Assembly (NCBI GenBank): GCA_965217605.1
Contig: CBDCJB010000014.1
Span: 12,407-76,406 of the forward strand
Direction: 5' to 3'
From: Gammaproteobacteria bacterium
Lineage (GTDB): Bacteria; Pseudomonadota; Gammaproteobacteria; Ga0077536
DNA length: 64,000 nt
Below the pieces are notes generated by a model, which made no database searches, was not told the origin of the DNA, and worked only from the letters and a program-made list of their open reading frames with translations. Shown here piece by piece: positions 1-64,000 of the stretch. Positions within the stretch are counted from its first letter, which is position 1. Each line of letters opens with the position of its first letter. The position numbers and the translations under genes were made by a program.

Positions 1-2
1 CT

Positions 3-107
3 CAGCACAACGCCAACCCTATACCTTTCGCCTGGACCGCAACCGCCGACTCAATCTTGAAAAAACTCGCCCGACTTTCGAAACTTCTTTGCGGGACAGC
101 ACACTAG
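3..107 (+). mobile_element. 3' end of an IS630-family transposase/IS (partial, runs off window start)
   Basis: Frame 3 reads QHNANPIPFAWTATADSILKKLARLSKLLCGTAH*, matching my recollection of IS630 transposase C-termini (HN..P.PF.WT.TAD.IL). It ends in CACTAG, consistent with IS630 TA/CTAG target junctions. Not in the ORF track. Confidence 0.6.
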
Positions 108-139
108 ATTACGTCTGCAATGCTCTCGATAGCGGTCAT
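104..139 (+). repeat. Composite intergenic repeat, copy A0 (right half only)
   Basis: ctagattacgtctgcaatgctctcgatagcggtcat is near-identical to 903-938 of copy A1. The left half is replaced by the IS630 end. Confidence 0.8.
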
Positions 140-217
140 AAACGTCGCCACACTCTCAGGTTGAGCGTCGGTGTAGTGAAGGTTGAGTTCCCGTTCGTTG
201 AGAACCCTGCGGAACTA

Positions 218-406
218 ATGACAGATGTGATATCGGCGAACACAAGAGCCCCAAAATTAGTCGTGTCCGAATTGATGAAGTTCAGCAAGGCGGCATCGTT
301 AAAGGTAGTGACATCACCCGGAAGGGAAATAGAGTGGCCGACGATTATTGATACAATCCTCGCCGCGTGGAAGGCTAAGTTATGGGCTGTCTATGGAGGA
401 TTTTAA
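218..406 (+). CDS. Hypothetical protein
   Basis: ORF directly upstream of the ABM gene. The track start (TTG 89) lies in the IS630 end/repeat, so ATG 218 is preferred. No family motif. Confidence 0.25.
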   Translation: MTDVISANTRAPKLVVSELMKFSKAASLKVVTSPGREIEWPTIIDTILAAWKAKLWAVYGGF

Positions 407-409
407 GCT

Positions 410-739
410 ATGCGCACGGTCGTTTTCCGAACATATCTAGTACAGGAAAATGTCGAGAAGTATTATTCGACGACAAAGAGATTGCAGGAAATTGCTGTTT
501 CTGTACCAGGGTTCATCGCCTTTAAGAACTTTGTCGCTCCTGATGGCGAGGAAATCACCATCGTCGAGTTCGAATCGGAGGAAGCTTTGAAGGCTTGGCG
601 CGATAACGCCGAGCACTTGGCCGCGAGGAAAATAAGCGATCGATTTTTTACGGACTACCGAATCACGACCTTTGGAGAACCGCTACGCGACTACGGGGTT
701 AAGAACGACGAACGCTTCGGAGAAGTAATACCGCGGTAG
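410..739 (+). CDS. Antibiotic biosynthesis monooxygenase (ABM) family protein
   Basis: 109 aa; PGFI..F....DGE.ITIVEFESEEAL.AWR.N.EH..A pattern; GGAGG RBS upstream. Confidence 0.8.
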   Translation: MRTVVFRTYLVQENVEKYYSTTKRLQEIAVSVPGFIAFKNFVAPDGEEITIVEFESEEALKAWRDNAEHLAARKISDRFFTDYRITTFGEPLRDYGVKNDERFGEVIPR

Positions 740-851
740 TGAAAGTTTAAGGTAAATATCCTGTGCCTGCTCAAAACTCAATAAGCGAGGGAGACGTGAG
801 AGTTAAGTATAAAGCGGAGTATGAGGGTCAGGTCCTGCCTTTAGCCACGAT

Positions 852-996
852 GACGGCTATATTGGGTCGTTAGCCGCCTCCTCGCGTCAGCGCAGCACTG
901 TTCTAGATTACGTCGGCAATGCTCTCGTAAGCGGTCGTCGAGGGCGGTTCAGTCGAGCGAGTATGACGAGCAGCGGCTCGCGGCAAGGGCGGACAT
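852..996 (+). repeat. Composite intergenic repeat, copy A1
   Basis: gacggctatattgggtcgttagccgcc...gcagcactgttctagattacgtcggcaatgctctcgtaagcggtcgtcga...cggctcgcggcaagggcggacat; aligns by eye with the other copies. Confidence 0.85.
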
Positions 997-1004
997 GGTG
1001 CGCC

Positions 1005-1032
1005 AAGAAAGAAACCCGCCGAACCGGGTTCC
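1005..1032 (-). terminator. Possible rho-independent terminator
   Basis: Minus strand aacccg-gttcgg-cgggtt followed by tctttctt, just downstream of the 1058 stop. Confidence 0.4.
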
Positions 1033-1057
1033 TCGTTACCAGTAACGTCCTATTCGT

Positions 1058-1885
1058 TTATACGGCTTTACGCCTTTGGAAACCCAATCCTGCGAGTGCA
1101 AATGCCATAAGGGGGAGGATGGTGGGTACGGGGACGAGGGAGGTGACCTGCCCCGGGGTGGCCGAGTCGACATCGTCCACGCCGAAGCTCTGTCCTGCGA
1201 AGTCTCCGACTGGGATACCGAACGTCAACTGGTCGAAGTACTCGGCGCCCGACGTGGCGATGACGCCCCAGAACGTGGCGCTTCCGTTTCCGTTCCCGGG
1301 CGGGAGCGGCAGCGTGAAGACCTGGGGTGGATTCGAGCCCGAGAGCGTGACCGAGACTCCTATGGCGAAGTTGTCGCCAAGGTCCGTGAGCATGGCGCCA
1401 AACGCCGCCTGCGGCGTGGAAAAGGTGAACGTGAGGGAGTGGTCGTTGACAGCCCGTATGCCCTGGCTGCCGGATGTTGCAAAGCGACCGTTGGCTGATC
1501 GCGTCGACGAACCCGCATAGGTCACGATGCTCGACAAACTACCGCCAGTCGCACCGGGTGCGCTCAGCGCCACGGTTCCCCCACCCTCTAGGGCGTACGT
1601 CACGGGCGGTACACCGAAACTGCGAGGGTCGATCACCGTGCCCGCCGCGAAAACTTCGAAGTCCTGGTTCGTCATCCCGGAGAGCAGTGCCCGGAACGCT
1701 GCCTGTGCGTTGTCCGCATTTGGTCGTGGCCTGTCTGGCAGAAACGGCACGGTGGACGCAGATGGGGGGATGAGCTCATCCGCGCCGGAGATGATGATCG
1801 GGGCGGCGAGGGCGCGGGAGATGCTCATGGATACGACGGCCGCGAGAACTGCTGTGACGACAATGCCACTATTGAGGGGTGACAT
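1058..1885 (-). CDS. Secreted protein with PEP-CTERM/VPLPA-CTERM-type sorting tail
   Basis: Signal peptide (MSPLNSGIVVTAVLAAVV...ALA); C-terminus VPVPTILPLMAFALAGLGFQRRKAV (VPxP + TM + basic tail). Start moved to ATG 1885. Confidence 0.75.
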   Translation of the reverse strand: MSPLNSGIVVTAVLAAVVSMSISRALAAPIIISGADELIPPSASTVPFLPDRPRPNADNAQAAFRALLSGMTNQDFEVFAAGTVIDPRSFGVPPVTYALEGGGTVALSAPGATGGSLSSIVTYAGSSTRSANGRFATSGSQGIRAVNDHSLTFTFSTPQAAFGAMLTDLGDNFAIGVSVTLSGSNPPQVFTLPLPPGNGNGSATFWGVIATSGAEYFDQLTFGIPVGDFAGQSFGVDDVDSATPGQVTSLVPVPTILPLMAFALAGLGFQRRKAV

Positions 1886-2076
1886 GCCTGGAACTCCGCG
1901 TTGTGTGGTCGCCGCACTCTGGCGGGCGGGGCTCGCTGCAAAGGATGCACAATTTCTCATGGGAGAAATGCTCCTGCGGTGATCGCTACAGATCAAAAAA
2001 ACCGAGCGAAGTACCTATATAAATAATAGTGGCACGAGTTGACACTTTTGGCCCAGTAAAATTGGGGCACGGCACA

Positions 2077-2289
2077 ATGAATAACGATTCGGAAGGGTTT
2101 CGTGCACTGCACAAAACCTTGGATGACGCCACCGAAACTCTGGCTGCCATCATCAGTATTACCAGGAGCGGCGAGACACCTCCCGACTCGTTAATGGAGG
2201 CTGCTGACAAGACGGTAGACCAGATGATGGAGTGGTGCAAAACGCCAGGCAATCTATCGCGGATGTCTGCAAAGGGTCGATACTGTTGA
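2077..2289 (+). CDS. Hypothetical protein; 3' end runs into a repeat unit and MITE
   Basis: Helical-looking ORF MNNDSEGFRALHK...; the stop is supplied by the MITE left end. Confidence 0.35.
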   Translation: MNNDSEGFRALHKTLDDATETLAAIISITRSGETPPDSLMEAADKTVDQMMEWCKTPGNLSRMSAKGRYC

Positions 2290-2436
2290 AAAACTCGCCC
2301 GGCAGAAGTTTTCAATAAATGTGGGCGTCGTCAAACCATTACCGAAGTACCGATCGCCGCTTACAGGCGATCCTGTGCGGTCGTTTTTTCGCGCACCTCG
2401 CTATCGGCGAGCGGAGTGGAGTTTTTCAACAGTATC
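2279..2436. mobile_element. MITE 1 (158 bp, IS1182-like ends)
   Basis: Perfect 18-bp terminal inverted repeats gatactgttgaaaaactc (2279-2296) / gagtttttcaacagtatc (2419-2436); no internal transposase. Confidence 0.7.
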
Positions 2437-2553
2437 ACCTCAATAGCGGTCGCTCGCAGTAGTGCAGCTTTTCCGTTGACTCGACCCGCTGAAAACTTCG
2501 TATCCCTGGCCTAAGCTATAACGGTCTTTCACTACCCCATCTGCGGAGGCCAA

Positions 2554-3948
2554 ATGTCGACGATCTACGACGCTATCATCATCGGTGCCGGCCAGGCCGG
2601 CCCGCCGCTCGCCGAGCGCCTCGGAAAGGCTGGGTTGAGGACGGCGCTCGTCGAGCGGCATCTGCTCGGCGGCACCTGCGTGAATGTGGGCTGCATCCCA
2701 ACGAAGACTCTGGTGGGCAGCGCGCGCGTAGCGTGGCAGGCGCGGCAGGCCGCGGAGTTCGGCGTCGTGATCGACTCACCGGTGACGGTCGACATGGCGC
2801 GGGTGAAAGCACGCAAGGACGAAGTGTCTGGCGCCTCGAATGCAGGTGTCACGGCCTGGGTTGATGGCATGGAGAACGTGACTTTGGTTCGCGGTCATGC
2901 GCGCTTTACCGGTCCGCACTCGGTCGAGGTGGAAGGCCAGACGCTGACGGGCGAACGCATTTTTATCGACGTGGGCGCCCGCGCACGTGTGCCGGACTTC
3001 CCCGGCATCGACCAAATTGATTACCTCACAAATTCGAGCATGATGGAGGTCGACTTTCTACCAGAGCATCTGCTCATCGTCGGCGGCAGTTACATCGGTC
3101 TCGAATTCGCCCAGATGTACCGGCGCTTCGGCTCGCAAGTCACCGTCATCGAGATGCAGGATCGCCTGATCGCGCGCGAGGACGAGGACGTCTCCGCCGG
3201 CGTTAGGGAGATCCTCGAGGGCGAAGGCGTGGCGTTACGTTTGAACGCCGAGTGCATCGGCTTTGAGAAGGGCCCCATGGGCGTGCGCATGAACGTCGAC
3301 TGTGACAAGGATTCGACGCCGCTCGACGGCAGCCACGTGCTGATCGCGGTAGGGCGGGTGCCGAATACCCATGACCTCGGCCTCGAACAGGCCGGCGTTG
3401 ACACCGACGAACGTGGGTTCATTCACGTCGATGATGAGCTGCGTACCAGCGCCGAGGGAATCTGGGCGCTGGGCGAGGTGAACGCCCGCGGTGCCTTCAC
3501 GCACACGTCATACAACGACTTCGAGATCGTGGCGGCGAACCTGTTAGATGAGGTCCAACGCCGGCTGTGTGATCGCATTCCCTGCTACGGGTTATTCATC
3601 GATCCGCCGCTCAGCCGCATTGGCATGACAGAGGGCGAGGTGCGTAAATCTGGTCGCACGGCGTTGATCGGCAAACGACCCATGGCGCGCGTCGGGCGTG
3701 CGCGCGAATTCGGCGAGACCCGCGGCTTCATGAAAATACTGGTGGACGCGCAGACGCAGGAGATCCTCGGCGCCTCAATCCTGGGACTGAGTGGCGACGA
3801 GGTGGTGCACTCGCTTCTGGACGTGATGTACGCGAAACAGGCCTACACGACGATCTCGAGGGCCGTGCACATCCATCCGACGGTCACCGAGCTCGTCCCG
3901 ACTGTGCTACAGGGGCTCGCGCCACTCGAAAAGGAGCTGCTGGAATAG
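2554..3948 (+). CDS. FAD-dependent pyridine nucleotide-disulfide oxidoreductase (MerA/RclA-like)
   Basis: GAGQAG FAD motif, GGTCVNVGCIP redox disulfide, GGSYIGLE NAD motif, HIHPT C-terminal motif; no C-terminal Cys pair. Confidence 0.9.
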   Translation: MSTIYDAIIIGAGQAGPPLAERLGKAGLRTALVERHLLGGTCVNVGCIPTKTLVGSARVAWQARQAAEFGVVIDSPVTVDMARVKARKDEVSGASNAGVTAWVDGMENVTLVRGHARFTGPHSVEVEGQTLTGERIFIDVGARARVPDFPGIDQIDYLTNSSMMEVDFLPEHLLIVGGSYIGLEFAQMYRRFGSQVTVIEMQDRLIAREDEDVSAGVREILEGEGVALRLNAECIGFEKGPMGVRMNVDCDKDSTPLDGSHVLIAVGRVPNTHDLGLEQAGVDTDERGFIHVDDELRTSAEGIWALGEVNARGAFTHTSYNDFEIVAANLLDEVQRRLCDRIPCYGLFIDPPLSRIGMTEGEVRKSGRTALIGKRPMARVGRAREFGETRGFMKILVDAQTQEILGASILGLSGDEVVHSLLDVMYAKQAYTTISRAVHIHPTVTELVPTVLQGLAPLEKELLE

Positions 3949-4105
3949 GAAACGCCCGTCACCAAAGTTCAATTTCGATCTACAGGGCCGAGCGCCTATT
4001 TGGAAGGCGACAGTAGGATCGATGTCAGGTTCTGCCATTTTTTCACACGATCGGAAAAGGCAAGACCTGAACACCCGAGTTGCGTATGCGCCGAACGAGA
4101 GTTAT

Positions 4106-4192
4106 GAGTGCTGTGGGTCGGTAGCCGCCCTATCGCGGCAGTGCAACACGGCTCAGAATGGCGTCTGTAATCCCCTTGGAAGCGGTCGTCCG
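4106..4192 (+). repeat. Composite intergenic repeat, copy A2
   Basis: gggtcggtagccgccctatcgcggcagtgcaacac...gcgtctgtaatccccttggaagcggtcgtc. Confidence 0.8.
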
Positions 4193-4200
4193 TTTGGTTT

Positions 4201-4342
4201 AAATGCTGTTCCGACGATGAGCGGTGGCCGCTGTTGAGCGCTGCTTATCCCAAGCGTTATATGCTTAAAAGAAACCGAGAACGAAGCAATTGACATTACC
4301 CGACGATATAGACGACGAAAAGCTGGCTGAGATTGCGCTCGC
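4201..4342 (+). repeat. 142-bp direct repeat of 16132-16273 (leader plus truncated 5' end of the DUF6429-like gene)
   Basis: Manual alignment shows 3 mismatches in 142 bp. The copy breaks off after codons LTLPDDIDDEKLAEIALA. Confidence 0.9.
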
Positions 4343-4429
4343 GGTTAACCGCGCGGGGTTCTGATTTGCTACGCTTACAGAACTGCCCTCGGGTTAGCAT
4401 CCAATAAAACGATGTCGGGAGATCGGACC

Positions 4430-6295
4430 ATGAGAAATCTGCACCTGTTACCGCTGTTTGGAATCCTCTTCGCGTCGCTCGCCACGTACGCTGATCCCAG
4501 AGCCGAAGAGTCGAAAGGACTGGACGGTGCCGCGCTGTACGCCGAACACTGTATCGAATGCCACGGGCGCGCCACAATTTCCCCATCGTTGCCCGCAATG
4601 TCGAACATGACCGCCGAGGAAATTCACAAGGAACTGTGGTTCGGCGTCATGGCGCAGTTCGTCAATGGCTTGGACGACGCGAAGCGATGGACCATAGCCA
4701 AGTGGATCGCGGAGCACAAACCCGAAAAGGGCACACGCGGTCCCGGCGTGGCCATGTGCAAAGACAAGACGCCGCTGGTACCCGATGCGGCGCATGACTG
4801 GCCTGGACTGTCGAACGACAACCGGTACAACCGGCATGTGACCAATGCGCAGTTCACCGCTGCGGGGTTAGCGAACCTCAAGGTCAAGTGGGCCGTGGCC
4901 TTCCCGCAGGTCCACGCGTTCAAGGGTGGCGGGCACCCGGTCGCCGTCGTGGGCGACCGCATCTTCGTGGGGAATCTCAATCAATGGGTCTATTCGCTCG
5001 ATGCGGACACCGGCTGTGCCCACTGGGCATTTCGCGCGGAATGGCGGATCCGATCGAACGTCGCGGTGTCCGACGGTATCGCCGTGTTCGGCGATACGGC
5101 GGCCAACGTCTACGCCGTAGATGCGGAAACGGGCCAATTGCTGTGGCGTGACCGGGCCGATTGGACGCCGACCTCACGCATTACGGGCAATGTGACGACA
5201 CATAACGGTATGGTTTACGTGCCCGTGTCCTCCTTCCAAGAAGTGCTCAATATTGGCAAGAATAAGGAATACCCGTGCTGTACGTTTCGCGGCAGCATCG
5301 TTGCCTATGACCTGCGTACCGGCGAGCGCAAGTGGAAGTCCTATACCATCGACAAGGAGTTCGGGTATCTGGGCACGACGAAAGCCGGCACGAACCGTTA
5401 TGGTCCCTCGGGGGTCGTGGTGTTCTCGGCGGTCACGGTCGACGACAAGCGCGGCCTGCTCTACGTACCAACCGGTAACCAGATGACCGAGCCGGTCGTG
5501 CCCGAATCCGACTCCGTGATCGCGTTCGACATGAAAACGGGCGCCAAGCGCTGGGTGACTTCACTGGCGCCTGAGCAAATGGGCGGTGAGGACGTCTACC
5601 ATCTAGGCTGCGAAAAGTGGGTCGATCCCGAACAGAAAACCTGTTCACCGGTCAACCCGGAAGGACACGGTGACCGGGATATCGTGTCGCCCGCGGTCCT
5701 GGTGGAACGCTCGGACGGCAAGGAGATCATCGTGACCGGATCCAAGGACGGCATGCTTTACGGCCTGGATCCGGATGACAACGGCAAAGTCCTGTGGCAG
5801 ATCCGCGTCGGTAAAGGCGGAGAGCTCGGCGGCATCCAATGGGGATTCTCGAGCGACGGCAAAAACGCCTATGTACCCGTCATCGATATGGATTTGGACT
5901 GGAAGGCGAACGGATCCTTCACGGCGGTCGATCTGCTGACCGGTAAATCCGTATGGCGTATACAGGATATGAAGCCTGATTGTGAAGGTAAGACGACAGC
6001 GTCGTGCAGCAATGCGTTCAGCTTGCCCAGTACCGTGGCGGGCGGGCTCGTTTTCACCGGGACCGGTGACGGCGTGCTGCGCGCTTACGATACCGCGACC
6101 GGCAAGCCGGTGTGGACGTTCGATACGGTGCGCGAATATGAAACGGTGAACGGTCGCAAAGGCTTCGGTGGCGGGCTCGGCTCGTTCGGAGGGCCGGTCA
6201 TCGTGAAAAACCGGTTATACGTTTCATCCGGCATGGATCAGTTCAATATCGGGCTGCCCGGCAACGTAGTGATCGCGTTCGAGATCCCCGAATAA
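4430..6295 (+). CDS. Quinohemoprotein (cytochrome c + PQQ beta-propeller) dehydrogenase, polyvinyl-alcohol dehydrogenase-like
   Basis: Signal peptide, CIECH heme-c motif, repeated Trp-docking motifs (vyavDa.TG..lW), CCTFRGS motif typical of the PVA-DH family. Confidence 0.8.
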   Translation: MRNLHLLPLFGILFASLATYADPRAEESKGLDGAALYAEHCIECHGRATISPSLPAMSNMTAEEIHKELWFGVMAQFVNGLDDAKRWTIAKWIAEHKPEKGTRGPGVAMCKDKTPLVPDAAHDWPGLSNDNRYNRHVTNAQFTAAGLANLKVKWAVAFPQVHAFKGGGHPVAVVGDRIFVGNLNQWVYSLDADTGCAHWAFRAEWRIRSNVAVSDGIAVFGDTAANVYAVDAETGQLLWRDRADWTPTSRITGNVTTHNGMVYVPVSSFQEVLNIGKNKEYPCCTFRGSIVAYDLRTGERKWKSYTIDKEFGYLGTTKAGTNRYGPSGVVVFSAVTVDDKRGLLYVPTGNQMTEPVVPESDSVIAFDMKTGAKRWVTSLAPEQMGGEDVYHLGCEKWVDPEQKTCSPVNPEGHGDRDIVSPAVLVERSDGKEIIVTGSKDGMLYGLDPDDNGKVLWQIRVGKGGELGGIQWGFSSDGKNAYVPVIDMDLDWKANGSFTAVDLLTGKSVWRIQDMKPDCEGKTTASCSNAFSLPSTVAGGLVFTGTGDGVLRAYDTATGKPVWTFDTVREYETVNGRKGFGGGLGSFGGPVIVKNRLYVSSGMDQFNIGLPGNVVIAFEIPE

Positions 6296-6345
6296 GGGTA
6301 CCGTGACGGCGATTAGATCGGAGGACGTCATACAAAGCAGGACAC

Positions 6346-6475
6346 ACTAGCTATATAGGGTCATCAACGGCCTCATCGCGGCAGTGCAGTACTGATTTAG
6401 ATTACATCCGCAATACTTTCAGAAGGTCGTCCAACAGCGTTCAGTCGAGTGTTAACCGAGCACTTCGGCTTCAGA
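6346..6475 (+). repeat. Composite intergenic repeat, copy A3 (continues at 6639-6648 and 9833-9840 after insertions)
   Basis: actagctatatagggtcatcaacggcctcatcgcggcagtgcagtactgatttagattacatccgcaat...cacttcggcttc. Removing MITE 2 and the IS3 restores ggccaaaagcggacgtc. Confidence 0.8.
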
Positions 6476-6638
6476 CCGAGGCTGTGTGAAAACTATTTGC
6501 GGATTTGAAAAGTGGGAAGGCCATGATCCTATGTGATCGATTTCGGCAGCTTGATCCCTAAAACATCTGAATAGAGCAACACAAGTGGGGAAAATTTTCA
6601 TCGCATGACGCTTTTTCGGAGTTTTCACACAGCCTCGG
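6476..6638. mobile_element. MITE 2 (163 bp, IS1182-like ends)
   Basis: Perfect 19-bp terminal inverted repeats ccgaggctgtgtgaaaact (6476-6494) / agttttcacacagcctcgg (6620-6638). Confidence 0.75.
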
Positions 6639-7025
6639 CCAAAAGCGGTGGAGTTGACCCGCTTTCGTGGATACCTGACCCTTTTAGAAGGAGGATGCCA
6701 CGATGCCCAAAACACGAACTGCCTATCCACCGGCCTTCCGGCAACCGATGATCGAACGGGTACGGGCGGGCCGCAGCCCGGAAGACCTGGCACGCGAGTT
6801 TGAGCCGACCGCACAGACCGTACGCAACTGGGTCGCGCAGGCCGACCGTGATGAAGGTCGCCGCAACGACGGTCTGACCACTGCCGAACGCGAAGAACTG
6901 CGGCGTCTGCGTCGGGAGAATCGGCGGCTACGTGAGGAACGGGAGATCCTTTCAAAAGGGAATTATAACTATCTCTTGACTTTTCTGCTTGAATCCACTA
7001 TCCTTACAGTTAGTTAAGGAGATCG

Positions 7026-7961
7026 ATGATGGCACACACGGCACCCGGCAAATCCTCCCGCGAAGGCATCACTCTGATGCAGCTTTGTGACATGTTCCCT
7101 GATGAAGATTCAGCCCGCGAGTGGTTCGAGTCCCGCATTTGGCCTGATGGTCGCTACTGCCCTCGTTGTGGGAGCATAAAGACTCATGAAGCGGGCCATA
7201 ACGATATGCCCTATCGGTGCTCGGATTGTCGTTCCTACTTCTCGGTCAAAACTGGCTCCGTCATGGGCAATTCGCATCTCCCGTTGCGCAAGTGGGTATT
7301 CGCCATCTACCTTCATTTGACCAGCCTCAAGGGCATATCGAGCATGAAGCTTCACCGTGATATCGGTATCCCTCAAAAAACCGCATGGTTCATGCTTCAG
7401 CGTATTCGTAAGGCCTGGGAAAGCAAGGAGCCGCTTTTCGCCGGACCTTTGGAAATTGACGAAACCTACTTTGGCGGACGCGAGACAAACAAGCACGAAT
7501 CAAAGAAACGGCACGCTGGCCGTGGAACTGCTGGCAAGGCTACTGTTATCGGTGCGAAAGACCGCAAGACCGGCAAGGTCAAGGCCGAGGTCATCAAAGG
7601 CACCGACAAGCGTACCCTGCAAAGCTTCGTCGTTGCTGCCGCCATTACTGGCGCAACGGTCTACACCGATGACCATAAGAGCTATCAAGGGCTACCGTTC
7701 GAGCATGAGACGGTCAAGCACTCCATCAGCGAGTACGTCCGCGACCAGGCTCACACAAACGGCATAGAGTCATTCTGGGCGATGCTGAAACGTGGCTACC
7801 ACGGCACCTACCATCACATGAGCCCGAAACACCTACAGCGCTACGTCAACGAATTTGCAGGCCGCTATGGCGTGCGTGAACTGGATACCGCCGATCAGAT
7901 GGGTGCCGTGGCGCGACGAATGGCTTATAAGCGGTTAAGTTACAAAGAATTAATCGCTTAA
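7026..7961 (+). CDS. IS1595-family (ISXO2-like) DDE transposase
   Basis: N-terminal Zn ribbon CPRC...YRCSDC; EIDETYFG, VYTDD, HTNGIESFW motifs. Confidence 0.95.
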   Translation: MMAHTAPGKSSREGITLMQLCDMFPDEDSAREWFESRIWPDGRYCPRCGSIKTHEAGHNDMPYRCSDCRSYFSVKTGSVMGNSHLPLRKWVFAIYLHLTSLKGISSMKLHRDIGIPQKTAWFMLQRIRKAWESKEPLFAGPLEIDETYFGGRETNKHESKKRHAGRGTAGKATVIGAKDRKTGKVKAEVIKGTDKRTLQSFVVAAAITGATVYTDDHKSYQGLPFEHETVKHSISEYVRDQAHTNGIESFWAMLKRGYHGTYHHMSPKHLQRYVNEFAGRYGVRELDTADQMGAVARRMAYKRLSYKELIA

Positions 7962-8503
7962 GATTGAGCCGTAAGATCTCGTGCATATCTTGCTTGGCTA
8001 AAAAAATGAATCAATATCCTTCGACACAAGCAGACTTTAGGGTGTTGATCCCGATCCCCCAATGAACGCAATATTTCAAAATGACACATTGCATCGAGAA
8101 GCCGAAGAATGGGCGGTTCGTTAGACTCAATCTGAAGCCTGCTCTTTATCAAATCTTCATATTCGGCGTCTTCGAGGTCTCTCCCAAGCGGGAATTGTTG
8201 TTCCAGAAAAATAAATTGCCGGCTTAGGTCGGCATGTAAATTAGCTTGGCGTGTGGTCCCCATAGCAATATCGATCGCGCTCATCAACGCTACGATGCAT
8301 CCGGCGATTAATGGGAGAGCGCTCCCAAACCCCTCGGCTTGAACTAATAACGCGGTTACTGCGGACGAGCTACCGAGCATCGCGACAATAATCGTAGTTA
8401 CATTCCATCCCTCGTAAAATCGGCGGCGGTGGGTGTGATAACGAACAGACCTTCGAATACTAAAAAGGAGCTTATATGTTCTGTCTTCGTCGTCAGGAGT
8501 CAT
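7958..8503 (-). CDS. Two-TM protein, SLATT-like (IS passenger)
   Basis: RSVRYH..RRRFY, then two hydrophobic helices, then A.LH..L.RQF..LE helical tail. Resembles SLATT effector architecture. Confidence 0.5.
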   Translation of the reverse strand: MTPDDEDRTYKLLFSIRRSVRYHTHRRRFYEGWNVTTIIVAMLGSSSAVTALLVQAEGFGSALPLIAGCIVALMSAIDIAMGTTRQANLHADLSRQFIFLEQQFPLGRDLEDAEYEDLIKSRLQIESNEPPILRLLDAMCHFEILRSLGDRDQHPKVCLCRRILIHFFSQARYARDLTAQS

Positions 8504-8681
8504 CTTCTTTAGTAGGTTTCGGCCCCGGCTTTGTGGGTTCTAGCGTTTCTGAAACATCATCGACCAGATCTTCCACGTTAGAAAAAGGGGTTCTTTTCTC
8601 GTCGTGGAATGTTTCTCTGTCACGTAATGGTTTTGGTGGCTTTGGACGCGTCTTTTCATCATCGCGTGGTTTATTAGGCAT
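8493..8681 (-). CDS. Small Pro/Lys/Asp-rich hypothetical protein (IS passenger)
   Basis: 62 aa with RBS-like ggagaagg upstream; overlaps the start of the SLATT-like gene by 11 nt. Confidence 0.45.
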   Translation of the reverse strand: MPNKPRDDEKTRPKPPKPLRDRETFHDEKRTPFSNVEDLVDDVSETLEPTKPGPKPTKEDDS

Positions 8682-8942
8682 GGCCTTCTCCTATTAGAGT
8701 AGGAGATCCTTGACCTAACTTCTTCGGGGCGATACGATCTGCCCCGCTTGTGGAAAGCAAGTGTCAAGAACCTCCTGTCAGAAGATTCTTAGAAAGGTCA
8801 GCGGCAATGCTGGCCTTTCCGCGTTTAGGGCCTGGATTCTAACAGAGCCGAATAACTGAACATCAAGAGATAGTTATAATTCCCTTTCAAAAGCCACGGT
8901 CTGGTTCGCTCGGGAGACCGATTCGAGGAAATCTTCGCGTTC

Positions 8943-9791
8943 ATGAGAGTGAATCAGGCCACCTACCGGATCGCGCCGATGTGCCGGCTACTCGGTGTCT
9001 CCCCGAGTGGCTACTACGCGTGTCGGACACGTGAACCCTCAGCGCGGTCGAAGCGCGACGCGCAACTCAAGGCACGTATCCAGGCCATCCACAGCTGGAG
9101 TCGAGGCACCTATGGGGCACCGCGTATTCACGCCGAGCTCGCGGATGAGGGGACGCACGCGGGTCGCAAGCGCGTCGCCAGGCTGCTGCGTGAATGGGGT
9201 TTGGCCGGGGTGAGTCGACGCACAAGGACGCGCACGACACGCCGCGATCACGATGCCCGCCCGGCGCCGGATCTGGTCGAGCGTCACTTCGTGGCTTCGC
9301 GGCCGGACGCACTGTGGGTTGCTGACGTGACCGACGTGCCGACGTGGGCGGGGTTCGTGTATCTGGCGGTTGTCGTCGATGCATTCAGTCGGCGCGTCGT
9401 AGGCTGGTCGATGGCGACGCATCTGCGCACTGAACTCGTGCTCGAGGCGCTCAACATGGCGCTATGGCAGCGTCGACCGAAGAATGTGATCCATCACAGT
9501 GACCAGGGCTGCCAGTACACTTCGTTCGCCTTCGGCAAGCGCTGCCGGTTAATGGGTGTACAACCGTCGATGGGATCGGTCGGCGATTGCTACGATAACG
9601 CGATGGCCGAGAGCTTCTTCGCGACGCTCGAATGCGAACTCATCGACCGCCACAGTTTCAAGACGCAGGCCGACGCGAAGATGGCGATCTTCGAGTTCAT
9701 CGAAGGCTGGTACAACCCACACCGTCGTCACTCATCCCTCGGTCAGCAATCACCGCTAAACTATGAAAATAATTATCAACAGGCTGCTTGA
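8943..9791 (+). CDS. IS3-family transposase OrfB (rve integrase core)
   Basis: W.AD.T, D.FSR, HHSDQG.QY, NA.AESFF..LE.E motifs. Confidence 0.95.
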   Translation: MRVNQATYRIAPMCRLLGVSPSGYYACRTREPSARSKRDAQLKARIQAIHSWSRGTYGAPRIHAELADEGTHAGRKRVARLLREWGLAGVSRRTRTRTTRRDHDARPAPDLVERHFVASRPDALWVADVTDVPTWAGFVYLAVVVDAFSRRVVGWSMATHLRTELVLEALNMALWQRRPKNVIHHSDQGCQYTSFAFGKRCRLMGVQPSMGSVGDCYDNAMAESFFATLECELIDRHSFKTQADAKMAIFEFIEGWYNPHRRHSSLGQQSPLNYENNYQQAA

Positions 9792-9933
9792 AACCCAAGC
9801 GCCATACCGTCCACGGAAACGGGGCAACTCCACGGACGTCCAATCCCTGACACTTGGCTGACCCCTTGATTGGTCCCGCTATACTCCCTCTCGCTGTCTA
9901 GCCCCCAATTTCTTTACGCCGGAAAGTCAAATT

Positions 9934-10410
9934 GTGAAAAAGCGAATCGCTATTTTCGTCGATGTACAGAACGTCTATTACACCACGCGCCAAGCCTATG
10001 GACGCCAGTTCGACTACAGGAAGCTGTGGAAACGTGTTAGTACGAAAGGAGAAATTGTCTCAGCAGTTGCGTATGCCACTGATCGCGGCGATCAGAAACA
10101 ACTCAAATTCCAAAATACGCTCAAACGAATTGGTTTTGAAGTAAAACTTAAACCCTATATTCAGCGTAGCGACGGGTCCGCCAAAGGTGATTGGGACGTT
10201 GGCATTACAATTGATGTACTGGAAGCCGCAAGAAACGTTGATACCGTCGTATTATTATCTGGCGATGGGGACTTCGACGTATTGCTGGAGAAAATTAATA
10301 CGGACTATGCCGTCAGTGCTGAAGTCTATGGGGTACCAAATCTTACAGCTAAATCACTTATTGATTCTGCTAATGTCTACATTCGTATTGAAGACGATTT
10401 ATTAATGTAA
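9934..10410 (+). CDS. NYN (LabA/DUF88, PIN-fold) domain protein
   Basis: IFVDVQN, KGDWDVGITID, LLSGDGDF acidic motifs. Confidence 0.9.
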   Translation: MKKRIAIFVDVQNVYYTTRQAYGRQFDYRKLWKRVSTKGEIVSAVAYATDRGDQKQLKFQNTLKRIGFEVKLKPYIQRSDGSAKGDWDVGITIDVLEAARNVDTVVLLSGDGDFDVLLEKINTDYAVSAEVYGVPNLTAKSLIDSANVYIRIEDDLLM

Positions 10411-10680
10411 CGAACACATAGCGCATGTGTAAGTACTGAAACAAAATACGCGTTAGCCTGCACTGACGGGTCCCGTCCCGTATCCACGGATAGTTGAGTT
10501 AAGGATGATTCCACTTGTGTTTGAGTTCATCGTCGTGTAGGGTGCGCCCGCGATCCACGTTTCGGCCTGCCTTTCAGCTGTCTGCCCATCTTTATGGGCG
10601 TTCGTTCCGAGTCAACCGCTACATTGAGATTGTTCGTTTACTGCGCCCGATTTGTGTGCGGAACTTTTATGGGGGCCAAC

Positions 10681-10884
10681 ATGGCATCAGGAATTGTGAA
10701 ATGGTTTGACCCCGCTAAGGGTTTTGGATTCATCCAACCCGAGGACGGGAGCAAGGACGTATTTGTGCACATTAGTGCAGTACAGAAGGCAGGTATAGAG
10801 AGCCTCGCTGAAGGCCAGCGGGTTAGCTTCGACGTCGTGTCTGAGCGAGGAAAGTCTGCAGCAGGTAACCTGCAAACGACGTAG
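10681..10884 (+). CDS. cspA: Cold-shock protein, CspA family
   Basis: [12 protein letters not shown] (RNP1) and DVFVHISA (RNP2); ATG at 10681. Confidence 0.95.
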
Positions 10885-10956
10885 TTCCGCGACCGTAGTC
10901 ACGATACAAAGGGCGGGGACGTAAGTCCCCGTTCTGGTCAATGACCGAGGAACCAT

Positions 10957-11103
10957 ATGGCTAGAAACCAACACTCCTTCGCGAAGCGCCAACGAGAGAA
11001 AGAAAAAAAACGGAAGGCAGACGAAAAGCGCGCCCGCCGCATCAACAAGAAACAGACGCCGGACGCGTCGCAAGTCGACGATTCTCCCAAAATCGACCCT
11101 TAG
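10957..11103 (+). CDS. Small basic protein (48 aa) downstream of cspA
   Basis: gagg RBS; MARNQHSFAKRQREKEKKRKADEKRARRINKKQ...; below the ORF-track length cutoff. Confidence 0.6.
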   Translation: MARNQHSFAKRQREKEKKRKADEKRARRINKKQTPDASQVDDSPKIDP

Positions 11104-11302
11104 TTCACGTCCGTCGGGGTACTACGGTTACCGGGGTGGATGCTGTCTAAGGCATCCGGATTCTTCGGCTCCCTAACTTTACGCCGCAAGGCTTTTGGAC
11201 GCGCCGTGTAACAAATCGATGAACAAGTTCGTTTGACCCTGCATTCTGCTCGCTAACCCAAACGACTCGAAGCCTGAAACGCCGGTTACCTCTATAGTTG
11301 GT

Positions 11303-11450
11303 GACTAGCTATATGGGGTCGGTAGCGGCCTGATCGCGGCAGTCCAGTACTGTTCCAAATTACGTCTGCAATACACCTCGTAAGCGGTCAATCGGCTTGC
11401 TTAGCAATCATCGCTGGGGCTGACTTCGACTCTCGGCCATGAGCGGACCT
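11303..11450 (+). repeat. Composite intergenic repeat, copy A4 (full three-unit form)
   Basis: gactagctatatggggtcggtagcggcc / acgtctgcaatacacctcgtaagcggtc / gacttcgactctcggccatgagcggacc. Confidence 0.85.
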
Positions 11451-11526
11451 CGAAGCCAGGTTGAGAAGCGATAAGCCACCAACTGCTACACTTCTATTGA
11501 GGCCGGACAATAAAAAGGGGCTCGAT

Positions 11527-14145
11527 ATGACGTTCGATGAGGTACTTGCCCAGACGCTCACACTTCTCGAACAGGAAGGCCGCGTATCCTACAGCGCGCT
11601 TAAACGGCGCTTCGATTTGGATGACGAGTACGTCAAAGACCTCAAGGAAGAAATCATCGATGCGAAACAGGTGGCGGTCGATGAAGATGGCAAAATTCTG
11701 GTCTGGTCTGCAGTAGACACCGCCGCACGCCTACGAGAATCTCTCGGATCTCAATCTCCCATCAGCTACACACCATCGCATCTCGCTGAGCGCATCGTCG
11801 CTGAGCAAGCAGCCATGGAAGCAAGGGGTGCCGTCGAGGGTGAGCGTAAGACCATCACGGCATTGTTCGCCGATCTGAAAGGTTCGACAGCGCTCATTGA
11901 TGGACTTGATCCGGAAGAAGCCCGCGACATCATCGACCCGGCATTGCAGATCATGATGGATGCGGTACACCGCTACGAGGGATATGTCGCGCAAGCTCTC
12001 GGGGATGGGATCTTCGCTTTATTTGGCGCTCCTATTGCGCACGAAGATCATCCGCAACGAGCATTGCATGCGGCCTTGCAATTACAAGACGAGATGCGCG
12101 GTTATAGTGACAAATTACGAAGGCGTGATGGTCCACCGTTGCAGGTTCGCGTCGGTATCAATACCGGCGAAGTTGTGGTGCGTTCGATTCGCAAAGATGA
12201 CCTGCATACCGACTACGTGCCCGTCGGACGTTCGACCAACATTGCCGCCCGCATGGAGCAGTTAGCCACGCCTGGCTCGACTTTGGTCACTGAGCACACG
12301 CACAAACTCACGGACGGTTACTTCGATTTCAAGGCGCTGGGGCAAACGCAGGTCAAAGGTGTGGACGCGGCCCTCAATATCTATGAACTCGCCGGTGCAG
12401 GACCGTTACGGACTAAACTCGAAGTTTCGGCCCGTCGCGGTCTGTCCCAGTTTGTCGGGCGCGAACGTGAGAGCGAGCAACTCCAACAAGCCTTAGCGCA
12501 GACCCGAGCCGGCCACGGTCGAATTGTCGGCGTGATGGGCGAGCCCGGGTTGGGTAAATCACGGCTGTTCCACGAGTTCAAATTGACTTTACCCATTGAT
12601 TGTTTGGTCTTGGAGACCTTCGCGGTCTCACACGGTAAATCTTCTCCCTACCTGCCGGTCATCGACCTGCTCAAGAGTTACTTTGACATTGCGGTCGAAG
12701 ACGACAATCAGAGGCGGCACGAAAAAATCTCGACTAAGCTCCTGGCCCTCGAGCGTAGCCTCGAAGACACCCTGCCCTATCTCTTCGCGCTGATGGGTAT
12801 CGATGATCCCGCATCCTCTTTGCAACAAATGGACCCACAGGTCCGTCGGCAACGGACTTTTAGCGCACTGAATAAACTGTTTCTGCGGGAGAGCTCGAAG
12901 CAACCCTTAATCGTAATCTTTGAAGACCTGCATTGGATCGACAACGAGACCCAGGGCGTTCTCGATGCACTCAGTGAAGCCGAAGCGAATGCTTCCATTC
13001 TGTTGCTCGTAAATTATCGGCCGGAATACAGCGATAACTGGGGTCAGAAGGCGCATTACTCACAAGTGCATCTCACCGCATTGGCGAGCGAGGAGGCGGC
13101 GGAGCTCCTGACGTTTCTGCTCGGTGACGACGCGAGCCTCACCGCATTGAAGCAGGTGATTCTGCAGAGGGCAGAAGGTACGCCGTTTTTCATGGAGGAA
13201 GTCGTCCGGACGCTGGTCGAGGAAGACGTACTGCTTGGCGAGCACGGGAACTACCGGCTAGAGAAAGCCCCGAGCGAGCTGCATATCTCGCCGACCGTAC
13301 AGGGCGTGCTGGCGGCCCGCATCGACCGGCTGCAGCCTGGGGAAAAAGCGTTATTACAACGGCTCTCGGTTATCGGCCGTGAGTTCCCGTTGGGACTGGC
13401 ACGCAAAGTCGCAACGGAATCCGATGACGAGTTTCACCACTTGCTGTCGTCACTGCAAGCCAAAGAATTTCTCTATGAACAAACGGCGTTGCCCGACGCC
13501 GAGTACATCTTCAAACACGCGCTGACTCAGGAAGTCGCCTATGGTACGGTGCTCCGGGAGCAGCGCAAGACGATGCACGAACGGGCCGCGAACGCGATCG
13601 AGGCGCTCTACAGTGCCAAACTCGAAGACCATTACAGTGAATTAGCGCATCACTACACTCGGGGTGGTAACGTCGAGAAAGCGCTCGAGTACCTCCACCT
13701 CGCCGGGCAGCAGGCAGTGGAACGGTCGGCTAACGAAGAAGCCATTGCGTACCTGCGACAGGGCTTGACGCTGCTCGAGGATTTAGACGACGCAACCGAA
13801 CGAGTGCAGCAGGAACTCAAGCTCCAGATGGCATTGGGCGCGCCACTGATGGCCACCAAAGGATGGGCAGCGCCGGAACTCGGTCAGGCCTACAACCGCG
13901 CTTACGAGCTGTGCATGCAACTGGGGGAGACCCCGGAGCTTTTCGAAGTGATCGCGGGTTTGTTCGTTTATCACGTCGGCTCACCGTCGCCGTTGGGGAC
14001 GGCCCGCGACCTGGCCGAGCAGGCGGACGTACCCACCCTCTTTCTGATCGCCAACGGAGCAATGGCGAATGTCCTGTTTGTATGCCGTCAGCGCCTATGG
14101 GACAGATATAGCGCTGGTTTAAGGGAGAGTTTTTGTTCATCCTAA
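11527..14145 (+). pseudogene. Class III adenylate/guanylate cyclase + AAA ATPase + TPR protein, truncated at ~14078 by an IS
   Basis: ITALFADLKGST and GDGIFALFGAP cyclase motifs; Walker A GEPGLGKS; Walker B IFEDLHW. The last ~21 codons derive from the IS end. Confidence 0.85.
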
Positions 14146-15390
14146 CCTGAGGAGTTGAGATGAAACAGAGACCGACAGGACGAACGTCGTCGTCAGAAAA
14201 AATCATTCGTGACATCAAGCGCAACACGCGCAAGCAAACCAGTGCGGAGGAGAACATACGCATCGTACTGGACGGCGTGCGTGGCGAAGCCAGCATTGCG
14301 GAGCTGTGCCGACGAGAAGGTATTGCTCAAAGCCTAACTTACAAAGGGTCCAAGGACTTCATGGAAGCCGGCAAGCAGCGCCTGGCCGGGGACATTGTTC
14401 GCCAGGCCAACACCAGTGACGTCACGGCGCTTCGGCGTGACGCCCGAGATCTCAAGGACGTGGTCGCCGAGCAAACGCTGGAACTGCGGCTGCTCAAAAA
14501 AAACAGGCTCGGGGATGGGGACGACCTGCAATGAGGTATTCAGCCGCCGAGAAGCTTGAGATCATTCGGTTGGTGGAGCGATCGCACCTGCCGGCCAAGC
14601 AAACCCTGGCTATGTTGGGCGTTCCACGCACCACCTTCTAGCGTTGGTACGCACACTATCGTCATGACGGAGAAGTGGCGCTGCAGGACCAGGCGCCCCT
14701 GCCGGGGCGGGTGTGGAACCGGATCCCCGATACCGTGCGAGACCGCCTGATCACGTTGGCGCTGAACAGGCCGGAACTGAGTCCGCGCGAGTTGGCGGTT
14801 ACCTTCACCGATACCGAGGGCTATTTTGTCTCGGAAAGCTCGGTTTACCGGCTTCTCAAAGCCCACGCTCTGATCACCCGTGCGGCCTTCATCGTCATGA
14901 AGGCCGCCAGCGAGTTCACAGACAAGACCACGGCCATCAATCAGCAGTGGCAGACGGATTTTACCGACCTGAAGATCATGGGCTGGGGCTGGATGGTTCT
15001 AGCCACGATACGGGATGACTTTTCACGCTATGTCGTGGCCTGGGAGCTGTGTACGACCATGACCAGCCGGGATGTGGCCGAGACCCTGGAACTGGCCTTG
15101 CAGGCCTCGGGTTGCGACCAGGCCGACGTCGTGCAAAAGCCGAGATTACTCTCCGACAATGGCTCAAGTTACCTCTCGAGCGACCTTGCTGATTGGCTCA
15201 GCGACAATGGGATGAGCCACGTTCGCGGTGCACCGTACCATCCGCACACACAAGGCAAGATCGAACGCTGGCACCAGACGCTGAAGAACCGGATACTACT
15301 GGAGAATGACTTCTTGCCCGGCGATCTGAAACAGCACCCCGTTTCCGTGGACGGTATCGAGCGGTTCGTCGATCACTACAATCATCGCCA
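14079..15390 (+). mobile_element. Second IS3-family element, degenerate (orfA 14160-14534; orfB from 14531 with in-frame TAG at 14639)
   Basis: Left end tgtatgccgtcagcgcctatggga; orfA IRIVL.G.RGE.SIAELCRREG; orfB WQTDFT...DDFSRY...SDNGS...GKIERWH. Confidence 0.8.
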
Positions 15391-16080
15391 TCTTCGCGTC
15401 GGCCTGCGTCTTGAAACTGTGGCGGTCGATGAGTTCGCATTCGAGCGTCGCGAAGAAGCTCTCGGCCATCGCGTTATCGTAGCAATCGCCGACCGATCCC
15501 ATCGACGGTTGTACACCCATTAACCGGCAGCGCTTGCCGAAGGCGACGAAGTGTACTGGCAGCCCTGGTCACTGTGATGGATCACATTCTTCGGTCGACG
15601 CTGCCATAGCGCCATGTTGAGCGCCTCGAGCACGAGCTCAGTGCGCAGATGCGTCGCCATCGACCCGCCTACGACGCGCCGACTGAATGCATCGACGACA
15701 ACCGCCAGATACACGAACCCCGCCCACGTCGGCACGTCGGTCACGTCAGCAACCCACAGTGCGTCCGGCCGCGAAGCCACGAAGTGACGCTCGACCAGAT
15801 CCGGCGCCGGGCGGGCATCGTGATCGCGGCGTGTCGTGCGCGTCCTTGTGCGTCGACTCACCCCGGCCAAACCCCATTCACGCAGCAGCTTGGCGACGCG
15901 CTTGCGACCCACGTGCGTCCCCTCACGAGAAAGGATCAAACGAAAGACTATCGCGAAACGTCGTTTGCACTATCAACGACACGCTGCGTAACATGAAAAT
16001 GATGAGACCGTCGTTGCGGCGACCTTCATCACGGTCGGCCTGCGCGACCCCGTTGCGTACGGTCTGTGCGGTCGGCTCAA
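15337..16080 (-). mobile_element. Fragmented third copy of the 1249-bp IS3 element
   Basis: Blocks identical to the copy at 35362-36610 (IR piece at ~15337, orfB piece ~15385-15925, orfA piece ~16005-16080), interleaved with other sequence. Confidence 0.75.
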
Positions 16081-16220
16081 AATACGCCCTTAGCAAGACC
16101 AAACATCTGTCCCATTTGTTTGAAGACGGACAAATGCTGTTCCGACGACGAGCGGTGGCCGCTGTTGAGCGCTGCTTATCCCAAGCGTTATATGCGTAAA
16201 AGAAACCGAGAACCAAGCAA

Positions 16221-16475
16221 TTGACATTACCCGACGATATAGACGACGAAAAGCTGGCTGAGATTGCGCTCGCCATGCTGTCGTTATCCGCGTTTAGCGA
16301 CCCAGTCGGCACTCGCGCTTGGAAGGGAATGGACTGGGATGTATTGAATCTGCTTTACGAAAAAGGTTGGATTATGGACCCGAAGAACAAAAGCAAATCA
16401 GTTGTCTTGACAACTGAAGGTGAAGCGCTTGCGCAGAAACTTTTTGCCAAACATTTTGGTAACAATCCGGAATGA
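16221..16475 (+). CDS. DUF6429-like small winged-helix protein
   Basis: AWKG.DWDVLN.LYEKG.I.DP..K.KSVVLT.EG pattern. Confidence 0.7.
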   Translation: MTLPDDIDDEKLAEIALAMLSLSAFSDPVGTRAWKGMDWDVLNLLYEKGWIMDPKNKSKSVVLTTEGEALAQKLFAKHFGNNPE

Positions 16476-16657
16476 AATAATGGCGGCACATAGGTAGCCA
16501 CTCAACTGGGACCTTTAGCTGCACCCTTCCTTTTCTGCTGCTCCGGTATAAGTTTGGCGTGAGTTAATCTGTCGTCGATGACTGCTGTGTGGTTTGGCCC
16601 TAGTTTTTCGGACTACCTAATTCGGCACGATAATGTGCTGAGGCTATTAGGAGAAGC

Positions 16658-17218
16658 TTGGCAGCGATGGACATCCAGAAACCCAGATGGACGGACGTAA
16701 AGGAGCAAATCTCCAAGCTTGAGCACGTGGATCTCGTTCGACTCGTTGGAAGTCTCTACCAACTTGGAAAGGTTAATCGTGACTTTCTCCACGCGCGTTT
16801 CGCAAGCACCCAAGATCGGCTTCGAGTCTACCGAGAAGTCATTGATCAATGCATGTATCCCGACGCCAATAGAGACTGGTCCTTCCGAATTGTCGAGGCG
16901 AAGCGCGCCATCGGCCAATACAAGAAAGCGGTGCCTGACGATCGGAGAGGCGCGGCGGACTTGATGACCTACTTCGTGGAGTGCGGCACGCGATTCTGTG
17001 TGGATCACCAATATCTCGATGACGAACCGTTATGCAGGACATTATTGAGGATGTTTGATCGCGCCATCCGGGCGGCTCTCGAGTTGCCCGAAGCCGATCG
17101 TGGTGAATTTCGGCTTCGGCTCCGAGAGATCGTCGATTCTTCGACAGACATGATCTGGGGTTACTGGGAAGAGTTGTCGGACCAATACGACAACGCCTTT
17201 CCGCCCGGCGGCGAATAG
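16658..17218 (+). CDS. Conserved hypothetical helical protein (possibly DUF6155-like)
   Basis: aggag RBS; W.DVK..I......L..L...LY.....NRDFLHARF pattern. Family name tentative. Confidence 0.55.
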   Translation: MAAMDIQKPRWTDVKEQISKLEHVDLVRLVGSLYQLGKVNRDFLHARFASTQDRLRVYREVIDQCMYPDANRDWSFRIVEAKRAIGQYKKAVPDDRRGAADLMTYFVECGTRFCVDHQYLDDEPLCRTLLRMFDRAIRAALELPEADRGEFRLRLREIVDSSTDMIWGYWEELSDQYDNAFPPGGE

Positions 17219-17285
17219 TTGATCCGATCGTTACGCGTCGAGTTGGTAGGCGCGGCCTGACGGCGGCCGCTCCGATAGATATGAC

Positions 17286-17591
17286 CTAAATATCAGTTTG
17301 CTCCGTGATCTCGAACTGGACGGGCTGACCGGTCTTACGCTGGACCACAATCGTGCGCGCGAGTACACGACCGCCTTGAGCGATATCGCTGACGCGTAAC
17401 CGAACAGGATCGTAGCCACGGAGTTTGCTGTCGATCGCCAGGTTGAACAGTGCAAGTTCGCGGGCTCGCCTCTGCTCCTGCAAACGGAATCGGATCGCCC
17501 AGATTTCTTTGAGCTTGAGCGGTGCTTTCTGTCCGGTGATCTTCCCCTTATTCCAAGGTGTTCTTTGAGGCTTGAAGGTTAGAAGTTGCAT
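17286..17591 (-). pseudogene. Tyrosine recombinase (PWNKG-type phage-integrase family), N-terminal fragment
   Basis: PWNKGKITGQKAPLKLKEIWAIR...LALFNLAIDSKLRGYD.V.LRV.D...QRKTG.PVQFEITEQT. Contains the first catalytic Arg and Lys; the HxxR/H/Y half is absent. ggag RBS. Confidence 0.85.
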
Positions 17592-17861
17592 TCAATTTCT
17601 CCAAATCAGTGATTGGAGAAACATTTTGATCTCCGAGCGCTCCTTGAGGGTGTCGACTACGCTATCGGCTTCACATTGCAGCCAGATTCAGTTCCATTTC
17701 GTCTCTGACCAGCCACAAACGGACGGTCGCGCTTCTACAAAGGCTTTGTATTCGCTTGGCTCTTACGGAAACGAGAATTGATGTTGTAAGGGCGCCCCAC
17801 GCACTGGCCCTGGCATAAGCGATATCCTTGACCCGTTGTTTTAACGATGGGGGATGAAGAG

Positions 17862-18236
17862 ATGACCGAAGTAGGAATTGGAGCCATTGGTGCTTTGACC
17901 GGCATCGCCGATGTCGCCGCGACGTATCTTGGAGTATGGCTTTCTCTAACTTTTGCTTATCTCACAGTTTCATATTTCGTCGGCAAAGCATTGTCACGGT
18001 ACCAGTGCATGATGATATCGTTCCTTTATCTGCTTTCTGCATCAATGTTTGGCGTAACTACGTTAGTACATGTCAAAGCGTGGGTGCTGCTCCGTGCCCG
18101 TGAGCAATCTGTCTACGACGAAATATCGCTTGTTACTTTTCCTTGGTGGATCGAAGCTGTAGCGATCTTTCTCGTGACAGGCACCCTGATTAGTTTGTAC
18201 TTCATGTATAACGTCCGCCATACGGAGAAGGCGTGA
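17862..18236 (+). CDS. Small multi-TM membrane protein (paralog of 21480-21851)
   Basis: Hydrophobic segments; shares YLTV.YF.GK.LSR.QC..IS.LY and SLYFMYNVR with its paralog. Confidence 0.7.
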   Translation: MTEVGIGAIGALTGIADVAATYLGVWLSLTFAYLTVSYFVGKALSRYQCMMISFLYLLSASMFGVTTLVHVKAWVLLRAREQSVYDEISLVTFPWWIEAVAIFLVTGTLISLYFMYNVRHTEKA

Positions 18237-18310
18237 CGGCAGACACCACATACGCAGAGCGCGAGGTGTGCCGGCGGCTAGAATGGCTAACAGCGATGAC
18301 TGCTCAGTCC

Positions 18311-18381
18311 GACGTCCGCCTTTGATCTCGGAAGTCCAGGCGCAGCATACCGACGTCTGCAATCAGGGCCACATTAGACAT
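18311..18381. repeat. Cluster of repeat-family units
   Basis: gacgtccgcctttgatctcggaagtcc and gacgtctgcaatcagggccacattagacat share the GTCYGC arm of the repeat units. Confidence 0.5.
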
Positions 18382-18779
18382 GCCTCGTTCGTCAGGATAG
18401 GTCGGAACTCAAAAGCCGATCCGCAAGAAGAAGTCCAAATTTCTACAAATCAGGCAAACGGCATCGTCTCCGCGAACGGGAGGCACGACATACCACGCTT
18501 TCGTTCCCGTTGGCTGTCTCCAGAGACTAGCCCTCTATTCAACTGGGCGAAATAAAGTTGTACTAACTCAATTCATGTGCTGATACCAACCGTCCTTACT
18601 TCGCTTTCTCTGCTTCCCTAAAATACTCGACGATATCCGGAGAAAGATTCTCACTACCCCTCTGCCTTGCATGTTCCTCCATCTTAGCGTGTACGGCGGA
18701 AGTGACCGGATCACGACGGTCAGTCAGGCTCGAGAATCGAACCTGACGGCGTTTGTGGCGCGCGTGTTCCGCAGGCCAC

Positions 18780-19772
18780 CTATTGAAAAGCCGGATAGAC
18801 GTCTTTGACGAAGCGCCTGAGCTGTTGCGTCTGATCCCGGGCGGTGAATCGGAGGGTGATGATGTCGGCGCCGGCCTCGACGTGAGCGCGAATCGCCTCG
18901 ATACATTGCTCCGGGCTGCCCATCGCCACCCACACTTCGAGTTGTTCGCGCGTGAAATCCGTCGTGTAGTACGCGTCGAGATATTCCTTGGATTCGCGCA
19001 AAGCCGTGTCGCGATCCTCATTTACGTGGCAGTTGTAGTACAGGCAGCGCGGCATGTCACTGACGTCCCGCCCGATCTGCGCGGCCTGCCGCTCGATGCG
19101 CTGCCACGCGAGTCGAAACTGCTGCGGCGTGACCAGGGTCGTCTGCCAACCGTCCGCCACCTCCGCTACCCGGCGCGCAATGCGGTCGAGCAGCTTATCC
19201 TTGACGCCGAAGATCTCGGGGTTGTTCGCGATCCAGATTGGGCAGGGGTTCTGCACGGGTTTGGGCTCGATGGTCAGATTCTCGAACTGGTAGTAGCGGC
19301 CCTCGTGAGAAACCGCGTCTCCGGTCCACAGCTTGCGCGCAATCTCGATGCCTTCTTCCATGCGGATTGCCCGTTCCGACAGATTCATGTTCATCGCTGC
19401 CCATTCGATTTCCGACTCGCCGGAGACCTGCCCGCGCGCGCCCTGGCATGCAACCATGATGGAGCGGCCGCCGCAGACGACGTCAAAACTCGCCCATTGA
19501 TACGCGAGCAATACCGGATGACGCAGTGGAAAGCTGGCAAAGCACGCGGGTCCGAGCTTGACGCGCTCGGTCAGCGCGGCGACTGCCGACAATACGGTGA
19601 CCGCCTCGAGCCGGGGCTTGGCCGCGAGGCTGTCGCCGACCCAGATCGAATCGAAGGCGCCGGACTGCTCGGCCTCCACGCTCAAAGCCAGGATCTCTTT
19701 CACCGACGTGCTGCCGAGAACCACGCCGCGGTTCGACAGGGTCAGTCCGAAACTCACTTTGGTTTCAGCCAT
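18780..19772 (-). CDS. LLM-class (luciferase-like) flavin/F420-dependent oxidoreductase
   Basis: FDSIWVGD, LSAVAALTERVKLG, P.WIA, ADGW motifs. Confidence 0.9.
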   Translation of the reverse strand: MAETKVSFGLTLSNRGVVLGSTSVKEILALSVEAEQSGAFDSIWVGDSLAAKPRLEAVTVLSAVAALTERVKLGPACFASFPLRHPVLLAYQWASFDVVCGGRSIMVACQGARGQVSGESEIEWAAMNMNLSERAIRMEEGIEIARKLWTGDAVSHEGRYYQFENLTIEPKPVQNPCPIWIANNPEIFGVKDKLLDRIARRVAEVADGWQTTLVTPQQFRLAWQRIERQAAQIGRDVSDMPRCLYYNCHVNEDRDTALRESKEYLDAYYTTDFTREQLEVWVAMGSPEQCIEAIRAHVEAGADIITLRFTARDQTQQLRRFVKDVYPAFQ

Positions 19773-19924
19773 TGTCTTCCTCTTGATCGTTGGCCCGGCG
19801 ACTGTGACGCATCATGCGCAAACGGCAAGATACCATTGTCGAGCGTATTTCGGGGTGAACTTCAGGCCTCCGAACGGCTGAACGGTCCATGCATTCAAGC
19901 CGGCAGAAGCACGAACGGGCGGGA

Positions 19925-20147
19925 GTCGAACAATCGACTGCTCGCCGCGCAGCCCCTCCAGAACAATTCGGATCTTCTCCTCCGCTGGATACTGCTTCCG
20001 GGTTGCACGTCGAATGGCTTTGACGTGCTGCTCTGCGGTTTCTTTCGATTTCTCGCTCATCTGCGCTCTCCTCAGAGCTTCGACGAGCCAGAATCACTCT
20101 CTTAGCTATGCGCCGCAACTTGTCTCATAGGCGCTGACGGGGAATAA
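19925..20147 (-). mobile_element. IS3-family remnant (left end + orfA 5' part)
   Basis: ccgtcagcgcctatgagaca end resembles 14079; orfA KAIRRATRKQYPAEEKIRIVLEGLRGE is truncated. Confidence 0.7.
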
Positions 20148-20205
20148 TCGCGTCAACGGTAAGTATTGTTGAACGCATCTTCGTTACTGCAGGAGAAACA
20201 GGGCA

Positions 20206-20832
20206 ATGGCAACACAATGGTCCGTAAAAGGCGAATATATGGAAGCGTGCAGTTGTGATTTTCTGTGCCCCTGTTTGCCTAAGAACATGTCTGCTCCGGC
20301 GACGTTCGATTTCTGCAAAGTTGCGCTCGCTTTCGAAATCGAATCTGGAACGTTCGGCGACGTGGCTATGGACGGCGTGCGCTTCGTGATGTTTGCGCAA
20401 TCGAAGGCCGTGATGGGGACGGGCGATTGGATCGGCGGCATGGTGATCGATACGTCTGCCAGCGACGAGCAGGCAGCGGCGATCGGCGCGATTACGGGTG
20501 CGGAAGGCGGCGGGCCGCTGGCGATGCTTGCACCTTTGATTTCGGATTTTCGCGGCGTTGAACGTCATGCGATCGAGTTTAATAAAAACGGCAAGACCGT
20601 CAGCGTCAAGATCGACGGCGTATTGGATCAGGAAGTCATTGGGGTGGATAGTATGTCGGCAGAAGGCGAATGCGTTGCGCTCGACAATTCTGGGCATCCT
20701 GTGAACAAGCGCCTGAATCTCGCGAGCGCGGCGCGGAACATGATTAACGCCTTCGGCATCGAATGGCAGGACGATTCGGGCGGCAACAACGGCCACTTTG
20801 CGTCTTTCGACTGGCAGGGTGAGGCTGCGTGA
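20206..20832 (+). CDS. DUF1326 family protein
   Basis: W.VKGEYMEACSCDFLCPC N-terminal Cys motif. Confidence 0.85.
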   Translation: MATQWSVKGEYMEACSCDFLCPCLPKNMSAPATFDFCKVALAFEIESGTFGDVAMDGVRFVMFAQSKAVMGTGDWIGGMVIDTSASDEQAAAIGAITGAEGGGPLAMLAPLISDFRGVERHAIEFNKNGKTVSVKIDGVLDQEVIGVDSMSAEGECVALDNSGHPVNKRLNLASAARNMINAFGIEWQDDSGGNNGHFASFDWQGEAA

Positions 20833-20876
20833 GCGACGGCTGAAAACCGTGGTTTAGCTCATCGCTACGGTCGCAA

Positions 20877-21296
20877 TCAGCGCCCGGAGTTCAATTCGCT
20901 GTCCAAATCGGCACTTTGATAATAAAAGTTGAGCTTGTTACCGTCGAGATCGCGGAAGTAACCGATATAGTAAACATTGAGACCGGATCGTGGGTCGGCG
21001 CGAATGCCGGGCGCGCCGTCGTCGGTTCCGCCTAATTCCAGCGCTTTTGCGTGCAGACGATCGACAGTTGCCGGGTTTTCCGCACCGATCGCGATCATCA
21101 CGCCATTGCCGACGGTTGCTGGTTTTTCGTCGAATGGCTTGATCATGCAAAACATCGGTTGACCTTCTCCCGTCGCCCAGGCGATATAGCGCTCGGTATC
21201 AATAACACGTCCTGCGCCAATCTCTCCTAACAATCCGTCGTAGAAGTTCGCCGCGCGATCCATATCGTTTGTTCCGAGACAGCTGTATGCAATCAT
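20877..21296 (-). CDS. VOC (glyoxalase/bleomycin resistance) family protein
   Basis: LGTNDMDRA..FYD, PFD.KPATVGNG.M, YFRDLDGNKL. Confidence 0.9.
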   Translation of the reverse strand: MIAYSCLGTNDMDRAANFYDGLLGEIGAGRVIDTERYIAWATGEGQPMFCMIKPFDEKPATVGNGVMIAIGAENPATVDRLHAKALELGGTDDGAPGIRADPRSGLNVYYIGYFRDLDGNKLNFYYQSADLDSELNSGR

Positions 21297-21323
21297 GATT
21301 TATTCCCTGTTGGACTTGTGCTT

Positions 21324-21464
21324 TATATATGAGTCGTGAGCCGTCTGATCGCGGAAGGGTAGCACTGTTCCGAATTACGTCCGGAATACCGCTCGAAAGC
21401 GGTCCTCGTTCGCCTTCAATGTCGGTGCGGAAGCCTGACTTCGACTTTCAGCCAATCGCAAACA
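21324..21464 (+). repeat. Composite intergenic repeat, copy A5
   Basis: tatatgagtcgtgagccgtctgatcgcgg...agcactgttccgaattacgtccggaataccgctcgaaagcggtc...tgacttcgactttcagccaa. Confidence 0.8.
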
Positions 21465-21479
21465 GGTCGCGCTCGCTCA

Positions 21480-21851
21480 TCAACTCTTGTCCGCATTGCG
21501 AACGTTGTACATAAAATAAAGGCTGACCAGCGTCGCGGCCACAAGGACAAACGCCGTACCCTCTATATAACCTGGGACGTTATTAAAGATCCAAACTTCG
21601 TCAAAAATCGTCTTCTCGCGCGCTTGGATCACGAACCAGCTGTCCACATATCCGACTGTTACCGACACAAAAATTGCGGCAAGGACCCCGTATAGGGTCG
21701 AAATCGTCAAACATTGAAATCGCGATAAGGATTTGCCCAGGAAATATGCGACTGTTAGATACCCGAACGTCACAGAAACCCACATGCCCGCGTAGGTAGC
21801 AGTTACCTCGCCAATATTCGTCAACGCAGCAATAGTGTCAGCTTCGGTCAT
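21480..21851 (-). CDS. Small multi-TM membrane protein (paralog of 17862-18236)
   Basis: See paralog; bracketed by repeats A5 and A6. Confidence 0.7.
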   Translation of the reverse strand: MTEADTIAALTNIGEVTATYAGMWVSVTFGYLTVAYFLGKSLSRFQCLTISTLYGVLAAIFVSVTVGYVDSWFVIQAREKTIFDEVWIFNNVPGYIEGTAFVLVAATLVSLYFMYNVRNADKS

Positions 21852-21902
21852 TTCGCTATCCTCCCATCTTCAAACTACCGGCGACTAGCATAGCTGGCCT
21901 GC

Positions 21903-22040
21903 CTGCTATTGGGTCGTCGGCCGCCATATTGCGGCGCAGTACAGCTGAAGGTTACGTCTGCAATCCACACAAAACCATTCACTCGGCTTGCGTAACAATC
22001 ATCGCCGGGGGTGACTTCGACTCACGGCCAGAAGCTGACG
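21903..22040 (+). repeat. Composite intergenic repeat, copy A6
   Basis: ctattgggtcgtcggccgccatattgcggcgcagtac...ttacgtctgcaat...tcggcttgcgtaacaatcatcgccgggggtgacttcgactcacggccagaagctgac; the linker matches A4. Confidence 0.85.
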
Positions 22041-22103
22041 CACATCGATGCACGAGCTCAGGATATGCTTATCCAACGAAATCGGCCGCGTTTGGAGGCA
22101 AAT

Positions 22104-22598
22104 ATGAATCTTGGCGATCTGGCGAATGTAGGTGAACTGGGAGCCGGTATTGCAACCGTGCTCACACTGGTTTTCGTTGCGTTTGAACTGCGGGCAAATC
22201 GCCGGCAAAACAGGCTTTCCATGCTCACCGCTTTAGATAAAGGGTGGAACGACATCAACGCGCAGATGGCGGTGGATAAAGTTCTGGGAAATTTGATGCT
22301 TAAGGGTATGAGTGATCCGGAGTCTCTGACCGATGAGGAAGCCGCGCGATTCTGGTGGATTGTCGTCCAGTACATTAATCACCATAAATCTGTGTGGACG
22401 CTGCTCACGAAAGAAGGTCTCGATACACACCATGAACAGTGGATGAGAACCGATATCTCGGCGGCCTACAACACCCCTGGTTGGCTGAAGGTCTTCCGTT
22501 CAGTCAGCCCTTGGACGCCCCCAGAATTCGATGCTTTTGTAGCTAAGCAAATGGCGACGAGAGTCGAATTTCCGGATTGGCGAAAACTTCAAGTGTGA
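22104..22598 (+). CDS. Hypothetical protein with N-terminal membrane anchor
   Basis: ggagg RBS; MNLGDLANVGELGAGIATVLTLVFVAFELR N-terminal helix. Confidence 0.7.
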   Translation: MNLGDLANVGELGAGIATVLTLVFVAFELRANRRQNRLSMLTALDKGWNDINAQMAVDKVLGNLMLKGMSDPESLTDEEAARFWWIVVQYINHHKSVWTLLTKEGLDTHHEQWMRTDISAAYNTPGWLKVFRSVSPWTPPEFDAFVAKQMATRVEFPDWRKLQV

Positions 22599-22612
22599 CA
22601 CGAGCGCAAATC

Positions 22613-22642
22613 GACACTCGCCTTTCGGCCGATAACTGACAT
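22613..22642 (+). repeat. Single repeat-family unit
   Basis: gacactcgcctttcggccgataactgacat resembles the third unit of A4/A6. Confidence 0.5.
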
Positions 22643-22804
22643 CGAGTGGGCAAAAAGAAACCGCCGAAATGGGTCCCTGCTGATATAGAAAAATCGAATC
22701 TATCGGATATATGGATGCCCAAGGGGCACCCGTCGCCGATAGAAGTTTGCCTTTATCGGAGTTATGTATGTTCGAATATCGGCCGTAATGATTTGGAGAA
22801 TAAG

Positions 22805-23614
22805 ATGGAAGACGTTTTCAAGAGCGACGCCTTTTCAGACAAGGCTGTGCTGATCACTGGCGCCACCTCGGGCATCGGCGCCGAGACCGCGCGGCAGTTT
22901 GCCACGCACGGTGCCCAAGTCATGTTGGTCGGACGCAGCGCAGAACGGGGCGAGGCACTCAAGGCCGAGATTGAAGGTGCTGGCGGCACGGCGGAACTCG
23001 TCCTGGCCGACGTAACCGAATCGGCTGCCTGCGACGCGGTCGTGACGAAGACCATCGAACGCTTCGGTCGCATCGACATCCTATTCAACAACGCGGGCGT
23101 GGTGCTCATCGCCGGCCTCGTCGAAACCTCGGATGACGCGTTCGCTCGCGTCATGCACACCAATCTGTTCGGTGCTTTCTACATGGCCCGTGCGACGTTG
23201 AAGCAGATGCACAAACAGGGATCGGGCTCGATCGTCAATATGGGATCGGATGCTGGGCTGCAGGGCTATGTGGGCGCCGGCGTTTACGGTGCCTCGAAGG
23301 CGGCGGTTATCCACATGACTCGCTGCCTGGCGCTCGAGACGGCGGCCGACAACATCCGTGTCAACGTGATCTGCCCGGGCGACGTCAATACGCCCATGCA
23401 GGACGCAGCGTATGCGCAGATGGGCGCCACCCGTGAAGACGCGATGGCTGCGGTCGCAGCCGCCATACCCATGAAGCGCCACGGCGAACCCGTCGAGATC
23501 GCACGCACGGTGATGTTTCTCGCATCGGATGCGGCGCGGTTTCTCCACGGCTCAGTGTGCTCCGTAGACGGCGGCGCGGCCGCGGGGCGCAGCTTCATCA
23601 CCGACAAAATGTAA
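22805..23614 (+). CDS. Short-chain dehydrogenase/reductase
   Basis: TGATSGIG, NNAG, YGASK motifs. Confidence 0.95.
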   Translation: MEDVFKSDAFSDKAVLITGATSGIGAETARQFATHGAQVMLVGRSAERGEALKAEIEGAGGTAELVLADVTESAACDAVVTKTIERFGRIDILFNNAGVVLIAGLVETSDDAFARVMHTNLFGAFYMARATLKQMHKQGSGSIVNMGSDAGLQGYVGAGVYGASKAAVIHMTRCLALETAADNIRVNVICPGDVNTPMQDAAYAQMGATREDAMAAVAAAIPMKRHGEPVEIARTVMFLASDAARFLHGSVCSVDGGAAAGRSFITDKM

Positions 23615-23812
23615 GCCACGCCCAATCACCGAAGACACGGCCCAGGTACGCTTTGCTCGGTGGGCGCGTAAAGCGCGACACGACGGGGAGCCATCATTTT
23701 GGAACGAATTGCAGGTCGTTATGAACCTTCCGTTGGAATACGTTCCAACACCTCGCCAATTATCGTGTCGGTTGAAGCGCCCTCGACCTAGCCGCCACGT
23801 GGTTTTCCGTCC

Positions 23813-25090
23813 TTAGAAGAACACAAAGGATCGGACAACAACGTTTTTGCGGCAGGGCGCGTCGTTGGGCGCGGTCGGGTCGACGCAGGCCGTGTGGAAG
23901 GACCAGCGCGAGACGGAGCCGTCGGTGACAGAGTCGTAGCACTTGAGCATCGAGACCTCGGTGGGCTTTTGCTGGGGAAGCCAGTACCACTCGTGGTCGG
24001 GCCTGTAGGTGAAGCGCGTAGTCTCGCCAACGCGATCGTCGTAGACGCGATAGCTGGTGATGTAGGGCTGGTCGGCGAACGAGGGCCAGGCGCAGAGCAC
24101 GAAGGGGTTCTGACGCACGGTTTCCATCGGCTTGGCAAGATTGATCGACATGAACCGCCGCGACATCTTCGCGTCGGCCTGCGCTTCCGTATAGTGCTGC
24201 TCGCGCCCGAAGTTCCGCAGGTTTCTCGTAAGGAGCTCGCGGCAGCGGACACGGCCGCTGTTGTCGTTCAGGTCGTTGTGCACGATGTTGGCGTAGTAAT
24301 TGTTCACGCCCGGAATCTTGTTGTCCTGGTCCTCCGTGCGGTCGCCCGCATAGTCCTTGTCAAACACGTCATGGTTGTACACGAGCGCATCCGTCGCGCC
24401 CGGGAAGCATTCCAAGAGGAGCTCTTCCATCTCGGGGTAGAACACGCGCTCCACCTCGGCAGCGTCGTAGAAGTTCTCGCACTTGGACTCGCAGTGCGCC
24501 AACGAGACGCCGAGCTTGTCCATGCACTCGGGGCTATAGGGCGAGAGGCCCGGGTAGTACTCCTCGATTCGTCGCGCGTCGCGCATCACCTGCGGGAAAT
24601 AGAGGCGTCGCTGCTCGATGTCCTTGTCTTCCTTACGCAATGCGTTGGCCTCGGCCTCGTGCGCGTGGTCACGCCAGAATGCGTTGGACGTGACGATGGT
24701 GTAGGACGGCCGCTCGTGGATGGTATAGCGAAGCGGAACCGCCAGACCGCCGTCAGGGGCTTCGATGGCGCTCGCCCGAATATGTTCCAGGCACTCCGAG
24801 TAGGTCCGAAACCCGGTACCCCACTTGGTCTCGATGGGGCCGGGGGGAGCATTGTCGAGCATGTCGATGATTGCCTGCCCCTCCCCCTCGGCAATCTGGC
24901 GAAGCGCCGCCTCTGTCGCCGCAGCAGTTCCCGCATCGCCATCCTGATCGAACGACATGTAGGACAAGCCTCCGTTCGCAGCGATGGGCGGTGGCTGCCC
25001 TTCCGTGAGTTCGAGGGGAGGCACATACACCGATGAAACTGTCTCCGTATCCGCCGGGACGTGGTTCGTAGTGTCTTTGAGCTGGTCCAT
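23813..25090 (-). CDS. CmcJ/NvfI-like (2-oxoglutarate/Fe(II)-type) oxidoreductase with N-terminal extension
   Basis: HND, INLAKP..TV.QNP..LC, W..LPQQ.P.EV.MLKCYDS, HTA..DP..P....R...VR motifs in the C-terminal half. Confidence 0.7.
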   Translation of the reverse strand: MDQLKDTTNHVPADTETVSSVYVPPLELTEGQPPPIAANGGLSYMSFDQDGDAGTAAATEAALRQIAEGEGQAIIDMLDNAPPGPIETKWGTGFRTYSECLEHIRASAIEAPDGGLAVPLRYTIHERPSYTIVTSNAFWRDHAHEAEANALRKEDKDIEQRRLYFPQVMRDARRIEEYYPGLSPYSPECMDKLGVSLAHCESKCENFYDAAEVERVFYPEMEELLLECFPGATDALVYNHDVFDKDYAGDRTEDQDNKIPGVNNYYANIVHNDLNDNSGRVRCRELLTRNLRNFGREQHYTEAQADAKMSRRFMSINLAKPMETVRQNPFVLCAWPSFADQPYITSYRVYDDRVGETTRFTYRPDHEWYWLPQQKPTEVSMLKCYDSVTDGSVSRWSFHTACVDPTAPNDAPCRKNVVVRSFVFF

Positions 25091-25191
25091 TACATGCCCT
25101 CGATTAGAGAGACCCCATCTTGGCACACGAGACTTTTACTTCCCAGGGATGCTTACGGCGTATTCGGGCTTAGTAAAATACTCGCGATGCG

Positions 25192-25330
25192 CACTTCAGG
25201 TCGTGAGCCGCCATATCGCGGCGGCGCGGCACTGCAAGAGGTTGCGTCTGGAGTTCCCTCGAAAGCGGTCATCTAGTTGCTTTAATGATCGCATCGAGGA
25301 AGCACTTCGGCTTACCGCCGGAAGCGGACG
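25192..25330 (+). repeat. Composite intergenic repeat, copy A7
   Basis: ggtcgtgagccgccatatcgcggcggcgcggcactg...gcgtctggagttccctcgaaagcggtcat...cacttcggcttaccgccggaagcggacg. Confidence 0.85.
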
Positions 25331-25367
25331 CTAAACAACGGCTTCAACCGATCTTTACGGCAACGGA

Positions 25368-27026
<1,659 letters not shown>

Positions 27027-27063
27027 TTAGCAGCCAATTGTACCGCGTGAAAGCGCATGATTT

Positions 27064-27810
27064 TCAGTTGTCCGCATCGCCTTTTGAGCGCGACAGACCA
27101 TACTGAATAAACTTATCCTGAAACTTGGGATGCGTCGGCGCCAGTGAAAAAGCACGCTCGAAGTCTTTGAACGCAAGATCTTTGTCTCCCTTTAATTCAT
27201 AGGTTTTGCCGCGGGCGTAATAACTCGTCGCATTCGATGCATTAAACTCGAGCGCGATATTGAAATCCGCGATCGCCGCGTCGAGATCCCCGTGCTTGCG
27301 GAAGGTGATCCCGCGACTGGTGATTGCCGAAGACCCTTCCGAGCCGAGTTCGATGGCCCGATCGTAGTCTCGGATCGAGTTTTCAAACTGGCCGGTTTGG
27401 TCAAAAATATCGGCGCGTGCCTCATAGGCCGCCGCAGATTCTGGATCGAGCGAGATTGCCTTCGTGCAATCGGCAAGGGCGAGGACGAAACGTCTGGTTC
27501 TTCCGTACGAGAAGCATCGACTAGCGTACGCGTCTGCATAGTCGGGCTTCGTTCGGATGGCCGCGTCAAAATCGGAAAGCGCGAGTCCGTCGCGACCGAG
27601 GTTGCCGTGGGCTGACCCGCGCCATCGGTATATCAAGGCGAGCCGTTTCGGTTTCATGCCACCGAGCTTGATGGCTTCAGTAAAGTGGCTAATCGCGGTC
27701 TCCAGATCTGACAGGCTGAACGCGGCTTTGCCGGCCCGATACTCAGCTTTCCAGTCGGCGTTAGCCGCGATTGAGATGACGAGGATGAGGCTCGAGATCG
27801 CAATTTTCAT
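27064..27810 (-). CDS. Secreted TPR-repeat protein
   Basis: Signal peptide MKIAISSLILVISIAANA followed by multiple TPRs (A...RG.......A..DF..AI). Confidence 0.85.
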   Translation of the reverse strand: MKIAISSLILVISIAANADWKAEYRAGKAAFSLSDLETAISHFTEAIKLGGMKPKRLALIYRWRGSAHGNLGRDGLALSDFDAAIRTKPDYADAYASRCFSYGRTRRFVLALADCTKAISLDPESAAAYEARADIFDQTGQFENSIRDYDRAIELGSEGSSAITSRGITFRKHGDLDAAIADFNIALEFNASNATSYYARGKTYELKGDKDLAFKDFERAFSLAPTHPKFQDKFIQYGLSRSKGDADN

Positions 27811-28143
27811 TGGGTTAGTCGATCGCTTTCCGATTGACCTGACCGCAGTATAGCGGGCGCCGAGTCCCCACCGCGCGAACGATTTAGCCAATGTGTTGCG
27901 TCGATAGGTTGAAACCGCACCTTTGAAGCCGTCATAAACATCTCCACACATTGCAATTGAAAACCCCGCACTAAGGCAGCGTTTCGTCATCCGAAATGCG
28001 AATTGAAATCGCTAAGCTGGACCTGGCCCATGACCGCCGGGCGGCTCGCGTTACAATGAGGCCTGTGCTCGAAATTGCACGAAAGAGTGATGTCGAGCAC
28101 TCTCCTTCTCCAATCACCGAATAAAATGTGACAAGGAATCAAC

Positions 28144-29016
28144 GTGAACTACGCGACGATTGAATACGAAAAACGCGGCCCGGTTGCCCTCGTCACCCTG
28201 AACCGCCCGGACAAACTGAACGCGTTGTCCGAGTCATTACAGATTGAAGTACGGGACGCGTTTGAGGACGCCGGTTGGGGTGACGACAGTATTCGCGTCA
28301 TCATTTTGAAGGCGGCCGGGAGGGCGTTCAGCTCGGGTTTTGATATATCCTCGGATCACGGCGGCAGTGCGCTTGCCTGGCGATCGCGATTTCTCAAGGG
28401 TAAGGGATTTAGTGCGTCGGCTTGGTGGGATGTTTTTTGGAACAACCCGAAACCGATCATCGCGCAAATCCACGGCTACTGCATCGCCGGGGGCCTTGCC
28501 ACCGCAACTTTTTGCGACCTGCGCGTTTGTTCAGAGGATTCGAAATTCGGCGCCCCGGAGATCCGCACGGGTGGGCCGTATATACCTGCGGTGTGGCCAT
28601 GGGTGATCGGTATGACCAAGGCGCGCGAGTTGCTCTATACCGGCAACCTGATCGATGCCGCAGAAGCTAAGCGCATCGATCTAGTCAACGAGGTCGTGCG
28701 AACCGAGGAACTCGATGATGCCGCATATAAACGCGCCCTAACAATTGCGAAGGTGCCGGCAGCAACGGTTGAATACAACAAGAAACTGATCAATATGTCC
28801 TATGAGTTAATGGGAGTCAGGCAAGTGCTCGAGCGTTCGATGGAACTCGAAGCGATCGCGCTAGGGAGTGCTGGCGACTCACCGGAGATTGAAAAATTTA
28901 ATTCCATCCGCGATAAAAGTGGTTTAAAGGCTGCGCTCGAATGGAATGCCGCGCGTTTCGCTGAAGAGGATGCCTGGTTCCGCGGCGACAAAACCGACGA
29001 TCCCAAAGCGCGTTAG
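28144..29016 (+). CDS. Enoyl-CoA hydratase/isomerase (crotonase) family
   Basis: VTLNRPDKLNALS, FSSGFDI, KPIIAQIHGYCIAGG, FGAPEI. Confidence 0.95.
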   Translation: MNYATIEYEKRGPVALVTLNRPDKLNALSESLQIEVRDAFEDAGWGDDSIRVIILKAAGRAFSSGFDISSDHGGSALAWRSRFLKGKGFSASAWWDVFWNNPKPIIAQIHGYCIAGGLATATFCDLRVCSEDSKFGAPEIRTGGPYIPAVWPWVIGMTKARELLYTGNLIDAAEAKRIDLVNEVVRTEELDDAAYKRALTIAKVPAATVEYNKKLINMSYELMGVRQVLERSMELEAIALGSAGDSPEIEKFNSIRDKSGLKAALEWNAARFAEEDAWFRGDKTDDPKAR

Positions 29017-29108
29017 CGCAACGTCGCGGTTTCCCACTTCGAGGCACGGCCTTACAGGCGCTGTAGTGCTTGCGCGGATCTAGAGATACACATCGGAAGG
29101 AGAGTGAT

Positions 29109-29882
29109 ATGGATCTTGGTTTAAAAGACCGCGTAGCGGTCATTACTGGAGCGAGCTACGGGCTGGGCGAGGCCATGGCCCAGCGCTTAGTCAACGAGGG
29201 AGCACGCGTCGTTATCTGTGCGCGCGGCGAGGAGAAACTAAACCGTACTGCACAAGCCCTGGGTCCCAACGCGTATGCGATCCAGGCTGATGTGAGCAAG
29301 GCTGCAGACATCACACAACTTTTCGATCACACCGTGAAGGAGTTCGGCAAACTTGACATCCTGGTCAACAATGCCGGCTGGTATCACCTGAGCCAAGGAC
29401 TGGGTCTATCCGACGAGGAGTGGCAGGACAATCTTGATATCAACCTGTTCAGCGTGATTCGCTGTTCACGGCTTGCCGTTCCCCTGATGCAGAAACAGAA
29501 ATGGGGCCGGATTGTCAACATTTCTTCGATCTTCGGCAAACAGCCTAACGCGGGCTTGATCGACTACAACACCACCAAAGCAGCCGTTATCTCTCTCACC
29601 AAAACCCTGGCCGACGAGTTGGCCAAGGAAAACATACTGGTCAACGCGGTGTGTCCAGGACCAACGCGTACGCCATTGTGGGATGGTCTGGCAAAGACGT
29701 TTAATCCTGACGATCCGGACGGCATGATCAATGACTTTGCCGCCGCGAATATTCCGCTAGGTCGGTTTGGCCGCCCTGAGGAGATTGCCGACCTGGTTGC
29801 GTTTCTGGCCTCAGAACGGGCCAGCTTTATCACTGGTGCTGCTTATGACATCGACGGTGGGATGGTGAAGAATATGGGGTAG
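29109..29882 (+). CDS. Short-chain dehydrogenase/reductase
   Basis: TGASYGLG, NNAG, YNTTK motifs. Confidence 0.95.
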   Translation: MDLGLKDRVAVITGASYGLGEAMAQRLVNEGARVVICARGEEKLNRTAQALGPNAYAIQADVSKAADITQLFDHTVKEFGKLDILVNNAGWYHLSQGLGLSDEEWQDNLDINLFSVIRCSRLAVPLMQKQKWGRIVNISSIFGKQPNAGLIDYNTTKAAVISLTKTLADELAKENILVNAVCPGPTRTPLWDGLAKTFNPDDPDGMINDFAAANIPLGRFGRPEEIADLVAFLASERASFITGAAYDIDGGMVKNMG

Positions 29883-30144
29883 GAGAGGTGATCTCTGTGA
29901 GCCGGGCGCCGGCCATCGTTACCCCAGCATTACAGTAGAGCCGACGGCTAACAGCAACGTGCTCGCGAGCGGTGCCGCGTCCTCGTCGAGATGGAACATG
30001 CGAGGGTGTTCGTCTGACGGCTTTGTTGCGGGTAGGGCATTCCCTGGTGTCGGAAAGAAGCGCCGCACCATAGGTTAGACGGAGGATATCCTTACGCTCC
30101 GTTGCTCGAACAAGCCACGCCCAGAAAATCACTAAAAGGAAACC

Positions 30145-31859
30145 ATGAATAAGCAACCTGTCCGCTCACGGCACCCGATCTTGTTCCCGGTTTTGGCAAT
30201 CGGTATCGGCCTGTTCATGGGCTTACTGGTCGCCGAGGGCGTCGCGCGCGTGCTCGAGTACCGCGCAGCGGCCCACAAGCCGCAACAACCTGCGGCCGGC
30301 TCCCTGCCGCAGACGCTCGTTACTACGCTGCGTCCGGCAACCCGCTACGGTTATCAGCCGACTCCGTGGTACGCACGTTTTGCGGGCCGCGCGGTCAACC
30401 TGCACTCGTTGCTTGTGCCTTTCAGCTCCATTGACTGCGACACGCAGTCAATGGGTGATCCGCCGCCCCGCTGCCGCGACGGCTACCAAAATTCGCACGG
30501 CTACCGTGTGCCCGAGTATACGCTCGCGCATCCGCCCGATACTTTCCGTATCGTGATCGTTGGCGACTCCTTTACCTGGGGCGACGGTGTTCGCATGGAA
30601 GAAACTTACCACCGCCGTCTGCAGGAACGTTTCGATCGTGCCCGCGTACCAGATGCGCCGCAGGTGGAGGTCATTGGTCTGGGCGTTAACGCCGCTACCG
30701 CCGTAGACAACATCATTCGCCTATTTGTATACGGTCAGCGGCTGGATCCGGATCTGGTCCTAGTGCAGTTCACCGACAACGACCTCGAGTACCAGAGCAA
30801 TCCGCATTTGCTGGCTCCCGAGCGCGTCCGCGACCCTGTGGACGCCGTTCTGGTGACCACCGCGGTCGGACGCATTTTGCGCAAACTGCGTCCGCGCGAC
30901 ACAGGCACGCTGCGCGACCCGTTTAACCTCCAAAGGGAAAGGAATATCACCCGGACGGACTTGAATGGACGATGTTTACAGGCGCGCTAGACGCGCTCGC
31001 GCGCTGGCGAACCGAGTACGGGGTGCCGGTCGCGTATCTCTCCTTTCCGCTCGTAGACGACGACATTGGGGGCCGTAACTTCGAGCACTACACCAGCTAC
31101 GGTGAGCTTTTTGAGAATCTTTCAAAGTTCGAACACGAGGTTGAGCGGCGCGGCTTTCCTGTACTGCGCGTAAACGACACGTTCCGGAGCCGCGCCGGCG
31201 ACCGCTACCTGGCTGTGAGTGAAATCAACGCGCACTATAATCCGCTGGCGCACCAACTCGCCGGCGATGCGTTGTTCGAGTTTCTCCAGAGCGCGGATTG
31301 GGTCGATACCCGTGGCCCGCGACCGCGAACCGACGATGCGCGCTGGCTGGCCGAGAGCGCATTGCGCCTCGACGCGGTCGAGCGTTGGTCTGACTATCAC
31401 CAGAGTTATGATGAGCAGTTCGAGTTGTTCTCTAGCCTTGGCGAGCTTTACCCAACCGATCCGTGGATCGCAAACACCCTGGCTTTCATCCACCGCGACC
31501 GCGGCGGTGAACACGAAACCTGCCGTAGCCTGTACGCGCGGCTTTTGGAGATCGACCCGCAACACGCGGCACCATGGAATGATATTGCCTTATGTACGAC
31601 CGATATCGATAAGCGAGAGCGGTTGCTCGTGCACATGCTCAACGTGGTCCCCGACCACGTCGTGGGCGCCGAGAATTTGGCTGCGCTGGATGCCCGCACC
31701 GCCCGCCTGCCGCGGGCCTGCGGTTGCTTTCGCCGTATGGCCGACCTGGCGCTCTATCCAAGCAGTTATAACCGGGCTATGGACGGCCTAGAGAAAAACC
31801 GGTGCCAAAAAGTACGTGTCGAACCGTGCCCGGGAGGCGACCCCCTGGCACTACGCTGA
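30145..31859 (+). pseudogene. SGNH/GDSL hydrolase + TPR protein, frameshifted near 30930-30945
   Basis: GDSFTWG, N..G..., LVQFTDND in ORF1; H-N-P block (INAHYNP) and TPR-like repeats in ORF2. The -1 frame is open from ~30933 (KGKEYHPDGLEWTMF). Confidence 0.65.
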
Positions 31860-32089
31860 GCATTCCTGGAGAGATTACTCCCCAGTCCTCGAAAGCGTTA
31901 ACGTTACCGAGCCGTAACTCAATCGTGTCGTTGAGGGCGGTTTCGCAGGCCCGCTACCAACCATTCGACGCTTAGAAAGTCGCGTGTTTAGCCATCGAGC
32001 AATCTCTGTCGATGGCGAGGAACGTTCTGGTAGCGGGCTTTAATTCAATTTATGGTGACAACACCCACCATAATTTCTGAGCAGGATGT

Positions 32090-33784
32090 ATGACCATGAA
32101 CCAGAGCCCCTACCCCCAGTTGAACGAGCGCGCCCAGGGTTGGTTAAAACATCTGTGGCGTAAAGCGACGACACCGGATGATTGGTCGATGAACGGCGAG
32201 CCCCATCCGTGGTGGGATCGCTATTCGACGCCGCCAATGGCCGCGTTTCCGCGCTTCGATCTGGCCGATTCGAGTTATGCGATGGCGGCGATGGCGGACA
32301 AGACGCCCGCTTGGCGCGAAGTGTATACACGCATTCTGGACGAGCTGGTAGAGCGTCACACGACCTTTTGGGCCTTTGTCGATTGGCTGACCCAAATCGG
32401 GCCGGACCCCGATCGCAAGGACTATCCGGAAATCTGGTACGAGTCGCTGATCCCGCAGCATTTGCGCGGTGAATACGACGTGCCGGGCTGGACGGCGAAC
32501 GGTATCGAACCCTGGGGACTACAACCCGATCCAATCGCAGCCGAAGGTGCCCTATTCATCAAGGGCTGGTTCAACCTGGTGATGGGCTTGTATCAATATG
32601 TATCCGGCGATACCAAATGGCATCGACCGTTTGAACTGACGGGCTACGAGGGTAAGAAATTCGAATGGACGCAGCCGCACGTGGCGGAAACCTTAGCGGA
32701 GCTATGCGCGAAACATCCCGAAGGGCTGCATTGCGAAAACACCAAGATCTGGCCGGCATGCATGAGCTCTGCCGGTCTGGGCCTGCAACTCTCGGATACG
32801 CTGACAAGCGCAAGCAATCACTGGGTCTACCACGAGTGGGTAGATTACGCGCAGAAAAACTACATGCATCGCAAGAAAAATGGTGAGCTCGATTGGCTGG
32901 CGATGTATTACGATCCGCTGATCGACTATCAGCACCGCGCAGGCGACGTCGGATTCGCGGGCCTCATGACCACCTGGTATATGTTGCCGCAAAAACAGGA
33001 ACTGGCCACGCGCCTGTATGAACTGGGCGCCGCCGAATTCTCGTGGAACAATCCGCGCGTCGCTGTGCCCGAGGTCATGGATCCGCGCCTGTGGATCCTG
33101 GGTTACTGTCTGGCAACCGAACTCGGGGACGACCTGACCGCCGCGCGCCTGCGGGATGCCTTTCACCAGGCCGCCGAGCCGCGGCATTTCGGCGATGACG
33201 ACGATGAATTCGGTTTTTTCTTCGGATTTGGCGAGGATTGGCCCAGAGGACAACTCAGCGCACTGTTAATGATGACCGAGGTCGGCGGCGTCGGTGCCTG
33301 GCAAGATATTTACAATAGCCCCAACCTCGCCAAATACGGCGAACCGACCGTTGAAGGCGTGGATTTTCCGGCGCTGGGCATTGCGCAGTCTTGGAACGAC
33401 CTGCAACACGGCATGTTGCAGGTATCGACCTACGCGGCCTCGTCGTCACGCCGCGGTGAGGCAACAATGTATCGGGTCACTCAACTACCCGATCCGGAAA
33501 CGGTATTCGTTCGATGTGACGGCAACGAGTTTACGCAGTGGCGCAAGCTCGATGAATCCAGCATCGAGATCACGACGAACGTCGACGACCATTCGTTTCA
33601 GATTTACACCGGCTACCACGCGGCAACGGATGCGCACGACGACTCGGCCGCCGTAACGCGACGGGCACGTGCCGATCACCCGGTGAATGCGCGGGCATTC
33701 GGCGCTGTGCGCACGCAGAGCATCAGTTCGGCGGTGTTGAATGTCGGCGCCGGGCCTGTTGGCTGCCCCTGCTGCCCGGGGTAA
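32090..33784 (+). CDS. Linalool dehydratase/isomerase (LinD)-like protein
   Basis: CENTKIWPAC has the same C-E-x7-C spacing as the LinD catalytic cysteine pair (recalled); aromatic-rich helical-barrel-like body; C-terminal GCPCCPG. Confidence 0.55.
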   Translation: MTMNQSPYPQLNERAQGWLKHLWRKATTPDDWSMNGEPHPWWDRYSTPPMAAFPRFDLADSSYAMAAMADKTPAWREVYTRILDELVERHTTFWAFVDWLTQIGPDPDRKDYPEIWYESLIPQHLRGEYDVPGWTANGIEPWGLQPDPIAAEGALFIKGWFNLVMGLYQYVSGDTKWHRPFELTGYEGKKFEWTQPHVAETLAELCAKHPEGLHCENTKIWPACMSSAGLGLQLSDTLTSASNHWVYHEWVDYAQKNYMHRKKNGELDWLAMYYDPLIDYQHRAGDVGFAGLMTTWYMLPQKQELATRLYELGAAEFSWNNPRVAVPEVMDPRLWILGYCLATELGDDLTAARLRDAFHQAAEPRHFGDDDDEFGFFFGFGEDWPRGQLSALLMMTEVGGVGAWQDIYNSPNLAKYGEPTVEGVDFPALGIAQSWNDLQHGMLQVSTYAASSSRRGEATMYRVTQLPDPETVFVRCDGNEFTQWRKLDESSIEITTNVDDHSFQIYTGYHAATDAHDDSAAVTRRARADHPVNARAFGAVRTQSISSAVLNVGAGPVGCPCCPG

Positions 33785-33804
33785 GGCATACAAGTTCTGA
33801 CAGC

Positions 33805-33943
33805 TGTCCGCTTCGGCTCGTGCGCTGCCGAATTTCGCCATTGCAACACTGCTAAGGGTTAGGTCTGCAAAACGCGCGTAAACGGTCGTCGAGTTGCTTT
33901 AAGCGCTGTGCGGGAGTCTGACTTCGGCTTGCGGCCAGATGCT
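33805..33943 (+). repeat. Composite intergenic repeat, copy A8
   Basis: gtccgcttcggctcg...gcaacactg...ttaggtctgcaaaacgcgcgtaaacggtcgtcga...tgacttcggcttgcggccagatgct. Confidence 0.75.
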
Positions 33944-33951
33944 TAGGGGAA

Positions 33952-34575
33952 TTAAAGGATCTGAGGAACAAATCTGTCCCGACGACTTCGCTGGGACCAG
34001 GAGAGCACTACTCCGAGCCCTCCAGCGAGAAGTGGAAATGGCGCTGGGATGGGGACTGTCACAACACCAACAGTCAGGATGTCCCCTCCATCGCTAAACT
34101 CGCCTAAATCTAATATGAAACCGCCATCGCCCTGAATTACTCCACGCAGCCAGCCGTAAATCAAAGGGTCAATAGACAAGCCGGATACCTTGACGTAGAA
34201 AATGTCGCCCGGCGTCATTTGGACGTTGCCACCGGAAAAGGGGAAATACGAGCCCGGGTTTATGATTGTCTCACCAAATATGGCTTGATCTACTGTGGAA
34301 TTTGCGTGCAAAGCAAAGAGATTAATGAAAGTGTTGTTGTTTACGAGAAATGAGGCCGCAACTCCCTCAATAGGTTCAAACGCGACGCCCAGGACTGTGC
34401 TTAATTGGATGGGTGTCAGGTAGAAATCCGTCCAGTAATGGCAATCCGTTAAGAATTCGCAGGCGATGGCGAAATGGGTCAGATCGTTCGCGTTACGAGG
34501 TATATATATCGTCGACGAGGCCGGCCGCCATGCCGACACCGCGAGCAAACACACTAATAAGGTCAGACGCCTCAT
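33952..34575 (-). CDS. Secreted protein with PEP-CTERM/VPLPA-CTERM-type tail
   Basis: Signal peptide; VPIPAPFPLLAGGLGVVLSWSQRSRR. Confidence 0.7.
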   Translation of the reverse strand: MRRLTLLVCLLAVSAWRPASSTIYIPRNANDLTHFAIACEFLTDCHYWTDFYLTPIQLSTVLGVAFEPIEGVAASFLVNNNTFINLFALHANSTVDQAIFGETIINPGSYFPFSGGNVQMTPGDIFYVKVSGLSIDPLIYGWLRGVIQGDGGFILDLGEFSDGGDILTVGVVTVPIPAPFPLLAGGLGVVLSWSQRSRRDRFVPQIL

Positions 34576-34749
34576 TTCCCGTCCTCCCGCGCCACTCTCA
34601 CGTCGGTTCCACAGGGCCGCTTCGATAATACCGTTTCAATAGCTGCGATTACTAGAGATTCTAGGCAGTGTAAATGTAACGAATCGTGCCAACCAGTCTG
34701 AGCGCGCATGAGAAACATTCGGCGTTAACCCGAATTTTTCAGACCTCAA

Positions 34750-34833
34750 ATGTCCGCAAAGGGTTGAGCCGCCTGATCTCGGCAGCGCAGCACTGTTATA
34801 AGTTACGTCTGCGATCCTCTCGTAAGTAGCCAT
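34750..34833 (+). repeat. Composite intergenic repeat, copy A9
   Basis: atgtccgcaaagggttgagccgcctgatctcggcagcgcagcactgttataagttacgtctgcgatcctctcgtaag. Confidence 0.8.
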
Positions 34834-35007
34834 CCCGGATCGAAACTAAGTTATCCTCGACGCGTAAGCACCCGTGGCGCATAAGCTGAAAGAGATCGGC
34901 GATCATTTCGGTCTGCATAATTCGTTGATCCACCGAAACATCAGAATCTCCCATGACAGCAAGGCATAAGGCAAGGCCTGGTACGGTACCAGTTTGGTTG
35001 GGGGTAT

Positions 35008-35352
35008 CTAACGTGACAGCGGGCTGGAGCCGCGAAAAATCATCGTTTCGATCACCGTCTGCTCTGAACCACGCAGTTCGTTTCCACGCGGTTCGTCTCG
35101 TTTAACGCATTTGTTTAAGTAGATGGGCGGAGGTAATTTACCGGCTGCTTCATACTTTGCTGCTTGAATTTGAATTCTCTCGGCCAAAGGCTTCTCGCAA
35201 TCCTCTTCAGTACTAAGTTGGCTAAGCTGGGAGCTGCCCGGATCGCTCAATGTTTTTCCCTGGTTACCGACTTGGCGCGCACCGTGGTTATAAGTCGCAG
35301 TCGTACACCCGGCGGCCAACACGCACAACGCACAGATGACTAGTTTTCGCAT
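35008..35352 (-). CDS. Small lipoprotein
   Basis: MRKLVICALCVLAAGC lipobox (LAAG/C); IS3 copy 2 is inserted 9 bp upstream of the ATG. Confidence 0.65.
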   Translation of the reverse strand: MRKLVICALCVLAAGCTTATYNHGARQVGNQGKTLSDPGSSQLSQLSTEEDCEKPLAERIQIQAAKYEAAGKLPPPIYLNKCVKRDEPRGNELRGSEQTVIETMIFRGSSPLSR

Positions 35353-35402
35353 AACACTACTTGGAGTTGCCCCGTTTCCGTGGACGGTATGGCGCTTGGG
35401 TT

Positions 35403-36251
35403 TCAAGCAGCCTGTTGATAATTATTTTCATAGTTTAGCGGTGATTGCTGACCGAGGGATGAGTGACGACGGTGTGGGTTGTACCCGCCTTCGATGAACG
35501 CGAAGATCGCCATCTTCGCGTCGGCCTGCGTCTTGAAACTGTGGCGGTCGATGAGTTCGCATTCGAGCGTCGCGAAGAAGCTCTCGGCCATCGCGTTATC
35601 GTAGCAATCGCCGACCGATCCCATCGACGGTTGTACACCCATTAACCGGCAGCGCTTGCCGAAGGCGAACGAAGTGTACTGGCAGCCCTGGTCACTGTGA
35701 TGGATCACATTCTTCGGTCGACGCTGCCATAGCGCCATGTTGAGCGCCTCGAGCACGAGCTCAGTGCGCAGATGCGTCGCCATCGACCCGCCTACGACGC
35801 GCCGACTGAATGCATCGACGACAACCGCCAGATACACGAACCCCGCCCACGTCGGCACGTCGGTCACGTCAGCAACCCACAGTGCGTCCGGCCGCGAAGC
35901 CACGAAGTGACGCTCGACCAGATCCGGCGCCGGGCGGGCATCGTGATCGCGGCGTGTCGTGCGCGTCCTTGTGCGTCGACTCACCCCGGCCAAACCCCAT
36001 TCACGCAGCAGCTTGGCGACGCGCTTGCGACCCACGTGCGTCCCCTCATCCGCACGCTCGGCGTGAATACGCGCTGCCCCATAGGTGCCTCGACTCCAGC
36101 TGTGGATGGCCTGGATACGTGCCTTGAGTTGCGCGTCGCGCTTCGACCGCGCTGAGGGTTCACGTGTCCGACACGCGTCGTAGCCACTCGGGGAGACACC
36201 GAGTAGCCGGCACATCGGCGCGATCCGGTAGGTGGCCTGATTCACGCTCAT
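35403..36251 (-). CDS. IS3-family transposase OrfB
   Basis: Near-identical to 8943-9791, with several substitutions including W>G. Confidence 0.9.
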   Translation of the reverse strand: MSVNQATYRIAPMCRLLGVSPSGYDACRTREPSARSKRDAQLKARIQAIHSWSRGTYGAARIHAERADEGTHVGRKRVAKLLREWGLAGVSRRTRTRTTRRDHDARPAPDLVERHFVASRPDALWVADVTDVPTWAGFVYLAVVVDAFSRRVVGGSMATHLRTELVLEALNMALWQRRPKNVIHHSDQGCQYTSFAFGKRCRLMGVQPSMGSVGDCYDNAMAESFFATLECELIDRHSFKTQADAKMAIFAFIEGGYNPHRRHSSLGQQSPLNYENNYQQAA

Positions 36252-36556
36252 GAACGCGAAGATTTCCTCGAATCGGTCTCCCGAGCGAACCAGGCCGTGG
36301 CTTTTGAAAGGATCTCCCGTTCCTCACGTAGCCGCCGATTCTCCCGACGCAGACGCCGCAGTTCTTCGCGTTCGGCAGTGGTCAGACCGTCGTTGCGGCG
36401 ACCTTCATCACGGTCGGCCTGCGCGACCCCGTTGCGTACGGTCTGTGCGGTCGGCTCAAACTCGCGTGCCAGGTCTTCCGGGCTGCGGCCCGCCCGTACC
36501 CGTTCGATCATCGGTTGCCGGAAGGCCGGTGGATAGGCAGTTCGTGTTGTGGGCAT
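36248..36556 (-). CDS. IS3-family OrfA
   Basis: HTH + coiled-coil LTTAEREELRRLRRENRRLREEREIL; ATGA overlap with orfB. Confidence 0.9.
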   Translation of the reverse strand: MPTTRTAYPPAFRQPMIERVRAGRSPEDLAREFEPTAQTVRNGVAQADRDEGRRNDGLTTAEREELRRLRRENRRLREEREILSKATAWFARETDSRKSSRS

Positions 36557-36932
36557 CGTGGAATCCTCCTTCTAAAAGGGTCAGGTATCCACGAAAGCGG
36601 GTCAACTCCAACTCGCTCAAACCCTTTCTAATGTTAACGGTAGGACGCCAGCAAAGAAACACAACTTACAAAACACCAACCCAAAGGTAATCGCCAGTTA
36701 ATTGGTTCCTTGGCGCTCATCCCCTTCATTTTGTAAACGGATTCACAAAGTATAGCGGCCGCCGCCGATACAGTTATGGCGGAGGTCAGAGTGAACCTGG
36801 CCGACATGACGCGATTGATGAAAATCCGGCAACGCGACATCCATATACAAAAGCGGCCTTCGTACTAGGTAAGCTTGGCGTTTCAGCTCATGGTTTCGGC
36901 GTCGAGCCGAAAGGTTGAGTGCGCCGAGCTAA

Positions 36933-37637
36933 CTAAAACTCGAATCCGAATTCTTCAATATCACCAGAAAAGTAGGCCCGTACTTTTTCCTGACTCTCCC
37001 GGCTGTAATACGATCGGTACGCAGCATGGTTTGATTGATTTAAACGGGGAAGCCCGACAGATTGCAGCTTAATCTTCCGACACACATGATCGAACCCCTG
37101 TTGTAGATTCTCGTATCGGCCAACAAAATCGACCAATATCGTCCCATCCAGATCACTCAGCCAATCCTTCTGTGAAACGGGCCGCTTGTCTCTAAACGCG
37201 CTGCGTTTACGGCTTGCTGATTCGGTTAATCCATCCCGGGCAACCCAATCGACGAATTCATCAAACGACATATCTTTCGTCTGGTTGTAAAACATGTGCC
37301 GCCACGGCCGACCTGTATACGGATTCACCTCAGATTTCGTAAAAAAAAAATACAGCGATACCAACCAATCCCATGAATTCCTGACAAATGCGAATTTGAA
37401 GTAGCTCTCAAATCGGTTTGGTCCGAGCTGTTCGACAATATCAAGCGCGTAATCGTGTCTGTGGTTCGAGTCGAGTTGCAGGCCGAGATGCTTGCAATAA
37501 GGTGATAGGCGGGTTTTCAGGTAGTCGGCATGGTCAAACAGGTTTCTTCGGCGCACGCTATTCAGGGCAGCGGTCATGCTTATACCGCCACTTTTCCATA
37601 CGTGGACGAAGACGAATCTGTGGTGATGCGAGACCAC
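36933..37637 (-). CDS. Sulfotransferase family 2 protein
   Basis: SH...FVFVHVWKSGG.S (5'-PSB), FAFVRN.WD.LVS (3'-PB), DFVGRYENL. Confidence 0.85.
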   Translation of the reverse strand: MVSHHHRFVFVHVWKSGGISMTAALNSVRRRNLFDHADYLKTRLSPYCKHLGLQLDSNHRHDYALDIVEQLGPNRFESYFKFAFVRNSWDWLVSLYFFFTKSEVNPYTGRPWRHMFYNQTKDMSFDEFVDWVARDGLTESASRKRSAFRDKRPVSQKDWLSDLDGTILVDFVGRYENLQQGFDHVCRKIKLQSVGLPRLNQSNHAAYRSYYSRESQEKVRAYFSGDIEEFGFEF

Positions 37638-37788
37638 CGTTGCATTATATATAGGTGGTTCTCAGCGTTCCGGACGTAGTCCGGCTCGCTAAGCAGATCA
37701 CGCTCACCCAACCGCTTAAAGACAGCGGGGCTTGCCAACCCGACGCAGCCCGTGGGATGCTCGCGATGCAGATCCGGAGGAACCCACG

Positions 37789-38355
37789 ATGTATACACGT
37801 GTCAGCAAGGTCCCGGCCGATCAGGTCGACGACGGCATCCGCGCCCTGATGGCCGCATCCGAAGAGGCGCTCGGCGGATCCGAGTGGATACAGGTGATGG
37901 CGCAATCCCCGGAGCTCTACAAAGACTTCGCGCGCTTTTACTACGACCACGTCATGGTCGACCGCGAGGGGCTGACCATTCGACTCACGGAGTTGGTGCG
38001 TCATCGCGTAGCCATACACAACGAATGTTTTTTGTGACAAGGCGTCGTATATCCCTCGGCGAGGGATCAAGGTGTGACCGACGAGTTGATTACCGCCGTG
38101 CGTAACGACCCCCAAGGCGATCGCTTTGACGAACGCGAGAAGGCGGCCTTCCGCCTGGTCGACGTGCTCGCGGGCGACCACCACAAGGCGAGCGACGCCC
38201 TTTACGACGATCTGCGCGAGCACTATACCGAACGCGAAATCATCACCCTTGGCTGGCGCATTTCCATGTTCGTCGGATACGGGCGCCTACTAGCCACCCT
38301 CGGGATGGACACGGTGGGCGAGGCCTGCCCGCTGCCGAGGGCCGTGGGGAGCTAG
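37789..38355 (+). CDS. AhpD/carboxymuconolactone decarboxylase (CMD)-like selenoprotein (CxxU), UGA at 38035-38037
   Basis: Two track ORFs (37732-38037, 38074-38355) are in the same frame. Read-through gives ELVRHRVAIHNE-C-F-L-U-QGVVYPSARDQGVTDE, placing TGA at the second Cys of the AhpD/CMD CxxC. A hairpin follows. Confidence 0.8.
38044..38079 (+). promoter_or_regulatory. Candidate bacterial SECIS element
   Basis: Upper stem atccctc/gagggat (38051-57/38061-67) with a G-starting loop ggc beginning 21 nt after UGA; possible lower stem gtcgtat/gtgtgac. Confidence 0.65.
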
Positions 38356-38383
38356 CTCGAAGACGGGTGCCGAACGACGCGGT

Positions 38384-38782
38384 TCACCCCGTAAGCCATT
38401 CCACGATGTCGTTACGCGACCCGAAGTAAGCGGTTGGAAATTCACCCGGACCTTCAGGCGCCGGTTCCTGACCGATCAGGGGCATGCCACTGGGCATGTG
38501 GAAGGCGAAGCGTTCGACACCGGCCGCGTTGTAGCGCGGAATAACCGCCGTATCGCGCCATTCAGCGTTCATCAGCGCCGGATCCATTCTGAATTGCGTG
38601 GTGTCGACCAGCACCCGCCGGCGACCGCGTCGTTCCAGTTCCGTTACGAAACCGGTCAGCCACGTCTGGAACTCGTCGCCGCTCATCGCGGCCGTCGAGT
38701 CGAACCACCTGATTTCGATCACCCCCATTTCGGTGCGATCGATGATGTCACCGAATTCGTCGCCGTATACGTAGTCCGCCAT
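38384..38782 (-). CDS. Hypothetical protein (possibly STAS/SEC14-like alpha/beta)
   Basis: 132 aa with good codon context; divergent from the LysR gene. Confidence 0.6.
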   Translation of the reverse strand: MADYVYGDEFGDIIDRTEMGVIEIRWFDSTAAMSGDEFQTWLTGFVTELERRGRRRVLVDTTQFRMDPALMNAEWRDTAVIPRYNAAGVERFAFHMPSGMPLIGQEPAPEGPGEFPTAYFGSRNDIVEWLTG

Positions 38783-38884
38783 CTTCTAACACCTCGCCTG
38801 GAATGCAGTCGTCACTCGATGCGCCTATATAAAGCGAAATCTTCTTTTTCTACAATGGAAAATAATTCAATATAATATTCCAAT

Positions 38885-39790
38885 ATGGAAATTAAGAGGT
38901 TGCGCCTGTTTCGCGCGGTCGTCGAGGCCGGCGGCGTCAGTCGCGCTGCGGAGTTGATGCACGTGACGCCCGGCACGATCTCCAAGGCCCTGCGTCAAAT
39001 CGAAGCGGACGTCGGGCGCGTTCTGTTCAAGCGCGAAGGACGCCGCCTCGTGGTCAATGCCGCGGGCGAGCGCTTGTACCGCGAAAGCGCGCAGTTGATC
39101 GACGAACATGCGCGCGTGCGTCGCTGCCTGGACGATCTGGAAGAACCGCACGGCGACGCTTTGCGGATCGCCTCCTTCGAGGTCTTCACGACCTATTGTC
39201 TGGCCCATAATCCGACGCTCGAGGCTACCCCCGCCATCGTCCACGAGCTGCCGGTCGAAGAGATCGGCGAGGCCGTGCGGGTGCGGGAAGCCGATGTGGG
39301 CGTGACCTAAGTACCCGTTCCGCACAGCGATCTCTCGTTTAGACGAGTCCGCCGCATCGGCTTCGGTTGTTACGCACGGGTCGGCCGCTTCGAAGACCAC
39401 CCGTTCAACGAGGTGCCCTTCGCGGTACCCGTACACCGCATTCGCGGCGCGATTGCCGAATTGTCGGCCGTTGACGGATGGCCTTATGGCCGCGTGCGGC
39501 GCCTGGTCCGATATCGGCTTACATCGCTGGAATCGGCGCTGGCCTTGGCCCGCGCAGGCCTGTGTGCGGTCTTCATCCCGCATTTCATCGCGGGGCTGCA
39601 CAATCGATCGGCCAGCGCCGAAGCGCGCTTGCGGCGCCTCGCCGAACCCCGCCGAATGCCGCAGTCCGCACAGTGGGTCCACGCCGTGACCCGCACGGAC
39701 GCCGAGGAGGTACCGGTCGTAGAATCCTTTCTGCAATGCCTGAGCCGTGTCATTACCGATGGTGAACGGGCGATTCGAAATGGGCGCTGA
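38885..39790 (+). pseudogene. LysR-family transcriptional regulator with in-frame TAA at 39308
   Basis: LysR HTH (LRLFRAVVEAGGVSRAAELMHVTPGTISKALRQIE). The downstream ORF is in the same frame (ADVGVT*VPVP). Confidence 0.8.
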
Positions 39791-39856
39791 TGGCCCTGGC
39801 GTCGATGTATCTCAATCACTCCGTACGATGGCGCTCCTGTTACTAGAAGTGGATAC

Positions 39857-40684
39857 ATGATCCGAGACCTCAGCGAAGCGGCGCGGACGCTAGTAGCGCC
39901 GAGGATTGTCTTGTTCGACTGGCACGCAACGTTGGTGGATACCCTCGACGCGATGTATCACGCGGTCGATGACATGCTGCCGCGCATTCCCGAACTGGGC
40001 TTATTTGATCGCCTCGTTCCGAGCGCGCTGTCCAAAACGCCGGAAGATGCCCGGCTCGTCGACTATGTGCGCCAGTATCAGGCTTTGCATCCGCGCATCA
40101 AGGCGGAACGCAAAATCTCACGCACGGATATTTTCGAGGTGCTGTTCGGATACGACGACGAGGCTAAACGTATCGCGCACGAAGCGTTCAACGATGCATA
40201 CGCCGATCATTATGGCGAAGTTCACCCGTTTGAAGGCAACGAACGGGCCCTGTTATTGGAGTTGCACGAGTTCGACGTAAAGATCGGAGTGCTCACGAAC
40301 CGCGAACGGGAATTCTTTGATCACGAGTTGGCCGTGGTCGAAGGCGGTTCATGGGTGGGATTGTTCGATACCGTGGTATGCGGTGGCGATACACAACGGC
40401 GCAAGCCCAGCCCGGAGCCCATCTTTAAGGCCCTCGCCAATATCGGCGCCTTCCCGAGCCCCGAATGCTGGTACGTCGGTGACAGCACGACGGACGTCGC
40501 GGCGGCGAAACGCGCCGTGAGCACCTCGATTTTTTTCAACGGCGCCGGCTGGGAGCGCGCCTGGCTCGATAAAATATTTCCAGGTACGCCAGCTCATCCC
40601 TATCAACCGGACGCGATCGTCGACAGCTTCGCGGAATTCAGATGGCTGTTCGAAGAATGCCTCTCGATCGAGCATAGGGCGTGA
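39857..40684 (+). CDS. HAD-superfamily hydrolase (phosphoglycolate phosphatase-like)
   Basis: LFDWHATLVDT, LTN, RKPSPEP, YVGDSTTD. Confidence 0.9.
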   Translation: MIRDLSEAARTLVAPRIVLFDWHATLVDTLDAMYHAVDDMLPRIPELGLFDRLVPSALSKTPEDARLVDYVRQYQALHPRIKAERKISRTDIFEVLFGYDDEAKRIAHEAFNDAYADHYGEVHPFEGNERALLLELHEFDVKIGVLTNREREFFDHELAVVEGGSWVGLFDTVVCGGDTQRRKPSPEPIFKALANIGAFPSPECWYVGDSTTDVAAAKRAVSTSIFFNGAGWERAWLDKIFPGTPAHPYQPDAIVDSFAEFRWLFEECLSIEHRA

Positions 40685-40702
40685 GCGCTTTACATGGATG
40701 AT

Positions 40703-40733
40703 CCCGGATTCCGCTGCGCTCCATCCAGGCTAC
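40703..40733. repeat. GTAG-type REP element
   Basis: cccggattccgctgcgctccatccaggctac; same family as 47208-47278. Confidence 0.8.
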
Positions 40734-41206
40734 GTCGAGACGGAATCCGGGACCATTCCGTCATGCTTGCACTGCACAATTGCAAACAACCGTTGCGGTC
40801 GGACCCTTTCGCTATTCCCTCGCCGGGAGCGCAGCTAAACTTGGCACGGCTTCATGAAGAAGCCTGTTGATCGCTGCAAACCGAGTTCGAGCGTGTCGTA
40901 CAACCGCTCGGTGTGAAAAGAATTCGGGGGCAGTATACGTTTCGCTGTTGCACGTAATAGACGACGCGCGGTACCCACGGTGTATTCGTATACTGTTCCC
41001 GAAACCAACGCCACAAGACCGCGCAGCAAACCCACTTCCGTTTCATTCACCTGCAAACAACGACGTTCGAGGACACCCGCGGTGTACCTCGCCCACCGCC
41101 GTATCGACCGCGGCGGAACATCGGTAAGATAACCGCGCAACTCAAGCGACACCACGTGAAGAAAAACACCGTGAGGAAACTAGTGCCCTGCCTATTACCG
41201 TAATCA

Positions 41207-42103
41207 GTGAGTAAGCCCGTCCTCGGCCTCCACGGCGCTTGGCGCGGAGTCGCGTTGGCCGTGGTCGTAGCGGTCAGTTTCGCCCTCAACACCACCTTGT
41301 CGGCGATGGCCTACGCGGGCGGCAGCAACCCGTTGACCTTGCTGTTCGTGCGCGCGGCCATGGCATTCGGCGTGTTGCACGTGATCCTCGGGTCCCGGGG
41401 TATACCGCGCACCCTACCGCCGGCAAAACGTTACGCGGCATTGGCGTTGGGGATCCCGATGGGGATCGGTTCGTATGGGCTGCTCAGCGCCATCGAGTAC
41501 CTGCCCGTCGCCCTTGCGGTGGTCATTTTTTACACCTATCCGATCCTGGTGGCCGTAACCGGCTGGGTCACGGGCCGCGAGGTGTTTCGGTTGCCGTTCG
41601 CCATCGCGGCGGTCGTCGCGTTCGCCGGTGTCATCCTGGCGCTCAATATCGTCGGCGCCAAACCCCATCCCGTCGGCGTTGCGCTCGCATTCATGGCGGC
41701 GGTCATGATCGCGACCATGTATACGCTCAATGATCGGCTTCGCGAAGACGGTGATCCCCAGCCCATCACACTTCACATGCTGGGTGCGACCTTCGTCGGC
41801 TACGGCGTGGCGTGTGCATGGAGCGGTGATTTCGCGTTACCGGACACGGTTTCGAGTTGGGTAGGGTTCATCGCCGCACCCTTTTTCTACACTCTGTCGA
41901 TCAGCATTCTGTTCGTGGTCATCTCGATTATCGGCCCGATGCGCACAGCGTTGCTGATGAATGTGGAACCCGTGGCGAGCGTGGTCTTGGGTTATCTGCT
42001 TTTGAGTCAGCGGCTGAGCGGGATCCAAATGATCGGCGTGGCCCTGGTCGTCGGCGCCGTGGTGTGGATCGAAGGATCGAAATCCAGCACGGCCAAGGCT
42101 TGA
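41207..42103 (+). CDS. DMT/EamA family transporter
   Basis: About 10 TM helices; two EamA halves with YTYP and NVEPV.S motifs. Confidence 0.9.
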   Translation: MSKPVLGLHGAWRGVALAVVVAVSFALNTTLSAMAYAGGSNPLTLLFVRAAMAFGVLHVILGSRGIPRTLPPAKRYAALALGIPMGIGSYGLLSAIEYLPVALAVVIFYTYPILVAVTGWVTGREVFRLPFAIAAVVAFAGVILALNIVGAKPHPVGVALAFMAAVMIATMYTLNDRLREDGDPQPITLHMLGATFVGYGVACAWSGDFALPDTVSSWVGFIAAPFFYTLSISILFVVISIIGPMRTALLMNVEPVASVVLGYLLLSQRLSGIQMIGVALVVGAVVWIEGSKSSTAKA

Positions 42104-42297
42104 AATACACCGGCGCCTCACACCACCGAATCCGCGCCGAATAATCGCCTCGACGAGATCGGGTTTTCTTCATTAAATAGGGTACGGACCGGCCGATCCC
42201 ATGGCCGGCCCAGAGGGGCCGATTGCTGTCTTGTCTGTATACGATCACGGCTTCGTAATCGGCACGATCCTTTCTGACCAATTTACGGAGAACAACC

Positions 42298-43059
42298 ATG
42301 CGTTACTTCTTATCGCCAAGCCGGAGCCTGGCCACCGTAGTCATCGCGATGATGGTTACGGGCACCGCAAGCGCCGCTTTGGTACAGGAAATCTATGACG
42401 ATTTCACCTTGCAATAAGACGATGCGGTGATGACCTTGTTCGGCAAGCCGCTCGCCGGGGGCAACACGGTATTTTTCTTACCGACGCAATTCAAAGCTTT
42501 TCTACCCGCGGACGAGACCGCCACGTCAACCCGGGTGTTGCAGGTGGACGACACGACCAACTTCGCCATCTTTCCGCACGGCAATCAGATCATCACGGAC
42601 CTCAAACTGGTCGAACAAGGCGACTACACCCACATCGGGGGCGGCTTGTTTGACGGATACATCGTCCACGGCCGTGTGTTTGTGCGCCACGCAGATAGTC
42701 CAGCGCAATTCGCATCGACGCCATTCGAACACACCTTCACGGACGGCAGTGATGCCACTATCCTCGATGTGTGGGAATTCGAGCAGGAGATAGCGACTCC
42801 CGGCCTGCCTTCCGATGTCTGGATTACGATCGAGAATTTCTTGGTGATCATCGACCAGGGACAGAGCGTTGGGCTTCCAGGCCAACAACCACAGGGTGGT
42901 TTCGGCAGCGAGGTGTTCATCCAGAAGAAGTTCATTGGCTTTGAAGTCGGCATCGCGCCAGTGCCCATCGCGCTGACTGCGATGCCCATACCCGCGGCTT
43001 TTTGGTTCATGAGTTCCGCGCTCGCCGCGTTGGGCGTGGTCAAGCGACGCGCGCGTTAG
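42298..43059 (+). pseudogene. VPLPA/PEP-CTERM-type secreted protein with in-frame TAA at 42415
   Basis: ggag RBS, ATG 42298, signal peptide MRYFLSPSRSLATVVIAMMVTGTASA in the same frame as track ORF 42427-43059; tail MPIPAAFWFMSSALAALGVVKRRAR. Confidence 0.75.
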
Positions 43060-43124
43060 GGGTTGCGCTCTTGAACGCGGCGCCGCAGGGCTGCGGTCGG
43101 CTTGCCGTGTCGGTTAAACGCCGA

Positions 43125-44435
43125 TCACTTGGCCAAGAGTGTCATCGCGCCGATGACCATGGCCTCCACGCCCGTCTTGACCGCTGGCGCGGGATCGATC
43201 TTGAAGTGCGGCGAGTGATGAAAGGCCGCTGACGCCAAGTCGTGCTCGGGCGTCCCGCCAACGCGGAAATAGACGCCCTTGACGCCGGTATCGGGGGCGA
43301 CGAAGTGGGCGAAATCTTCCGCGCCCATGCCGGATCGCGGCGTTTTGCCCAGCCGGTCCGTGCCAAAGTGTTGCTCGAACGCCGCCACGAGCCGCGCGCG
43401 GGTGTCCGCGTGGTTGATGGACGGTGGCGTGGATTCCGTCTTCGAACGCATGACTTCGGGTAGCTTGTCTTGCGGTACACCGAGCGAGCGGGCGACGCCA
43501 TCGACGACGCCGTCGATTCGATCGAGCAAAATTTCACGCGTTGCGAAACTGTCTGCACGAACGGTCACTTTCATGTCCACGCGTTCGCCGATGATGTTGT
43601 GTTTCGATCCGCCATGGATGGCACCGACCGTGATCACGCCCGGCTCCAGCGGATTGATCGAACGGCTGACAATGGTTTGCAGCGCCACCACGATGTGCGC
43701 GGCGACCAATACCGGATCGACGGTTTTATGCGGATAGGCACCGTGGCCGCCGACCCCGTGAACGACGATGTCGACGCTATCGGAACTGGAGTAGGCGATG
43801 CCGGAGCGTACTTCGATCCTGCCCGCGGCGACCTCGGAGGATACGTGGAATGCGAGTGCATAGTCCGGTTTTGGAAACCGGCTGTACAGACCATCGTCGA
43901 GCATCGCGCGGGCGCCGGAAACGCGCTCTTCGGCGGGTTGCCCGATCAGCACCAGCGTACCGGACCACTGATCCCTACTGGCCGCGAGCTGGCGCGCGGC
44001 GCCGACCAGCGCCGTGATATGCACGTCGTGACCACAGGCATGCATCACGGGCTGCTCGATCCCGTTGATGTCGACCTGGCGCACCGTGGAGGCATACGCC
44101 AAGCCTGATCGTTCCTCGATCGGCAAGCCGTCCATGTCCGCGCGCAGCATGACCGTTGGTCCGCTGCCGTTCGCGAGTACCGCCACGACCCCCGTGCCCC
44201 CAACGCTTTCCGTCACGTCATAACCGAGTGTACGAAACGCTTCTTCAAGACGCGCGGCCGTCTTGAATTCCCGGTGCGAAAGCTCCGGGTTCGCGTGGAA
44301 ATGTTTGAAGAGGTCCTCGAGATGGGCGTCATAGTCGTTCGCGATCGCAGCGCGAAGCGGTTCGGCGCCTGTAACGCTACTCGTTAACGCGAGCCACGCA
44401 GAGAATAGAAGGCATGGCGACGAGTACGTCTTCAT
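43125..44435 (-). CDS. M20 family amidohydrolase (hippurate hydrolase-like), secreted
   Basis: HANPELS..E, LRADMDGLP, MHACGHD, QPAEE, GGHGAYPH, MGAEDF. Confidence 0.92.
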   Translation of the reverse strand: MKTYSSPCLLFSAWLALTSSVTGAEPLRAAIANDYDAHLEDLFKHFHANPELSHREFKTAARLEEAFRTLGYDVTESVGGTGVVAVLANGSGPTVMLRADMDGLPIEERSGLAYASTVRQVDINGIEQPVMHACGHDVHITALVGAARQLAASRDQWSGTLVLIGQPAEERVSGARAMLDDGLYSRFPKPDYALAFHVSSEVAAGRIEVRSGIAYSSSDSVDIVVHGVGGHGAYPHKTVDPVLVAAHIVVALQTIVSRSINPLEPGVITVGAIHGGSKHNIIGERVDMKVTVRADSFATREILLDRIDGVVDGVARSLGVPQDKLPEVMRSKTESTPPSINHADTRARLVAAFEQHFGTDRLGKTPRSGMGAEDFAHFVAPDTGVKGVYFRVGGTPEHDLASAAFHHSPHFKIDPAPAVKTGVEAMVIGAMTLLAK

Positions 44436-44451
44436 GCAAAAAGAGGATGCC

Positions 44452-44889
44452 TCACGGCTCACAAACGAACACCGGGATGTCCCGCGCCGTGCGTTTTTGA
44501 TAATCCTCGAACGGCGCATAGTGTTCGACACAGGTCGGCCACAGCGCGGCTTTCTCGGCAGCGTCCGCCAGGCGTGCGCGGAGTTTTCGGCGTGCGCCAC
44601 CCTCTTCCACCTCGATATCGGGGTGGGCGATCAGATTGTGGTACCAACGTGGATTATTCGGCGAGCCGGCGAGCGATGCGACCAGGATGACGTTGTCGCC
44701 GTGCGGGACGTACATCAACGGGATGGTGCGCTGCTTACCCGATTTTGCGCCGGTCATCGTTACGAGGCAGATGGAGTCGCCCGCGAATTTATTCATGAAG
44801 CGTCCGCCGCTCACTTTATAGATCCATACGTTCAAGCGCGTGAACGCCTTGACCACCCAATGGGCCGGCGGTTTGCCCGTGTCGGCCAT
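44452..44889 (-). CDS. Nitroreductase family deazaflavin (F420)-dependent oxidoreductase (Ddn-like)
   Basis: TMTGAKSGK.RT.PLMY, AS.AG.P.NP.WYHNL.AHP, Y..YQ.RT.RDIPV. Confidence 0.9.
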   Translation of the reverse strand: MADTGKPPAHWVVKAFTRLNVWIYKVSGGRFMNKFAGDSICLVTMTGAKSGKQRTIPLMYVPHGDNVILVASLAGSPNNPRWYHNLIAHPDIEVEEGGARRKLRARLADAAEKAALWPTCVEHYAPFEDYQKRTARDIPVFVCEP

Positions 44890-45083
44890 TACGGCGCTCT
44901 TCGACCGCGTTGTTTCATCTCCTCCTGATACTCGCGATTTTCCATGCGTGCTTGCAACACGAACCACAACAGCCACAACACTACGCCGATTACGGCGAGC
45001 ACCATCTCACTGCCGACGAACGGGTAGATCGCGCCGATATCAGCGATCTCGCCGGCCCAAGTCTCGATATTTCCTGTCGCCAT
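44889..45083 (-). CDS. Small single-TM protein following Amt
   Basis: W...IADIGAIYPFVGSE + TM helix; TAATG overlap with the next gene. Confidence 0.7.
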   Translation of the reverse strand: MATGNIETWAGEIADIGAIYPFVGSEMVLAVIGVVLWLLWFVLQARMENREYQEEMKQRGRRAP

Positions 45084-45101
45084 GTTGATGACTCCTTCGA
45101 T

Positions 45102-46493
45102 CTAAGTTGGAGAAGAATGCGCTTGTTCGGCCGCTTCGATCTCCTTCATCGCGGCTTCGAATGCGATTTCCTGACCTACATCGAGCCCCTTGATCTCGAT
45201 TGCTTCGGGGATCCGCAGCAAACCGAATTTTTTCAACGCGGTCGAAACGATGTAAGCGGGTAGAAACCCGAGCACGAAAAACATGATGACCGCGCCGGCC
45301 GTCTGCCCCCAGGGCGAAATGGTCGCGTAATCCGGATTAGGCGATGCCGGATAACCCCACAAGACGAAGCCCGCGATGATGACGCCAAAGCATCCCGCAT
45401 AACCGTGCACGGCCACGGCGCCTACGCCGTCGTCCAGTTTGAATCGATTTTCGACCCAGTAATGTGCTTTGTATGCGAGCGTGGCGCCGGCCGCGCCGAT
45501 CAGCAGCGACTGTATCGGGTGATACAGGTCATTACCCGCCGACGCGGAAATAACGCCGGCCAGCGCGCACGAATAGGTCCAAAACGGATCACCCTTCGAG
45601 ACCAGATAACCGGCCAGGAAACCGCCCGATAGCGACATCAGGAAATTGAAGGTGATGGCCGACAAGGTCGTCGGTCCGAGGTAGATGTTGGTTGCAGAAA
45701 AAAATACGCCGTCGCCCGCCTGGATGTCAAACATCGGGATGTTGCAGGCCGCGTAAAATCCCCAAAAGCCGGTAAAGATGATGAACAGCCCGACGGTCGC
45801 CAACCAGGGGTCGTGAGGCGGGATCTCCCGTGCCGTGCCATCCGGCCGGAAACGGCCGATGCGCTGGCCCAGGGGGATCAAGACGCCGAGCGCAAAACCG
45901 CCCGCGATGGCGTGAATGACGCCCGACGCGTACGCATCGTGATAACCGAGCTTCTGCACCATCCAACCGTCCGGATGCCAACCCCACGAGGCATCGATGA
46001 TCCAAAGCACACAACCGATGAGAACAGCCAGTATCCAAAACGCATTGGACCGGATGCGCTCGATGGTCGCGGTCGATACGATGGCGGCGACGGTCCAGGA
46101 AAAGAGCAGGAAGGCCCCCCAGAAGACGCCGTTCAGACGTGACCATGTCGCCGTGTCTGCGCTCGTTAAAGCTTCACTCCCCGGCGGGCCGCCCAAATGC
46201 GGCCCCATGAGTTCGCTCCACGCCAGCGCGTGCGGCGCGTCCACCAGGCCGCCTGTTATGCCGGGCCCGTTCGGAAACGCGAAATAGATCCACCAGCCCA
46301 CGAAGAAGAATCCCAGCGTGACCAGGGGGATGTGCATGGTGACCTGCATCAGGGTGTGCAGGCGATTCTTTGCGCGAGACGCGGCAACCTCGTAGACGCA
46401 GAACCCGACCTTGATCAGGAACATCAAGACGATCATCACCCAGTAGTAAAATTCGGTGAACAGGATCGTCAGAGCCGTGGTTTCCTGATCCAT
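45102..46493 (-). CDS. amt: Ammonium/methylammonium transporter (Amt family)
   Basis: WGW...GW....GYHDAYASG.IH, GL..I..GF.GF, DD.VGAVAVHG motifs. Confidence 0.9.
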   Translation of the reverse strand: MDQETTALTILFTEFYYWVMIVLMFLIKVGFCVYEVAASRAKNRLHTLMQVTMHIPLVTLGFFFVGWWIYFAFPNGPGITGGLVDAPHALAWSELMGPHLGGPPGSEALTSADTATWSRLNGVFWGAFLLFSWTVAAIVSTATIERIRSNAFWILAVLIGCVLWIIDASWGWHPDGWMVQKLGYHDAYASGVIHAIAGGFALGVLIPLGQRIGRFRPDGTAREIPPHDPWLATVGLFIIFTGFWGFYAACNIPMFDIQAGDGVFFSATNIYLGPTTLSAITFNFLMSLSGGFLAGYLVSKGDPFWTYSCALAGVISASAGNDLYHPIQSLLIGAAGATLAYKAHYWVENRFKLDDGVGAVAVHGYAGCFGVIIAGFVLWGYPASPNPDYATISPWGQTAGAVIMFFVLGFLPAYIVSTALKKFGLLRIPEAIEIKGLDVGQEIAFEAAMKEIEAAEQAHSSPT

Positions 46494-46563
46494 ACCTCCC
46501 CCTGGATATTCGCCCGCTTGCGGGCGAATTATAAAGATCTACCGCGCCGGGTGCCGAACCTGC

Positions 46564-47199
46564 TCAAGCCTCGTTATCTCCGTAATACATGATCGACAGG
46601 AACTGGATCGGCAATGACAACAGCTTCTCGGGTCCGTGCGGGATGTTGCCATCGAAGGTGATGGCGTCACCCGGCTTTAACACGTACGTGTGGCGACCGT
46701 GCCGGTATTCGATCTTGCCTTTGAGCATGTAGAGGAATTCCGTACCTTCGTGCTGAAAACTCGGAAACGTTTCGCTCTCGTCATCGAGGGTGATCAGAAA
46801 CGGTTCGAAGTGCTTCTTGGGGCCCTGATCGTAGGACAGGAGCTCATAAGTGTGGCCGCGTTTCGTGCCGCGACGAGCCACGTCCATACCGTCACCTTTG
46901 GGGATGAACGTCGCCGTGCCTTCCGGTACGTCGAAATCCTTGAACAGATTACCGAGCGAGATGCCGAGCGATTGACAGATGCGCGACAAGGCATCGAGGC
47001 TCGGCGTAGCCTGGCCGTTTTCGATGCGGCTCAACATGCCGCGACTGACTTCGGACAGCTCGGAGACGTCCTGGATGGTCAAATGCTGATCGAGCCGCCG
47101 GTGCTTGAGCGCCGCACCCAGAAACGCGCTCAGATCGGGTTGGTCGGCGCCTAAACCCTCAATCAGTTTGAGGTCGGCCGTAGGGATTTTCTTACTCAT
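46564..47199 (-). CDS. XRE-family HTH + cupin transcriptional regulator
   Basis: LTIQDVSELSEVSRGMLSRIENGQATPSL HTH; FQHEGTEFLYML.G cupin. Confidence 0.92.
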   Translation of the reverse strand: MSKKIPTADLKLIEGLGADQPDLSAFLGAALKHRRLDQHLTIQDVSELSEVSRGMLSRIENGQATPSLDALSRICQSLGISLGNLFKDFDVPEGTATFIPKGDGMDVARRGTKRGHTYELLSYDQGPKKHFEPFLITLDDESETFPSFQHEGTEFLYMLKGKIEYRHGRHTYVLKPGDAITFDGNIPHGPEKLLSLPIQFLSIMYYGDNEA

Positions 47200-47207
47200 A
47201 GTGGAAT

Positions 47208-47278
47208 CCCGGATTCCGCTACGCTCCATCCAGGCTACGTAAGCCCTGTAGCCCGGATGGAGCGTAGCGGAATCCGGG
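47208..47278. repeat. Inverted REP pair (BIME-like)
   Basis: cccggattccgctacgctccatccaggctac (47208-47238) and gtagcccggatggagcgtagcggaatccggg (47248-47278). Confidence 0.85.
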
Positions 47279-47330
47279 GGCAACACTTAAACCGCGGTCG
47301 GCGCGCACGTGAATCATGCCGAGACAGGCT

Positions 47331-48665
47331 CTAATAAAACCCGAGCAACCGTTCGCGTTCCCAGTCGGAGATATGCCGGCAGTATTCGATCCATTCCATG
47401 CGCTTGACGTCCAGGAACTCGTCGATGAATGCCTTTCCGAGCTGCTCGGAGAACAACTTGCTCGATTCGAGTTCATCCAGGGCTTCGCCCAGGGTCTGCG
47501 GCAGAAGTTTCACTTTGCGCTTGCGCAGTTCGCGGTCTGACAGCTCGTAGAAATTGACGTTTTGCGGCGGGCCCGGATCGATTTCGTTTTCGATGCCGTC
47601 GAGGCCCGCAGCGATCATCGCTGCGCCGGCGAGATAGGGGTTGCAGGACGAATCGGCAAGCCGGAGCTCGAGCCGGCCGTAGGGTACGCGAACCATCGCC
47701 GTGCGATTGTTATCACCGTAACCGATGTAGGCCGGCGCCCAGGTCGCGCCCGAGAGGGCGCGGCCGACGACGAGCCGCTTGTAAGAATTGACCGACGGCG
47801 CGCTGAGGGCCGCCAACGGCCGAGCATGCTTCAGCAAACCACCGAGAAAATGATAGCCCGTCGTGGATAAACCGAGCCCGTTGGCGTCGCTGTCATCCTG
47901 AAAGAGATTGTTGCTGCCCCCGCCCGCGATCGAAATATGCATGTGCATGCCGCTGCCGGTGCGGTCGGTAAACGGTTTCGGCATGAAGGTGCATATGAGC
48001 CCGAGATCGTTTGCGATTTCGTTGGCCGCCATGCGGAAAAACACAAAGTGGTCCGCAGAGGTCAGGGCGTCGGTATAGGTGTAGTTCATCTCGAACTGAC
48101 CGTTACCGTCCTCGTGGTCGATTTGATACACGTCGAATCCGACTTCCTTGAGCGAATTCACGAGCGTTTCCAAAAAGGTTCTGCTGCGCGACAGCCCCTT
48201 GTAGTCGTAACAGGGTTTTTCGAGGATATCCGTGTCATCGGCGGGCGCCAGCGAACCGTCCTCGTGCCGCTGAAGCAACATGAATTCGGGCTCCAAGCCG
48301 GTATTCATGGTCCAACCCCGCTCGGACAAGCGCGCGATCTGCTGTTTCATGACGTAGCGCGTATCGAACGGCCACGGTTTTTCATCGACCGTGCCGTCGC
48401 ACACGATACGCGCATAGCCCGGCTGCCAGGGGACGAGCGAAAGGGTATTGATGTCACCGACCGCCATGAAGTCATGATCTTCGGGGCCTTGCCCCATTCC
48501 CCACGCGGCGAAACCCGCGAAGCCCGCACCGTCGGTCAGCACATCATCGAGGTGATCGGCGGGTACGGACTTGGTCTTCGCCACGCCGTGTATGTCCACG
48601 AATTGCGCTAGAACGAATTTGACGTCGTGTTTACTTAGAAAATCTTTCGCTTCAGTCGGCGTCAT
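47331..48665 (-). CDS. gmaS: Type III glutamate--ammonia ligase / gamma-glutamylmethylamide synthetase
   Basis: [39 protein letters not shown]....G.GMH.H; sits next to mgd-like genes. Confidence 0.85.
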
Positions 48666-49327
48666 GTGGCGTCTCCCCTTTGAATGAGTCCCAAATAATC
48701 GTTGTAGCCTGCGACGGACCCGCCGTGCTCCGCGATCACACCGGCAAGTGCCGCAAAGACAAAGACAGCGTCCGCGGGCGTACACATCAAACGGTAGTCG
48801 ACGCGTCCGCAGCGCAAGCGGCGCATCATGACCTCGCAGTTGGCGAGACGCGTCGCAATCCACATATCGTCCGCGGCATCGTCGATGTTCATCGGGCAAA
48901 GTTCGCTGACGGCGATGCTCGCCGCCGGCCCGCCCAAGGCGAAATCCGCCGCCTCAAGTTGCAACACCAACACATCACCTTGCCGGCCGGCGGGTTCATC
49001 GAACAGTTGGTCCGTTTTCTCAGGCTGACTCGCCGCGACGAGCATAAAGCGGTTGCGATGGACGTAGGCAACCGCACCATCGACACCGAGCGGCCGCCAA
49101 CGTAACAACGCCTGCGGCGCCTCGAGCCCAAAGGATTCCAGAAATTGCCGGGCGCCAACGCCCGCAATCATTCGTTTGTGCGCGGCGCTGACGTCTGCGA
49201 GGAAACCTGCGGCGTTTATCGTGGATCGCGTCGCGACCGCGATCAACGTGTCATTGACGGCGCCGTGTTCGAACCGCGCCGCGTCGAATGCGGCGATGAC
49301 CGGACTACGTTTCGCCGCTACGCTCAT
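48662..49327 (-). CDS. mgdD: N-methylglutamate dehydrogenase / sarcosine oxidase gamma-like subunit
   Basis: Position after the alpha subunit; GcvT-N-like sequence; 4-nt overlaps. Confidence 0.65.
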
Positions 49328-52242
49328 GCCGCCGTGTCGTAAGCCGCATCGAGATCCGGCGTCTGACGCTCGTTATCGGGATCATAGAAGGGCGTGTCGG
49401 TCACGACGCCGGTGACGAGCCGGCCGTTGGTCGTCCTGATCGACAGTTCCTGGCCTGTATCGGCGAGTGCCAGGTCGACGAACGCAAGCCCGATGATCTT
49501 CTCGAGGACGGGGCTGAAGGAAACGCTCGTGACGCGCCCCGCGATGCGATCGGCATCGATGATCAAATGGCTTTCCTGGATCGGATCGTCGCCCGCGTGG
49601 TCTTCGCCCATAGGATTATCGATCGCAAAGCCAATGAGCTTGCGGGCAAGCTTGGGTTTCAGGATCTCGAGGCTGTGCTTACCGTGAAATCGCGGTTTGG
49701 TCAGGCGCACGCCCCAACCGAGACGGACTTCGAAAGGATTGGTCGTGCCGTCGGTATCCTGGCCGATGATGATGTGGCCTTTCTCCAGGCGCAATAGACG
49801 CTGCGCTTCAACGCCGAAGGCCGCGCAGCCCTCAGGCGTGCCGGCCGCCAATAAACGTTCCCACAGGGTTGCGCCGTGACTTGCCGGACAATGGATTTCA
49901 TACCCCAGCTCACCTACGAATCCGACCCGCATCAGGCGCGCGGGGATGTCGGCAACCGCGCCCTCGCGTATTCCGAGATAGGGAAATGCCTCGTCGTGAA
50001 GATCCATGTCGGTGATGCGCTCGAGCACGCGCCGCGAAAACGGACCGGCGATGTTGACCGCGCCGAGCTGAAAGGTGCGATCGATAATCGCGACGTCGAG
50101 CTCGAGTTGATCGGCGAACAATTGCAATTGGCGCAACACAGTTTGCGAATGCGTGCTGGTGGCGGTGACGTAGAAGTGACCATCGCCGATGCGCCCGGCA
50201 ACGCCGTCGTCGACGATGGTCCCGCTCGAATCTACCATGAAGATGTAGCGCGTCATGCCCTTTGCGAGCTTGTCGAACGTGCACGTATAGGCGTGCTCGA
50301 GCAGCGCTTCGGCATCGGCGCCGAAGACTTCGATCTTGCCAAGCGTGGACACGTCGATGATACCGACCCCTTCACGCACGATGCGGTATTCGGCGTCGAC
50401 CTGCGCGAACGGCGAGCCCGCCTTATAGCTTTTGGGCCTGCGCCATGCGCCTGTGTCCATCATGTCGGCGCTGTGTTCGATGTGATACTCGTGCATGGGC
50501 GTATGCCATTCGCGGCGCAGGCGCCGGCCCGCCACGGTACCCATGGGTACGGGGTGATAAAACGGCCGCGGCGTCGTCACGCCGATCGCGTTCACGTCGC
50601 GCTGACGTTGCCGGGCGACAAACCGCACGCCGTTCATGTTCGATGTCTTGCCCTGGCTCGGCCCCATGCCGGTCGTCGAGTAACGCTTCAATAATTCGAT
50701 GGAGTCGAAACCCTCACGGATACCGACGCTGAGATCTTTGAGGTGAATATCCTCATCGAAATCGATGAACTCGTGTCCCTTGCGGTGTTTGTGGATCGGA
50801 TACGGATGCGAGTGCGAGGTGGTGTCGGCCGCGGGCCGAGCGTAAGACGATCGTTGAAGTGTGCCGAGATGCGCCATCGCTTCGCCCGCCGCGGCACGGC
50901 CGTCGGCAATGCGGTCGGCCAACGCGAAGACGCCGTTCAAACGGCCCGCCGCATGCACGCCGTCGGGCGTCGAGATCGGGACGATCTGATCGAGCGCGTC
51001 GTCATACGCAAAGCGTCCGCCCGCTTGATACAAGAGACTGCCGGCAGGCGCCCAACCCACGCTCATCATCAGGCCGTTGCAGGTGATCTCTTGCTCGATG
51101 CCGCCGTCGTTCGAATGGACGATCACGGACGCAAGGCGTCCACGCGCGGCCCGCGCTTCGTTCACATGGGCGTTCGGAATGAGTTGAATACCGCGCGCGA
51201 GTACGGCATGAGCGCCCTCGTGCGCGGGCGCGGTTGCATGCATATCGATGACGGCAGCCACGCGGATGCCGGCATCGGCATAATCGAGCGCTGCGCGGTA
51301 CCCTTCTTCGTTCGCGGTCAGGACAACGCAAGTATCGCAGGGCGCGACCGCGTAGCGATGGATCAGGCGCTGCGCCCCGGTGGCCAGCATGACACCCGGC
51401 CGGTCGTTGTGGCGAAACACCGCGGGTTGTTCCAGCACACCGGTGGCGATAACGATAGCGCGAGCCTGAACCACAACGATGCCGCTCGGTGTGACGACCG
51501 GGACGGTGTACTGGTCGTAACAGGCGCTCGCGGTCGCGTCGGTGAGCAATTCAACGTTGTCGGCCAGTTCGAGCCGCTCCAGCGCCGCGTCTCGAAACGA
51601 CTGTGCTTCGGCGTCGGTTACGTGCATATAGTCGAGCGCACCGCCTGCATACCGGTTCTCATCCACGATCACGACATCGAGATTCGCGTCGGCGAAGTGC
51701 GCGGCGGCGGCGAGCCCCGATGCGCCCGCCCCAACGATCAAGACATCGCAAAAACGGTGTGTATGCGGCTGTCGTCCCCCGCGGTGCGCGGTGTCGACTT
51801 TACCGAGCCCGGCGAGCTCGCGAATCAATCGCTCCCAGTACGGAAACGTCCAACGCGGCCGGTAAAACGCTTTGTAATAGAAGCCGACGGGTAGAAAGCG
51901 CGAGAAGATACTCAAGTATTGCGTCACGTCGCGCTTGAGGCCGAAGACGGTATTGACGGCGCGCAGAGATTCGCCTGCCGCAATGGGCGTGACGTCGCCG
52001 CGTATGTTCGTTGCATCCGGCGATTGCAACAGTACGTTGGCGTCGTGGTCGGCCATGGATAACACGCCGCGCGGGCGGTGATACTTGAAACTGCGCCCCA
52101 GCAACTGCTGGTCGTGGGCCAACAGCGCGCTCGATATGACATCGCCGCCGAATCCGTTGAACGTCACACCCTCGAATTCAAAATCGATGCGGGTATCGCG
52201 ATCGATCCATTCACGCGGTTGCTGTGGCAGGCGCCTACTCAT
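49324..52242 (-). CDS. mgdC: N-methylglutamate dehydrogenase / sarcosine oxidase alpha-like subunit
   Basis: GRSFKYHRPRG, GAGASGL, KRYSTTGMGPSQGK, DVSTLGK and GcvT C-terminal domain. Confidence 0.8.
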   Translation of the reverse strand: MSRRLPQQPREWIDRDTRIDFEFEGVTFNGFGGDVISSALLAHDQQLLGRSFKYHRPRGVLSMADHDANVLLQSPDATNIRGDVTPIAAGESLRAVNTVFGLKRDVTQYLSIFSRFLPVGFYYKAFYRPRWTFPYWERLIRELAGLGKVDTAHRGGRQPHTHRFCDVLIVGAGASGLAAAAHFADANLDVVIVDENRYAGGALDYMHVTDAEAQSFRDAALERLELADNVELLTDATASACYDQYTVPVVTPSGIVVVQARAIVIATGVLEQPAVFRHNDRPGVMLATGAQRLIHRYAVAPCDTCVVLTANEEGYRAALDYADAGIRVAAVIDMHATAPAHEGAHAVLARGIQLIPNAHVNEARAARGRLASVIVHSNDGGIEQEITCNGLMMSVGWAPAGSLLYQAGGRFAYDDALDQIVPISTPDGVHAAGRLNGVFALADRIADGRAAAGEAMAHLGTLQRSSYARPAADTTSHSHPYPIHKHRKGHEFIDFDEDIHLKDLSVGIREGFDSIELLKRYSTTGMGPSQGKTSNMNGVRFVARQRQRDVNAIGVTTPRPFYHPVPMGTVAGRRLRREWHTPMHEYHIEHSADMMDTGAWRRPKSYKAGSPFAQVDAEYRIVREGVGIIDVSTLGKIEVFGADAEALLEHAYTCTFDKLAKGMTRYIFMVDSSGTIVDDGVAGRIGDGHFYVTATSTHSQTVLRQLQLFADQLELDVAIIDRTFQLGAVNIAGPFSRRVLERITDMDLHDEAFPYLGIREGAVADIPARLMRVGFVGELGYEIHCPASHGATLWERLLAAGTPEGCAAFGVEAQRLLRLEKGHIIIGQDTDGTTNPFEVRLGWGVRLTKPRFHGKHSLEILKPKLARKLIGFAIDNPMGEDHAGDDPIQESHLIIDADRIAGRVTSVSFSPVLEKIIGLAFVDLALADTGQELSIRTTNGRLVTGVVTDTPFYDPDNERQTPDLDAAYDTAA

Positions 52243-52489
52243 CTTGCGGCCCTGCGAGCACGACGCGGCTGACCGCGTCGGTGCCCGTATGACGGGTGAC
52301 GTCGAACCACAGTTGCGATGGTAGGTGATACCACTGTTCAACCCGCTCGAGCGGTACGCTCTCGCGATTGAAGGCCCATGCAGCGGGCGTCATATCCGTG
52401 ATTTCCGCCGGTTCCACGTCGAGCACCCCGGCGATCGCAAACTCCGTGTGGGGGCGCTGACCGATGATCGGACAATCGATGAACTTCAC
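52235..52489 (-). CDS. mgdB: N-methylglutamate dehydrogenase / sarcosine oxidase delta-like subunit
   Basis: MK.I.CP..G.R...EF; W.H.PS..WF...RHT.TD (lacks the full SoxD Cys set). Confidence 0.75.
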   Translation of the reverse strand: MKFIDCPIIGQRPHTEFAIAGVLDVEPAEITDMTPAAWAFNRESVPLERVEQWYHLPSQLWFDVTRHTGTDAVSRVVLAGPQDE

Positions 52490-52499
52490 GACCGCGGCC

Positions 52500-53738
52500 T
52501 CAATGTCCGACCGCCGCCGCGCCTTTTTCGCCGACGAGTTGGTAATCGTCGAACCGCGACAGATTGAACGCAGTGATCAACTCGTGATCGCGATCGTCGA
52601 CCACCGTCGCGGCCATGGTCTTGCCGCAGATCGGCGTCGCCTTGAACCCCCAGGTACCCCAACCCGCATCGAGATAAAAGCCATCGACCGGGGTTCGGCC
52701 CATGATCGGTGCGAAATCCGGGGTCATATCGGCCATGCCCGCCCACTGTCGATTGATCTTGATCCCGGCGAGAAACGGAAACAGATCCAGCATCTGGTCG
52801 CAGATATCGCTGACGAATTCGAAGGTCGATCGCTGCGAATGGATCTCGATCGGATCGACCGATGCCCCCATGACCATCTCGCCGCGCGAACTCTGGCTCA
52901 CGTACAGGTGCAGACTGCCCGACACGACGATCGTATCGAGCCACGGTTTGATCGGCTCGGTCACACAGGCTTGCAAGGGAAAGATCTCGATCGGACTGTG
53001 TAGCTCGACCATCGCGAGCACGCTCGGCGTGTAGCCGGCAACGGCGGACACGACCTTGCGCGTCTTAATGCGTCCGTGATTCGTGACGACGGCGTCGACA
53101 CCATTACCGTTGCACTCGATCGCCGTAACCTCCGTGTCCTGGAAAATCGCGACGCCCGCTTCGGACGCGCGCCGCGCATAGCCCCAGGCGACGGCGTCAT
53201 GGCGCGCGACAGCGCCGGGGGCGTGATAGAGGGCGCCCAGGATCTCATGGTTACCCCCGCAAGACAGATCGAGTTCTGGACAGGCCCGCGCGATCTCGTC
53301 CGGGCCGACGACCTCACTTGAAACGCCGTAATGCTTATTGACCTCGGCGCGCCAGCGCGCGGTGCGTAAGGTCGCGTCGCTATGAGCCAAGGTGTAATGA
53401 CCCCGCTCGGAATAGAAGATGTTGAAATCGAGTTCCTCGGAAAGCGACTCGAACAGCGTCAAGCTGGCGTCATAGAATTTGACGCCTTCTTCAGTCAGGT
53501 AATTCGACCTCACGATCGTCGTGTTACGGCCGGTATTGCCACCGCCGATGTAGCTTCGATCGAGCACAGCGACGTTCGTGATACCGTGATCTTTCGCGAG
53601 GTAATACGCGCAAGCGAGGCCATGACCGCCGGCGCCGATGATCACGACGTCGTAGCTGTCGTTTAACGAATCGGGCGTATTGAAATAGCGCTCTTCAGCG
53701 TAATCCTCGATGAACCCGTATTTCAACAAGCGCAGCAT
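52500..53738 (-). CDS. mgdA: N-methylglutamate dehydrogenase / sarcosine oxidase beta-like subunit
   Basis: GAGGHGL, GGGNTGRNTTIVRSNY, GWGTWGFKA.P, GEKGAAAVGH. Confidence 0.8.
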   Translation of the reverse strand: MLRLLKYGFIEDYAEERYFNTPDSLNDSYDVVIIGAGGHGLACAYYLAKDHGITNVAVLDRSYIGGGNTGRNTTIVRSNYLTEEGVKFYDASLTLFESLSEELDFNIFYSERGHYTLAHSDATLRTARWRAEVNKHYGVSSEVVGPDEIARACPELDLSCGGNHEILGALYHAPGAVARHDAVAWGYARRASEAGVAIFQDTEVTAIECNGNGVDAVVTNHGRIKTRKVVSAVAGYTPSVLAMVELHSPIEIFPLQACVTEPIKPWLDTIVVSGSLHLYVSQSSRGEMVMGASVDPIEIHSQRSTFEFVSDICDQMLDLFPFLAGIKINRQWAGMADMTPDFAPIMGRTPVDGFYLDAGWGTWGFKATPICGKTMAATVVDDRDHELITAFNLSRFDDYQLVGEKGAAAVGH

Positions 53739-53747
53739 CGTATTTTT

Positions 53748-54461
53748 TTAGCTCGTGTTGTGCGCGTTGGCGGGTAGCATGACGAGGCGCTCCCGGCTGT
53801 AAGGACCACAGTACGTATGCAATAACCCTTTTAGTTCTTCAAGCGCGGCGTGCACGACGTCTTTAGATAGGTCCGCATGGCCTTGCAGGATGAACAAGAC
53901 GTCGCGTGTGGATGATTCGATCTTCGTGTTATCGGACTGCCTGCATTCCAAGTGGCATACGATTTCGCGCTCACCGTCCATATATGCGTATTCACCGGCT
54001 GGCACCGGTTGCAGTTTCGACCGGCCCAAGGGCCGGAAGGGTTCGTCGCCCCGCGTCCTCGCCAACTCGATCGAACGCGACACCTTATCGAGGTCGTGCG
54101 CACCCGTTGAGATACGGAATTTCAGCGAAATATAGTTGTATATATCAACGATTAGATTGATGGGGCGCAAGGCCTTGTGTTCGAACAACACGTTGAAGAT
54201 GCTTTCCGGTGAAGGCGTCATGGACGGATCCGTTACATCGAACCGGTCGTGCAGGTTTCGATAGCCTGCGATCTTGGGATCCGCACATAGGGCCGCCCGC
54301 GATCCGTCGCGCACGATGGCGTCTTGTAACGCCTTGTAGATCTCAGTGAACGCATCGTCATCAGCGCGATTCTCGAGCCCGGCAACGACGAGATAGGCCA
54401 CGTGGATCCCGGCCTCGGCGATGCCGGTCTCCAATCCCAGTTCCAGCGCATCGACATCCAT
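53748..54461 (-). CDS. B3/B4 (PheRS beta B3/4-like) domain protein
   Basis: YR.L..RF.....S..PSPE, IN.IVDIYN.IS......GAHDLDK, GDE.F.PLG, GEYAY.D motifs. Confidence 0.85.
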   Translation of the reverse strand: MDVDALELGLETGIAEAGIHVAYLVVAGLENRADDDAFTEIYKALQDAIVRDGSRAALCADPKIAGYRNLHDRFDVTDPSMTPSPESIFNVLFEHKALRPINLIVDIYNYISLKFRISTGAHDLDKVSRSIELARTRGDEPFRPLGRSKLQPVPAGEYAYMDGEREIVCHLECRQSDNTKIESSTRDVLFILQGHADLSKDVVHAALEELKGLLHTYCGPYSRERLVMLPANAHNTS

Positions 54462-54488
54462 CGGTCACCGCTGCGTCCGGGCCCGGGA

Positions 54489-54881
54489 TCAATCGAACTT
54501 CTCGTAAGCCCGGCGCAGATCGACCAGCGGATGATCGGGCGACATCTGAAACTTCACCAGCAATTCGCGTGCGATCATGTCGCGGTCCTGCTGGTTATCC
54601 GGTAAATCGATGTCTTCCGGCACCGTCACCCAGCCGTTGATATTGCGATCGAACACGGCCGCACGCCCTTCTTCGTAACCCATGTGGACGTCTTCGAGCC
54701 AATTGAGGTCCTTCCATCCCATCATGTCCAAGTATTTTTTGAGATAAGGGGTCAACCGCTCGTAATCGGGTAACAGGTTGACGTCGTAGCGGTACCCGAT
54801 CGTCTGCCCGATCATCTTCTCGCGGTCGGAATCGACGCCGTCGGACTTGAGGTAGTGATCGATGTCTTTGTTGTCGGTCAT
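54489..54881 (-). CDS. Conserved hypothetical protein
   Basis: 130 aa, co-oriented within the operon, ggag RBS. Confidence 0.75.
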   Translation of the reverse strand: MTDNKDIDHYLKSDGVDSDREKMIGQTIGYRYDVNLLPDYERLTPYLKKYLDMMGWKDLNWLEDVHMGYEEGRAAVFDRNINGWVTVPEDIDLPDNQQDRDMIARELLVKFQMSPDHPLVDLRRAYEKFD

Positions 54882-54894
54882 GATTACGCTCTCC

Positions 54895-56235
54895 CTAGAA
54901 TCGCGTCATATCCGGCCGGCCGACCGTGTGCTGCGATCCCGCTAGCGGCACCTGGGCCATCGCCGAAGCCTCCATCGTCAGCGCGGCTAGATCTTCCGGC
55001 TCCAGCGAATGCACGTTGGTCTTACCGCAGGCACGCGCCATCATCTGGCACTCGATCGTAAGGCAGTGCAAAAAGTTATACACGCGCTCGGCCGCGGCAT
55101 CGGGATCGAGCCGCTTGCGCAACTCGGGATCCTGGGTTGCGACGCCGACCGGGCAGCGTCCGGTGTGACAGTGATAGCAATAACCGGCTTTGACACCCAT
55201 TTCTTTTTCGTAGTCGGCTTCAGGGATGTCCTTGTTGCAATTCAGGGCCATCAAGGAGGAATGACCGATCGCGACCGCTTCGGCGCCGAGCGCCAGCGCT
55301 TTGGCGACATCGCCGCCGTTGCGGATCCCCCCGGCGTAGATCAGCGTGATCTCGCCGCTCTTACCGACGTCGTCGAGTGCGCGCCGCGCCTGGCGGATCG
55401 CTGCGATGCCCGGGACACCGGTCTCCTCGGCCGCCAAGTGGGGGCCTGCGCCGGTTCCACCTTCCATACCATCGAGATAAATTGCATCCGGATCGGTCTT
55501 CGCGGCCATGCGCACGTCGTCGTAGACGCGCGCGGCGCCGAGTTTCAGTTGAATGGGGATCTCCCAATTGGTTGCTTCGCGGATCTCCTGGATCTTCAAG
55601 GCGAGGTCGTCGGGGCCCAGCCAATCGGGATGCCGTGCCGGCGAGCGTTGATCGATCCCGGTCGGGAGCGAGCGCATCTCGGCGACCTGATCGGTGACTT
55701 TCTGGCCCATCAGGTGCCCGCCCAGTCCGACTTTGCAACCCTGGCCGATAAAGAATTCGCACGCGTCGGCTAAACGTAGGTGCTGCGGATTGAATCCGTA
55801 GCGGGACTGAATGCATTGATAGAACCACTTTTCCGAATAGCGCCGTTCGTCCGGAATCATGCCGCCCTCACCCGAACACGTCGCCGTGCCCGCCATGGTC
55901 GCGCCGCGCGCTAACGCGGTCTTCGCCTCGTAGGACAAGGCACCGAAACTCATGCCGGTGATGTAGACCGGTATATCGAGGACCAAGGGCCGTTTCGCGC
56001 GCGGTCCGATGATCGTTTTCGTTTCGCATTTCTCGCGATAACCCTCGATCACGAAACGCGTCAAGGTTCCCGGTAGAAACGTCAAGTCGTCCCAGTTAGG
56101 GATCTTCTTGAACATCGAAAACCCGCGCATGCGGTAACGCCCGAGTTCCGACTTGACATGAATGTCGTTAATGACTTCAGGCGTGAAGATCGGGCTCTGG
56201 CCCAGGATGTATTTTTCGTCGTCTGCGGTGGACAT
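54895..56235 (-). CDS. mgsC: FMN-binding glutamate synthase family protein (N-methylglutamate synthase C-like)
   Basis: GMSFGALS.EAK, SGEGGM, GQG.K.G.GGHL, GG.RNG.DVAKA.ALGA, CYHCHTGRCPVGVATQDP. Confidence 0.8.
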   Translation of the reverse strand: MSTADDEKYILGQSPIFTPEVINDIHVKSELGRYRMRGFSMFKKIPNWDDLTFLPGTLTRFVIEGYREKCETKTIIGPRAKRPLVLDIPVYITGMSFGALSYEAKTALARGATMAGTATCSGEGGMIPDERRYSEKWFYQCIQSRYGFNPQHLRLADACEFFIGQGCKVGLGGHLMGQKVTDQVAEMRSLPTGIDQRSPARHPDWLGPDDLALKIQEIREATNWEIPIQLKLGAARVYDDVRMAAKTDPDAIYLDGMEGGTGAGPHLAAEETGVPGIAAIRQARRALDDVGKSGEITLIYAGGIRNGGDVAKALALGAEAVAIGHSSLMALNCNKDIPEADYEKEMGVKAGYCYHCHTGRCPVGVATQDPELRKRLDPDAAAERVYNFLHCLTIECQMMARACGKTNVHSLEPEDLAALTMEASAMAQVPLAGSQHTVGRPDMTRF

Positions 56236-56279
56236 CGATAAAACCTCTATAACGTCGTTATTCGCCTGCGAGCGGGCTC

Positions 56280-57122
56280 CTACAGAACCAGTTTTTTCTC
56301 CGTCGGTTCGAGATTGTCGTAATTCCAAAGCTGCTTGCCGGACACGATCTTCTTCATGTTTTTCGCGCCGTTCGGCGTGCTGAGACCGTAAAGCGCGAGC
56401 TTGCGCTCGAGCCACTCGATATCGAGATCGCTCATCTCTTCTTCAACCGCATCCACCCCGAGGCTCTTGATGTCGCCGCCTACGTAGATCGTGCCGTCGT
56501 ACATGGAATCGCCCAGGTTTTGTCCCGCGCTGCCGAGTATCACCATGCGCCCGCGCTGCATCATGAAGCCGCTGAACGCACCCGTGTCGCCACCCACGAT
56601 GATGGTGCCGCCTTTCTGGTCTATGCCCGTACGCGCACCGACGCTGCCGACGCAGACGAGATCACCACCGCGGATGGCCGCGCCAAAGGTCGATCCCGCG
56701 TTTTTGTCGATCGACACCGTACCCGCCATCATGTTCTCGGCGCATGACCAACCGACCCGCCCGGTAATGTGTACATTGGGGCCGTCGAGAAGCCCGAGTC
56801 CGAAATAACCGAGGCTACCCTCGATATGCAGGTTTAATCGATTGAGGATACCGACGGCGATGCTGTGCTTGGCCCCCGGGTTCAGGATCCGGATCGTGCC
56901 GTGCCCGGCTTTCATCAACTCGCGGAGCTTGCGATTGATCGCCAAGGTGTCCATGTCTTGCGCGTCGAATTCGGCGCTTTCGTCGAAATCGACTTCATAG
57001 GTGAACGGCTGAATGAAATTCTCGCCGGCCTCCGCCGAAAAGAATCGCTGTTGGGTGCGCCCTTTGAGCTGCTCGGAATGCATCCCCATGTCATGGGACA
57101 CGTGCTCCTTTACGTTTGCCAT
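56280..57122 (-). CDS. mgsB: GXGXG-motif protein (glutamate synthase domain 3; MgsB-like)
   Basis: Repeated Gly-rich motifs, AENMMAG, G..AG..LGDS.Y.G. Confidence 0.8.
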   Translation of the reverse strand: MANVKEHVSHDMGMHSEQLKGRTQQRFFSAEAGENFIQPFTYEVDFDESAEFDAQDMDTLAINRKLRELMKAGHGTIRILNPGAKHSIAVGILNRLNLHIEGSLGYFGLGLLDGPNVHITGRVGWSCAENMMAGTVSIDKNAGSTFGAAIRGGDLVCVGSVGARTGIDQKGGTIIVGGDTGAFSGFMMQRGRMVILGSAGQNLGDSMYDGTIYVGGDIKSLGVDAVEEEMSDLDIEWLERKLALYGLSTPNGAKNMKKIVSGKQLWNYDNLEPTEKKLVL

Positions 57123-58048
57123 ACGCGGACCTCGCCTTCATAAGGATCGTAGGTATCGATTTCGTGCGGAAAGATGCTTCGGATCGCGACTTCTTCCGAC
57201 GCGAGCCCGACAAAATCATCGCTTTCATAAAGCACCATGGGTTTGGCCGCCATGGTGTCCTTCGCCATGCCCAATTGATCGCTGGTCGCGATCAGATAGG
57301 TGAAGACCCCGTCCAATTCATCGATCGAACGCCGCATTGCCGATTCCAGGTCTTCGCCATTTTGAATCGCATCGGCGATATACACGGCGATCAGCTCGGA
57401 ATCACAATCCGACATGAAACGATGACCACGGCGTTCGAGTTCGCGGCGCCGGGTCCAATAATTGGTCAACTGGCCGTTGTGGACCACGGAGACGTCGGAG
57501 AACGGATAGGCCCAATACGGATGGGCCGAGCGAATGTCGACGTCGGATTCGGTCGCCATGCGCGTGTGGCCGATCGCGTGCGTACCATTGAACTCGCCGA
57601 GAGAATACTGATTCGAGACGACGGTGGCATCGCCCAAATCCTTGATTAGCTCGAGTGCGTGTCCGATCGACAGGATCTCGACGGCTTCGATGTCCTCGAC
57701 ATAGGACGCTAGCTGTCGCAAGTCACCATCGAAGGTGATCTCGTATCGAAAGGCGTAGTCGTCGACGGATTTCTCCTTGTCGATCGTCGCGCCGAGTTCT
57801 TCCAAGCGCTCGTCCACGGCCGCTTTGCGCTCTTCCATTTGCCGCGCGATGGCAAAGCCGCTGCGCGCTTCCGCGCCTTCGGCGACCTTGAAGCGCACGA
57901 CGAACTTTTTCTTTTTACGGGGTTCGCTGTATAGCGCGAAGCCCGTTGAATCCGGTCCGCGGTGCTTCATGGCCTGCAACATCGCGGTCATTTGTTTCCC
58001 GATGTTGTCAGTGGACCCGCGGTGAATCACACCTGCGATTCCGCACAT
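57110..58048 (-). CDS. mgsA: Class II glutamine amidotransferase (MgsA-like)
   Basis: N-terminal MCGIAG, HRGPDSTG, GHTRMATES, VHNG. Confidence 0.8.
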   Translation of the reverse strand: MCGIAGVIHRGSTDNIGKQMTAMLQAMKHRGPDSTGFALYSEPRKKKKFVVRFKVAEGAEARSGFAIARQMEERKAAVDERLEELGATIDKEKSVDDYAFRYEITFDGDLRQLASYVEDIEAVEILSIGHALELIKDLGDATVVSNQYSLGEFNGTHAIGHTRMATESDVDIRSAHPYWAYPFSDVSVVHNGQLTNYWTRRRELERRGHRFMSDCDSELIAVYIADAIQNGEDLESAMRRSIDELDGVFTYLIATSDQLGMAKDTMAAKPMVLYESDDFVGLASEEVAIRSIFPHEIDTYDPYEGEVRVWQT

Positions 58049-58106
58049 ATCATTCGTCCTCTATCAATAAATCTCCGGCTCGTTGCGCTCGAGCCCGGAC
58101 GTGTCC

Positions 58107-59582
58107 TTATGGCAAACAATCGATATAGGTTTCGAGATCCCAATCCGTCACCGTAGCCATGAATTTTTCCCATTCGTCGTTCTTGTACCAATGGAAAACT
58201 TTATACATTTCACCCGGCATGGAGGATTTAATGACCTCGTCGTTTGCGAGCCGCTCCAGGGCATCGCCGAGCGACATCGGTAACCGTTTGACTTCCTTAC
58301 CCGCCTCCATGGCTTGGTAGATGTTCCGGTTTTCCGGTTCACCCGGATCGATATCGTTGTCGATACCGTCTTCAAATGCCTTGAGCAACGCGCTGCCCAT
58401 AAGGTACGGATTCACCATCGAGTCGACCGCCCGGTATTCGAAGCGGCCCGGCGCGGAGATGCGCAAGCCAGTGGTACGGTTCTGGAAACCCCAATCGGCG
58501 AACACGGGCGCCCAATAACCGGTATCCCACAACCGGCGATAGGAATTCACGGTCGAACAGCCGATCGCCGTCAACGCGCCTAAATGGGTCACGATCCCGC
58601 CGACACATTGCAAACCGATCTTGCCGGGCAACTGCGGATCGTCGGTATCCGGCATGAAGGTATTCTCACCCCCGTGCATATAGGTAAAACAGTCATCCAT
58701 GCCCGCGACGGGATCGTTATGTAGCGTGTTGATACGATCTTCACCACCGCGCCACAACGAAATATTGACATGACAGCCCGACGCCGACACGCCCATGAAG
58801 GGCTTGGTCATGAAGCACGCGATGAGGTTGTTCTCACGCGCGACCTGGCCGCAGATCTGGCGGTAGGTTGCCAGGCGATCGGCGTTGCGCACGACATCGT
58901 CGAACATCCAATTGAGTTCGAGTTGCCCGGGCGCGTCTTCGTGATCGCCCTGGATCATGTCCAGACCCATCGCGTTGCAGTATTCGATCACCTGCATGAA
59001 TACCGGGCGCAGCGATTCGAACTGATCGATGTGATAGCAGTTCGGCTTGGAGAAGCCGCCGTCCGGCATACCGTCCTCACCGCGCTTGAGCCACATCATC
59101 TCGGGCTCGGTCCCGACGCGGAAATTGAGATCGTATTTATCTTTGAACTCGGCGTAATGCCGTTTCAGATTGCCCCGGCAATCAGAGGTCAGATGCGCGC
59201 CGGCGTTTTCACGCTCCTCGCGGTTGCGAAAGCACACACAGAACACACGTGCAACGCGTTTGTCCCAGGGCAGTTGGCAAAAGGTTTCCGGATCGGGGAT
59301 GCCGACGAGTTCCATCGCTTCCGGTCCGTAACCGATGTACTCACCGTGCCGATCGACGTAGAGGTTCGCCGTCGATCCATAGACGAGCTGAAAGCCCCGC
59401 TCCGAAACCCGCTCCCAATGATCCGCAGGGATGCCTTTGCCTACGATGCGGCCCGTCACAGAGATGAACTGAAAATAGATGTACTTGATGTCAAGTTCGT
59501 TGATCTTCGAACGCACCTGGCTGACCAGCTCATCGCGGCCGGGGCTTTTAACGTAACGTTCCAGATCGGTTTCGGTCGCCAT
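58107..59582 (-). CDS. Glutamine synthetase-family ligase (second, divergent paralog)
   Basis: GTEPE, DHEDAPGQLE, MTKPF.GVSASGCH, WG.QNRT..LR, EYR..D...NPYL. Confidence 0.9.
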   Translation of the reverse strand: MATETDLERYVKSPGRDELVSQVRSKINELDIKYIYFQFISVTGRIVGKGIPADHWERVSERGFQLVYGSTANLYVDRHGEYIGYGPEAMELVGIPDPETFCQLPWDKRVARVFCVCFRNREERENAGAHLTSDCRGNLKRHYAEFKDKYDLNFRVGTEPEMMWLKRGEDGMPDGGFSKPNCYHIDQFESLRPVFMQVIEYCNAMGLDMIQGDHEDAPGQLELNWMFDDVVRNADRLATYRQICGQVARENNLIACFMTKPFMGVSASGCHVNISLWRGGEDRINTLHNDPVAGMDDCFTYMHGGENTFMPDTDDPQLPGKIGLQCVGGIVTHLGALTAIGCSTVNSYRRLWDTGYWAPVFADWGFQNRTTGLRISAPGRFEYRAVDSMVNPYLMGSALLKAFEDGIDNDIDPGEPENRNIYQAMEAGKEVKRLPMSLGDALERLANDEVIKSSMPGEMYKVFHWYKNDEWEKFMATVTDWDLETYIDCLP

Positions 59583-59603
59583 CGAAATCTTCCTCTTGTT
59601 GTA

Positions 59604-60950
59604 CTAGCTCCAGGGGAATGGGCTATTGGAAGTCGGGTGCAGCCGTCCTTCGGCATAGCGCGAAAAACGAAACGGCTCTAGTAATTGGGATTTCGCGCCC
59701 ACGATCTCTTCGGCCACGAGCTTGCCGACGCCGATCATTTTGTAGCCATGATTCGAGTCGGCAATGATGTAACAGTTTTCGCGAAACACATCGAAGACCG
59801 GGAAACGATCCGGCGTAAAACAACCGATACCGCCGGACGGTTCGTCTTTGTATTCGACGAGCTTGCCTTCGAAACGCTTCTGGCAGTGCGCCAACGACGA
59901 CACCCAGCGGCGTGCGAAGGTCTCGCCCATTACGTAATCGGGCGATTCGTGACCGTAAGGGTCGACGCGTACTTCGTCAGACGGCGTCGATACCTTGTCC
60001 GGGACAGCGCCACCTTGCACGCCACCGAAATTAAAGTCCGGTTTGTAATAAATGCCCCACAAGTCCTCAGTAATGACCGCGCCGTCATCGTCGGCAACGA
60101 GCGGTGCGTCGGTATCCACGTGAATGACCGGGGGCATCGCGCCGTCGTTGGTCTTGAGTAAATTCGGGTCGACACCCAAGGTCCCTTCTTGTAGAGACAA
60201 GAAATCCCACATCGGGACGCGGTCGTGCACGATTCCATCCTTGCCCTTTATCGCGATGGCCTTCGGCAACTCCAACAGTTCCCACACCTGCTTGATCCAC
60301 GGCCCGACCCCGACGACGACGTAATCGCATTCGATACGGCCCTGATCCGTCTCGACCGCCGTGATCGCGTCCGTGGCGGTACTCGCCACGTCGAATCCCG
60401 TAACTCTGACACCAACTCGAATGGTGACGCCCTCCGCCTCAGCCTTATTGGCGAGGCCCATCATGCTCGGCACGTTGTTGGCGTATCCGCCGCGCTTTTC
60501 ATGCAGCACCGACGTGATATTTTGCGCCTGCCAATCGTCGAAGAGCCCCTTCATGTAGCTCATCGAGTCGCCCGCACCTTCGATGAACACGGATTCGTAT
60601 CCGATATCTTTTTGCTGCTGCGCGATGGAAGCGACGCCTTCGTGCATGCATTCTGGAGAGATCTGCATGTAGCCGACCGGGTGGTAACTAAACGCTTGCC
60701 TGTCGCTATCCCACACGTCGACGCTGTGCGCCATTAATTCACGCATCGCGGGTTGAAAGTAATTGTTGCGAATGACGCCGCAGGCGATGCCGGAGGCTCC
60801 GGCCGCGATGCCGGTCTTGTCGATGATTTGGATGTCGGCGCCGCTACCCTGGCCGTTGGCTTTGAGTTGCAGCGCCAGATGATAGGCCGTGCTCAGTCCC
60901 TGTACGCCAGCTCCGATGATCAGGTATTTCGTCTTCGACTTCGAAGCCAC
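59604..60950 (-). CDS. FAD-dependent oxidoreductase (DAO/sarcosine oxidase beta-like fold)
   Basis: IIGAGVQGLS, GASGIACG.IRN, TPDRFP, DSNHGYK..G.G; GTG start with gagg RBS. Confidence 0.85.
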   Translation of the reverse strand: MASKSKTKYLIIGAGVQGLSTAYHLALQLKANGQGSGADIQIIDKTGIAAGASGIACGVIRNNYFQPAMRELMAHSVDVWDSDRQAFSYHPVGYMQISPECMHEGVASIAQQQKDIGYESVFIEGAGDSMSYMKGLFDDWQAQNITSVLHEKRGGYANNVPSMMGLANKAEAEGVTIRVGVRVTGFDVASTATDAITAVETDQGRIECDYVVVGVGPWIKQVWELLELPKAIAIKGKDGIVHDRVPMWDFLSLQEGTLGVDPNLLKTNDGAMPPVIHVDTDAPLVADDDGAVITEDLWGIYYKPDFNFGGVQGGAVPDKVSTPSDEVRVDPYGHESPDYVMGETFARRWVSSLAHCQKRFEGKLVEYKDEPSGGIGCFTPDRFPVFDVFRENCYIIADSNHGYKMIGVGKLVAEEIVGAKSQLLEPFRFSRYAEGRLHPTSNSPFPWS

Positions 60951-61112
60951 GCTACGCGACCTCCTCGCATTCATTTACTGAACTGGGTTGGCGCCCTCGT
61001 GACCATTCGAGAAGTTGCATGTTATGCAATTTTTATTTACTACCATACAACTCTTCGATCGCTAGCGTCAAGCTCGAAACAGGCCGCCGCGGGCATCGAT
61101 AGAATAGCGCGC

Positions 61113-62453
61113 ATGACCCCGGAAAGCTTCGAGATGTTCTGGGCCGATGCCGTTGGATGGGTCTGGGGTCTGCCGCTCGTCATGACGCTCGGGTTGGCCG
61201 GCGTGTACTTCGCGTTCATCAGCCGCCTGACGCCACTCCGCCACCTGGGTCATGCCTTCGCGATCTTGTCGGGCCGATTCGATCGACAGCGCGCGCCCGG
61301 CGAGATCACGCACTTTCGCGCCTTGAGTGCCGCGTTGTCCGGCACCATCGGCATGGGCAATATCGCAGGCGTCGCGATCGCCATTACCGCGGGCGGGTCG
61401 GGCGCGGTGTTCTGGATGTGGGTCGCGGGTGCGCTCGGCATGGCGACGAAGTTCTTCACCTGCACGCTGTCTTGCATGTATCGCAAACGCGACGAAAACG
61501 GGGTCATGCAGGGCGGCCCGATGTACTACATCGAGATCGGCCTGGGGACGCGGTTCAAACCACTGGCGTGGCTGTTTGCGGCATGCGGCATGGTCGGTTG
61601 CCTCGGCGTTTTCCAGTCGAACCAATTGGCCAATCTCATCGCCGCCGAGTGGTCCGTCGAACCGACGTGGACCGGCCTTGCCGCGATGCTGATCGTCGGC
61701 AGCGTCGTGATCGGTGGCGCGGTGCGGGTCGGTCAGGTGGCGGGCCTTCTGGTCCCTGCCATGTGTGTTGGATATCTAATCGGTTGCATCGTCGTCATCG
61801 TCGATCATTTCGACCGCGTTCCCGCCGTACTTGCCGCGATCGTCACCGGCGCCTTCGATCCGGCGGCGGCCTTGGGCGGCGCGACGGGATTAACCGTCAA
61901 GGAGATCCTCGTAACCGGCGTAAAACGCGCCGTGTTCTCCAATGAGGCCGGCGTCGGTACGGAGGCCATGGCGCACGGCGCCGCGCGTACCGCGGAACCG
62001 GTACGCGAAGGCCTGGTTGCGATGTTGGGCCCTTTGATCGATACGCATATCGTGTGCACGTTGACCGCGCTCGTGATCCTGACCAGCGGCGTAGCCGTTC
62101 ACGATGCGGGGGTGGTCATGACGGCCAATGCGTTCGAGGGCAGCATGCCAGGCTTCGGCGCGCCGCTACTCGTGACGATCTTCACCCTGTTCGCCGTCAC
62201 CACGATGATTACCTATGCGTATTACAGCGTTAAGTGTGCACGTTATTTATTCGGGCACGCGCTCGGCGGTCGCTTCGTGTATTTGTACCTCGCGCTGATC
62301 CCGCTCGCCGCGGTGTGGCAACCGTCGACGACGGTGAATATCGTCGATACGTTTTTCGCGTTAATGGTGATCCCGAATCTGATCGCGACGGTCCTGCTCG
62401 CGCCTAAAGTGCTTGCAGCGAGCGCTGACTACTTTCAATCGGGTGCTACTTAG
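61113..62453 (+). CDS. Alanine/glycine:cation symporter (AGCS) family
   Basis: ALSGTIG.GNIAGVA.AI..GG.GA.FWMW, GGPMYYI, FSNEAG.G, IDT..VCT.TAL. Confidence 0.92.
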   Translation: MTPESFEMFWADAVGWVWGLPLVMTLGLAGVYFAFISRLTPLRHLGHAFAILSGRFDRQRAPGEITHFRALSAALSGTIGMGNIAGVAIAITAGGSGAVFWMWVAGALGMATKFFTCTLSCMYRKRDENGVMQGGPMYYIEIGLGTRFKPLAWLFAACGMVGCLGVFQSNQLANLIAAEWSVEPTWTGLAAMLIVGSVVIGGAVRVGQVAGLLVPAMCVGYLIGCIVVIVDHFDRVPAVLAAIVTGAFDPAAALGGATGLTVKEILVTGVKRAVFSNEAGVGTEAMAHGAARTAEPVREGLVAMLGPLIDTHIVCTLTALVILTSGVAVHDAGVVMTANAFEGSMPGFGAPLLVTIFTLFAVTTMITYAYYSVKCARYLFGHALGGRFVYLYLALIPLAAVWQPSTTVNIVDTFFALMVIPNLIATVLLAPKVLAASADYFQSGAT

Positions 62454-64000
62454 GGACGATCTCCCCCGTTTTGCGTTTGAAGCGCTCGTCGTCGGCAAGA
62501 TCTCGCACATATCGCCAGTCGGCTTCCGCTCGTTCGAGGTACAGCCGCCGCTTGATCGGTGCGTCGTCACCGCGCAGGTGGATATGCGCGTTCAATCCCG
62601 CGCGGCCAAGCTGCATGTTTCTCGGACCAAATACGGAAACGGTCCACGCCACGCGGTCTGGATGATTTTCATTGAGCCAGATCTCGACATGGCGCGCGGC
62701 CGCGAGGGTGACGACGCCGATGCTCCCGGGCTCTGGCTCGATTAAGGGGTGGGCGGCCGCTAATTGCCCCGGCTCGAGCGCGCCCACGATTTCCCAGCGC
62801 CCGTCCCGCGTCTTCAATTGAACCGTGGCAACGTGTTCCTGCTCACCGATGCGATAGGCGAGCACGCTGTGACCGTACTGCGTATCTTTTGATGCATCGC
62901 CGGTCTGATAACTGGCGACGTTGTCGTCGATCTCGAGTGCCGCGCCGAGGTGGATTTGCTCGAGGTACTGGAAGCCCAGGTACCGGAACGAGGAAAGGCC
63001 GGCGCGGGTGAGATCGGGTTCAACGTCGACCCGCCCCTCGACGAACGACTCGAAGTTCCCCGCGACGTGGGTGCGTTGGCTGGGATGGAGATCGAGTTCG
63101 ATGCTTCCCGGGATGCGGTTGCCGGTGAGCTTGCCGGTTACCAAACGCATCCGATAGCCGTCCTGCACGATATTCGTCTTACCAAATTCGCTATCACCCT
63201 CCGGGTAGTCGATGAAGATCGTCGGGGAGTCGAATGCGGTGCTGTTTTCGTCGACGACGAGCTCGAGTTGTTCCGGTAGCGCGTCTTTATCGAGGTTCAG
63301 GTGGACGGTGAATTCAAAATCCTCGCGTTGGTGGAAGGTGAACACCCAACCTTCGAAAAATATTCGATGCGGTTCGAACGGGAAGCCCGCCAATTGCCCC
63401 TTCACGGCACCTTTGATGCCGGGAGTCTCGGGCTGCGACGCAATGACGCCCCGGTTCTGCGCGGGCACCGCTGCGTGCGAAGGGCGATCGGTCGGGCGTA
63501 CGCTATACCAATACATCGCAAGCACCACCACCGCGGCACCGACCCAGAACAAGGTACGGGCGCGGGTTGTGGGCTGCCGATCGGTCGCCGGGGCGGATGG
63601 GTCCGCGGCCGAAAGTTGGTAGCCGGCGACGAGTCCGAGCACGCCGCCAAGTAATCCCGGGATCTGAAACGGGTTGAAGCCGATTATGCCGAGCGGCACC
63701 GCATCGGCGACGATCGCTGCCGTTGCGCCTACATACACGATCGTGCCGCTACGCCCGTCGACGAGGCGCGCGGCGGCGAGCACCGCGAGTACACCCGCCA
63801 CTATCACGAGCACGCCCGCGGCGGCGAGCCCGCCGCCGACTTGCGCCGCGAGCTGCATGAACGGTAAGGACTCGGCCGACTCACCGCCCATTGACAAAAT
63901 CGCGTCACCCATCGTGCCCATCAAGGCGAGGAATCCGCCGCCCAAGGCGCCGGCCGCGACATACGCCATCCCCGCGATTAAATCGAGGATGAACGCAATG
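62446..64000 (-). CDS. Hypothetical membrane-anchored protein (5' end beyond window)
   Basis: The frame stays open to the window edge (..IAFILDLIAGMAYV..); several N-terminal TM helices followed by a soluble domain. Confidence 0.6.
   Translation of the reverse strand, partial: IAFILDLIAGMAYVAAGALGGGFLALMGTMGDAILSMGGESAESLPFMQLAAQVGGGLAAAGVLVIVAGVLAVLAAARLVDGRSGTIVYVGATAAIVADAVPLGIIGFNPFQIPGLLGGVLGLVAGYQLSAADPSAPATDRQPTTRARTLFWVGAAVVVLAMYWYSVRPTDRPSHAAVPAQNRGVIASQPETPGIKGAVKGQLAGFPFEPHRIFFEGWVFTFHQREDFEFTVHLNLDKDALPEQLELVVDENSTAFDSPTIFIDYPEGDSEFGKTNIVQDGYRMRLVTGKLTGNRIPGSIELDLHPSQRTHVAGNFESFVEGRVDVEPDLTRAGLSSFRYLGFQYLEQIHLGAALEIDDNVASYQTGDASKDTQYGHSVLAYRIGEQEHVATVQLKTRDGRWEIVGALEPGQLAAAHPLIEPEPGSIGVVTLAAARHVEIWLNENHPDRVAWTVSVFGPRNMQLGRAGLNAHIHLRGDDAPIKRRLYLERAEADWRYVRDLADDERFKRKTGEIVPK

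Follow-up and report, generated by a model that had tools for sequence, protein, structure and literature searches.

What are the repeated sequences that divide this locus into short groups of unrelated genes? The window (the whole 64-kb stretch of DNA that was analysed, to which coordinates without a prefix refer) had been described from its letters alone as carrying co-oriented, intergenic composite repeats and was proposed to hold an integron-like cassette array with sites other than attC. The repeats are real. Repeat finding, MAFFT alignment and an nhmmer profile recover nine full copies of about 135 bp (E 1e-19 to 1e-31) and one copy split by IS630, all on the + strand and all intergenic, lying between ORFs of either orientation. 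The copies are as follows.

96-139, + strand: 3′ portion of a repeat that two tandem IS630 interrupt at its CTAG, with the 5′ half immediately ahead of the window (C14:10136-10183)
852-996 (matched span 859-987), + strand: full repeat, nhmmer E 8e-31
4106-4238 (matched span 4111-4228), + strand: repeat with a degenerate 3′ arm
6346-6484 (matched span 6354-6481), + strand: repeat in which nested MITE/IS1595/IS3 insertions have displaced the 3′ arm, a remnant of which lies near 6639-6660
11303-11450 (matched span 11312-11446), + strand: full repeat
21324-21464 (matched span 21328-21459), + strand: full repeat
21903-22040 (matched span 21908-22037), + strand: full repeat
25192-25330 (matched span 25194-25327), + strand: full repeat
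33805-33945 (matched span 33809-33942), + strand: full repeat
34750-34890 (matched span 34755-34842), + strand: last repeat of the array, 3′ part degenerate, with an IS3 element next

The sequence-only reading had seen no copies in 38-64 kb, and nhmmer gives no match at E<1 within 35-64 kb. Upstream of the window the array runs on, with further copies at C14:3391, 7502 and 8387. In total, the profile search of this genome places 13 co-oriented copies in 44 kb (13/13 in the same direction); the rest of the genome holds only a few other small clusters, and the median repeat spacing in the genome is 2.6 kb. The repeats at 21324-21464 and 21903-22040 bracket a single 123-aa gene. The repeat at 11303-11450 precedes an 894-aa cyclase/AAA_16 gene by 13 bp.

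The repeat consists of a conserved 5′ part (about 95 bp) and a variable 3′ part (about 40 bp), and its consensus ends are GTCCGCTTnGGGTCG...CGGCCAnnAGCGGAC (73-126 copies). The conserved blocks of the 5′ part are GGGTCG, AGCnGCC, TCGCGGCAGTGCAGCAC, TTACGTCTGCAAT and CTCGnAAGCGGTC, with the near-perfect palindrome GCAGTGC-A-GCACTGC among them. The terminal arms are imperfectly inverted, the 5′ arm reading GAYGWCCGCTT-n-GGGTCGTC and the 3′ arm CTCGGCCA-nnn-GCGGAC, and the centre holds an inverted pair of the same type of box (ACGTCTGCAAT, 8 bp, AAGCGGTCGT). What had been read as GTCYGC...GCGGWC arms is recognisable as this GAYGWCCGCTT-type box, recurring at the 5′ end, the centre and the 3′ end. 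The statistics are modest: the motif alone is weakly enriched (14 matches in the window versus 7.1 expected), and the 3′ outer box is only about 40% conserved. Over the 5′ part, pairs of copies average 70-75% identity within G000 and within G002; the figure is 80% for the five copies of G001 and 72-78% from one genome to another. Identity is 44-58% in the 3′ part and 80-99% in the conserved blocks. Copies are as diverged within one genome as between genomes and retain the same blocks. This conservation by blocks, without homogenisation of the copies, resembles purifying selection, and in our reading the identity pattern points to selection rather than to recent spread or conversion.

No conserved ORF is found inside the repeat. 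GGGTCGnnAGC pairs with GCTnnCGGCC as terminal inverted repeats in 88-91% of cells, without covariation; covariation in the repeat as a whole is no better than in shuffles, and RNAalifold on 126 copies gives no consensus structure. The mean folding z of 83 copies is about 0 on either strand. The Rfam search that had been proposed as a check returned no match at gathering score, and a structured non-coding RNA was rejected for want of an Rfam match, conserved structure and covariation. REP/BIME was rejected as well, since the element is about 135 bp, has no fold signal and is clustered in few arrays. The repeat might instead be a protein-binding regulatory or architectural element (such as an operator, insulator or silencer acting on acquired genes) that takes no part in recombination. 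We regard this as quite improbable, as the orientation is fixed to the array and not to adjacent genes, the copies have no promoter- or terminator-like signal, and the coincidence of module ends with the arms (described below) would go unexplained; block-wise conservation including the palindrome, the lack of an RNA or hairpin signal and the invariably intergenic location are what such an element would predict.

Classical integrons exist in the same genus, apart from the repeat arrays. Two true intI genes are present in the sister genome (462 and 461 bits), with no ~135-bp repeat within 20 kb of either, and IntI is absent from this genome (best TIGR02249 match 84 bits versus a cut-off of 265). 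The genuine attC sites of the genus read CCTAAC...GTTAGGY. The RYYYAAC/GTTRRRY boxes are absent from the repeat, and individual copies fold at z +1.05 to -2.84 compared with -6.0 to -11.8 for six attC controls from the sister genome. Integron membership of the arrays was rejected on linked IntI, boxes and hairpin fold, in line with the earlier view that the repeats are not attC. The idea of atypical attC sites of a classical integron (a CALIN-type array) draws on the co-oriented array between modules, a repeat length inside the attC range and the integrons of the genus; it also has against it modules about four times longer than integron cassettes and genes in either direction, and is effectively refuted. 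The host dif is located at C1:576719 (AGTTCGCATAA-TGGTTA-TTATGTTAAAT). No dif-like site is found in the repeat consensus, which holds no comparable arm, especially for TTATGTTAAAT, and a pdif or Xer-dependent module was rejected because the repeat has no 28-bp XerC-spacer-XerD site like host dif.

Among 40 relatives, the repeat family is confined to one uncultured gammaproteobacterial genus; in the genome-collection scan its sole other occurrences are two short contigs from sponge-associated bins, and the host lineage may be sponge-associated. The five arrays of the sister genome comprise at least 83 copies, co-oriented 39/39, 9/9, 8/8, 11/11 and 16/16, the largest array with 39 copies over 136 kb. 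The median spacing is 2.4 kb (range 0.12-21.7 kb). Altogether, 96/96 arrayed copies are co-oriented within their own array, and along one contig the arrays change direction at least six times, so the co-orientation is not accounted for by the direction of replication. The family scan had been suggested as a check against spread in random orientation through core genomes; it finds the repeats co-oriented and restricted to variable gene regions.

The main rival explanation, which we judge somewhat unlikely, is a selfish non-autonomous MITE- or REP-like element with a short palindromic target (GTCCGCTT|AAGCGGAC-like), accumulating in gene-poor, recently acquired DNA in which modules are moved by unrelated means. 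The imperfect terminal inverted arms (GGGTCGnnAGC...GCTnnCGGCC) and intergenic location suit it, as do the sequences just outside the element, which are inverted palindrome halves (GTCCGC...GCGGAC) rather than direct repeats and accompany the modules, not the repeat cores. The repeats are a hot spot for other IS elements, being landing sites for IS630, IS1182 and IS91-like elements, a striking common target of three unrelated families, and a shorter element with the same arms precedes the IS91-like copies. A symmetric target cannot set orientation, yet every arrayed copy is co-oriented, and the flips between arrays argue against replication direction as the cause. There is no target-site duplication, the copies are 70-75% identical with conserved blocks and do not form a young star-like burst, and no master element, cognate transposase or empty site was found.

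Core genes of the two species share 72-74% DNA identity. For at least six inter-repeat modules the figure is 88-98%, and their neighbours differ. Such identity in different contexts, against ~73% for the core, indicates that modules move between species, and the reading of the array as gene modules delimited by repeats stands. The shared modules and the repeat remnants at their ends are listed below.

4363-6338, + strand: module with PQQ/cytochrome c dehydrogenase, 92% identical to sister C2:682945-684920
17701-17724, + strand: what is left of a repeat 3′ arm (CCACAAACGGAC), bordering shared module D on the left
17712-18322, + strand: module D, with a 129-aa membrane protein gene, 88% identical to sister C2:1112911-1113522
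18311-18375, + strand: repeat 5′ part in degraded form (GTCCGCCTT...GACGTCTGCAAT), bordering module D on the right
23679-25279, + strand: module C, with a CmcJ/NvfI-family oxidoreductase gene on the - strand, 93% identical to sister C2:734544-736145

The PQQ/cytochrome c dehydrogenase module is located between two repeats in the sister genome as well, with different neighbours, and the sister counterpart of module D exactly fills the space between two repeats. Seven single or degenerate units had been proposed in addition to the full copies, none of which is HMM-significant. Comparison with the sister genome identifies those at 17701 and 18311 as real remnants; the unit at 2263 is a 5′-arm-like GTCTGCAAAGGGTCG joined to a MITE end, and those at 16578, 22613, 29942 and 31871 found no support.

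Modules A and D start at CGGCCAnnAnCGGAC, the 3′ arm of the upstream repeat, and stop at GTCCGCTnn, the 5′ outer box of the downstream repeat; the repeat cores flanking them are not orthologous. The shared tract of module C runs up to the 5′ outer box of the repeat that follows. Four fully resolved module ends are within repeat terminal arms. In one intra-genome pair the break is just inside the 5′ arm, in two it lies between TTAC and GTCTGCAAT (the left arm of the central site), and in a third it is near model position 76, just past that arm. Module B ends 30-125 bp outside the repeats. Several module ends fall exactly in the arms, others in the centre or outside; breakpoints at one fixed repeat position, as had been anticipated, are not supported, and there is no single crossover point. 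No empty-site example was found.

Breakpoints scattered among the best-conserved parts of the repeat (arms, centre, position ~76), and not fixed at a single nucleotide, would be expected of passive 'portable homology', in which the repeats lack a dedicated enzyme and act only as short homology for RecA-type swap or addition of modules after DNA uptake. The lack of a linked recombinase and the module B boundaries are consistent with this. However, 70-75% identity over ~95 bp and ~50% elsewhere, with identical runs mostly <20 bp, makes a very poor substrate; frequent exchange should homogenise the copies within a genome, which is not seen, and the block conservation is left unexplained. We consider portable homology unlikely.

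The best explanation is that the repeat is a genus-specific double-stranded DNA junction element of ~135 bp dividing the exchangeable modules of large variable arrays. That the repeats are multi-subsite junction sites for module exchange by a trans-acting enzyme appears plausible to us, if just short of probable. The repeat boxes would be bound in trans by a protein, probably an enzyme of the recombinase or transposase-like kind, with DNA cut and resealed at either the arms or the central site. A resident site would then be joined on one side by circular or incoming DNA that carries one repeat site, from which co-oriented repeats would follow automatically, and modules would be open to deletion or replacement. 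Likeness among the repeats may also aid homologous exchange. No recombinase consistently adjoins the arrays or recurs at their ends, and only 2 of at least 5 arrays have flanking P4-type integrases. This genome lacks both IS91-associated recombinases and serine recombinase, and the smallest sister genome has XerC/XerD only. The suggested co-occurrence with PWNKG-type recombinases is not supported, the PWNKG fragment having no further copy in G000 or the sister-genome loci examined. As to architecture, 'integron-like' is a fair description; dedicated gene-capture recombination sites would go a step beyond it, no recombinase being linked to the arrays. More tentatively, the arrays could represent a new gene-cassette system alongside classical integrons, in which an unlinked trans-acting enzyme inserts, deletes or swaps metabolic modules of 1-5 genes at ~135-bp multi-subsite sites, in chromosomal arrays of up to 136 kb whose modules circulate between species.

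The repeats resemble MITEs and REP/BIME/ERIC in being short, non-coding, intergenic, lineage-specific and IS-targeted with terminal inverted arms, but they are arrayed rather than dispersed, strictly co-oriented and strongly diverged with conserved blocks, and have neither target duplication nor a stable palindrome. Acinetobacter plasmid pdif (XerC/XerD) modules are likewise bounded by short inverted site-like sequences and moved without a linked recombinase, and each module here carries inverted half-sites (GCGGAC...GTCCGC) at both ends. Unlike pdif, the repeat lacks an 11-6-11 XerC/XerD site of dif type, every two modules are separated by a directional, conserved core of ~110 bp, and the arrays are chromosomal and reach 136 kb. 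The res sites of Tn3/gamma-delta, the IRS of Tn4430 and cer/psi are about 115-280 bp, directional and active only between co-oriented partners, with several copies of a recombinase-binding box plus accessory sequence. The repeat may be of comparable build, with its GAYGWCCGCTT-type boxes at both ends and in the centre, but enrichment of that motif alone is weak. The known sites occur once per element beside the recombinase gene, whereas the repeat has ~100 copies per genome and no cognate gene.

To our knowledge, no well-understood system other than integrons both stockpiles gene cassettes in bacterial chromosomes and shuffles them. Sedentary chromosomal integron arrays and CALINs share with the repeat arrays their length and co-orientation, repeats of ~60-140 bp that are IS hot spots, unrelated, promoter-less-looking and horizontally exchanged cargo, and several arrays per genome, some with no integrase nearby. 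The repeat arrays differ in having no attC boxes, hairpin, IntI link or single crossover point, in their 1-5-gene modules (median spacing ~2.5 kb versus ~0.6 kb in the genus's own integron) and in genes of either orientation. The same genus holds classical integrons and separate, far larger arrays built on a repeat that fails every integron-defining test, with multi-gene metabolic modules that travel between species of ~73% DNA identity. Even as selfish or passive sequences, the repeats mark the flexible genome of an uncultured marine lineage and help to account for it. Should a dedicated enzyme act on them, they would be a second, independent solution to modular gene capture, in which operon-sized cargo is possible, and would offer new recombination sites and enzymes for study.

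The gene modules of the array are separated by an intergenic junction repeat of about 135 bp, made up of a 5′ part (about 95 bp) and a variable 3′ part (about 40 bp). A repeat search of the window gives a 77-nt family with eight members, plus overlapping families, every member on the + strand, and multiple alignment widens the unit to about 135–140 bp. A profile built from the copies finds nine full copies and one partial copy, and none at E<1 in the 35–64 kb portion of the window.

Junction-repeat copies in the window
96-139, + strand, partial, 3′ half of a copy cut at CTAG by two tandem IS630 elements
859-987, + strand, full, profile match
4111-4228, + strand, full, profile match
6354-6481, + strand, full, profile match
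11312-11446, + strand, full, profile match
21328-21459, + strand, full, profile match
21908-22037, + strand, full, profile match
25194-25327, + strand, full, profile match
33809-33942, + strand, full, profile match
34755-34842, + strand, full, profile match

The 5′ half of the split copy (96-139) is located directly upstream of the two tandem IS630 elements. All copies lie between ORFs, regardless of ORF direction. The family is real, and its description in the sequence-only reading as same-facing and intergenic is borne out. That reading also listed seven degenerate units: the pieces near 17701 and 18311 are true remnants of the repeat, the one near 2263 joins an arm to the end of a MITE, and the other four lack support in the profile search. 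The window corresponds to C14:12407-76406 of the contig, and the array reaches upstream of it to C14:3391, giving 13 copies in one orientation over 44 kb. One more copy lies at the edge of contig C11, and elsewhere in this genome (G000; 4.84 Mb, 19 contigs) there is only a handful of small clusters. Two further repetitions were seen in the window: a 142-bp sequence (98% identity) at 4201-4342, right after one repeat copy, and at 16132-16273, 12 kb off and beside IS debris; and long near-identical segments at 15369-16081 and 35491-36460, which belong to IS3-type elements at both places.

Five arrays were fetched from the near-complete sister genome of the same genus (G002), and co-orientation is 100% within each.

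Junction-repeat arrays fetched from G002
C2:612983-749004 (136 kb), all + strand, 39 copies
C2:1620415-1641076, + strand, 9 copies
C2:2569387-2588140, - strand, 8 copies
C3:354898-379300, - strand, 11 copies
C3:887210-930753, - strand, 16 copies

Array orientation alternates along one contig and thus does not follow the direction of replication. The median repeat spacing is 2.4 kb in G002 (0.12–21.7 kb) as compared to 2.6 kb in G000.

The DNA flanking the G000 array has 72–74% identity to G002, and synteny is absent. Several inter-repeat modules are near-identical in the two genomes, yet are located in different arrays with different neighbours.

Inter-repeat modules matched between G000 and G002
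Module A, C14:8511-10183, matches G002 C2:1627117-1628786, 95.6%
Module B, window 4363-6338, matches G002 C2:682945-684920, 92%
Module C, window 23679-25279, matches G002 C2:734544-736145, 93%
Module D, window 17712-18322, matches G002 C2:1112911-1113522, 88%
Further module, window 18729-19781, matches G002 C3:165773-166825, 93%
Further module, window 29060-29885, matches two places in G002, 94%
Further module, G000 C17:30880-31541, matches G002 C2:669533-670194, 98%

The modules between repeats therefore move. The four aligned in fetched arrays (A–D) keep their orientation relative to the repeats. Modules A and D begin in the upstream repeat, at its 3′ arm (CGGCCAnnAnCGGAC), and run to the 5′ outer box (GTCCGCTnn) of the repeat downstream; the flanking repeat cores are not orthologous. 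The shared tract of module C also stops at the 5′ outer box, and that of module B ends 30–125 bp outside the repeats. Among pairs compared within a genome, one has its break a little way into the 5′ arm, two break between TTAC and GTCTGCAAT in the central site, and another breaks near model position 76. The boundaries of shared tracts thus cluster on the repeat, especially on its arms, and do not define a single crossover nucleotide. The cargo consists mostly of accessory redox and catabolic enzymes, TPR and cyclase-STAND proteins and hypotheticals, and includes no recombinase. Two small paralogous genes, at 17847-18236 and 21480-21851, encode proteins of 129 and 123 aa that are 50% identical and match no family; each is the sole gene of a module bounded by repeats or their remnants.

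The consensus, drawn from 73–126 copies, has a well-conserved 5′ part (GGGTCGTCAGCnGCCTnATCGCGGCAGTGCAGCACTGCT..AGATTACGTCTGCAATnCnCTCGTAAGCGGTCGTC, blocks 80–99% conserved), followed by the variable stretch and the 3′ arm GGCTnnCGGCCA. Immediately outside the repeat, GAtGtCCGCTTt is moderately conserved on the 5′ side and the inverse of this box (aGAGCGGaC) weakly conserved on the 3′ side. The same box forms a central inverted pair (ACGTCTGCAAT, 8 bp, AAGCGGTCGT), which is the GTCYGC...GCGGWC unit already recognised in the sequence-only reading. Between pairs of copies, the 5′ part is on average 70–75% identical within G000 and within G002, 72–78% between genomes and 80% among the five copies of G001, the other same-genus genome; the 3′ part is 44–58% identical. 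This pattern fits independent copies under constraint. A selfish MITE/REP-like element is unlikely, as the pattern does not match a recent burst of such an element. Passive homology, with frequent homologous exchange between copies, sits poorly with the absence of homogenisation and is quite unlikely. Block-wise conservation without homogenisation points to a predicted protein-recognised site, and a one-site circular DNA integrating beside a resident site would produce co-oriented repeats. Co-orientation and conservation without homogenisation together favour, tentatively, a reading in which the repeat is a junction site at which a putative trans-acting enzyme exchanges modules; this is plausible but short of probable.

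Other origins of the repeat were considered. A protein-coding remnant, for instance the end of a gene duplicated by tandem island integration, is rejected, no frame being open across copies and CTAG being a stop in the best frame. A tRNA-derived att site is likewise rejected; the window contains no tRNA, and tRNA-proximal sequence at the sister-genome arrays, read by eye, showed no evident likeness to the repeat. Structured RNA or ssDNA is also rejected: Rfam gives no match, RNAalifold finds no consensus structure, and the proposed arm and hairpin pairings, although retained in 80% of cells, show covariation no better than shuffles. Fold energy equals that of shuffled sequence (mean z about 0, both strands, 83 copies). 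A regulatory or architectural element is very unlikely; a promoter and terminator scan of the repeats returned nothing. Arm motifs outside repeats ("empty sites") are not above chance, the one apparent case being an IS1182 junction.

The arrays look IS-rich because of ordinary transposition into the repeats: the IS630, IS1182, MITE and IS91-like insertions are ordinary events in a frequent, neutral target. IS630 lies at the central CTAG of four separate copies (window 1-103 with upstream C14:10215-12513, C17:317 kb and C1:155.9 kb), two elements being in tandem and 99.7% identical. An IS1182-type element (1.7 kb) is always found at GGGTC of the 5′ arm in a single orientation with a 5-bp duplication (G002 L023:10617-12303, L025:1508-3194, L030:7336-9021, L029:16206-17898; L denotes fetched loci). 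Its 478-aa ORF is a DDE transposase, which disposes of the idea that a group II intron lies at the 5′ end of the repeat. At least 11 copies carry, at this GGGTC position, a MITE of about 165 bp with IS1182-type ends, which is also found at the mirror-image site of the 3′ arm. Six IS91-family copies (G002 L024:2823-5409, L025, L026:5105-7613 and 15520-19523, L023:4782-7285; once in tandem) all share the orientation of their array, each insertion following a CAAG-like tetranucleotide in the 3′ arm (CGGCCAAG-like sequence).

No array-linked enzyme was found across the candidate groups examined. Tyrosine recombinases are common near the G002 arrays and fall into three groups: IS91-like-associated, P4-type and fragments. 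In the IS91-like elements a tyrosine recombinase (SAM_4 + Phage_integrase) is encoded upstream, in addition to a Y2 transposase; the elements are absent from G000, and their ends have no significant similarity to the repeat. P4-type integrase with AlpA, beside tRNA genes, heads only two G002 arrays, once frameshifted, and its G000 homologues are not near repeats. The "PWNKG" recombinase fragment, of a type whose co-occurrence with the repeats the sequence-only reading had suggested checking, occurs once in the window, in truncated form, and neither G000 nor the sister-genome loci that were fetched contain a homologue. Serine recombinases are absent from two of the three genomes, and the smallest genome carries only XerC and XerD. 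XerCD/dif is rejected, the repeat having no site resembling the host dif (AGTTCGCATAA-TGGTTA-TTATGTTAAAT). Three G002 arrays have upstream of them (C2:~606.0-606.7 kb, L023:4087-4638, L039:5457-6077) a recurring protein of about 207 aa that weakly matches GIY-YIG nuclease (22.3 bits) and whose N-terminal modules are repeated and helix-turn-helix-like. Next to it comes a cyclase/STAND gene akin to window 11461-14145. The protein is missing from G000 and was dropped as a candidate.

A sequence-only covariance model, run on 40 relatives, detects the repeat only in the two other same-genus genomes; the 22 further genera of the family that were covered gave no match. When about 185,000 species genomes were scanned by pattern, the same two assemblies came up, labelled uncultured Gammaproteobacteria/Pseudomonadota, together with two short contigs binned with Chloroflexota and Candidatus Poribacteria (L065, JAPUGV010000125.1, 3.9 kb; L079, JAPUIP010000493.1, 5.7 kb). 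Both carry full-length repeats (98–99 bits) and probably come from this gammaproteobacterial genus, having been put in the wrong bin; they hint at a sponge-associated habitat. Three metagenome contigs and no viral contigs carry the repeat, and literature searches returned no description of such arrays.

Integron integrase is absent from G000 (top match 84 bits, cut-off 265). Unexpectedly, G002 has two true intI genes (C2:996723-997664 and C3:1527239-1528180; 462 and 461 bits). Beside the first are at least 11 textbook attC sites (L108:8200-18600; CCTAAC...GTTAGGY ends, about 122 bp, 0.4–2.7 kb apart); no junction repeat lies within 20 kb of either gene. Folded as ssDNA, these attC sites give z of -6.0 to -11.8 as compared to +1.05 to -2.84 for junction repeats. 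An attC/integron reading is rejected, as had been anticipated from the sequence, because the motifs differ, the folding controls behave otherwise and no IntI is linked to the repeats. Five classical attC-like sites (RCCTAAC...GTTAGGY, 94–111 bp) are scattered in G000 outside the window, none close to the array (C2:22479, C2:23070, C3:314752, C10:4067, C10:7169), and look like small CALIN-type clusters. Classical integron cassettes and separate repeat arrays therefore coexist in the genus. The architecture is cassette-array-like: the sites face one way, the modules between them are mobile, and a genome holds several arrays. Yet none of the defining features tested, whether of integrons, Xer modules, REP elements or structured RNAs, is present.

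Follow-up and report, generated by a model that had tools for sequence, protein, structure and literature searches.

Within a 64,000-nt stretch of gammaproteobacterial DNA (hereafter the window), a 101-aa fragment of a tyrosine recombinase lies in the midst of an array of repeats of about 150 nt. This raises the question of what the fragment has to do with the array. An earlier note, made from the sequence alone, had taken it for the decayed cognate recombinase of the repeats, set beside an attI-like primary site as in integrons. Our analysis suggests that the fragment is probably the inactivated resident copy of a small tyrosine recombinase that serviced the window's array, and that one array junction (17230-17726) still appears to carry the recombinase gene.

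An internally deleted recombinase gene

The fragment is encoded at 17286-17591 on the minus strand, with a GGAG 8 nt 5' of its ATG, and the neighbouring gene (17847-18236, plus strand) is divergent; in both respects the earlier note was correct. The predicted product begins MQLLTFKPQRTPWNKGK and reads MQLLTFKPQRTPWNKGKITGQK through to a terminal FEITEQTDI and stop codon. It contains the block PWNKGK..GQK.PLK..EIWAIR..L followed by ALFNLAIDSKLRGCDL and KT..PVQFEITEQT, the motifs of a family of small recombinases that we refer to as the PWNKG family. In tblastn it matched residues 5-102 of full-length homologues with 66-69% identity, the match stopping at 17295 within EITEQT. Comparison with homologues from 80 genomes and 438 plasmid records gave 66-72% identity over residues 5-100, and DNA-level similarity to plasmids (69 records) was limited to 17295-17559. 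By itself the fragment had zero Pfam or NCBIfam matches. Of the R-K-HxxR-H/W-Y residues of the catalytic domain (PF00589) it has the box-I Arg (LRG) and the beta-hairpin Lys, and it lacks HxxR, the His/Trp position and the Tyr nucleophile. With most catalytic residues gone, the fragment is best regarded as a pseudogene of a PF00589 member rather than a member itself, and it is predicted to be catalytically dead.

The earlier note had described the ORF as truncated after EQT. Homology does stop at that point, but the EITEQT-DI end, followed directly by the stop codon, fits an in-frame internal deletion better. Family members carry an EITEQT(R) motif near residue ~95 and end in a C-terminal E[IM][SA]EQT[ED][IV] before the stop; the two EI(T/S)EQT stretches within one gene are identical at 11-15 of 18 nt. 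In an alignment with nine homologues, the terminal 'DI' of the fragment falls under the family C-terminus, and one homologue terminates in EISEQTDI. The window DNA at the end of the fragment reads GAGATCACGGAGCAAACT/GATATTTAG, and tblastn found no C-terminal recombinase remnant elsewhere in the 64-kb window. The simplest history would be a deletion between these two short direct repeats that removed codons ~101-200, and with them HxxR, His and Tyr. The deleted gene retains its native start, leader hairpin and native stop. Two substitutions beside the catalytic Arg, C60Y and L62P, affect positions that are 99-100% conserved across 71 homologues; on the simplest history, they would have arisen after the deletion.

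A frame that is open from native start to native stop, and that keeps its leader hairpin, Shine-Dalgarno sequence and 3' hairpin, could encode a product that has kept some function, perhaps as a regulator that binds the sites or as a dominant-negative partner. We regard this as very improbable, given the two substitutions at nearly invariant residues, the lack of any similarly shortened homologue among 80 loci, and the lack of a partner, as no intact family member was found in the 4.84-Mb assembly (89.6% complete). An inactivated gene is the reading that we follow below.

The leader hairpin (17596-17621, minus strand) pairs the Shine-Dalgarno GGAG with an upstream CTCC (TTTCTCCA...TGGAGAAA). 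This arrangement is common to the homologues (leaders L021-L100), with stem sequences that vary by locus, such as ACTCC/GGAGT, GTCCTCC/GGAGGAC and the TTTCTCCA/TGGAGAAA of the window, and all four bases of the GGAG are paired in the minimum free energy fold of 48 of 72 homologue leaders. This suggests that recombinase synthesis may be under translational control. A second, GC-rich hairpin (GCGGCC-7 nt-GGCCGC; 17252-17270, minus strand) lies 16 nt past the stop codon.

A family of small recombinases

Full-length homologues of the fragment have 207-211 aa. They match PF00589 with 70-73 bits over residues ~42-194, only ~40 residues preceding the match, and the family thus appears to consist of catalytic-domain-only tyrosine recombinases of ~209 aa. 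No specific NCBIfam model was reached by full-length homologues. Against the integron integrase models a full-length homologue scored 24.6 bits (TIGR02249, cut-off 265) and 21.4 bits (NF011946, cut-off 435), over the C-terminal ~70 residues only, which bears out the earlier view that the fragment is not of the IntI type.

The family is very common: species-representative genomes contain at least 591 loci, and tblastn detected 438 plasmid records, mostly annotated 'tyrosine-type recombinase/integrase' and 60-75% identical. Among relatives of the window's genome its distribution is patchy (3 of 41 genomes), and it is absent from the sister genomes G001 and G002, though both have array repeats. 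A limited literature search, which does not prove that none exists, returned no account of the family or its arrays.

Recombinase genes lie between inverted 30-nt sites

We built an ungapped 30-nt weight matrix solely from the flanks of 80 intact homologue loci (consensus GACGGTCGCTAACCGGCCAAAAGCGGACAT). When the best site was taken for each flank, 36 were upstream on the strand opposite to the gene, 36 were downstream on the gene strand, and 3 were placed otherwise, so that intact family members sit between two 30-bp sites in inverted orientation. The site consists of outer arms GGTCGC / GCGGAC around a conserved core; DNA past the stop codon in the 80 loci typically reads as a hairpin and then ...CGGCCA-N4-CGGAC. 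Among 29 complete pairs the commonest core combination, in 15, was CGACCC upstream with CGGCCA downstream. By eye the consensus is unlike dif.

The earlier note had proposed aligning upstream regions in search of a conserved site and scanning homologue neighbourhoods for the repeat. In the aligned upstream regions of 9 homologues the Shine-Dalgarno hairpin alone was visible, and the site emerged only with 80 loci. The neighbourhoods are rich in the 30-nt site but not in the genus-specific 150-nt repeat: over 300 nt away from the gene there are 88 further sites scoring at least 15, where 1.7 would be expected. Many of these distant sites form opposite-strand pairs 32-250 nt apart and amount to gene-less junctions between modules.

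A scan of the window gave four matches of at least 15 bits, against 0.17 expected from Markov shuffles (a short site HMM run in nhmmer was too weak for use, with E of 0.1-1). Two of the four are repeat ends: 4104-4133 (minus strand, 18.9 bits), at the left end of the repeat starting at 4083, and 11421-11450 (plus strand, 15.2 bits), at the right end of that starting at 11282. The third is a solitary family-type site between two genes (22613-22642, plus strand, 17.3 bits). The fourth, and the second-best match in the window, lies at 17697-17726 (plus strand, 18.1 bits), upstream of the fragment and inverted relative to its gene, as the family rule for upstream sites demands. It differs from the family pattern in its core, CAGCCA rather than CGGCCA, and in its distance from the ATG, which is 105 nt where 45-80 nt is usual.

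This site contains the 24-mer gtctctgaccagccacaaacggac (17701-17724; 110-133 nt upstream of the ATG), which the earlier note had singled out as a repeat-like unit. The 24-mer is unique in the window even with three mismatches, and the profile of the whole ~150-nt repeat gave no nhmmer match at E<=100 in the 700 nt around the fragment (17200-17900). The unit is thus real as a site but is not a copy of the repeat, and we dropped the explanation of it as a chance match: only the terminal 30 nt of the repeat are common to both. Likewise, the proposed attI-like primary site at 17600-17850 did not hold up, as the one canonical family site there, 17697-17726, is of the same class as the array sites.

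Downstream of the gene, most homologues have a hairpin and then a site directly 3' of the stop codon. At the fragment the hairpin is present, and the matrix gives nothing of 2 bits or more on the minus strand there; 17230-17259 may be a vestige of the module's downstream site, at a score that is not significant. Of the two sites of a PWNKG module, the fragment thus has a strong upstream one in canonical orientation; downstream there are a hairpin and a weak vestige.

The array repeat resembles a recombinase module that lacks its gene

In the window we counted ten copies of the ~150-nt repeat, all on the plus strand. Copies detected by nhmmer lie at 830-1024 (E=2e-37), 4083-4259 (E=4e-32), 6344-6508 (E=7e-33), 11282-11480 (E=2e-35), 21328-21487 (E=4e-31), 21878-22054 (E=3e-27), 25162-25355 (E=9e-40), 33793-33975 (E=6e-34) and 34740-34923 (E=3e-26), the last of the contig. 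The tenth is a 3' remnant (16132-16190) left by an IS3-family insertion. At 98% identity, 16132-16273 matches 4201-4342, which comprises the 3' part of the repeat at 4083-4259 plus the start of a cassette. The 3' part of the copy at 6344 has apparently been displaced by mobile-element insertions, with a weak site-HMM match at 6635-6649, and a further degenerate unit lies at about 16584-16640. Over the contig (C14:3387-47303) there are 14 copies, 14 of 14 co-oriented, and smaller clusters lie elsewhere in the genome. Within a set of 41 genomes, only members of one genus have the repeat; G001 carries 7 copies, and the 76 or more of G002 form about a dozen arrays with long co-oriented runs.

We slid the family matrix, made from homologue flanks, along a profile of 41 distinct array copies. 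There was one maximum per strand, each at a repeat end: at the left end on the reverse strand (ATGAGGCGGCTGACGACCCAAAGCGGACAT) and at the right end on the forward strand (GCACTTCGGCTCTCGGCCAAAAGCGGACGT). Both exceeded all 500 column-shuffled controls. An exact GGGTCG was present in the left part of 27 of the 41 copies and in the right part of none. The ungapped family matrix gives low scores to many array copies; in the window, besides the two strong repeat-end sites given above, matches were found at 853-882 (minus strand, 12.1), within the copy at 830-1024, and at 22012-22041 (plus strand, 10.9), within that at 21878-22054. In the G002 loci (about 93 kb), 14 of 15 matches of at least 12 fell at expected array-repeat ends.

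Since the repeat ends match the family flank sites in the same arrangement, the repeat has the architecture of a recombinase module minus the gene. Apparently, an inverted site with a CGACCC core stands at its left end and a direct site with a CGGCCA core at its right end, with about 85 nt of lineage-specific interior between them, as in the copy at 830-1024. The interior showed no homology to recombinase modules, and the repeat matched nothing in Rfam. RNAalifold on 17 copies gave no consensus structure on either strand, and in none of 9 copies were the attC boxes R'' (RYYYAAC) and R' (GTTRRRY) both present on one strand in the right order, so that the combination of boxes and a single-strand-folding palindrome that defines attC is absent from the repeat.

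A gene-less unit bounded by inverted terminal sites (ATGTCCGCTTTGGGTCG... and ...CGGCCAAAAGCGGACGT) could itself be the mobile entity: a miniature module derivative that spreads in trans and inserts preferentially near existing copies, the 'cassettes' being intervening DNA and the fragment the last autonomous copy. The conserved, lineage-specific interior, the confinement to one genus at 7 to at least 76 copies per genome, and the gene-less opposite-strand site pairs beside homologues in other taxa would all suit such an element. We nevertheless think it unlikely. Copies within arrays are strictly co-oriented, both on the contig and in the long same-strand runs of G002; a tyrosine recombinase would invert, not excise, a segment between inverted sites; no target duplications were seen; and, as described below, one cassette has a repeat at its border in one genome and a recombinase module there in another. 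Repeats that are array junctions serviced by the recombinase remain our preferred reading.

Several other elements of the window touch the array. Nested, truncated IS3-family copies interrupt array repeats (14160-16081; 8883-9832 / 35362-36311; 6649-6958 / 36301-36610); inverted copies 25 kb apart are 99% identical, and one insertion deleted the 5' part of the repeat at 16132. An ORF of 894 aa (11461-14145, plus strand), which by eye has the look of an adenylate-cyclase/AAA-ATPase/TPR-type protein, begins inside or just after a repeat; a paralogous 426-aa C-terminal fragment is encoded at C11:3458-4738, near another repeat, at the start of contig C11. A REP-like element, unrelated to the array, has 31-nt arms (CCCGGATTCCGCTACGCTCCATCCAGGCTAC) that make up an almost perfect palindrome at 47208-47278 and recur a third time at 40703-40733.

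The recombinase module occupies a junction of the array

The gene divergent from the fragment lies in a single-gene cassette (17711-18322, plus strand) made up of the right half of the site, a 5' region of its own and the gene for a 129-aa membrane protein (17847-18236). The cassette is 88% identical to G002:C2:1112911-1113522, a single-gene cassette that in G002 stands between two ordinary array repeats. Similarity between the two genomes starts at about 17711, in ...GCCA(C/G)AAACGG..., which belongs to the core and outer arm of the site; left of this breakpoint come the recombinase leader in the window and the repeat body in G002. At 18322, after GTCCGCCTT, the two sequences cease to be similar: G002 goes on with its next repeat, the window with a degenerate junction. 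This degenerate junction (18311-18400, plus strand) consists of GTCCGCCTT, which corresponds to the outer arm of an inverted site, followed by GTCTGCAAT, left over from the interior of a repeat.

The same cassette is thus bounded by a repeat in G002 and by the module site in the window, so that the recombinase module occupies the position of an array junction. The module site at 17697-17726 appears to be the cassette boundary, on the evidence of one cross-genome breakpoint, window versus G002. The module lies mid-array and not at the array head, against the integron-like placement of the recombinase that had been supposed. The notion of a decayed cognate recombinase fares better: the flanking sites of its family are of the repeat-end kind and its position matches a junction, set against which are the arrays of G001 and G002 that have no family member.

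The 129-aa protein encoded at 17847-18236 has a paralogue of 123 aa encoded at 21480-21851 (minus strand), a membrane protein likewise without a Pfam family and likewise in a cassette. The latter is a clean one-gene cassette between two repeats, and its gene is in the opposite orientation to that at 17847-18236.

Other recombinases near the arrays

The plasmid-common, patchy distribution of the family bears on a different explanation, namely that the fragment is an unrelated relic of a plasmid or island in a recombination-prone, IS-rich region and that the repeats are made or moved by another enzyme. The sister genomes G001 and G002 have arrays without a PWNKG recombinase, and several G002 arrays have tyrosine recombinases of other types at or inside them. 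Candidates for the moving enzyme would then be the host Xer proteins, or the P4-type, FimB-like or IS91-linked recombinases beside the G002 arrays. However, each type found in G002 is accounted for by its own context. We rejected the IS91-linked tyrosine recombinases, as they are paired with IS91-family Y2 transposases; the P4-type integrases, as they are typical of island ends; and the FimB-like proteins, which are invertases. No family-type site of at least 12 lies beside the P4-type or FimB-like genes. The array end sites, on the other hand, match the flank sites of the small family in sequence, core type, order and orientation, and the fragment's own site bounds a cassette. We consider an unrelated relic improbable and retain the inactivated resident recombinase as our explanation; as array-rich G002 lacks the recombinase, another enzyme may yet be at work, or the 150-nt unit may have spread in the manner of a MITE.

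In G002, a gene for a ~293-319-aa Xer/IntI-like tyrosine recombinase precedes each of the IS91-family Y2 transposase genes at or inside several arrays (L007, L008, L009, L010); array DNA may be a target of these IS91-linked genes, or may tolerate them. At two other loci (L012, L013) arrays begin about 2 kb from P4-type integrase genes of the island-end kind, one of them frameshifted, so that genomic islands may harbour at least some of the arrays.

A model for cassette exchange

From the arrangement of sites we propose the following mechanism. The recombinase would bind the inverted arms of a site, exchange strands inside the conserved core, and pair sites of equal core. In adjacent junctions, sites with like cores lie as direct repeats, and recombination between them would excise a circle of one cassette plus one junction. 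Any like site could take up such a circle again, and arrays would grow in this way; re-insertion of circles of cassette plus junction at like sites would explain why arrays are co-oriented. Each segment has unlike cores on its two sides, which would not recombine with one another and would allow cassette exchange by double crossover, as with heterospecific lox sites. Binding, cleavage position and directionality of the recombinase on these sites are all predicted.

None of the three genomes of the genus has an intact recombinase, which makes their arrays orphans comparable to the CALINs of integrons. They persist, and may have grown, without a resident recombinase gene, G002 having at least 76 repeats and no family member. 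On this model, the arrays of the genus would now be frozen unless a recombinase comes in trans, for example from a plasmid, and the patchy occurrence of the family (3 of 41 relatives), together with its frequent carriage on plasmids, makes supply in trans conceivable.

More broadly, and with somewhat less than even confidence, we suggest that these elements could represent a third, undescribed recombinase-driven gene-cassette system beside integrons and dif modules, in which the ~209-aa recombinase exchanges modules between 30-bp sites with CGACCC or CGGCCA cores. In one genus, a ~150-bp gene-less derivative of the recombinase module would have multiplied to about 100 copies, making up many co-oriented fields of cassettes, as long as ~136 kb in G002, that persist without a resident recombinase. 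If this is true, a very common small 'integrase' (at least 591 loci and hundreds of plasmids) marks a cassette-shuffling system distinct both from integrons and from the Xer-dependent dif modules. The window would contribute a direct sequence link between the sites that flank the recombinase and a long chromosomal cassette array, a case in which recombinase module and gene-less repeat hold the same position beside the same cassette in two genomes, and an example of large orphan arrays analogous to CALINs. For annotation, short 'truncated integrases' are best read together with their 30-bp sites. Material for experiments is at hand in the 30-bp consensus, the two core types and the many intact homologues.

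Comparison with known systems

The closest analogues are integrons and the dif (pdif) modules of Acinetobacter, and the recombinase subfamily and site architecture seen here are different from both. Like integrons, the present system combines a tyrosine recombinase with co-oriented arrays of small miscellaneous cassettes (glyoxalase/VOC, DUF genes, oxidoreductases, small membrane proteins); a cassette abuts the site beside the recombinase gene; and there are orphan arrays without a recombinase, as in CALINs, which are attC clusters without an integrase. Unlike integron integrases, the recombinase has ~209 aa, lacks the N-terminal core-binding domain and scores far below the IntI models (24.6 vs 265). 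Its sites are 30-bp and of the duplex type, with two core types and in inverted pairs, rather than attC hairpins, and they have no R''/R' pair. The gene lies inside the array between two sites rather than at the head beside a distinct attI, and cassettes are often multi-gene and in either orientation.

The dif modules, which rely on host XerC/XerD, share sites of ~28-30 bp that alternate in orientation, so that every segment lies between inverted sites, and are likewise shuffled between replicons by a route of movement that is inferred. They differ from the present modules, which have a dedicated, element-encoded mini-recombinase, two core types and, in the genus, a conserved gene-less unit of ~150 nt.

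Cre/lox and FLP/FRT with heterospecific spacers resemble our sites in having short inverted arms around a conserved core and, in the engineered form, two core variants flanking each segment. Engineered heterospecific sites block recombination between the flanking sites and permit recombinase-mediated cassette exchange. The analogy is one of logic only, as the protein here lacks the N-terminal domain of Cre and FLP. The FimB/FimE invertases are similar in being tyrosine recombinases of ~200 aa with little beyond the catalytic domain. They belong to another subfamily, NF007370, which gives 157.8 bits for the FimB-like proteins of G002 and is absent among the matches of the small family, and they invert one promoter segment between short inverted repeats, with no association with arrays.

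Family members at two plasmid loci

Two plasmid loci show further arrangements of the small recombinase genes. On a Roseomonas gilardii plasmid (L020; NZ_CP015585, 244076-256339), two tandem copies of a RelE/ParE pair plus small recombinase, 89% identical, sit among small genes typical of cassettes (catB, GST, VOC, NUDIX), another array-like setting of the family. On plasmid pRSB223 (L004; JX469828), inverted repeats of 112 nt (4582-4693 / 5683-5794; 91% complementary) bracket the recombinase gene and a 103-nt tandem duplication lies upstream of it; several TTGGCCGCCGTAAACCGGCCA-type sites lie within the bracketing repeats and the duplication.

Follow-up and report, generated by a model that had tools for sequence, protein, structure and literature searches.

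Our results indicate, with a confidence approaching certainty, that positions 37789–38355 of the 64 000-nucleotide stretch of DNA analysed here (hereafter the window) form one gene with an AhpD/CMD fold, in which the only in-frame TGA is read as selenocysteine (Sec), i.e. a real selenoprotein gene. Judged from sequence and from a structural model, the product is very probably, when the whole explanation including Sec is considered, a thiol/selenol oxidoreductase of the 'peroxidase-related', COG2128-like type with this fold. The original prediction had read the locus as a Sec-containing AhpD/CMD thiol oxidoreductase, and the aligned codon in homologues, a covarying hairpin behind the UGA and the Sec machinery found elsewhere in the genome all support that reading.

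Reading frame, aligned codon and fold

The frame opens at ATG 37789–37791, runs for 188 codons (Sec counted) and ends at the stop codon TAG 38353–38355 (Table 1). Its single interruption is the TGA at 38035–38037 within the motif C80-F-L-U83, where the frame reads I-H-N-E-C80-F-L-[TGA]-Q-G-V-V-Y-P-S-A-R-D-Q-G-V-T-D-E. The N-terminal sequence MYTRVSKVPAD is common to the window protein and its homologues. Translation table 11 splits the gene into one ORF that runs from 37732 or 37789 to 38037 and another that runs from GTG 38074 to 38355. Each element of the original description, i.e. two same-frame ORFs joined by one TGA, a product of 188 aa, a GGAGG motif and the start at ATG 37789, was verified in the sequence. 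The accompanying claim that standard gene callers split the gene also agrees with what the database contains, namely many halves of ∼104–126 aa (the same splitting is visible in dozens of entries) that end in '...C-x-L' or begin right after it. Such half-length entries flanking the column are the signature of callers cutting a selenoprotein gene, and the two metagenome contigs with such halves contain TGA at the aligned codon.

Table 1. Coordinates of the predicted selenoprotein gene, its sequence elements and its neighbours in the window.
Feature	Position	Strand	Evidence or remark
IS3-family transposase, two overlapping ORFs (HTH_Tnp_1; HTH_21 + rve)	35403–36556	-	∼1.2 kb upstream
Sulfotransferase	36933–37637	-	Upstream of the selenoprotein gene
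Shine-Dalgarno sequence GGAGG	37776–37780	+	8 nt 5' of ATG; read from the sequence
Complete predicted selenoprotein CDS, 188 codons + TAG, C80-x-x-U83	37789–38355	+	Translation, Pfam CMD, shared N-terminus, fold model
Glu68 codon, 12 residues ahead of Cys80	37990–37992	+	T67 and E68 invariant in alignment A2
Cys80 codon TGT, first residue of CxxU	38026–38028	+	C80 invariant (A2); aligned to the first Cys of PA0269 N-G-C-A-Y-C
In-frame UGA, U83, predicted Sec	38035–38037	+	TGA 82/85, TGC 3/85 at the aligned codon
Whole putative SECIS element; weaker lower helix 38043–38046 with 38071–38074	38043–38074	+	RNAalifold consensus, pair counts
SECIS upper stem-loop AUCCCUC/GAGGGAU, 7 bp, loop GGC 38058–38060	38051–38067	+	Covariation, RNAalifold
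Cys180 codon, C-terminal G-x-x-C-P-L motif	38326–38328	+	C180 invariant in A2; ≥90% conserved in A1
132-aa ORF, no Pfam family	38384–38782	-	Downstream, convergent with the selenoprotein gene
LysR-type regulator, in-frame TAA 39308–39310	38885–39790	+	HTH_1 before the stop, LysR_substrate after it

The aligned codon was inspected in 85 gene copies, which come from 80 loci in species-representative genomes, from two metagenome contigs and from the window itself. It is TGA in 82 of the 85 copies and TGC (Cys) in the other three (L068, L074 and L076), while all full-length database homologues (183–191 aa; including P0002–P0010) have Cys at the U83 column. The expectation for homologues was Cys, or else TGA, in the aligned position, and these counts agree with it. 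The in-frame UGA therefore aligns with the second Cys of CxxC, as in the CxxU class. The copies carry lineage labels of the Gammaproteobacteria, Binatia, Myxococcota, 'Deltaproteobacteria', Methylomirabilota and Alphaproteobacteria, among others, and nearly all matches with E <1e-20 in relatives of the window's genome show one internal TGA. All of the closest independent assemblies, namely L008, L010 and L011 (85–87% protein identity) and L009 (74% over the C-terminal half), have TGA and, behind it, the same hairpin.

Downstream of the TGA, codon differences between the window gene and L010 comprise 47 synonymous and 16 non-synonymous changes, with third positions dominating (the codon comparison rests on L010, L012 and L013, with L011 left out because of an indel). 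The frame 3' of the TGA is under purifying selection, which implies translation of the 3' half in the same frame as the 5' half.

Some copies have peculiarities of their own. The contig of L008 (490–585) contains an N-terminal half that is 87% identical to that of the window protein, with complete divergence from ∼50 nt past the TGA, immediately beyond the hairpin; this short contig is probably chimeric or has been rearranged. Two 'delta proteobacterium' MAGs contain tandem CxxU paralogues ∼600–640 nt apart, both with TGA (L042 at 2602 and 3238, and L046 at 2648 and 3238). Many Binatia genomes contain two unlinked copies of the family.

For family assignment, the read-through product was scored with Cys in place of Sec. 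It reaches 30.3 bits with the Pfam CMD model (PF02627), above the cut-off of 23, over residues 41–124 and profile positions 1–82 of 84. By contrast, it stays below the cut-offs of NCBIfam TIGR01926 (peroxidase-related enzyme; 44.8 bits versus 81.8, residues 7–175), NF053654 (YciW-related (seleno)protein, groundwater type; 58.4 bits versus 310) and NF041047 (GSU3128 family (seleno)protein, a distant AhpD homologue; 13.6 bits versus 110), and gives no match to NF041238 in NCBIfam scoring. The curated threshold makes the window protein a relative of TIGR01926 rather than a member, and the subfamily lies below the cut-off of every curated NCBIfam AhpD-type selenoprotein model.

The AlphaFold model is all-helical (pTM 0.72), with core pLDDT values of 73–97 from about residue 41 onwards and low-confidence termini. 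In structure comparisons, this predicted fold resembles the PDB entries 2prr, 3c1l and 2pfx ('AhpD core / peroxidase-related'; TM 0.70–0.74), and also the thiol-dependent debrominase Bmp8. A profile of the full-length homologues matches P. aeruginosa PA0269 (2ijc and 2o4d), 7xw1, Atu0492, 2prr and 3c1l with E-values down to 4e-15; in the profile match, N-G-C-A-Y-C of PA0269 aligns onto N-x-C80-x-L-U83, so that its CxxC falls on C80 and U83. Together with the Pfam CMD score, this upholds the earlier assignment to an AhpD/CMD fold with a motif equivalent to CxxC. One CMD domain and one compact predicted fold cover both half-ORFs, and the model places C80-x-x-U83 at the N-terminus of a short helix (H81–84).

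A hairpin downstream of the UGA

We confirm the 7-bp stem with a GGC loop described in the original prediction: the arms atccctc (38051–38057) and gagggat (38061–38067) form a stem that begins 13 nt after the UGA, and the loop begins with the 21st base past its A. As a single sequence, the 61-nt local fold is unremarkable (z = -0.13 versus shuffles). Because its energy is no better than that of shuffles, the weight of the hairpin comes from comparison only. An Rfam E-value scan of 37700–38400 returned no SECIS family and only a chance miRNA match.

The comparison relies on an alignment of 31 distinct sequences that is gapless from the UGA (A3). RNAalifold pairs columns 17–23 with 27–33 and adds a short lower helix. 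All seven upper-stem pairs show compensatory double-sided changes; 93.5% of the upper-stem cells are paired, versus 38–46% when the partners are slid by 1–3 columns, and the observed covariation score was reached in none of 500 column shuffles. Stem variants include AUCCCUC/GAGGGAU, UGUCUC/GAGACA, CGCGCU/AGCGCG, UGCCUU/AAGGCA and UGCUCU/AGAGCA. Since the hairpin sits in coding sequence, its conservation is partly due to constraint on the protein. However, some of the compensations pair a synonymous third-position change (Ala GCG to GCA) with a Ser-to-Leu change on the opposite arm, and protein constraint alone is insufficient for these. In the same alignment, the loop has an invariant G24 and C26 and a near-invariant G25. 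The lower helix is paired in 80.6% of cells, with double changes at one pair.

The hairpin register, with at least six of the seven pairs, is kept in 76 of the 82 TGA-bearing homologues, whereas the three Cys forms, all of one clade, retain 1–3 of the seven pairs and have lost the register. In a subclade that includes a paralogue on contig C7 of the same genome, the hairpin is shifted by ∼3 nt and has a 4-nt loop (e.g. GCCUUGC-GGUC-GCAAGGC). An apical loop that contains G, placed shortly 3' of the UGA and conserved among Sec forms, is what characterizes a bacterial SECIS. The hairpin has these features, and in the 31 aligned sequences the SECIS-like element claimed at the outset proved to be conserved and covarying, with G in its loop.

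Selenocysteine machinery, neighbourhood and alternative readings

The original prediction implied that selABD would be found elsewhere in the genome. On contig C13, selA (592.9 bits) and the adjacent selB (415.6 bits) exceed their cut-offs, as does selD (279.7 bits), and a tRNA-Sec (selC; anticodon tca) lies at c[225246,225341]. The selD gene (C13:190458–192698, +) is a 746-codon frame in which an N-terminal pyridine-nucleotide-disulfide (Ndh-like) oxidoreductase is fused to SelD, and the SelD active site has Cys, not Sec (CGGCGSK); this is the Ndh-SelD fusion of the GOS paper (Zhang and Gladyshev 2008, PMC2398784). Two further CxxU genes with in-frame TGA are present, one at C7:293764–294336 (+; ...NDCFLUMHARLAGARQEG, followed by the hairpin GCCTCGC-AGGT-GCGAGGC) and the other at C1:∼2399–2938 (+; ...INGCPFUVDINSF). 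With these, the genome has three or more AhpD-like selenoprotein genes, and its sequence suggests that it runs an active Sec system that serves them.

In the window, the gene appears to be monocistronic. The ORF overlap of the IS3 element has the usual layout of a programmed -1 frameshift. The LysR-type gene, whose frame at the stop reads ...A-D-V-G-V-T-stop-V-P-V-P-H..., is probably a pseudogene, and an HAD hydrolase gene lies beyond it. None of these four neighbours (i.e. the sulfotransferase, the 132-aa ORF, the LysR-type gene and the HAD hydrolase) adjoins the homologue at any of the 80 loci. ORF content around the homologues is heterogeneous, and there is therefore no conserved operon or partner. 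A promoter and terminator scan gave no convincing promoter 5' of the gene and no terminator 3' of it, and no ahpC-like gene is adjacent to it in the window. In same-genus genomes the best match has 56% identity, while copies that are 81–86% identical occur in other MAG lineages; this sequence pattern suggests that the window copy was acquired horizontally. An integron cassette was considered and rejected, as the gene has no flanking family of attC-like repeats within 30000–46000.

The decay of the neighbourhood and its mobile DNA make a recently dead copy conceivable from sequence, i.e. a CxxC AhpD-like gene in a decaying, IS-rich region that was killed by a TGC/TGT-to-TGA change, with a coincidental hairpin. 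The nearby IS3 transposase and TAA-interrupted LysR gene, a single-sequence fold no better than shuffles and the lack of a close orthologue in same-genus genomes would fit such a pseudogene. We nevertheless consider it very improbable, because the TGA stands at the exact column in 82 of 85 genes from many lineages, purifying selection acts on the 3' half, the hairpin shows covariation in the same register, and the genome has kept a complete Sec machinery and two CxxU paralogues.

A similarly slight probability attaches to a pair of small genes, one of 82 aa and one of 93 aa that starts at GTG 38074, or to decoding of the UGA by other means, i.e. near-cognate read-through as Trp or Cys. Calling with table 11 does yield two ORFs, and in E. 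coli termination is leaky at a UGA with C as the next base, which counts for read-through that does not involve Sec. However, a single CMD domain and a single AhpD fold extend across both halves, no ribosome-binding site precedes GTG 38074, and many homologues have no start codon at that place after the TGA. Moreover, the residue at the column in full-length homologues is Cys rather than Trp, and under either variant the conserved hairpin would have no role. Least likely is a sequencing or assembly error that hides a TGC/TGT codon of an ordinary Cys-type AhpD-like protein: Cys forms do exist in the family (L068, L074, L076 and P0002–P0010), but four independent assemblies (L008, L009, L010 and L011) carry TGA with the same hairpin, and the window keeps a SECIS register that is absent from the Cys forms. 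A single selenoprotein gene thus remains the preferred reading.

Active site, proposed mechanism and known relatives

The canonical relay of M. tuberculosis AhpD is E-x11-C-x-x-C-x3-H, in which Glu precedes the first Cys by 12 residues and His follows the second by four. Glu68 is present in the window protein and in all 85 copies, although the search pattern itself demanded Glu there, and its spacing of 12 to Cys80 equals the Glu118–Cys130 spacing of M. tuberculosis AhpD. The canonical relay is incomplete, however: position +4 is Val87 in the window protein, and across the 85 copies it is always R, V, L or M and never His. Because His is absent at +4, the chemistry may differ from that of canonical AhpD.

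A G-x-x-C motif lies ∼96–97 residues past Sec in 84 of the 85 copies. In the AlphaFold model, residues 173–188, which include Cys180, have pLDDT <50, and this tail is probably flexible. One possible, though rather doubtful, interpretation is that these proteins form a distinct, uncurated AhpD-like subfamily in which Sec is near-fixed, the relay His is missing and C180 acts as a third redox residue that resolves a C80–U83 selenenylsulfide or shuttles electrons to a partner. If true, this would be a three-residue relay (C80, U83 and C180) unlike that of classical AhpD; the redox role of the C-terminal Cys is speculation.

By analogy with the established bacterial Sec pathway, UGA 38035 would be decoded rather than terminated, with the hairpin 38051–38067 (extended 38043–38074) acting as a bacterial SECIS that recruits SelB-GTP-Sec-tRNA(Sec) to the ribosome and so directs Sec to position 83. 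The result would be a C80-x-x-U83 redox centre that replaces the CxxC of Cys homologues. As in AhpD and PA0269-type proteins, this centre might cycle between selenol/thiol and selenenylsulfide forms and thereby reduce a hydroperoxide or an oxidized partner (e.g. a peroxiredoxin). Selenium insertion, substrate and reductant are points that we infer.

In E. coli fdhF, the SECIS has a G-containing apical loop that is bound by SelB. The window element resembles this type in being a stem-loop ∼13 nt past the UGA, with G in the apical loop and a location inside coding sequence. It differs in its loop, which is GGC (CGGCG if the closing pair opens) versus GGUC in fdhF, and the window copy lacks an evident conserved bulged U.

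M. tuberculosis AhpD is the founding alkylhydroperoxidase and re-reduces AhpC. The window protein shares with it (1gu9) the Glu-x11-Cys-x-x-Cys/Sec spacing (E68, C80 and U83), but the structural match is only remote (TM 0.46, E ∼1), and, unlike M. tuberculosis AhpD, the window protein has neither His at +4 nor an adjoining ahpC-like gene. Closer are 2prr, 3c1l, 2oyo, 2pfx and the PA0269/AhpD structures (2ijc, 2o4d and 7xw1), which have the same all-helical fold (TM 0.58–0.74). These solved structures are Cys proteins, whereas the window protein has CxxU; PA0269 has C-x-x-C-x3-H, whereas the window family never has His at +4; and, compared with the solved AhpD-core proteins, the window family has an additional conserved C-terminal Cys.

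Selenoproteins of this kind have been known since 2005, when AhpD-like (COG2128, CxxU; 27 sequences) and CMD-domain (PF02627, CxxU) members were reported from the Sargasso Sea (Zhang, Fomenko and Gladyshev; PMC1088965). The names 'AhpD-like 1/2' come from the 2008 GOS paper, in which 'AhpD-like 1', with 299 Sec versus 902 Cys forms, ranked fourth among the families by abundance (Zhang and Gladyshev 2008, PMC2398784). A 2026 review lists AhpD-like (TIGR01926), CMD-like (PF02627), AhpD-related (NF041238) and distant-AhpD (NF041047) selenoproteins (PMC13188914), and BSepDB has an AhpD-like family page (PMC13326102). The original statement that the class was already known, mainly from marine data, is therefore correct (PMC1088965, PMC2398784 and PMC13188914), and the window gene is an additional member, belonging to a subfamily that scores under the cut-off of each curated NCBIfam selenoprotein model.

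The window gene is probably mis-annotated. On the sequence evidence, a single 188-residue selenoenzyme would take the place of two fragments labelled 'hypothetical', or of a pseudogene annotation. The subfamily escapes the current models of NCBIfam and Rfam, and the 31-sequence alignment of the coding-embedded SECIS could seed a curated subfamily model.

The AhpD-like and CMD CxxU selenoproteins of marine and other metagenomes are like the window protein in their CMD/AhpD fold, in having Sec at the place of the second Cys, in having Cys homologues and in a G-loop SECIS shortly 3' of the UGA. From the published AhpD-like families, the window subfamily is set apart by its NCBIfam model scores. 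Compared with 'AhpD-like 1' of the GOS data, in which Cys forms outnumber Sec forms, Sec is near-fixed in the window subfamily (82 of 85 copies).

Follow-up and report, generated by a model that had tools for sequence, protein, structure and literature searches.

A possible hybrid methylated-amine operon in a gammaproteobacterium, combining GmaS and an Mgd-type dehydrogenase with a conserved marine module

The closest described system is the N-methylglutamate (NMG) pathway, as found in Methyloversatilis, Methylocella and Ruegeria and in the glnT-glxBCD genes of Rhizobium, and its domain logic is common to the locus described here. Similar genes, SAR11_1304-1310, are annotated sox, glnT, gltB2 and amt in 'Ca. 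Pelagibacter ubique'; no functional study of this set was found in the literature, where papers give annotation only. Under nitrogen limitation the annotated SAR11_1305, SAR11_1308 and SAR11_1310 proteins fall and SAR11_1304 rises, and these opposite responses indicate that the genes are not simply co-regulated. The E. coli PuuA/PuuB system likewise pairs a GS-like ligase with a DAO-family flavoenzyme, and a PuuR-like XRE-cupin regulator is also present in the host of our locus. The Puu and Ipu-type isopropylamine routes differ in that they use type-1 amidotransferase hydrolases with P450 or aldehyde dehydrogenases, and have no glutamate-synthase-like trio. The dimethylamine monooxygenase DmmDABC has no sequence or mechanistic relation to the genes considered below.

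The locus lies in a 64,000-nt stretch of gammaproteobacterial DNA (the window; CBDCJB010000014.1:12407-76406). The original prediction of a 15-gene minus-strand run was borne out by Pfam and NCBIfam profiles, the 64-aa membrane ORF included, and the genes are as follows:

59604-60974, minus strand: FADox, FAD oxidoreductase; Pfam DAO, 99.9 bits
58107-59582, minus strand: GS491, GS-like ligase of 491 aa; Pfam Gln-synt_C
57110-58048, minus strand: A', class-II (Ntn) GATase; Pfam GATase_6 and GATase_7
56280-57122, minus strand: B', GXGXG beta-helix protein; Pfam GXGXG, residues 79-230
54895-56235, minus strand: C', FMN glutamate-synthase domain; Pfam Glu_synthase, 304 bits (longest ORF reaches 56415; start 56235 taken from relatives)
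54489-54881, minus strand: hyp130, 130 aa, conserved across loci
53748-54461, minus strand: B3/4-domain protein; Pfam B3_4, 81 bits
52500-53738, minus strand: SoxB-like (mgd); TIGR01373, 455.6 bits
52235-52489, minus strand: SoxD-like (mgd); Pfam and NCBIfam
49324-52341, minus strand: SoxA-like (mgd); TIGR01372, 784.6 bits, GCV_T domains
48662-49327, minus strand: SoxG-like (mgd); TIGR01374, 39.4 bits
47331-48665, minus strand: GmaS, glnT type; TIGR03105, 660.6 bits
46564-47286, minus strand: XRE-cupin regulator; Pfam HTH_3 and Cupin_2
45102-46493, minus strand: Amt; Pfam Ammonium_transp, 173 bits
44889-45083, minus strand: small one-TM protein, 64 aa; ORF call and tblastn conservation

The genes are packed as in an operon, separated by 9-70 nt or overlapping, and the gmaS start and mgdD stop share an ATGA overlap. 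Gene order is identical in the congener G057 (locus L119), the sole congener whose order was compared. Beyond 44889 two more genes extend the run, one of the deazaflavin-dependent nitroreductase family and one for an M20 amidohydrolase. FADox, GS491, the A'B'C' trio, hyp130, Amt and the small TM protein are referred to here as the module; the run is possibly, at somewhat less than an even chance, a hybrid methylated-amine operon in which GmaS and an MgdABCD-type dehydrogenase have been joined to this conserved marine module. In comparison to the NMG pathway, the host run encodes a true GmaS together with an Mgd-type tetramer, but its ligase-synthase set is a distant paralogue; it further adds hyp130, a lone SoxB-like flavoenzyme, Amt with the small TM protein, and a 55-aa extension of B'. 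In comparison to SAR11_1304-1310, the genes, their order and the small TM gene after Amt match the Pelagibacter loci; however, the SAR11 set has Tdm before it and canonical glxBCD-glnT after it, whereas the host has neither Tdm nor canonical glxBCD, and has B3/4, mgdABCD, gmaS and XRE-cupin genes inserted between hyp130 and Amt.

The glnT-type ligase is a genuine GmaS: its TIGR03105 score compares with a cut-off of 469.6, it matches PDB 9qur, 'Glutamate--methylamine ligase', over its full length (673 bits, E 2e-201), and it gives 348 bits against RhGmaS 7cql. The tetramer at 48662-53738 is presumed to be N-methylglutamate dehydrogenase, as gmaS/mgs genes are accompanied by those for four subunits of Sox type: beta, delta, gamma, and an alpha that bears a folate domain. 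Its TIGR01373, TIGR01372 and TIGR01374 scores all fall under the NCBIfam sarcosine-oxidase cut-offs, and a 73% identical MgdA orthologue heads a canonical mgsABC-gmaS operon in another genus (locus L120). The folate-binding GCV_T domains of the SoxA-like subunit hint that Mgd handles C1 groups. The XRE-cupin regulator has a PuuR-like architecture (PuuR NF007408, 40 bits, under its cut-off), with homologues of 41-72% identity in the NMG or module loci L011, L083 and L087. The B3/4 protein is 61% identical in a congener and 44% in L009, and the gene was not found in the SAR11 loci compared; its placement between the module and mgd is specific to the lineage.

Judged by its sequence, GS491 falls in a distinct and very conserved clade of ATP-dependent gamma-glutamyl ligases and is neither GmaS nor GlnA. 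Phylogeny placed the 491-aa ligase apart from GmaS, GlnA and PuuA, consistent with the divergence first suspected: in a tree with these enzymes its clade has 100% SH-aLRT support and a stem of 2.1 changes per site, and PuuA belongs to a different clade. Rhizobium GlnT and SAR11 glnT, as well as 9qur-like GmaS, fall outside the GS491 clade, and the node uniting these groups with GS491 has only 85% support and is drawn open. GS491 is 75-90% identical across SAR11, SAR324, Arenicellales and other gammaproteobacteria, and about 29-30% identical to GmaS. Assignment as GmaS was rejected at 299.1 bits in two stretches (TIGR03105), and assignment as GlnA at 243 bits against a cut-off of 429 (TIGR00653); the GlnA DGSS loop (Asp50-Gly-Ser-Ser53) is remodelled to QLVYGSTA and NLYVDRHGEY, and the flap residue Glu327 is Trp.

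In the alignment the metal, ATP and glutamate sites of GS491 are intact, with His271 replaced by Asn, and the ammonium-site residues Asp50, Ser53 and Glu327 are replaced, as they are in GmaS and PuuA. When the amine-site residues listed for RhGmaS (PMC7948447) are considered, GS491 keeps Q-G-D-H-E-D...L-E-L-N (Gln175, Asp177, Glu179, Glu186, Asn188), Lys30' and Tyr147 of RhGmaS lying outside the confidently aligned positions. The substrate is most likely a small methylated amine, with dimethylamine (DMA) the first candidate. As every alignable amine-site residue and the Trp flap are those of GmaS, GS491 could instead be a second methylamine (MMA) ligase, such as a high-affinity isozyme, making the module a parallel NMG route with FADox as a folate-independent N-methylglutamate oxidase and GmaS/Mgd as the folate-linked version. 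The module is self-sufficient for this on paper, having a ligase, a synthase and an oxidase; the low identity and separate clades of GS491 and GmaS speak against it, and this reading is considered rather unlikely.

Beyond its own clade, GS491 has its closest relatives (52-54% identity) on Paracoccus and Ruegeria plasmids, in Ipu-like clusters that contain a second GS-like gene and type-1 amidotransferases, together with a P450 and ferredoxin in Ruegeria and aldehyde dehydrogenases in Paracoccus. These clusters resemble gamma-glutamyl alkylamine routes, and RhGmaS itself accepts ethylamine and hydroxylamine (PMC7948447), both of which favor activation of some other small amine by GS491 (ethylamine, ethanolamine, another alkylamine or hydroxylamine), with FADox oxidizing the N-alkylglutamate to an aldehyde. 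The repeated joining of the module to folate-linked Mgd, to GmaS/Mgs genes and, in SAR11, to Tdm favors methyl groups instead, as does an Amt-type channel in place of an amine permease or ABC system, and this proposal is accordingly judged unlikely.

The A'B'C' trio is Mgs-like in composition, being three separate subunits with an Ntn-GATase Cys1, a GXGXG domain and an FMN domain; profile searches found no GltD-like gene within the run. A' begins MCGIAG, its Cys being Cys1, compared to MCGIVG in Rhizobium GlxB; it is 58-85% identical to other module copies and 29-33% to the mgsABC/GlxB-type second copies of SAR11 and Rhizobium. The N-terminal extension noted earlier for the MgsB-like protein is real, at about 55 aa (B' has 280 aa, Rhizobium GlxC 228 aa), and is also present in the SAR11 copy (284 aa). 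C' is 72-95% identical to module copies, 51-54% identical to canonical MgsC/GlxD, and contains the motif C-x2-C-x4-C-P. Orthology to glxBCD/mgsABC was rejected, as A', B' and C' are only 33%, 39% and 53% identical to Rhizobium GlxBCD; for comparison, Rhizobium GlxD shares 78% identity with the canonical FMN subunit of L120. SAR11 and nine genomes of the host's order have the canonical and the module type together. The hyp130 gene follows C' in 63 of 65 loci, and its product, with a mean column identity of 77% across SAR11 and gammaproteobacteria, is a candidate extra subunit; it has no match in Pfam, NCBIfam, the PDB or Atlas, and its AlphaFold model (pLDDT 43) is unusable.

For FADox, the Pfam DAO match (cut-off 27.9) spans only residues 17-234, and no NCBIfam equivalog cut-off is reached (soxB, 53 bits vs 529); in line with the original prediction, FADox is no part of the standard pathway. 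A moderate AlphaFold model (pLDDT 64, pTM 0.67) has heterotetrameric SoxB, the P. horikoshii proline dehydrogenase beta subunit, MSOX and DMGO as its top Foldseek matches (E about 1e-16 to 1e-14, TM 0.57-0.68), so that the modelled fold is SoxB/monomeric-sarcosine-oxidase-like. The gene is upstream of GS491 in 61 of the 72 loci with enough flank, at 59-76% identity; its lack there in the other 11, and in the L120 arrangement, means that FADox is not obligatory.

A domain set equivalent to a split GltB, a three-Cys motif in C' where GltB binds a 3Fe-4S cluster, the linkage to Amt and the glnT/gltB2 annotation in SAR11 could all be accommodated by an alternative GS/GOGAT pair, in which GS491 makes glutamine, the trio makes glutamate and FADox supplies electrons. 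GS491, however, is without the ammonium-site DGSS and flap Glu327, and the fold of FADox is of the amine-oxidase type rather than that of a GltD-type NAD(P)H reductase. In addition, the drop of the annotated SAR11_1305 and SAR11_1308 proteins under nitrogen limitation does not suit such a role, and GlnA, GltB and a GltD-linked split GOGAT are already encoded in the genome. A GS/GOGAT function is thus highly improbable.

Amt copies located after hyp130 elsewhere are 57-69% identical to the host's Amt. The latter scores 164 bits against TIGR00836 (cut-off 343) and, compared to E. coli AmtB, keeps the twin His168/His318, the Phe107/Phe215 gate, Trp148 and Asp160, with Cys at Ser219; such a pore, if that of a normal ammonium/methylammonium channel, would be a further point in favor of an MMA isozyme. 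A 64-aa TM ORF lies directly after Amt in SAR11 and gammaproteobacterial loci (tblastn E down to 2e-17), and such conservation marks it as a real gene paired with Amt.

FADox, the ligase, the trio, hyp130, Amt and the small TM protein are no local peculiarity, but make up a marine module that is widely conserved. From its gene order and annotation the module appears to be the SAR11_1304-1310 set, the locus-tag equivalence being drawn from Pelagibacter loci other than HTCC1062 (58-80% identity). FADox corresponds to SAR11_1304 by position, since its counterpart in a Pelagibacter genome lies between Tdm and the GS491 gene, and by position and annotation GS491 corresponds to SAR11_1305 and Amt to SAR11_1310 amt. 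The SAR11 genomes, although streamlined, keep the module and the canonical set adjoining, which is hard to reconcile with a redundant MMA isozyme. GmaS is also present in 23 of 24 GS491 genomes; GS491 is therefore an add-on and never a substitute, again contrary to the isozyme reading. In L120, GS491 is likewise the leading gene of a canonical mgdABCD-mgsABC-gmaS operon; a single synthase and a single dehydrogenase are there shared by both ligases, an odd arrangement if these were purely redundant.

Among the 81 genomes surveyed from the host's order, none of the 18 with module-type C' has Tdm (TMAO demethylase), which is a new result. Six genomes of the order have Tdm and no module, four of which carry a GS491 paralogue of 61-67% identity; in G033 a 67% paralogue adjoins Tmm-Tdm. 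The Tdm link of SAR11 is therefore not universal, and since module and Tdm never occur together in this lineage, the argument for DMA from Tdm adjacency fails there. The occurrence of the module in genomes without Tdm also suits an MMA isozyme. DmmC is absent from 80 of the 81 genomes.

The MgsABC-like set is no additional copy beside a standard one; no other Mgs-like enzyme was found in this genome or in either congener. Canonical MgsABC was not found in the host's own genome, where Rhizobium GlxD has C' as its best match (53%), and the only other split set looks like GOGAT because of its GltD-like partner. All three genomes of the genus, host included, have module-type C' and GmaS with no canonical MgsC found, and in the host and one congener MgdABCD follows in the operon. 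Across the order, canonical MgsC is missing from 9 of the 18 genomes with module-type C'. GmaS is present in every one of these nine, although they (the host and eight relatives) represent about three genera and, as kin, are not independent. Four other GmaS genomes of the order had no Mgs of either type.

As the host genome is 89.6% complete, canonical mgsABC could be unassembled. If it lies in the remaining 10% or so, the module and gmaS/mgd might be mere neighbors working separately, and GmaS is indeed far from the module in G071, G072 and G075. Yet canonical MgsC is missing as well from both congeners, whose genomes are 95% and 96% complete, one of them being in three contigs; the fused run recurs in G057, with tight one-strand spacing and start-stop overlaps in the run; and in the closed 2.1-Mb genome G003 the module and a GmaS-like gene were found with no canonical MgsC. 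Simple adjacency is therefore improbable. With GmaS and Mgd present and no other Mgs-like enzyme found, the trio must serve GmaS too if the methylamine route is to work; it probably acts as N-methylglutamate synthase for both ligases, a new result drawn from gene content.

The hybrid-operon reading can be extended to a mechanism. A'B'C' would act as an N-methylglutamate synthase taking gamma-glutamyl amides from both ligases, with Cys1 of A' freeing the amine and the FMN subunit C' fixing it on the glutamate carbon skeleton, and Mgd would then hand the methyl group to tetrahydrofolate. More speculatively, a second small methylated amine, likeliest DMA, might enter via Amt and be captured by GS491; the trio would in that case make N,N-dimethylglutamate, from which FADox could strip the first methyl to leave N-methylglutamate for Mgd. 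The reading is supported by the poor handling of DMA by RhGmaS (Km of 16 mM vs 27 uM for MMA; PMC7948447), the SoxB/MSOX/DMGO-like fold of FADox, the position of Tdm directly upstream of FADox in Pelagibacter, and the 67% paralogue next to Tmm-Tdm in G033. Against it, no precedent for an Mgs-type enzyme that reductively fixes a secondary amine on 2-oxoglutarate was found in the literature, and the SAR11 proteins do not respond uniformly to nitrogen limitation. The original prediction of an uncharacterised branch feeding Mgd remains a fair reading, given the separate GS491 and non-standard FADox, but the set is neither extra nor local.

GS491, A'B'C' and hyp130, with or without FADox, may tentatively be put forward as the missing DMA route of SAR11, SAR324 and many marine gammaproteobacteria, the same synthase having taken over the methylamine step here, though this proposal is doubtful. 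If true, DMA would be gamma-glutamylated, converted to N,N-dimethylglutamate and demethylated stepwise into the NMG pathway, and the module may thereby fill the dimethylamine-disposal step in bacteria without Dmm.

The genes of interest in the window form a single minus-strand run, called by ORF listing with Pfam and NCBIfam scans, and the gene list of the original prediction was borne out by these calls. FADox, GS491, the A'B'C' trio, hyp130, Amt and the small TM gene are together referred to as the module.

Genes of the minus-strand run (Pfam/NCBIfam matches, except where an ORF call is indicated)
59604-60974, minus strand, FAD oxidoreductase (FADox)
58107-59582, minus strand, 491-aa GS-like protein (GS491)
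57110-58048, minus strand, class-II amidotransferase (A')
56280-57122, minus strand, GXGXG protein (B')
54895-56235, minus strand, FMN glutamate-synthase-domain protein (C')
54489-54881, minus strand, 130-aa protein (hyp130; ORF call)
53748-54461, minus strand, B3/4-domain protein
48662-53738, minus strand, SoxB-, SoxD-, SoxA- and SoxG-like genes (mgdABCD type)
47331-48665, minus strand, glnT-type ligase (GmaS, by sequence)
46564-47286, minus strand, XRE-cupin regulator
45102-46493, minus strand, Amt
44889-45083, minus strand, single-TM ORF of 64 aa (ORF listing)

Genes in the run are spaced by 9-70 nt or overlap, and promoter and terminator scans returned counts no better than chance. The 64-aa ORF is regarded as a real gene because it is kept directly 3' of Amt in SAR11 and gammaproteobacterial loci. 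The N-terminal extension that had been proposed for the MgsB-like protein is also real, as the GXGXG protein has 280 aa compared to 228 aa in Rhizobium GlxC, and it is common to the SAR11 copy. The MAG that holds the window is 4.8 Mb in size and 89.6% complete, with uncultured marine gammaproteobacteria as its closest kin.

The run extends beyond 44889, with two more minus-strand genes at 43125-44889. A gene of the deazaflavin/F420H2-dependent nitroreductase family (132 bits to Pfam F420H2_quin_red) adjoins the small TM gene, its ATG start probably overlapping the stop of the latter, and an M20 amidohydrolase whose start resembles a signal peptide lies downstream. F420-type enzymes are unusual among gammaproteobacteria. 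At the other end, a sodium:alanine-symporter-family (AGCS) gene (60753-62453, plus strand) is divergent from FADox and holds the same position in a congener at 81% identity; beyond it, a 507-aa protein (62446-63969, minus strand) has no Pfam or NCBIfam match. The stand-alone B3/4 protein, whose domain has the PheRS-beta editing-domain fold, sits between the hyp130 gene and mgdA; the protein is 61% identical in a congener and 44% in locus L009, and is absent from SAR11.

The two ligases differ markedly in their relationships. The glnT-type ligase scores 660.6 bits against TIGR03105 (cut-off 469.6) and matches PDB 9qur, "Glutamate--methylamine ligase", over its full length at 673 bits; by sequence it is a genuine GmaS. 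GS491 reaches only 299 bits against the same model and matches archaeal and Bacillus GS structures and GmaS structures at a roughly equal level. Maximum-likelihood analysis places GS491 with its orthologues in a clade of their own on a long stem (100% SH-aLRT), apart from 9qur-like GmaS, the Rhizobium GlnT/SAR11 glnT group, GlnA and PuuA, so the predicted divergence of the 491-aa ligase stands and the protein does not group with ordinary GmaS or GlnA. GS491 retains every metal, ATP and glutamate ligand, together with an amine site of the GmaS pattern (Q-x-D-H-E...E-x-N). The DGSS ammonium loop is missing from it, and Trp replaces the flap Glu327 (residue roles in the amine and ammonium sites as in PMC7948447). 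The loop claim is limited to absence of the DGSS motif, as phmmer and MAFFT place the Asp50 loop differently. GS491 looks like a competent amine ligase and not a glutamine synthetase.

GS491 is 75-90% identical across SAR11, SAR324, Arenicellales and other gammaproteobacteria. Synteny was counted over 80 fetched loci, scoring for each neighbor only those with enough flank; SAR11 dominates this sample and the loci are therefore not independent.

Neighbors of GS491 (loci with enough flank)
Module-type GATase after GS491, 70 of 72
Module-type GXGXG protein after GS491, 67 of 69
Module-type FMN subunit after GS491, 65 of 67
130-aa protein after GS491, 63 of 65
FAD oxidoreductase before GS491, 61 of 72
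Module-type Amt in the GS491 locus, 54 of 61

In many SAR11 loci the module is followed by a second trio, only 29-54% identical to the first, and then by glnT; this second set is mgsABC and gmaS (SAR11_1313-1316) according to Sun et al. (PMC3160333). By gene order and annotation, the module appears to be SAR11_1304-1310, to which Smith et al. (PMC3870248) give the annotations sox, glnT, gltB2 and amt but no function. No functional study of these genes came up in literature searches by locus tag or proposed intermediate. The 130-aa protein, with a mean column identity of 77% across SAR11 and gammaproteobacteria, is a probable extra subunit; it has no match in Pfam, NCBIfam, the PDB or the ESM Atlas, and its AlphaFold model is unusable (pLDDT 43). 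FADox is modeled with moderate confidence in the SoxB/MSOX/dimethylglycine-oxidase fold, and the window Amt keeps the AmtB twin-His pore and Phe gate, with Cys replacing Ser219. C' carries at about residues 353-361 a C-x2-C-x4-C-P-V-G-V-A-T-Q motif that is also present in SAR11 canonical MgsC, while Rhizobium GlxD has no Cys at this site. The site corresponds to that of the GltB 3Fe-4S cluster (C-x5-C-x4-C-P), and some Mgs-type enzymes may for this reason hold an Fe-S cluster.

The trio A'B'C' is the only Mgs-like enzyme found in the window genome, at its 89.6% completeness, and the best match there of Rhizobium GlxD is C' itself (53%). A split set on contig C1 (L112, 7778-13268) was considered as the real MgsABC and rejected, because its GATase and 652-aa fused GXGXG-FMN protein go with a GltD-like partner of 841 aa and the genes are set among those for polysaccharide biosynthesis; it looks like a glutamate synthase. 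The GltD-like protein has an extra GltS-like tail, and relatives have the set too, at roughly 40% identity to C'. Among 81 surveyed genomes of the order, 18 hold the module-type FMN subunit, and nine of these 18 are without the canonical type (50-54% identity); all nine carry GmaS, of the 9qur-like type in eight, although they come from about three genera and so represent few independent events. Neither Mgs type was found in four GmaS-bearing genomes. The canonical FMN type is absent from both congeners (95% and 96% complete), one of which (G057) has the same fused run as the window, and it was not found in a closed 2.1-Mb genome (G003) with the module and a GmaS-like gene. GS491 at 74% identity or more occurs in 24 of the 81 genomes, 23 of them with GmaS, and in another genus (L120) it alone heads a canonical operon, GS491-mgdABCD-mgsABC-gmaS. 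GS491 is thus an add-on and not a substitute for GmaS. One Mgs-type synthase and one Mgd appear to serve both ligases, the module trio having probably taken over the N-methylglutamate synthase role in this lineage. The uncharacterized branch joining Mgd that the original prediction envisaged is partly supported: it is a fair reading for the ligase, with its separate clade, but the trio is no extra set.

As to the amine, repeated joining of module genes to the folate-linked Mgd, the Amt-type channel, and the TMAO demethylase gene (Tdm) directly upstream of FADox in Pelagibacter and 9 kb off in an Arenicellales genome were counted in favor of methyl groups. RhGmaS is poor on dimethylamine (Km 16 mM versus 27 uM for methylamine; PMC7948447), so a dedicated ligase would make sense, and SAR11 is without DmmDABC (PMC5520151). 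On this context dimethylamine is the first candidate for the GS491 substrate. Counted against it are the lack of FADox upstream of GS491 in 11 of 72 loci, the occurrence of DmmC in one of the 81 genomes, the opposite responses to nitrogen limitation of the SAR11 proteins annotated SAR11_1304 and SAR11_1305-1310 (PMC3870248), and the distribution of Tdm. The Tdm link is not general, since Tdm and module-type C' never occur together in the order: Tdm is confined to six genomes of one genus, none with the module FMN subunit, and is absent from all 18 with module-type C'. A serious rival is that GS491 is a second methylamine ligase.

A 61-67% GS491 paralogue is found in four of the six Tdm genomes; in one (G033; L118, contig C48, 9305-15977), from a genus without the module, the 67% paralogue and a second GS-like gene are divergent from Tmm-Tdm, a further point in favor of a methylated amine. 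A DmmD-like aminomethyltransferase on contig C11 (L122, 9293-11965; 51% to Rhizobium DmmD) was dropped as a folate partner of FADox because of its NtaA/DmoA-type monooxygenase and type II secretion neighbors. This NtaA/DmoA-family FMN monooxygenase directly adjoins it, DmmABC is absent there, and the genes could be another N-demethylation system. GS491-family and "GSa"-family ligases recur as pairs in L118, L120 and plasmids of Paracoccus TOH and Ruegeria SCSIO 43209. Relatives of GS491 at 52-54% lie in plasmid clusters (L102 and L103; NZ_CP098363.1, NZ_CP065360.1), each including type-1 amidotransferases and another GS-like gene. P450 and ferredoxin genes are present as well in Ruegeria, and aldehyde dehydrogenases with a gene of the gamma-glutamyl-GABA hydrolase family in Paracoccus; both clusters resemble pathways for gamma-glutamylation of alkylamines. 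On a Gordonia KTR9 plasmid (NC_018580.1), a relative at 40% carries the annotation FAD-dependent oxidoreductase and is perhaps a fusion of GS with a reductase.

Methylated amines constitute a large pool of marine organic nitrogen and give rise to climate-active aerosols. How SAR11 and other abundant bacteria that lack DmmDABC dispose of dimethylamine is a question raised by PMC5520151. Judged from sequence and synteny, the module is an uncharacterized, widespread paralogue of the first two enzymes of the N-methylglutamate pathway, ranking among the most conserved uncharacterized gene sets adjoining methylated-amine pathways. In the window it has become joined to GmaS and Mgd, for which it probably provides the synthase. 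The window shows the module independent of TMAO demethylase and is a natural experiment in which the module probably displaced the canonical N-methylglutamate synthase and was welded to GmaS and Mgd, making its role directly testable by complementation.
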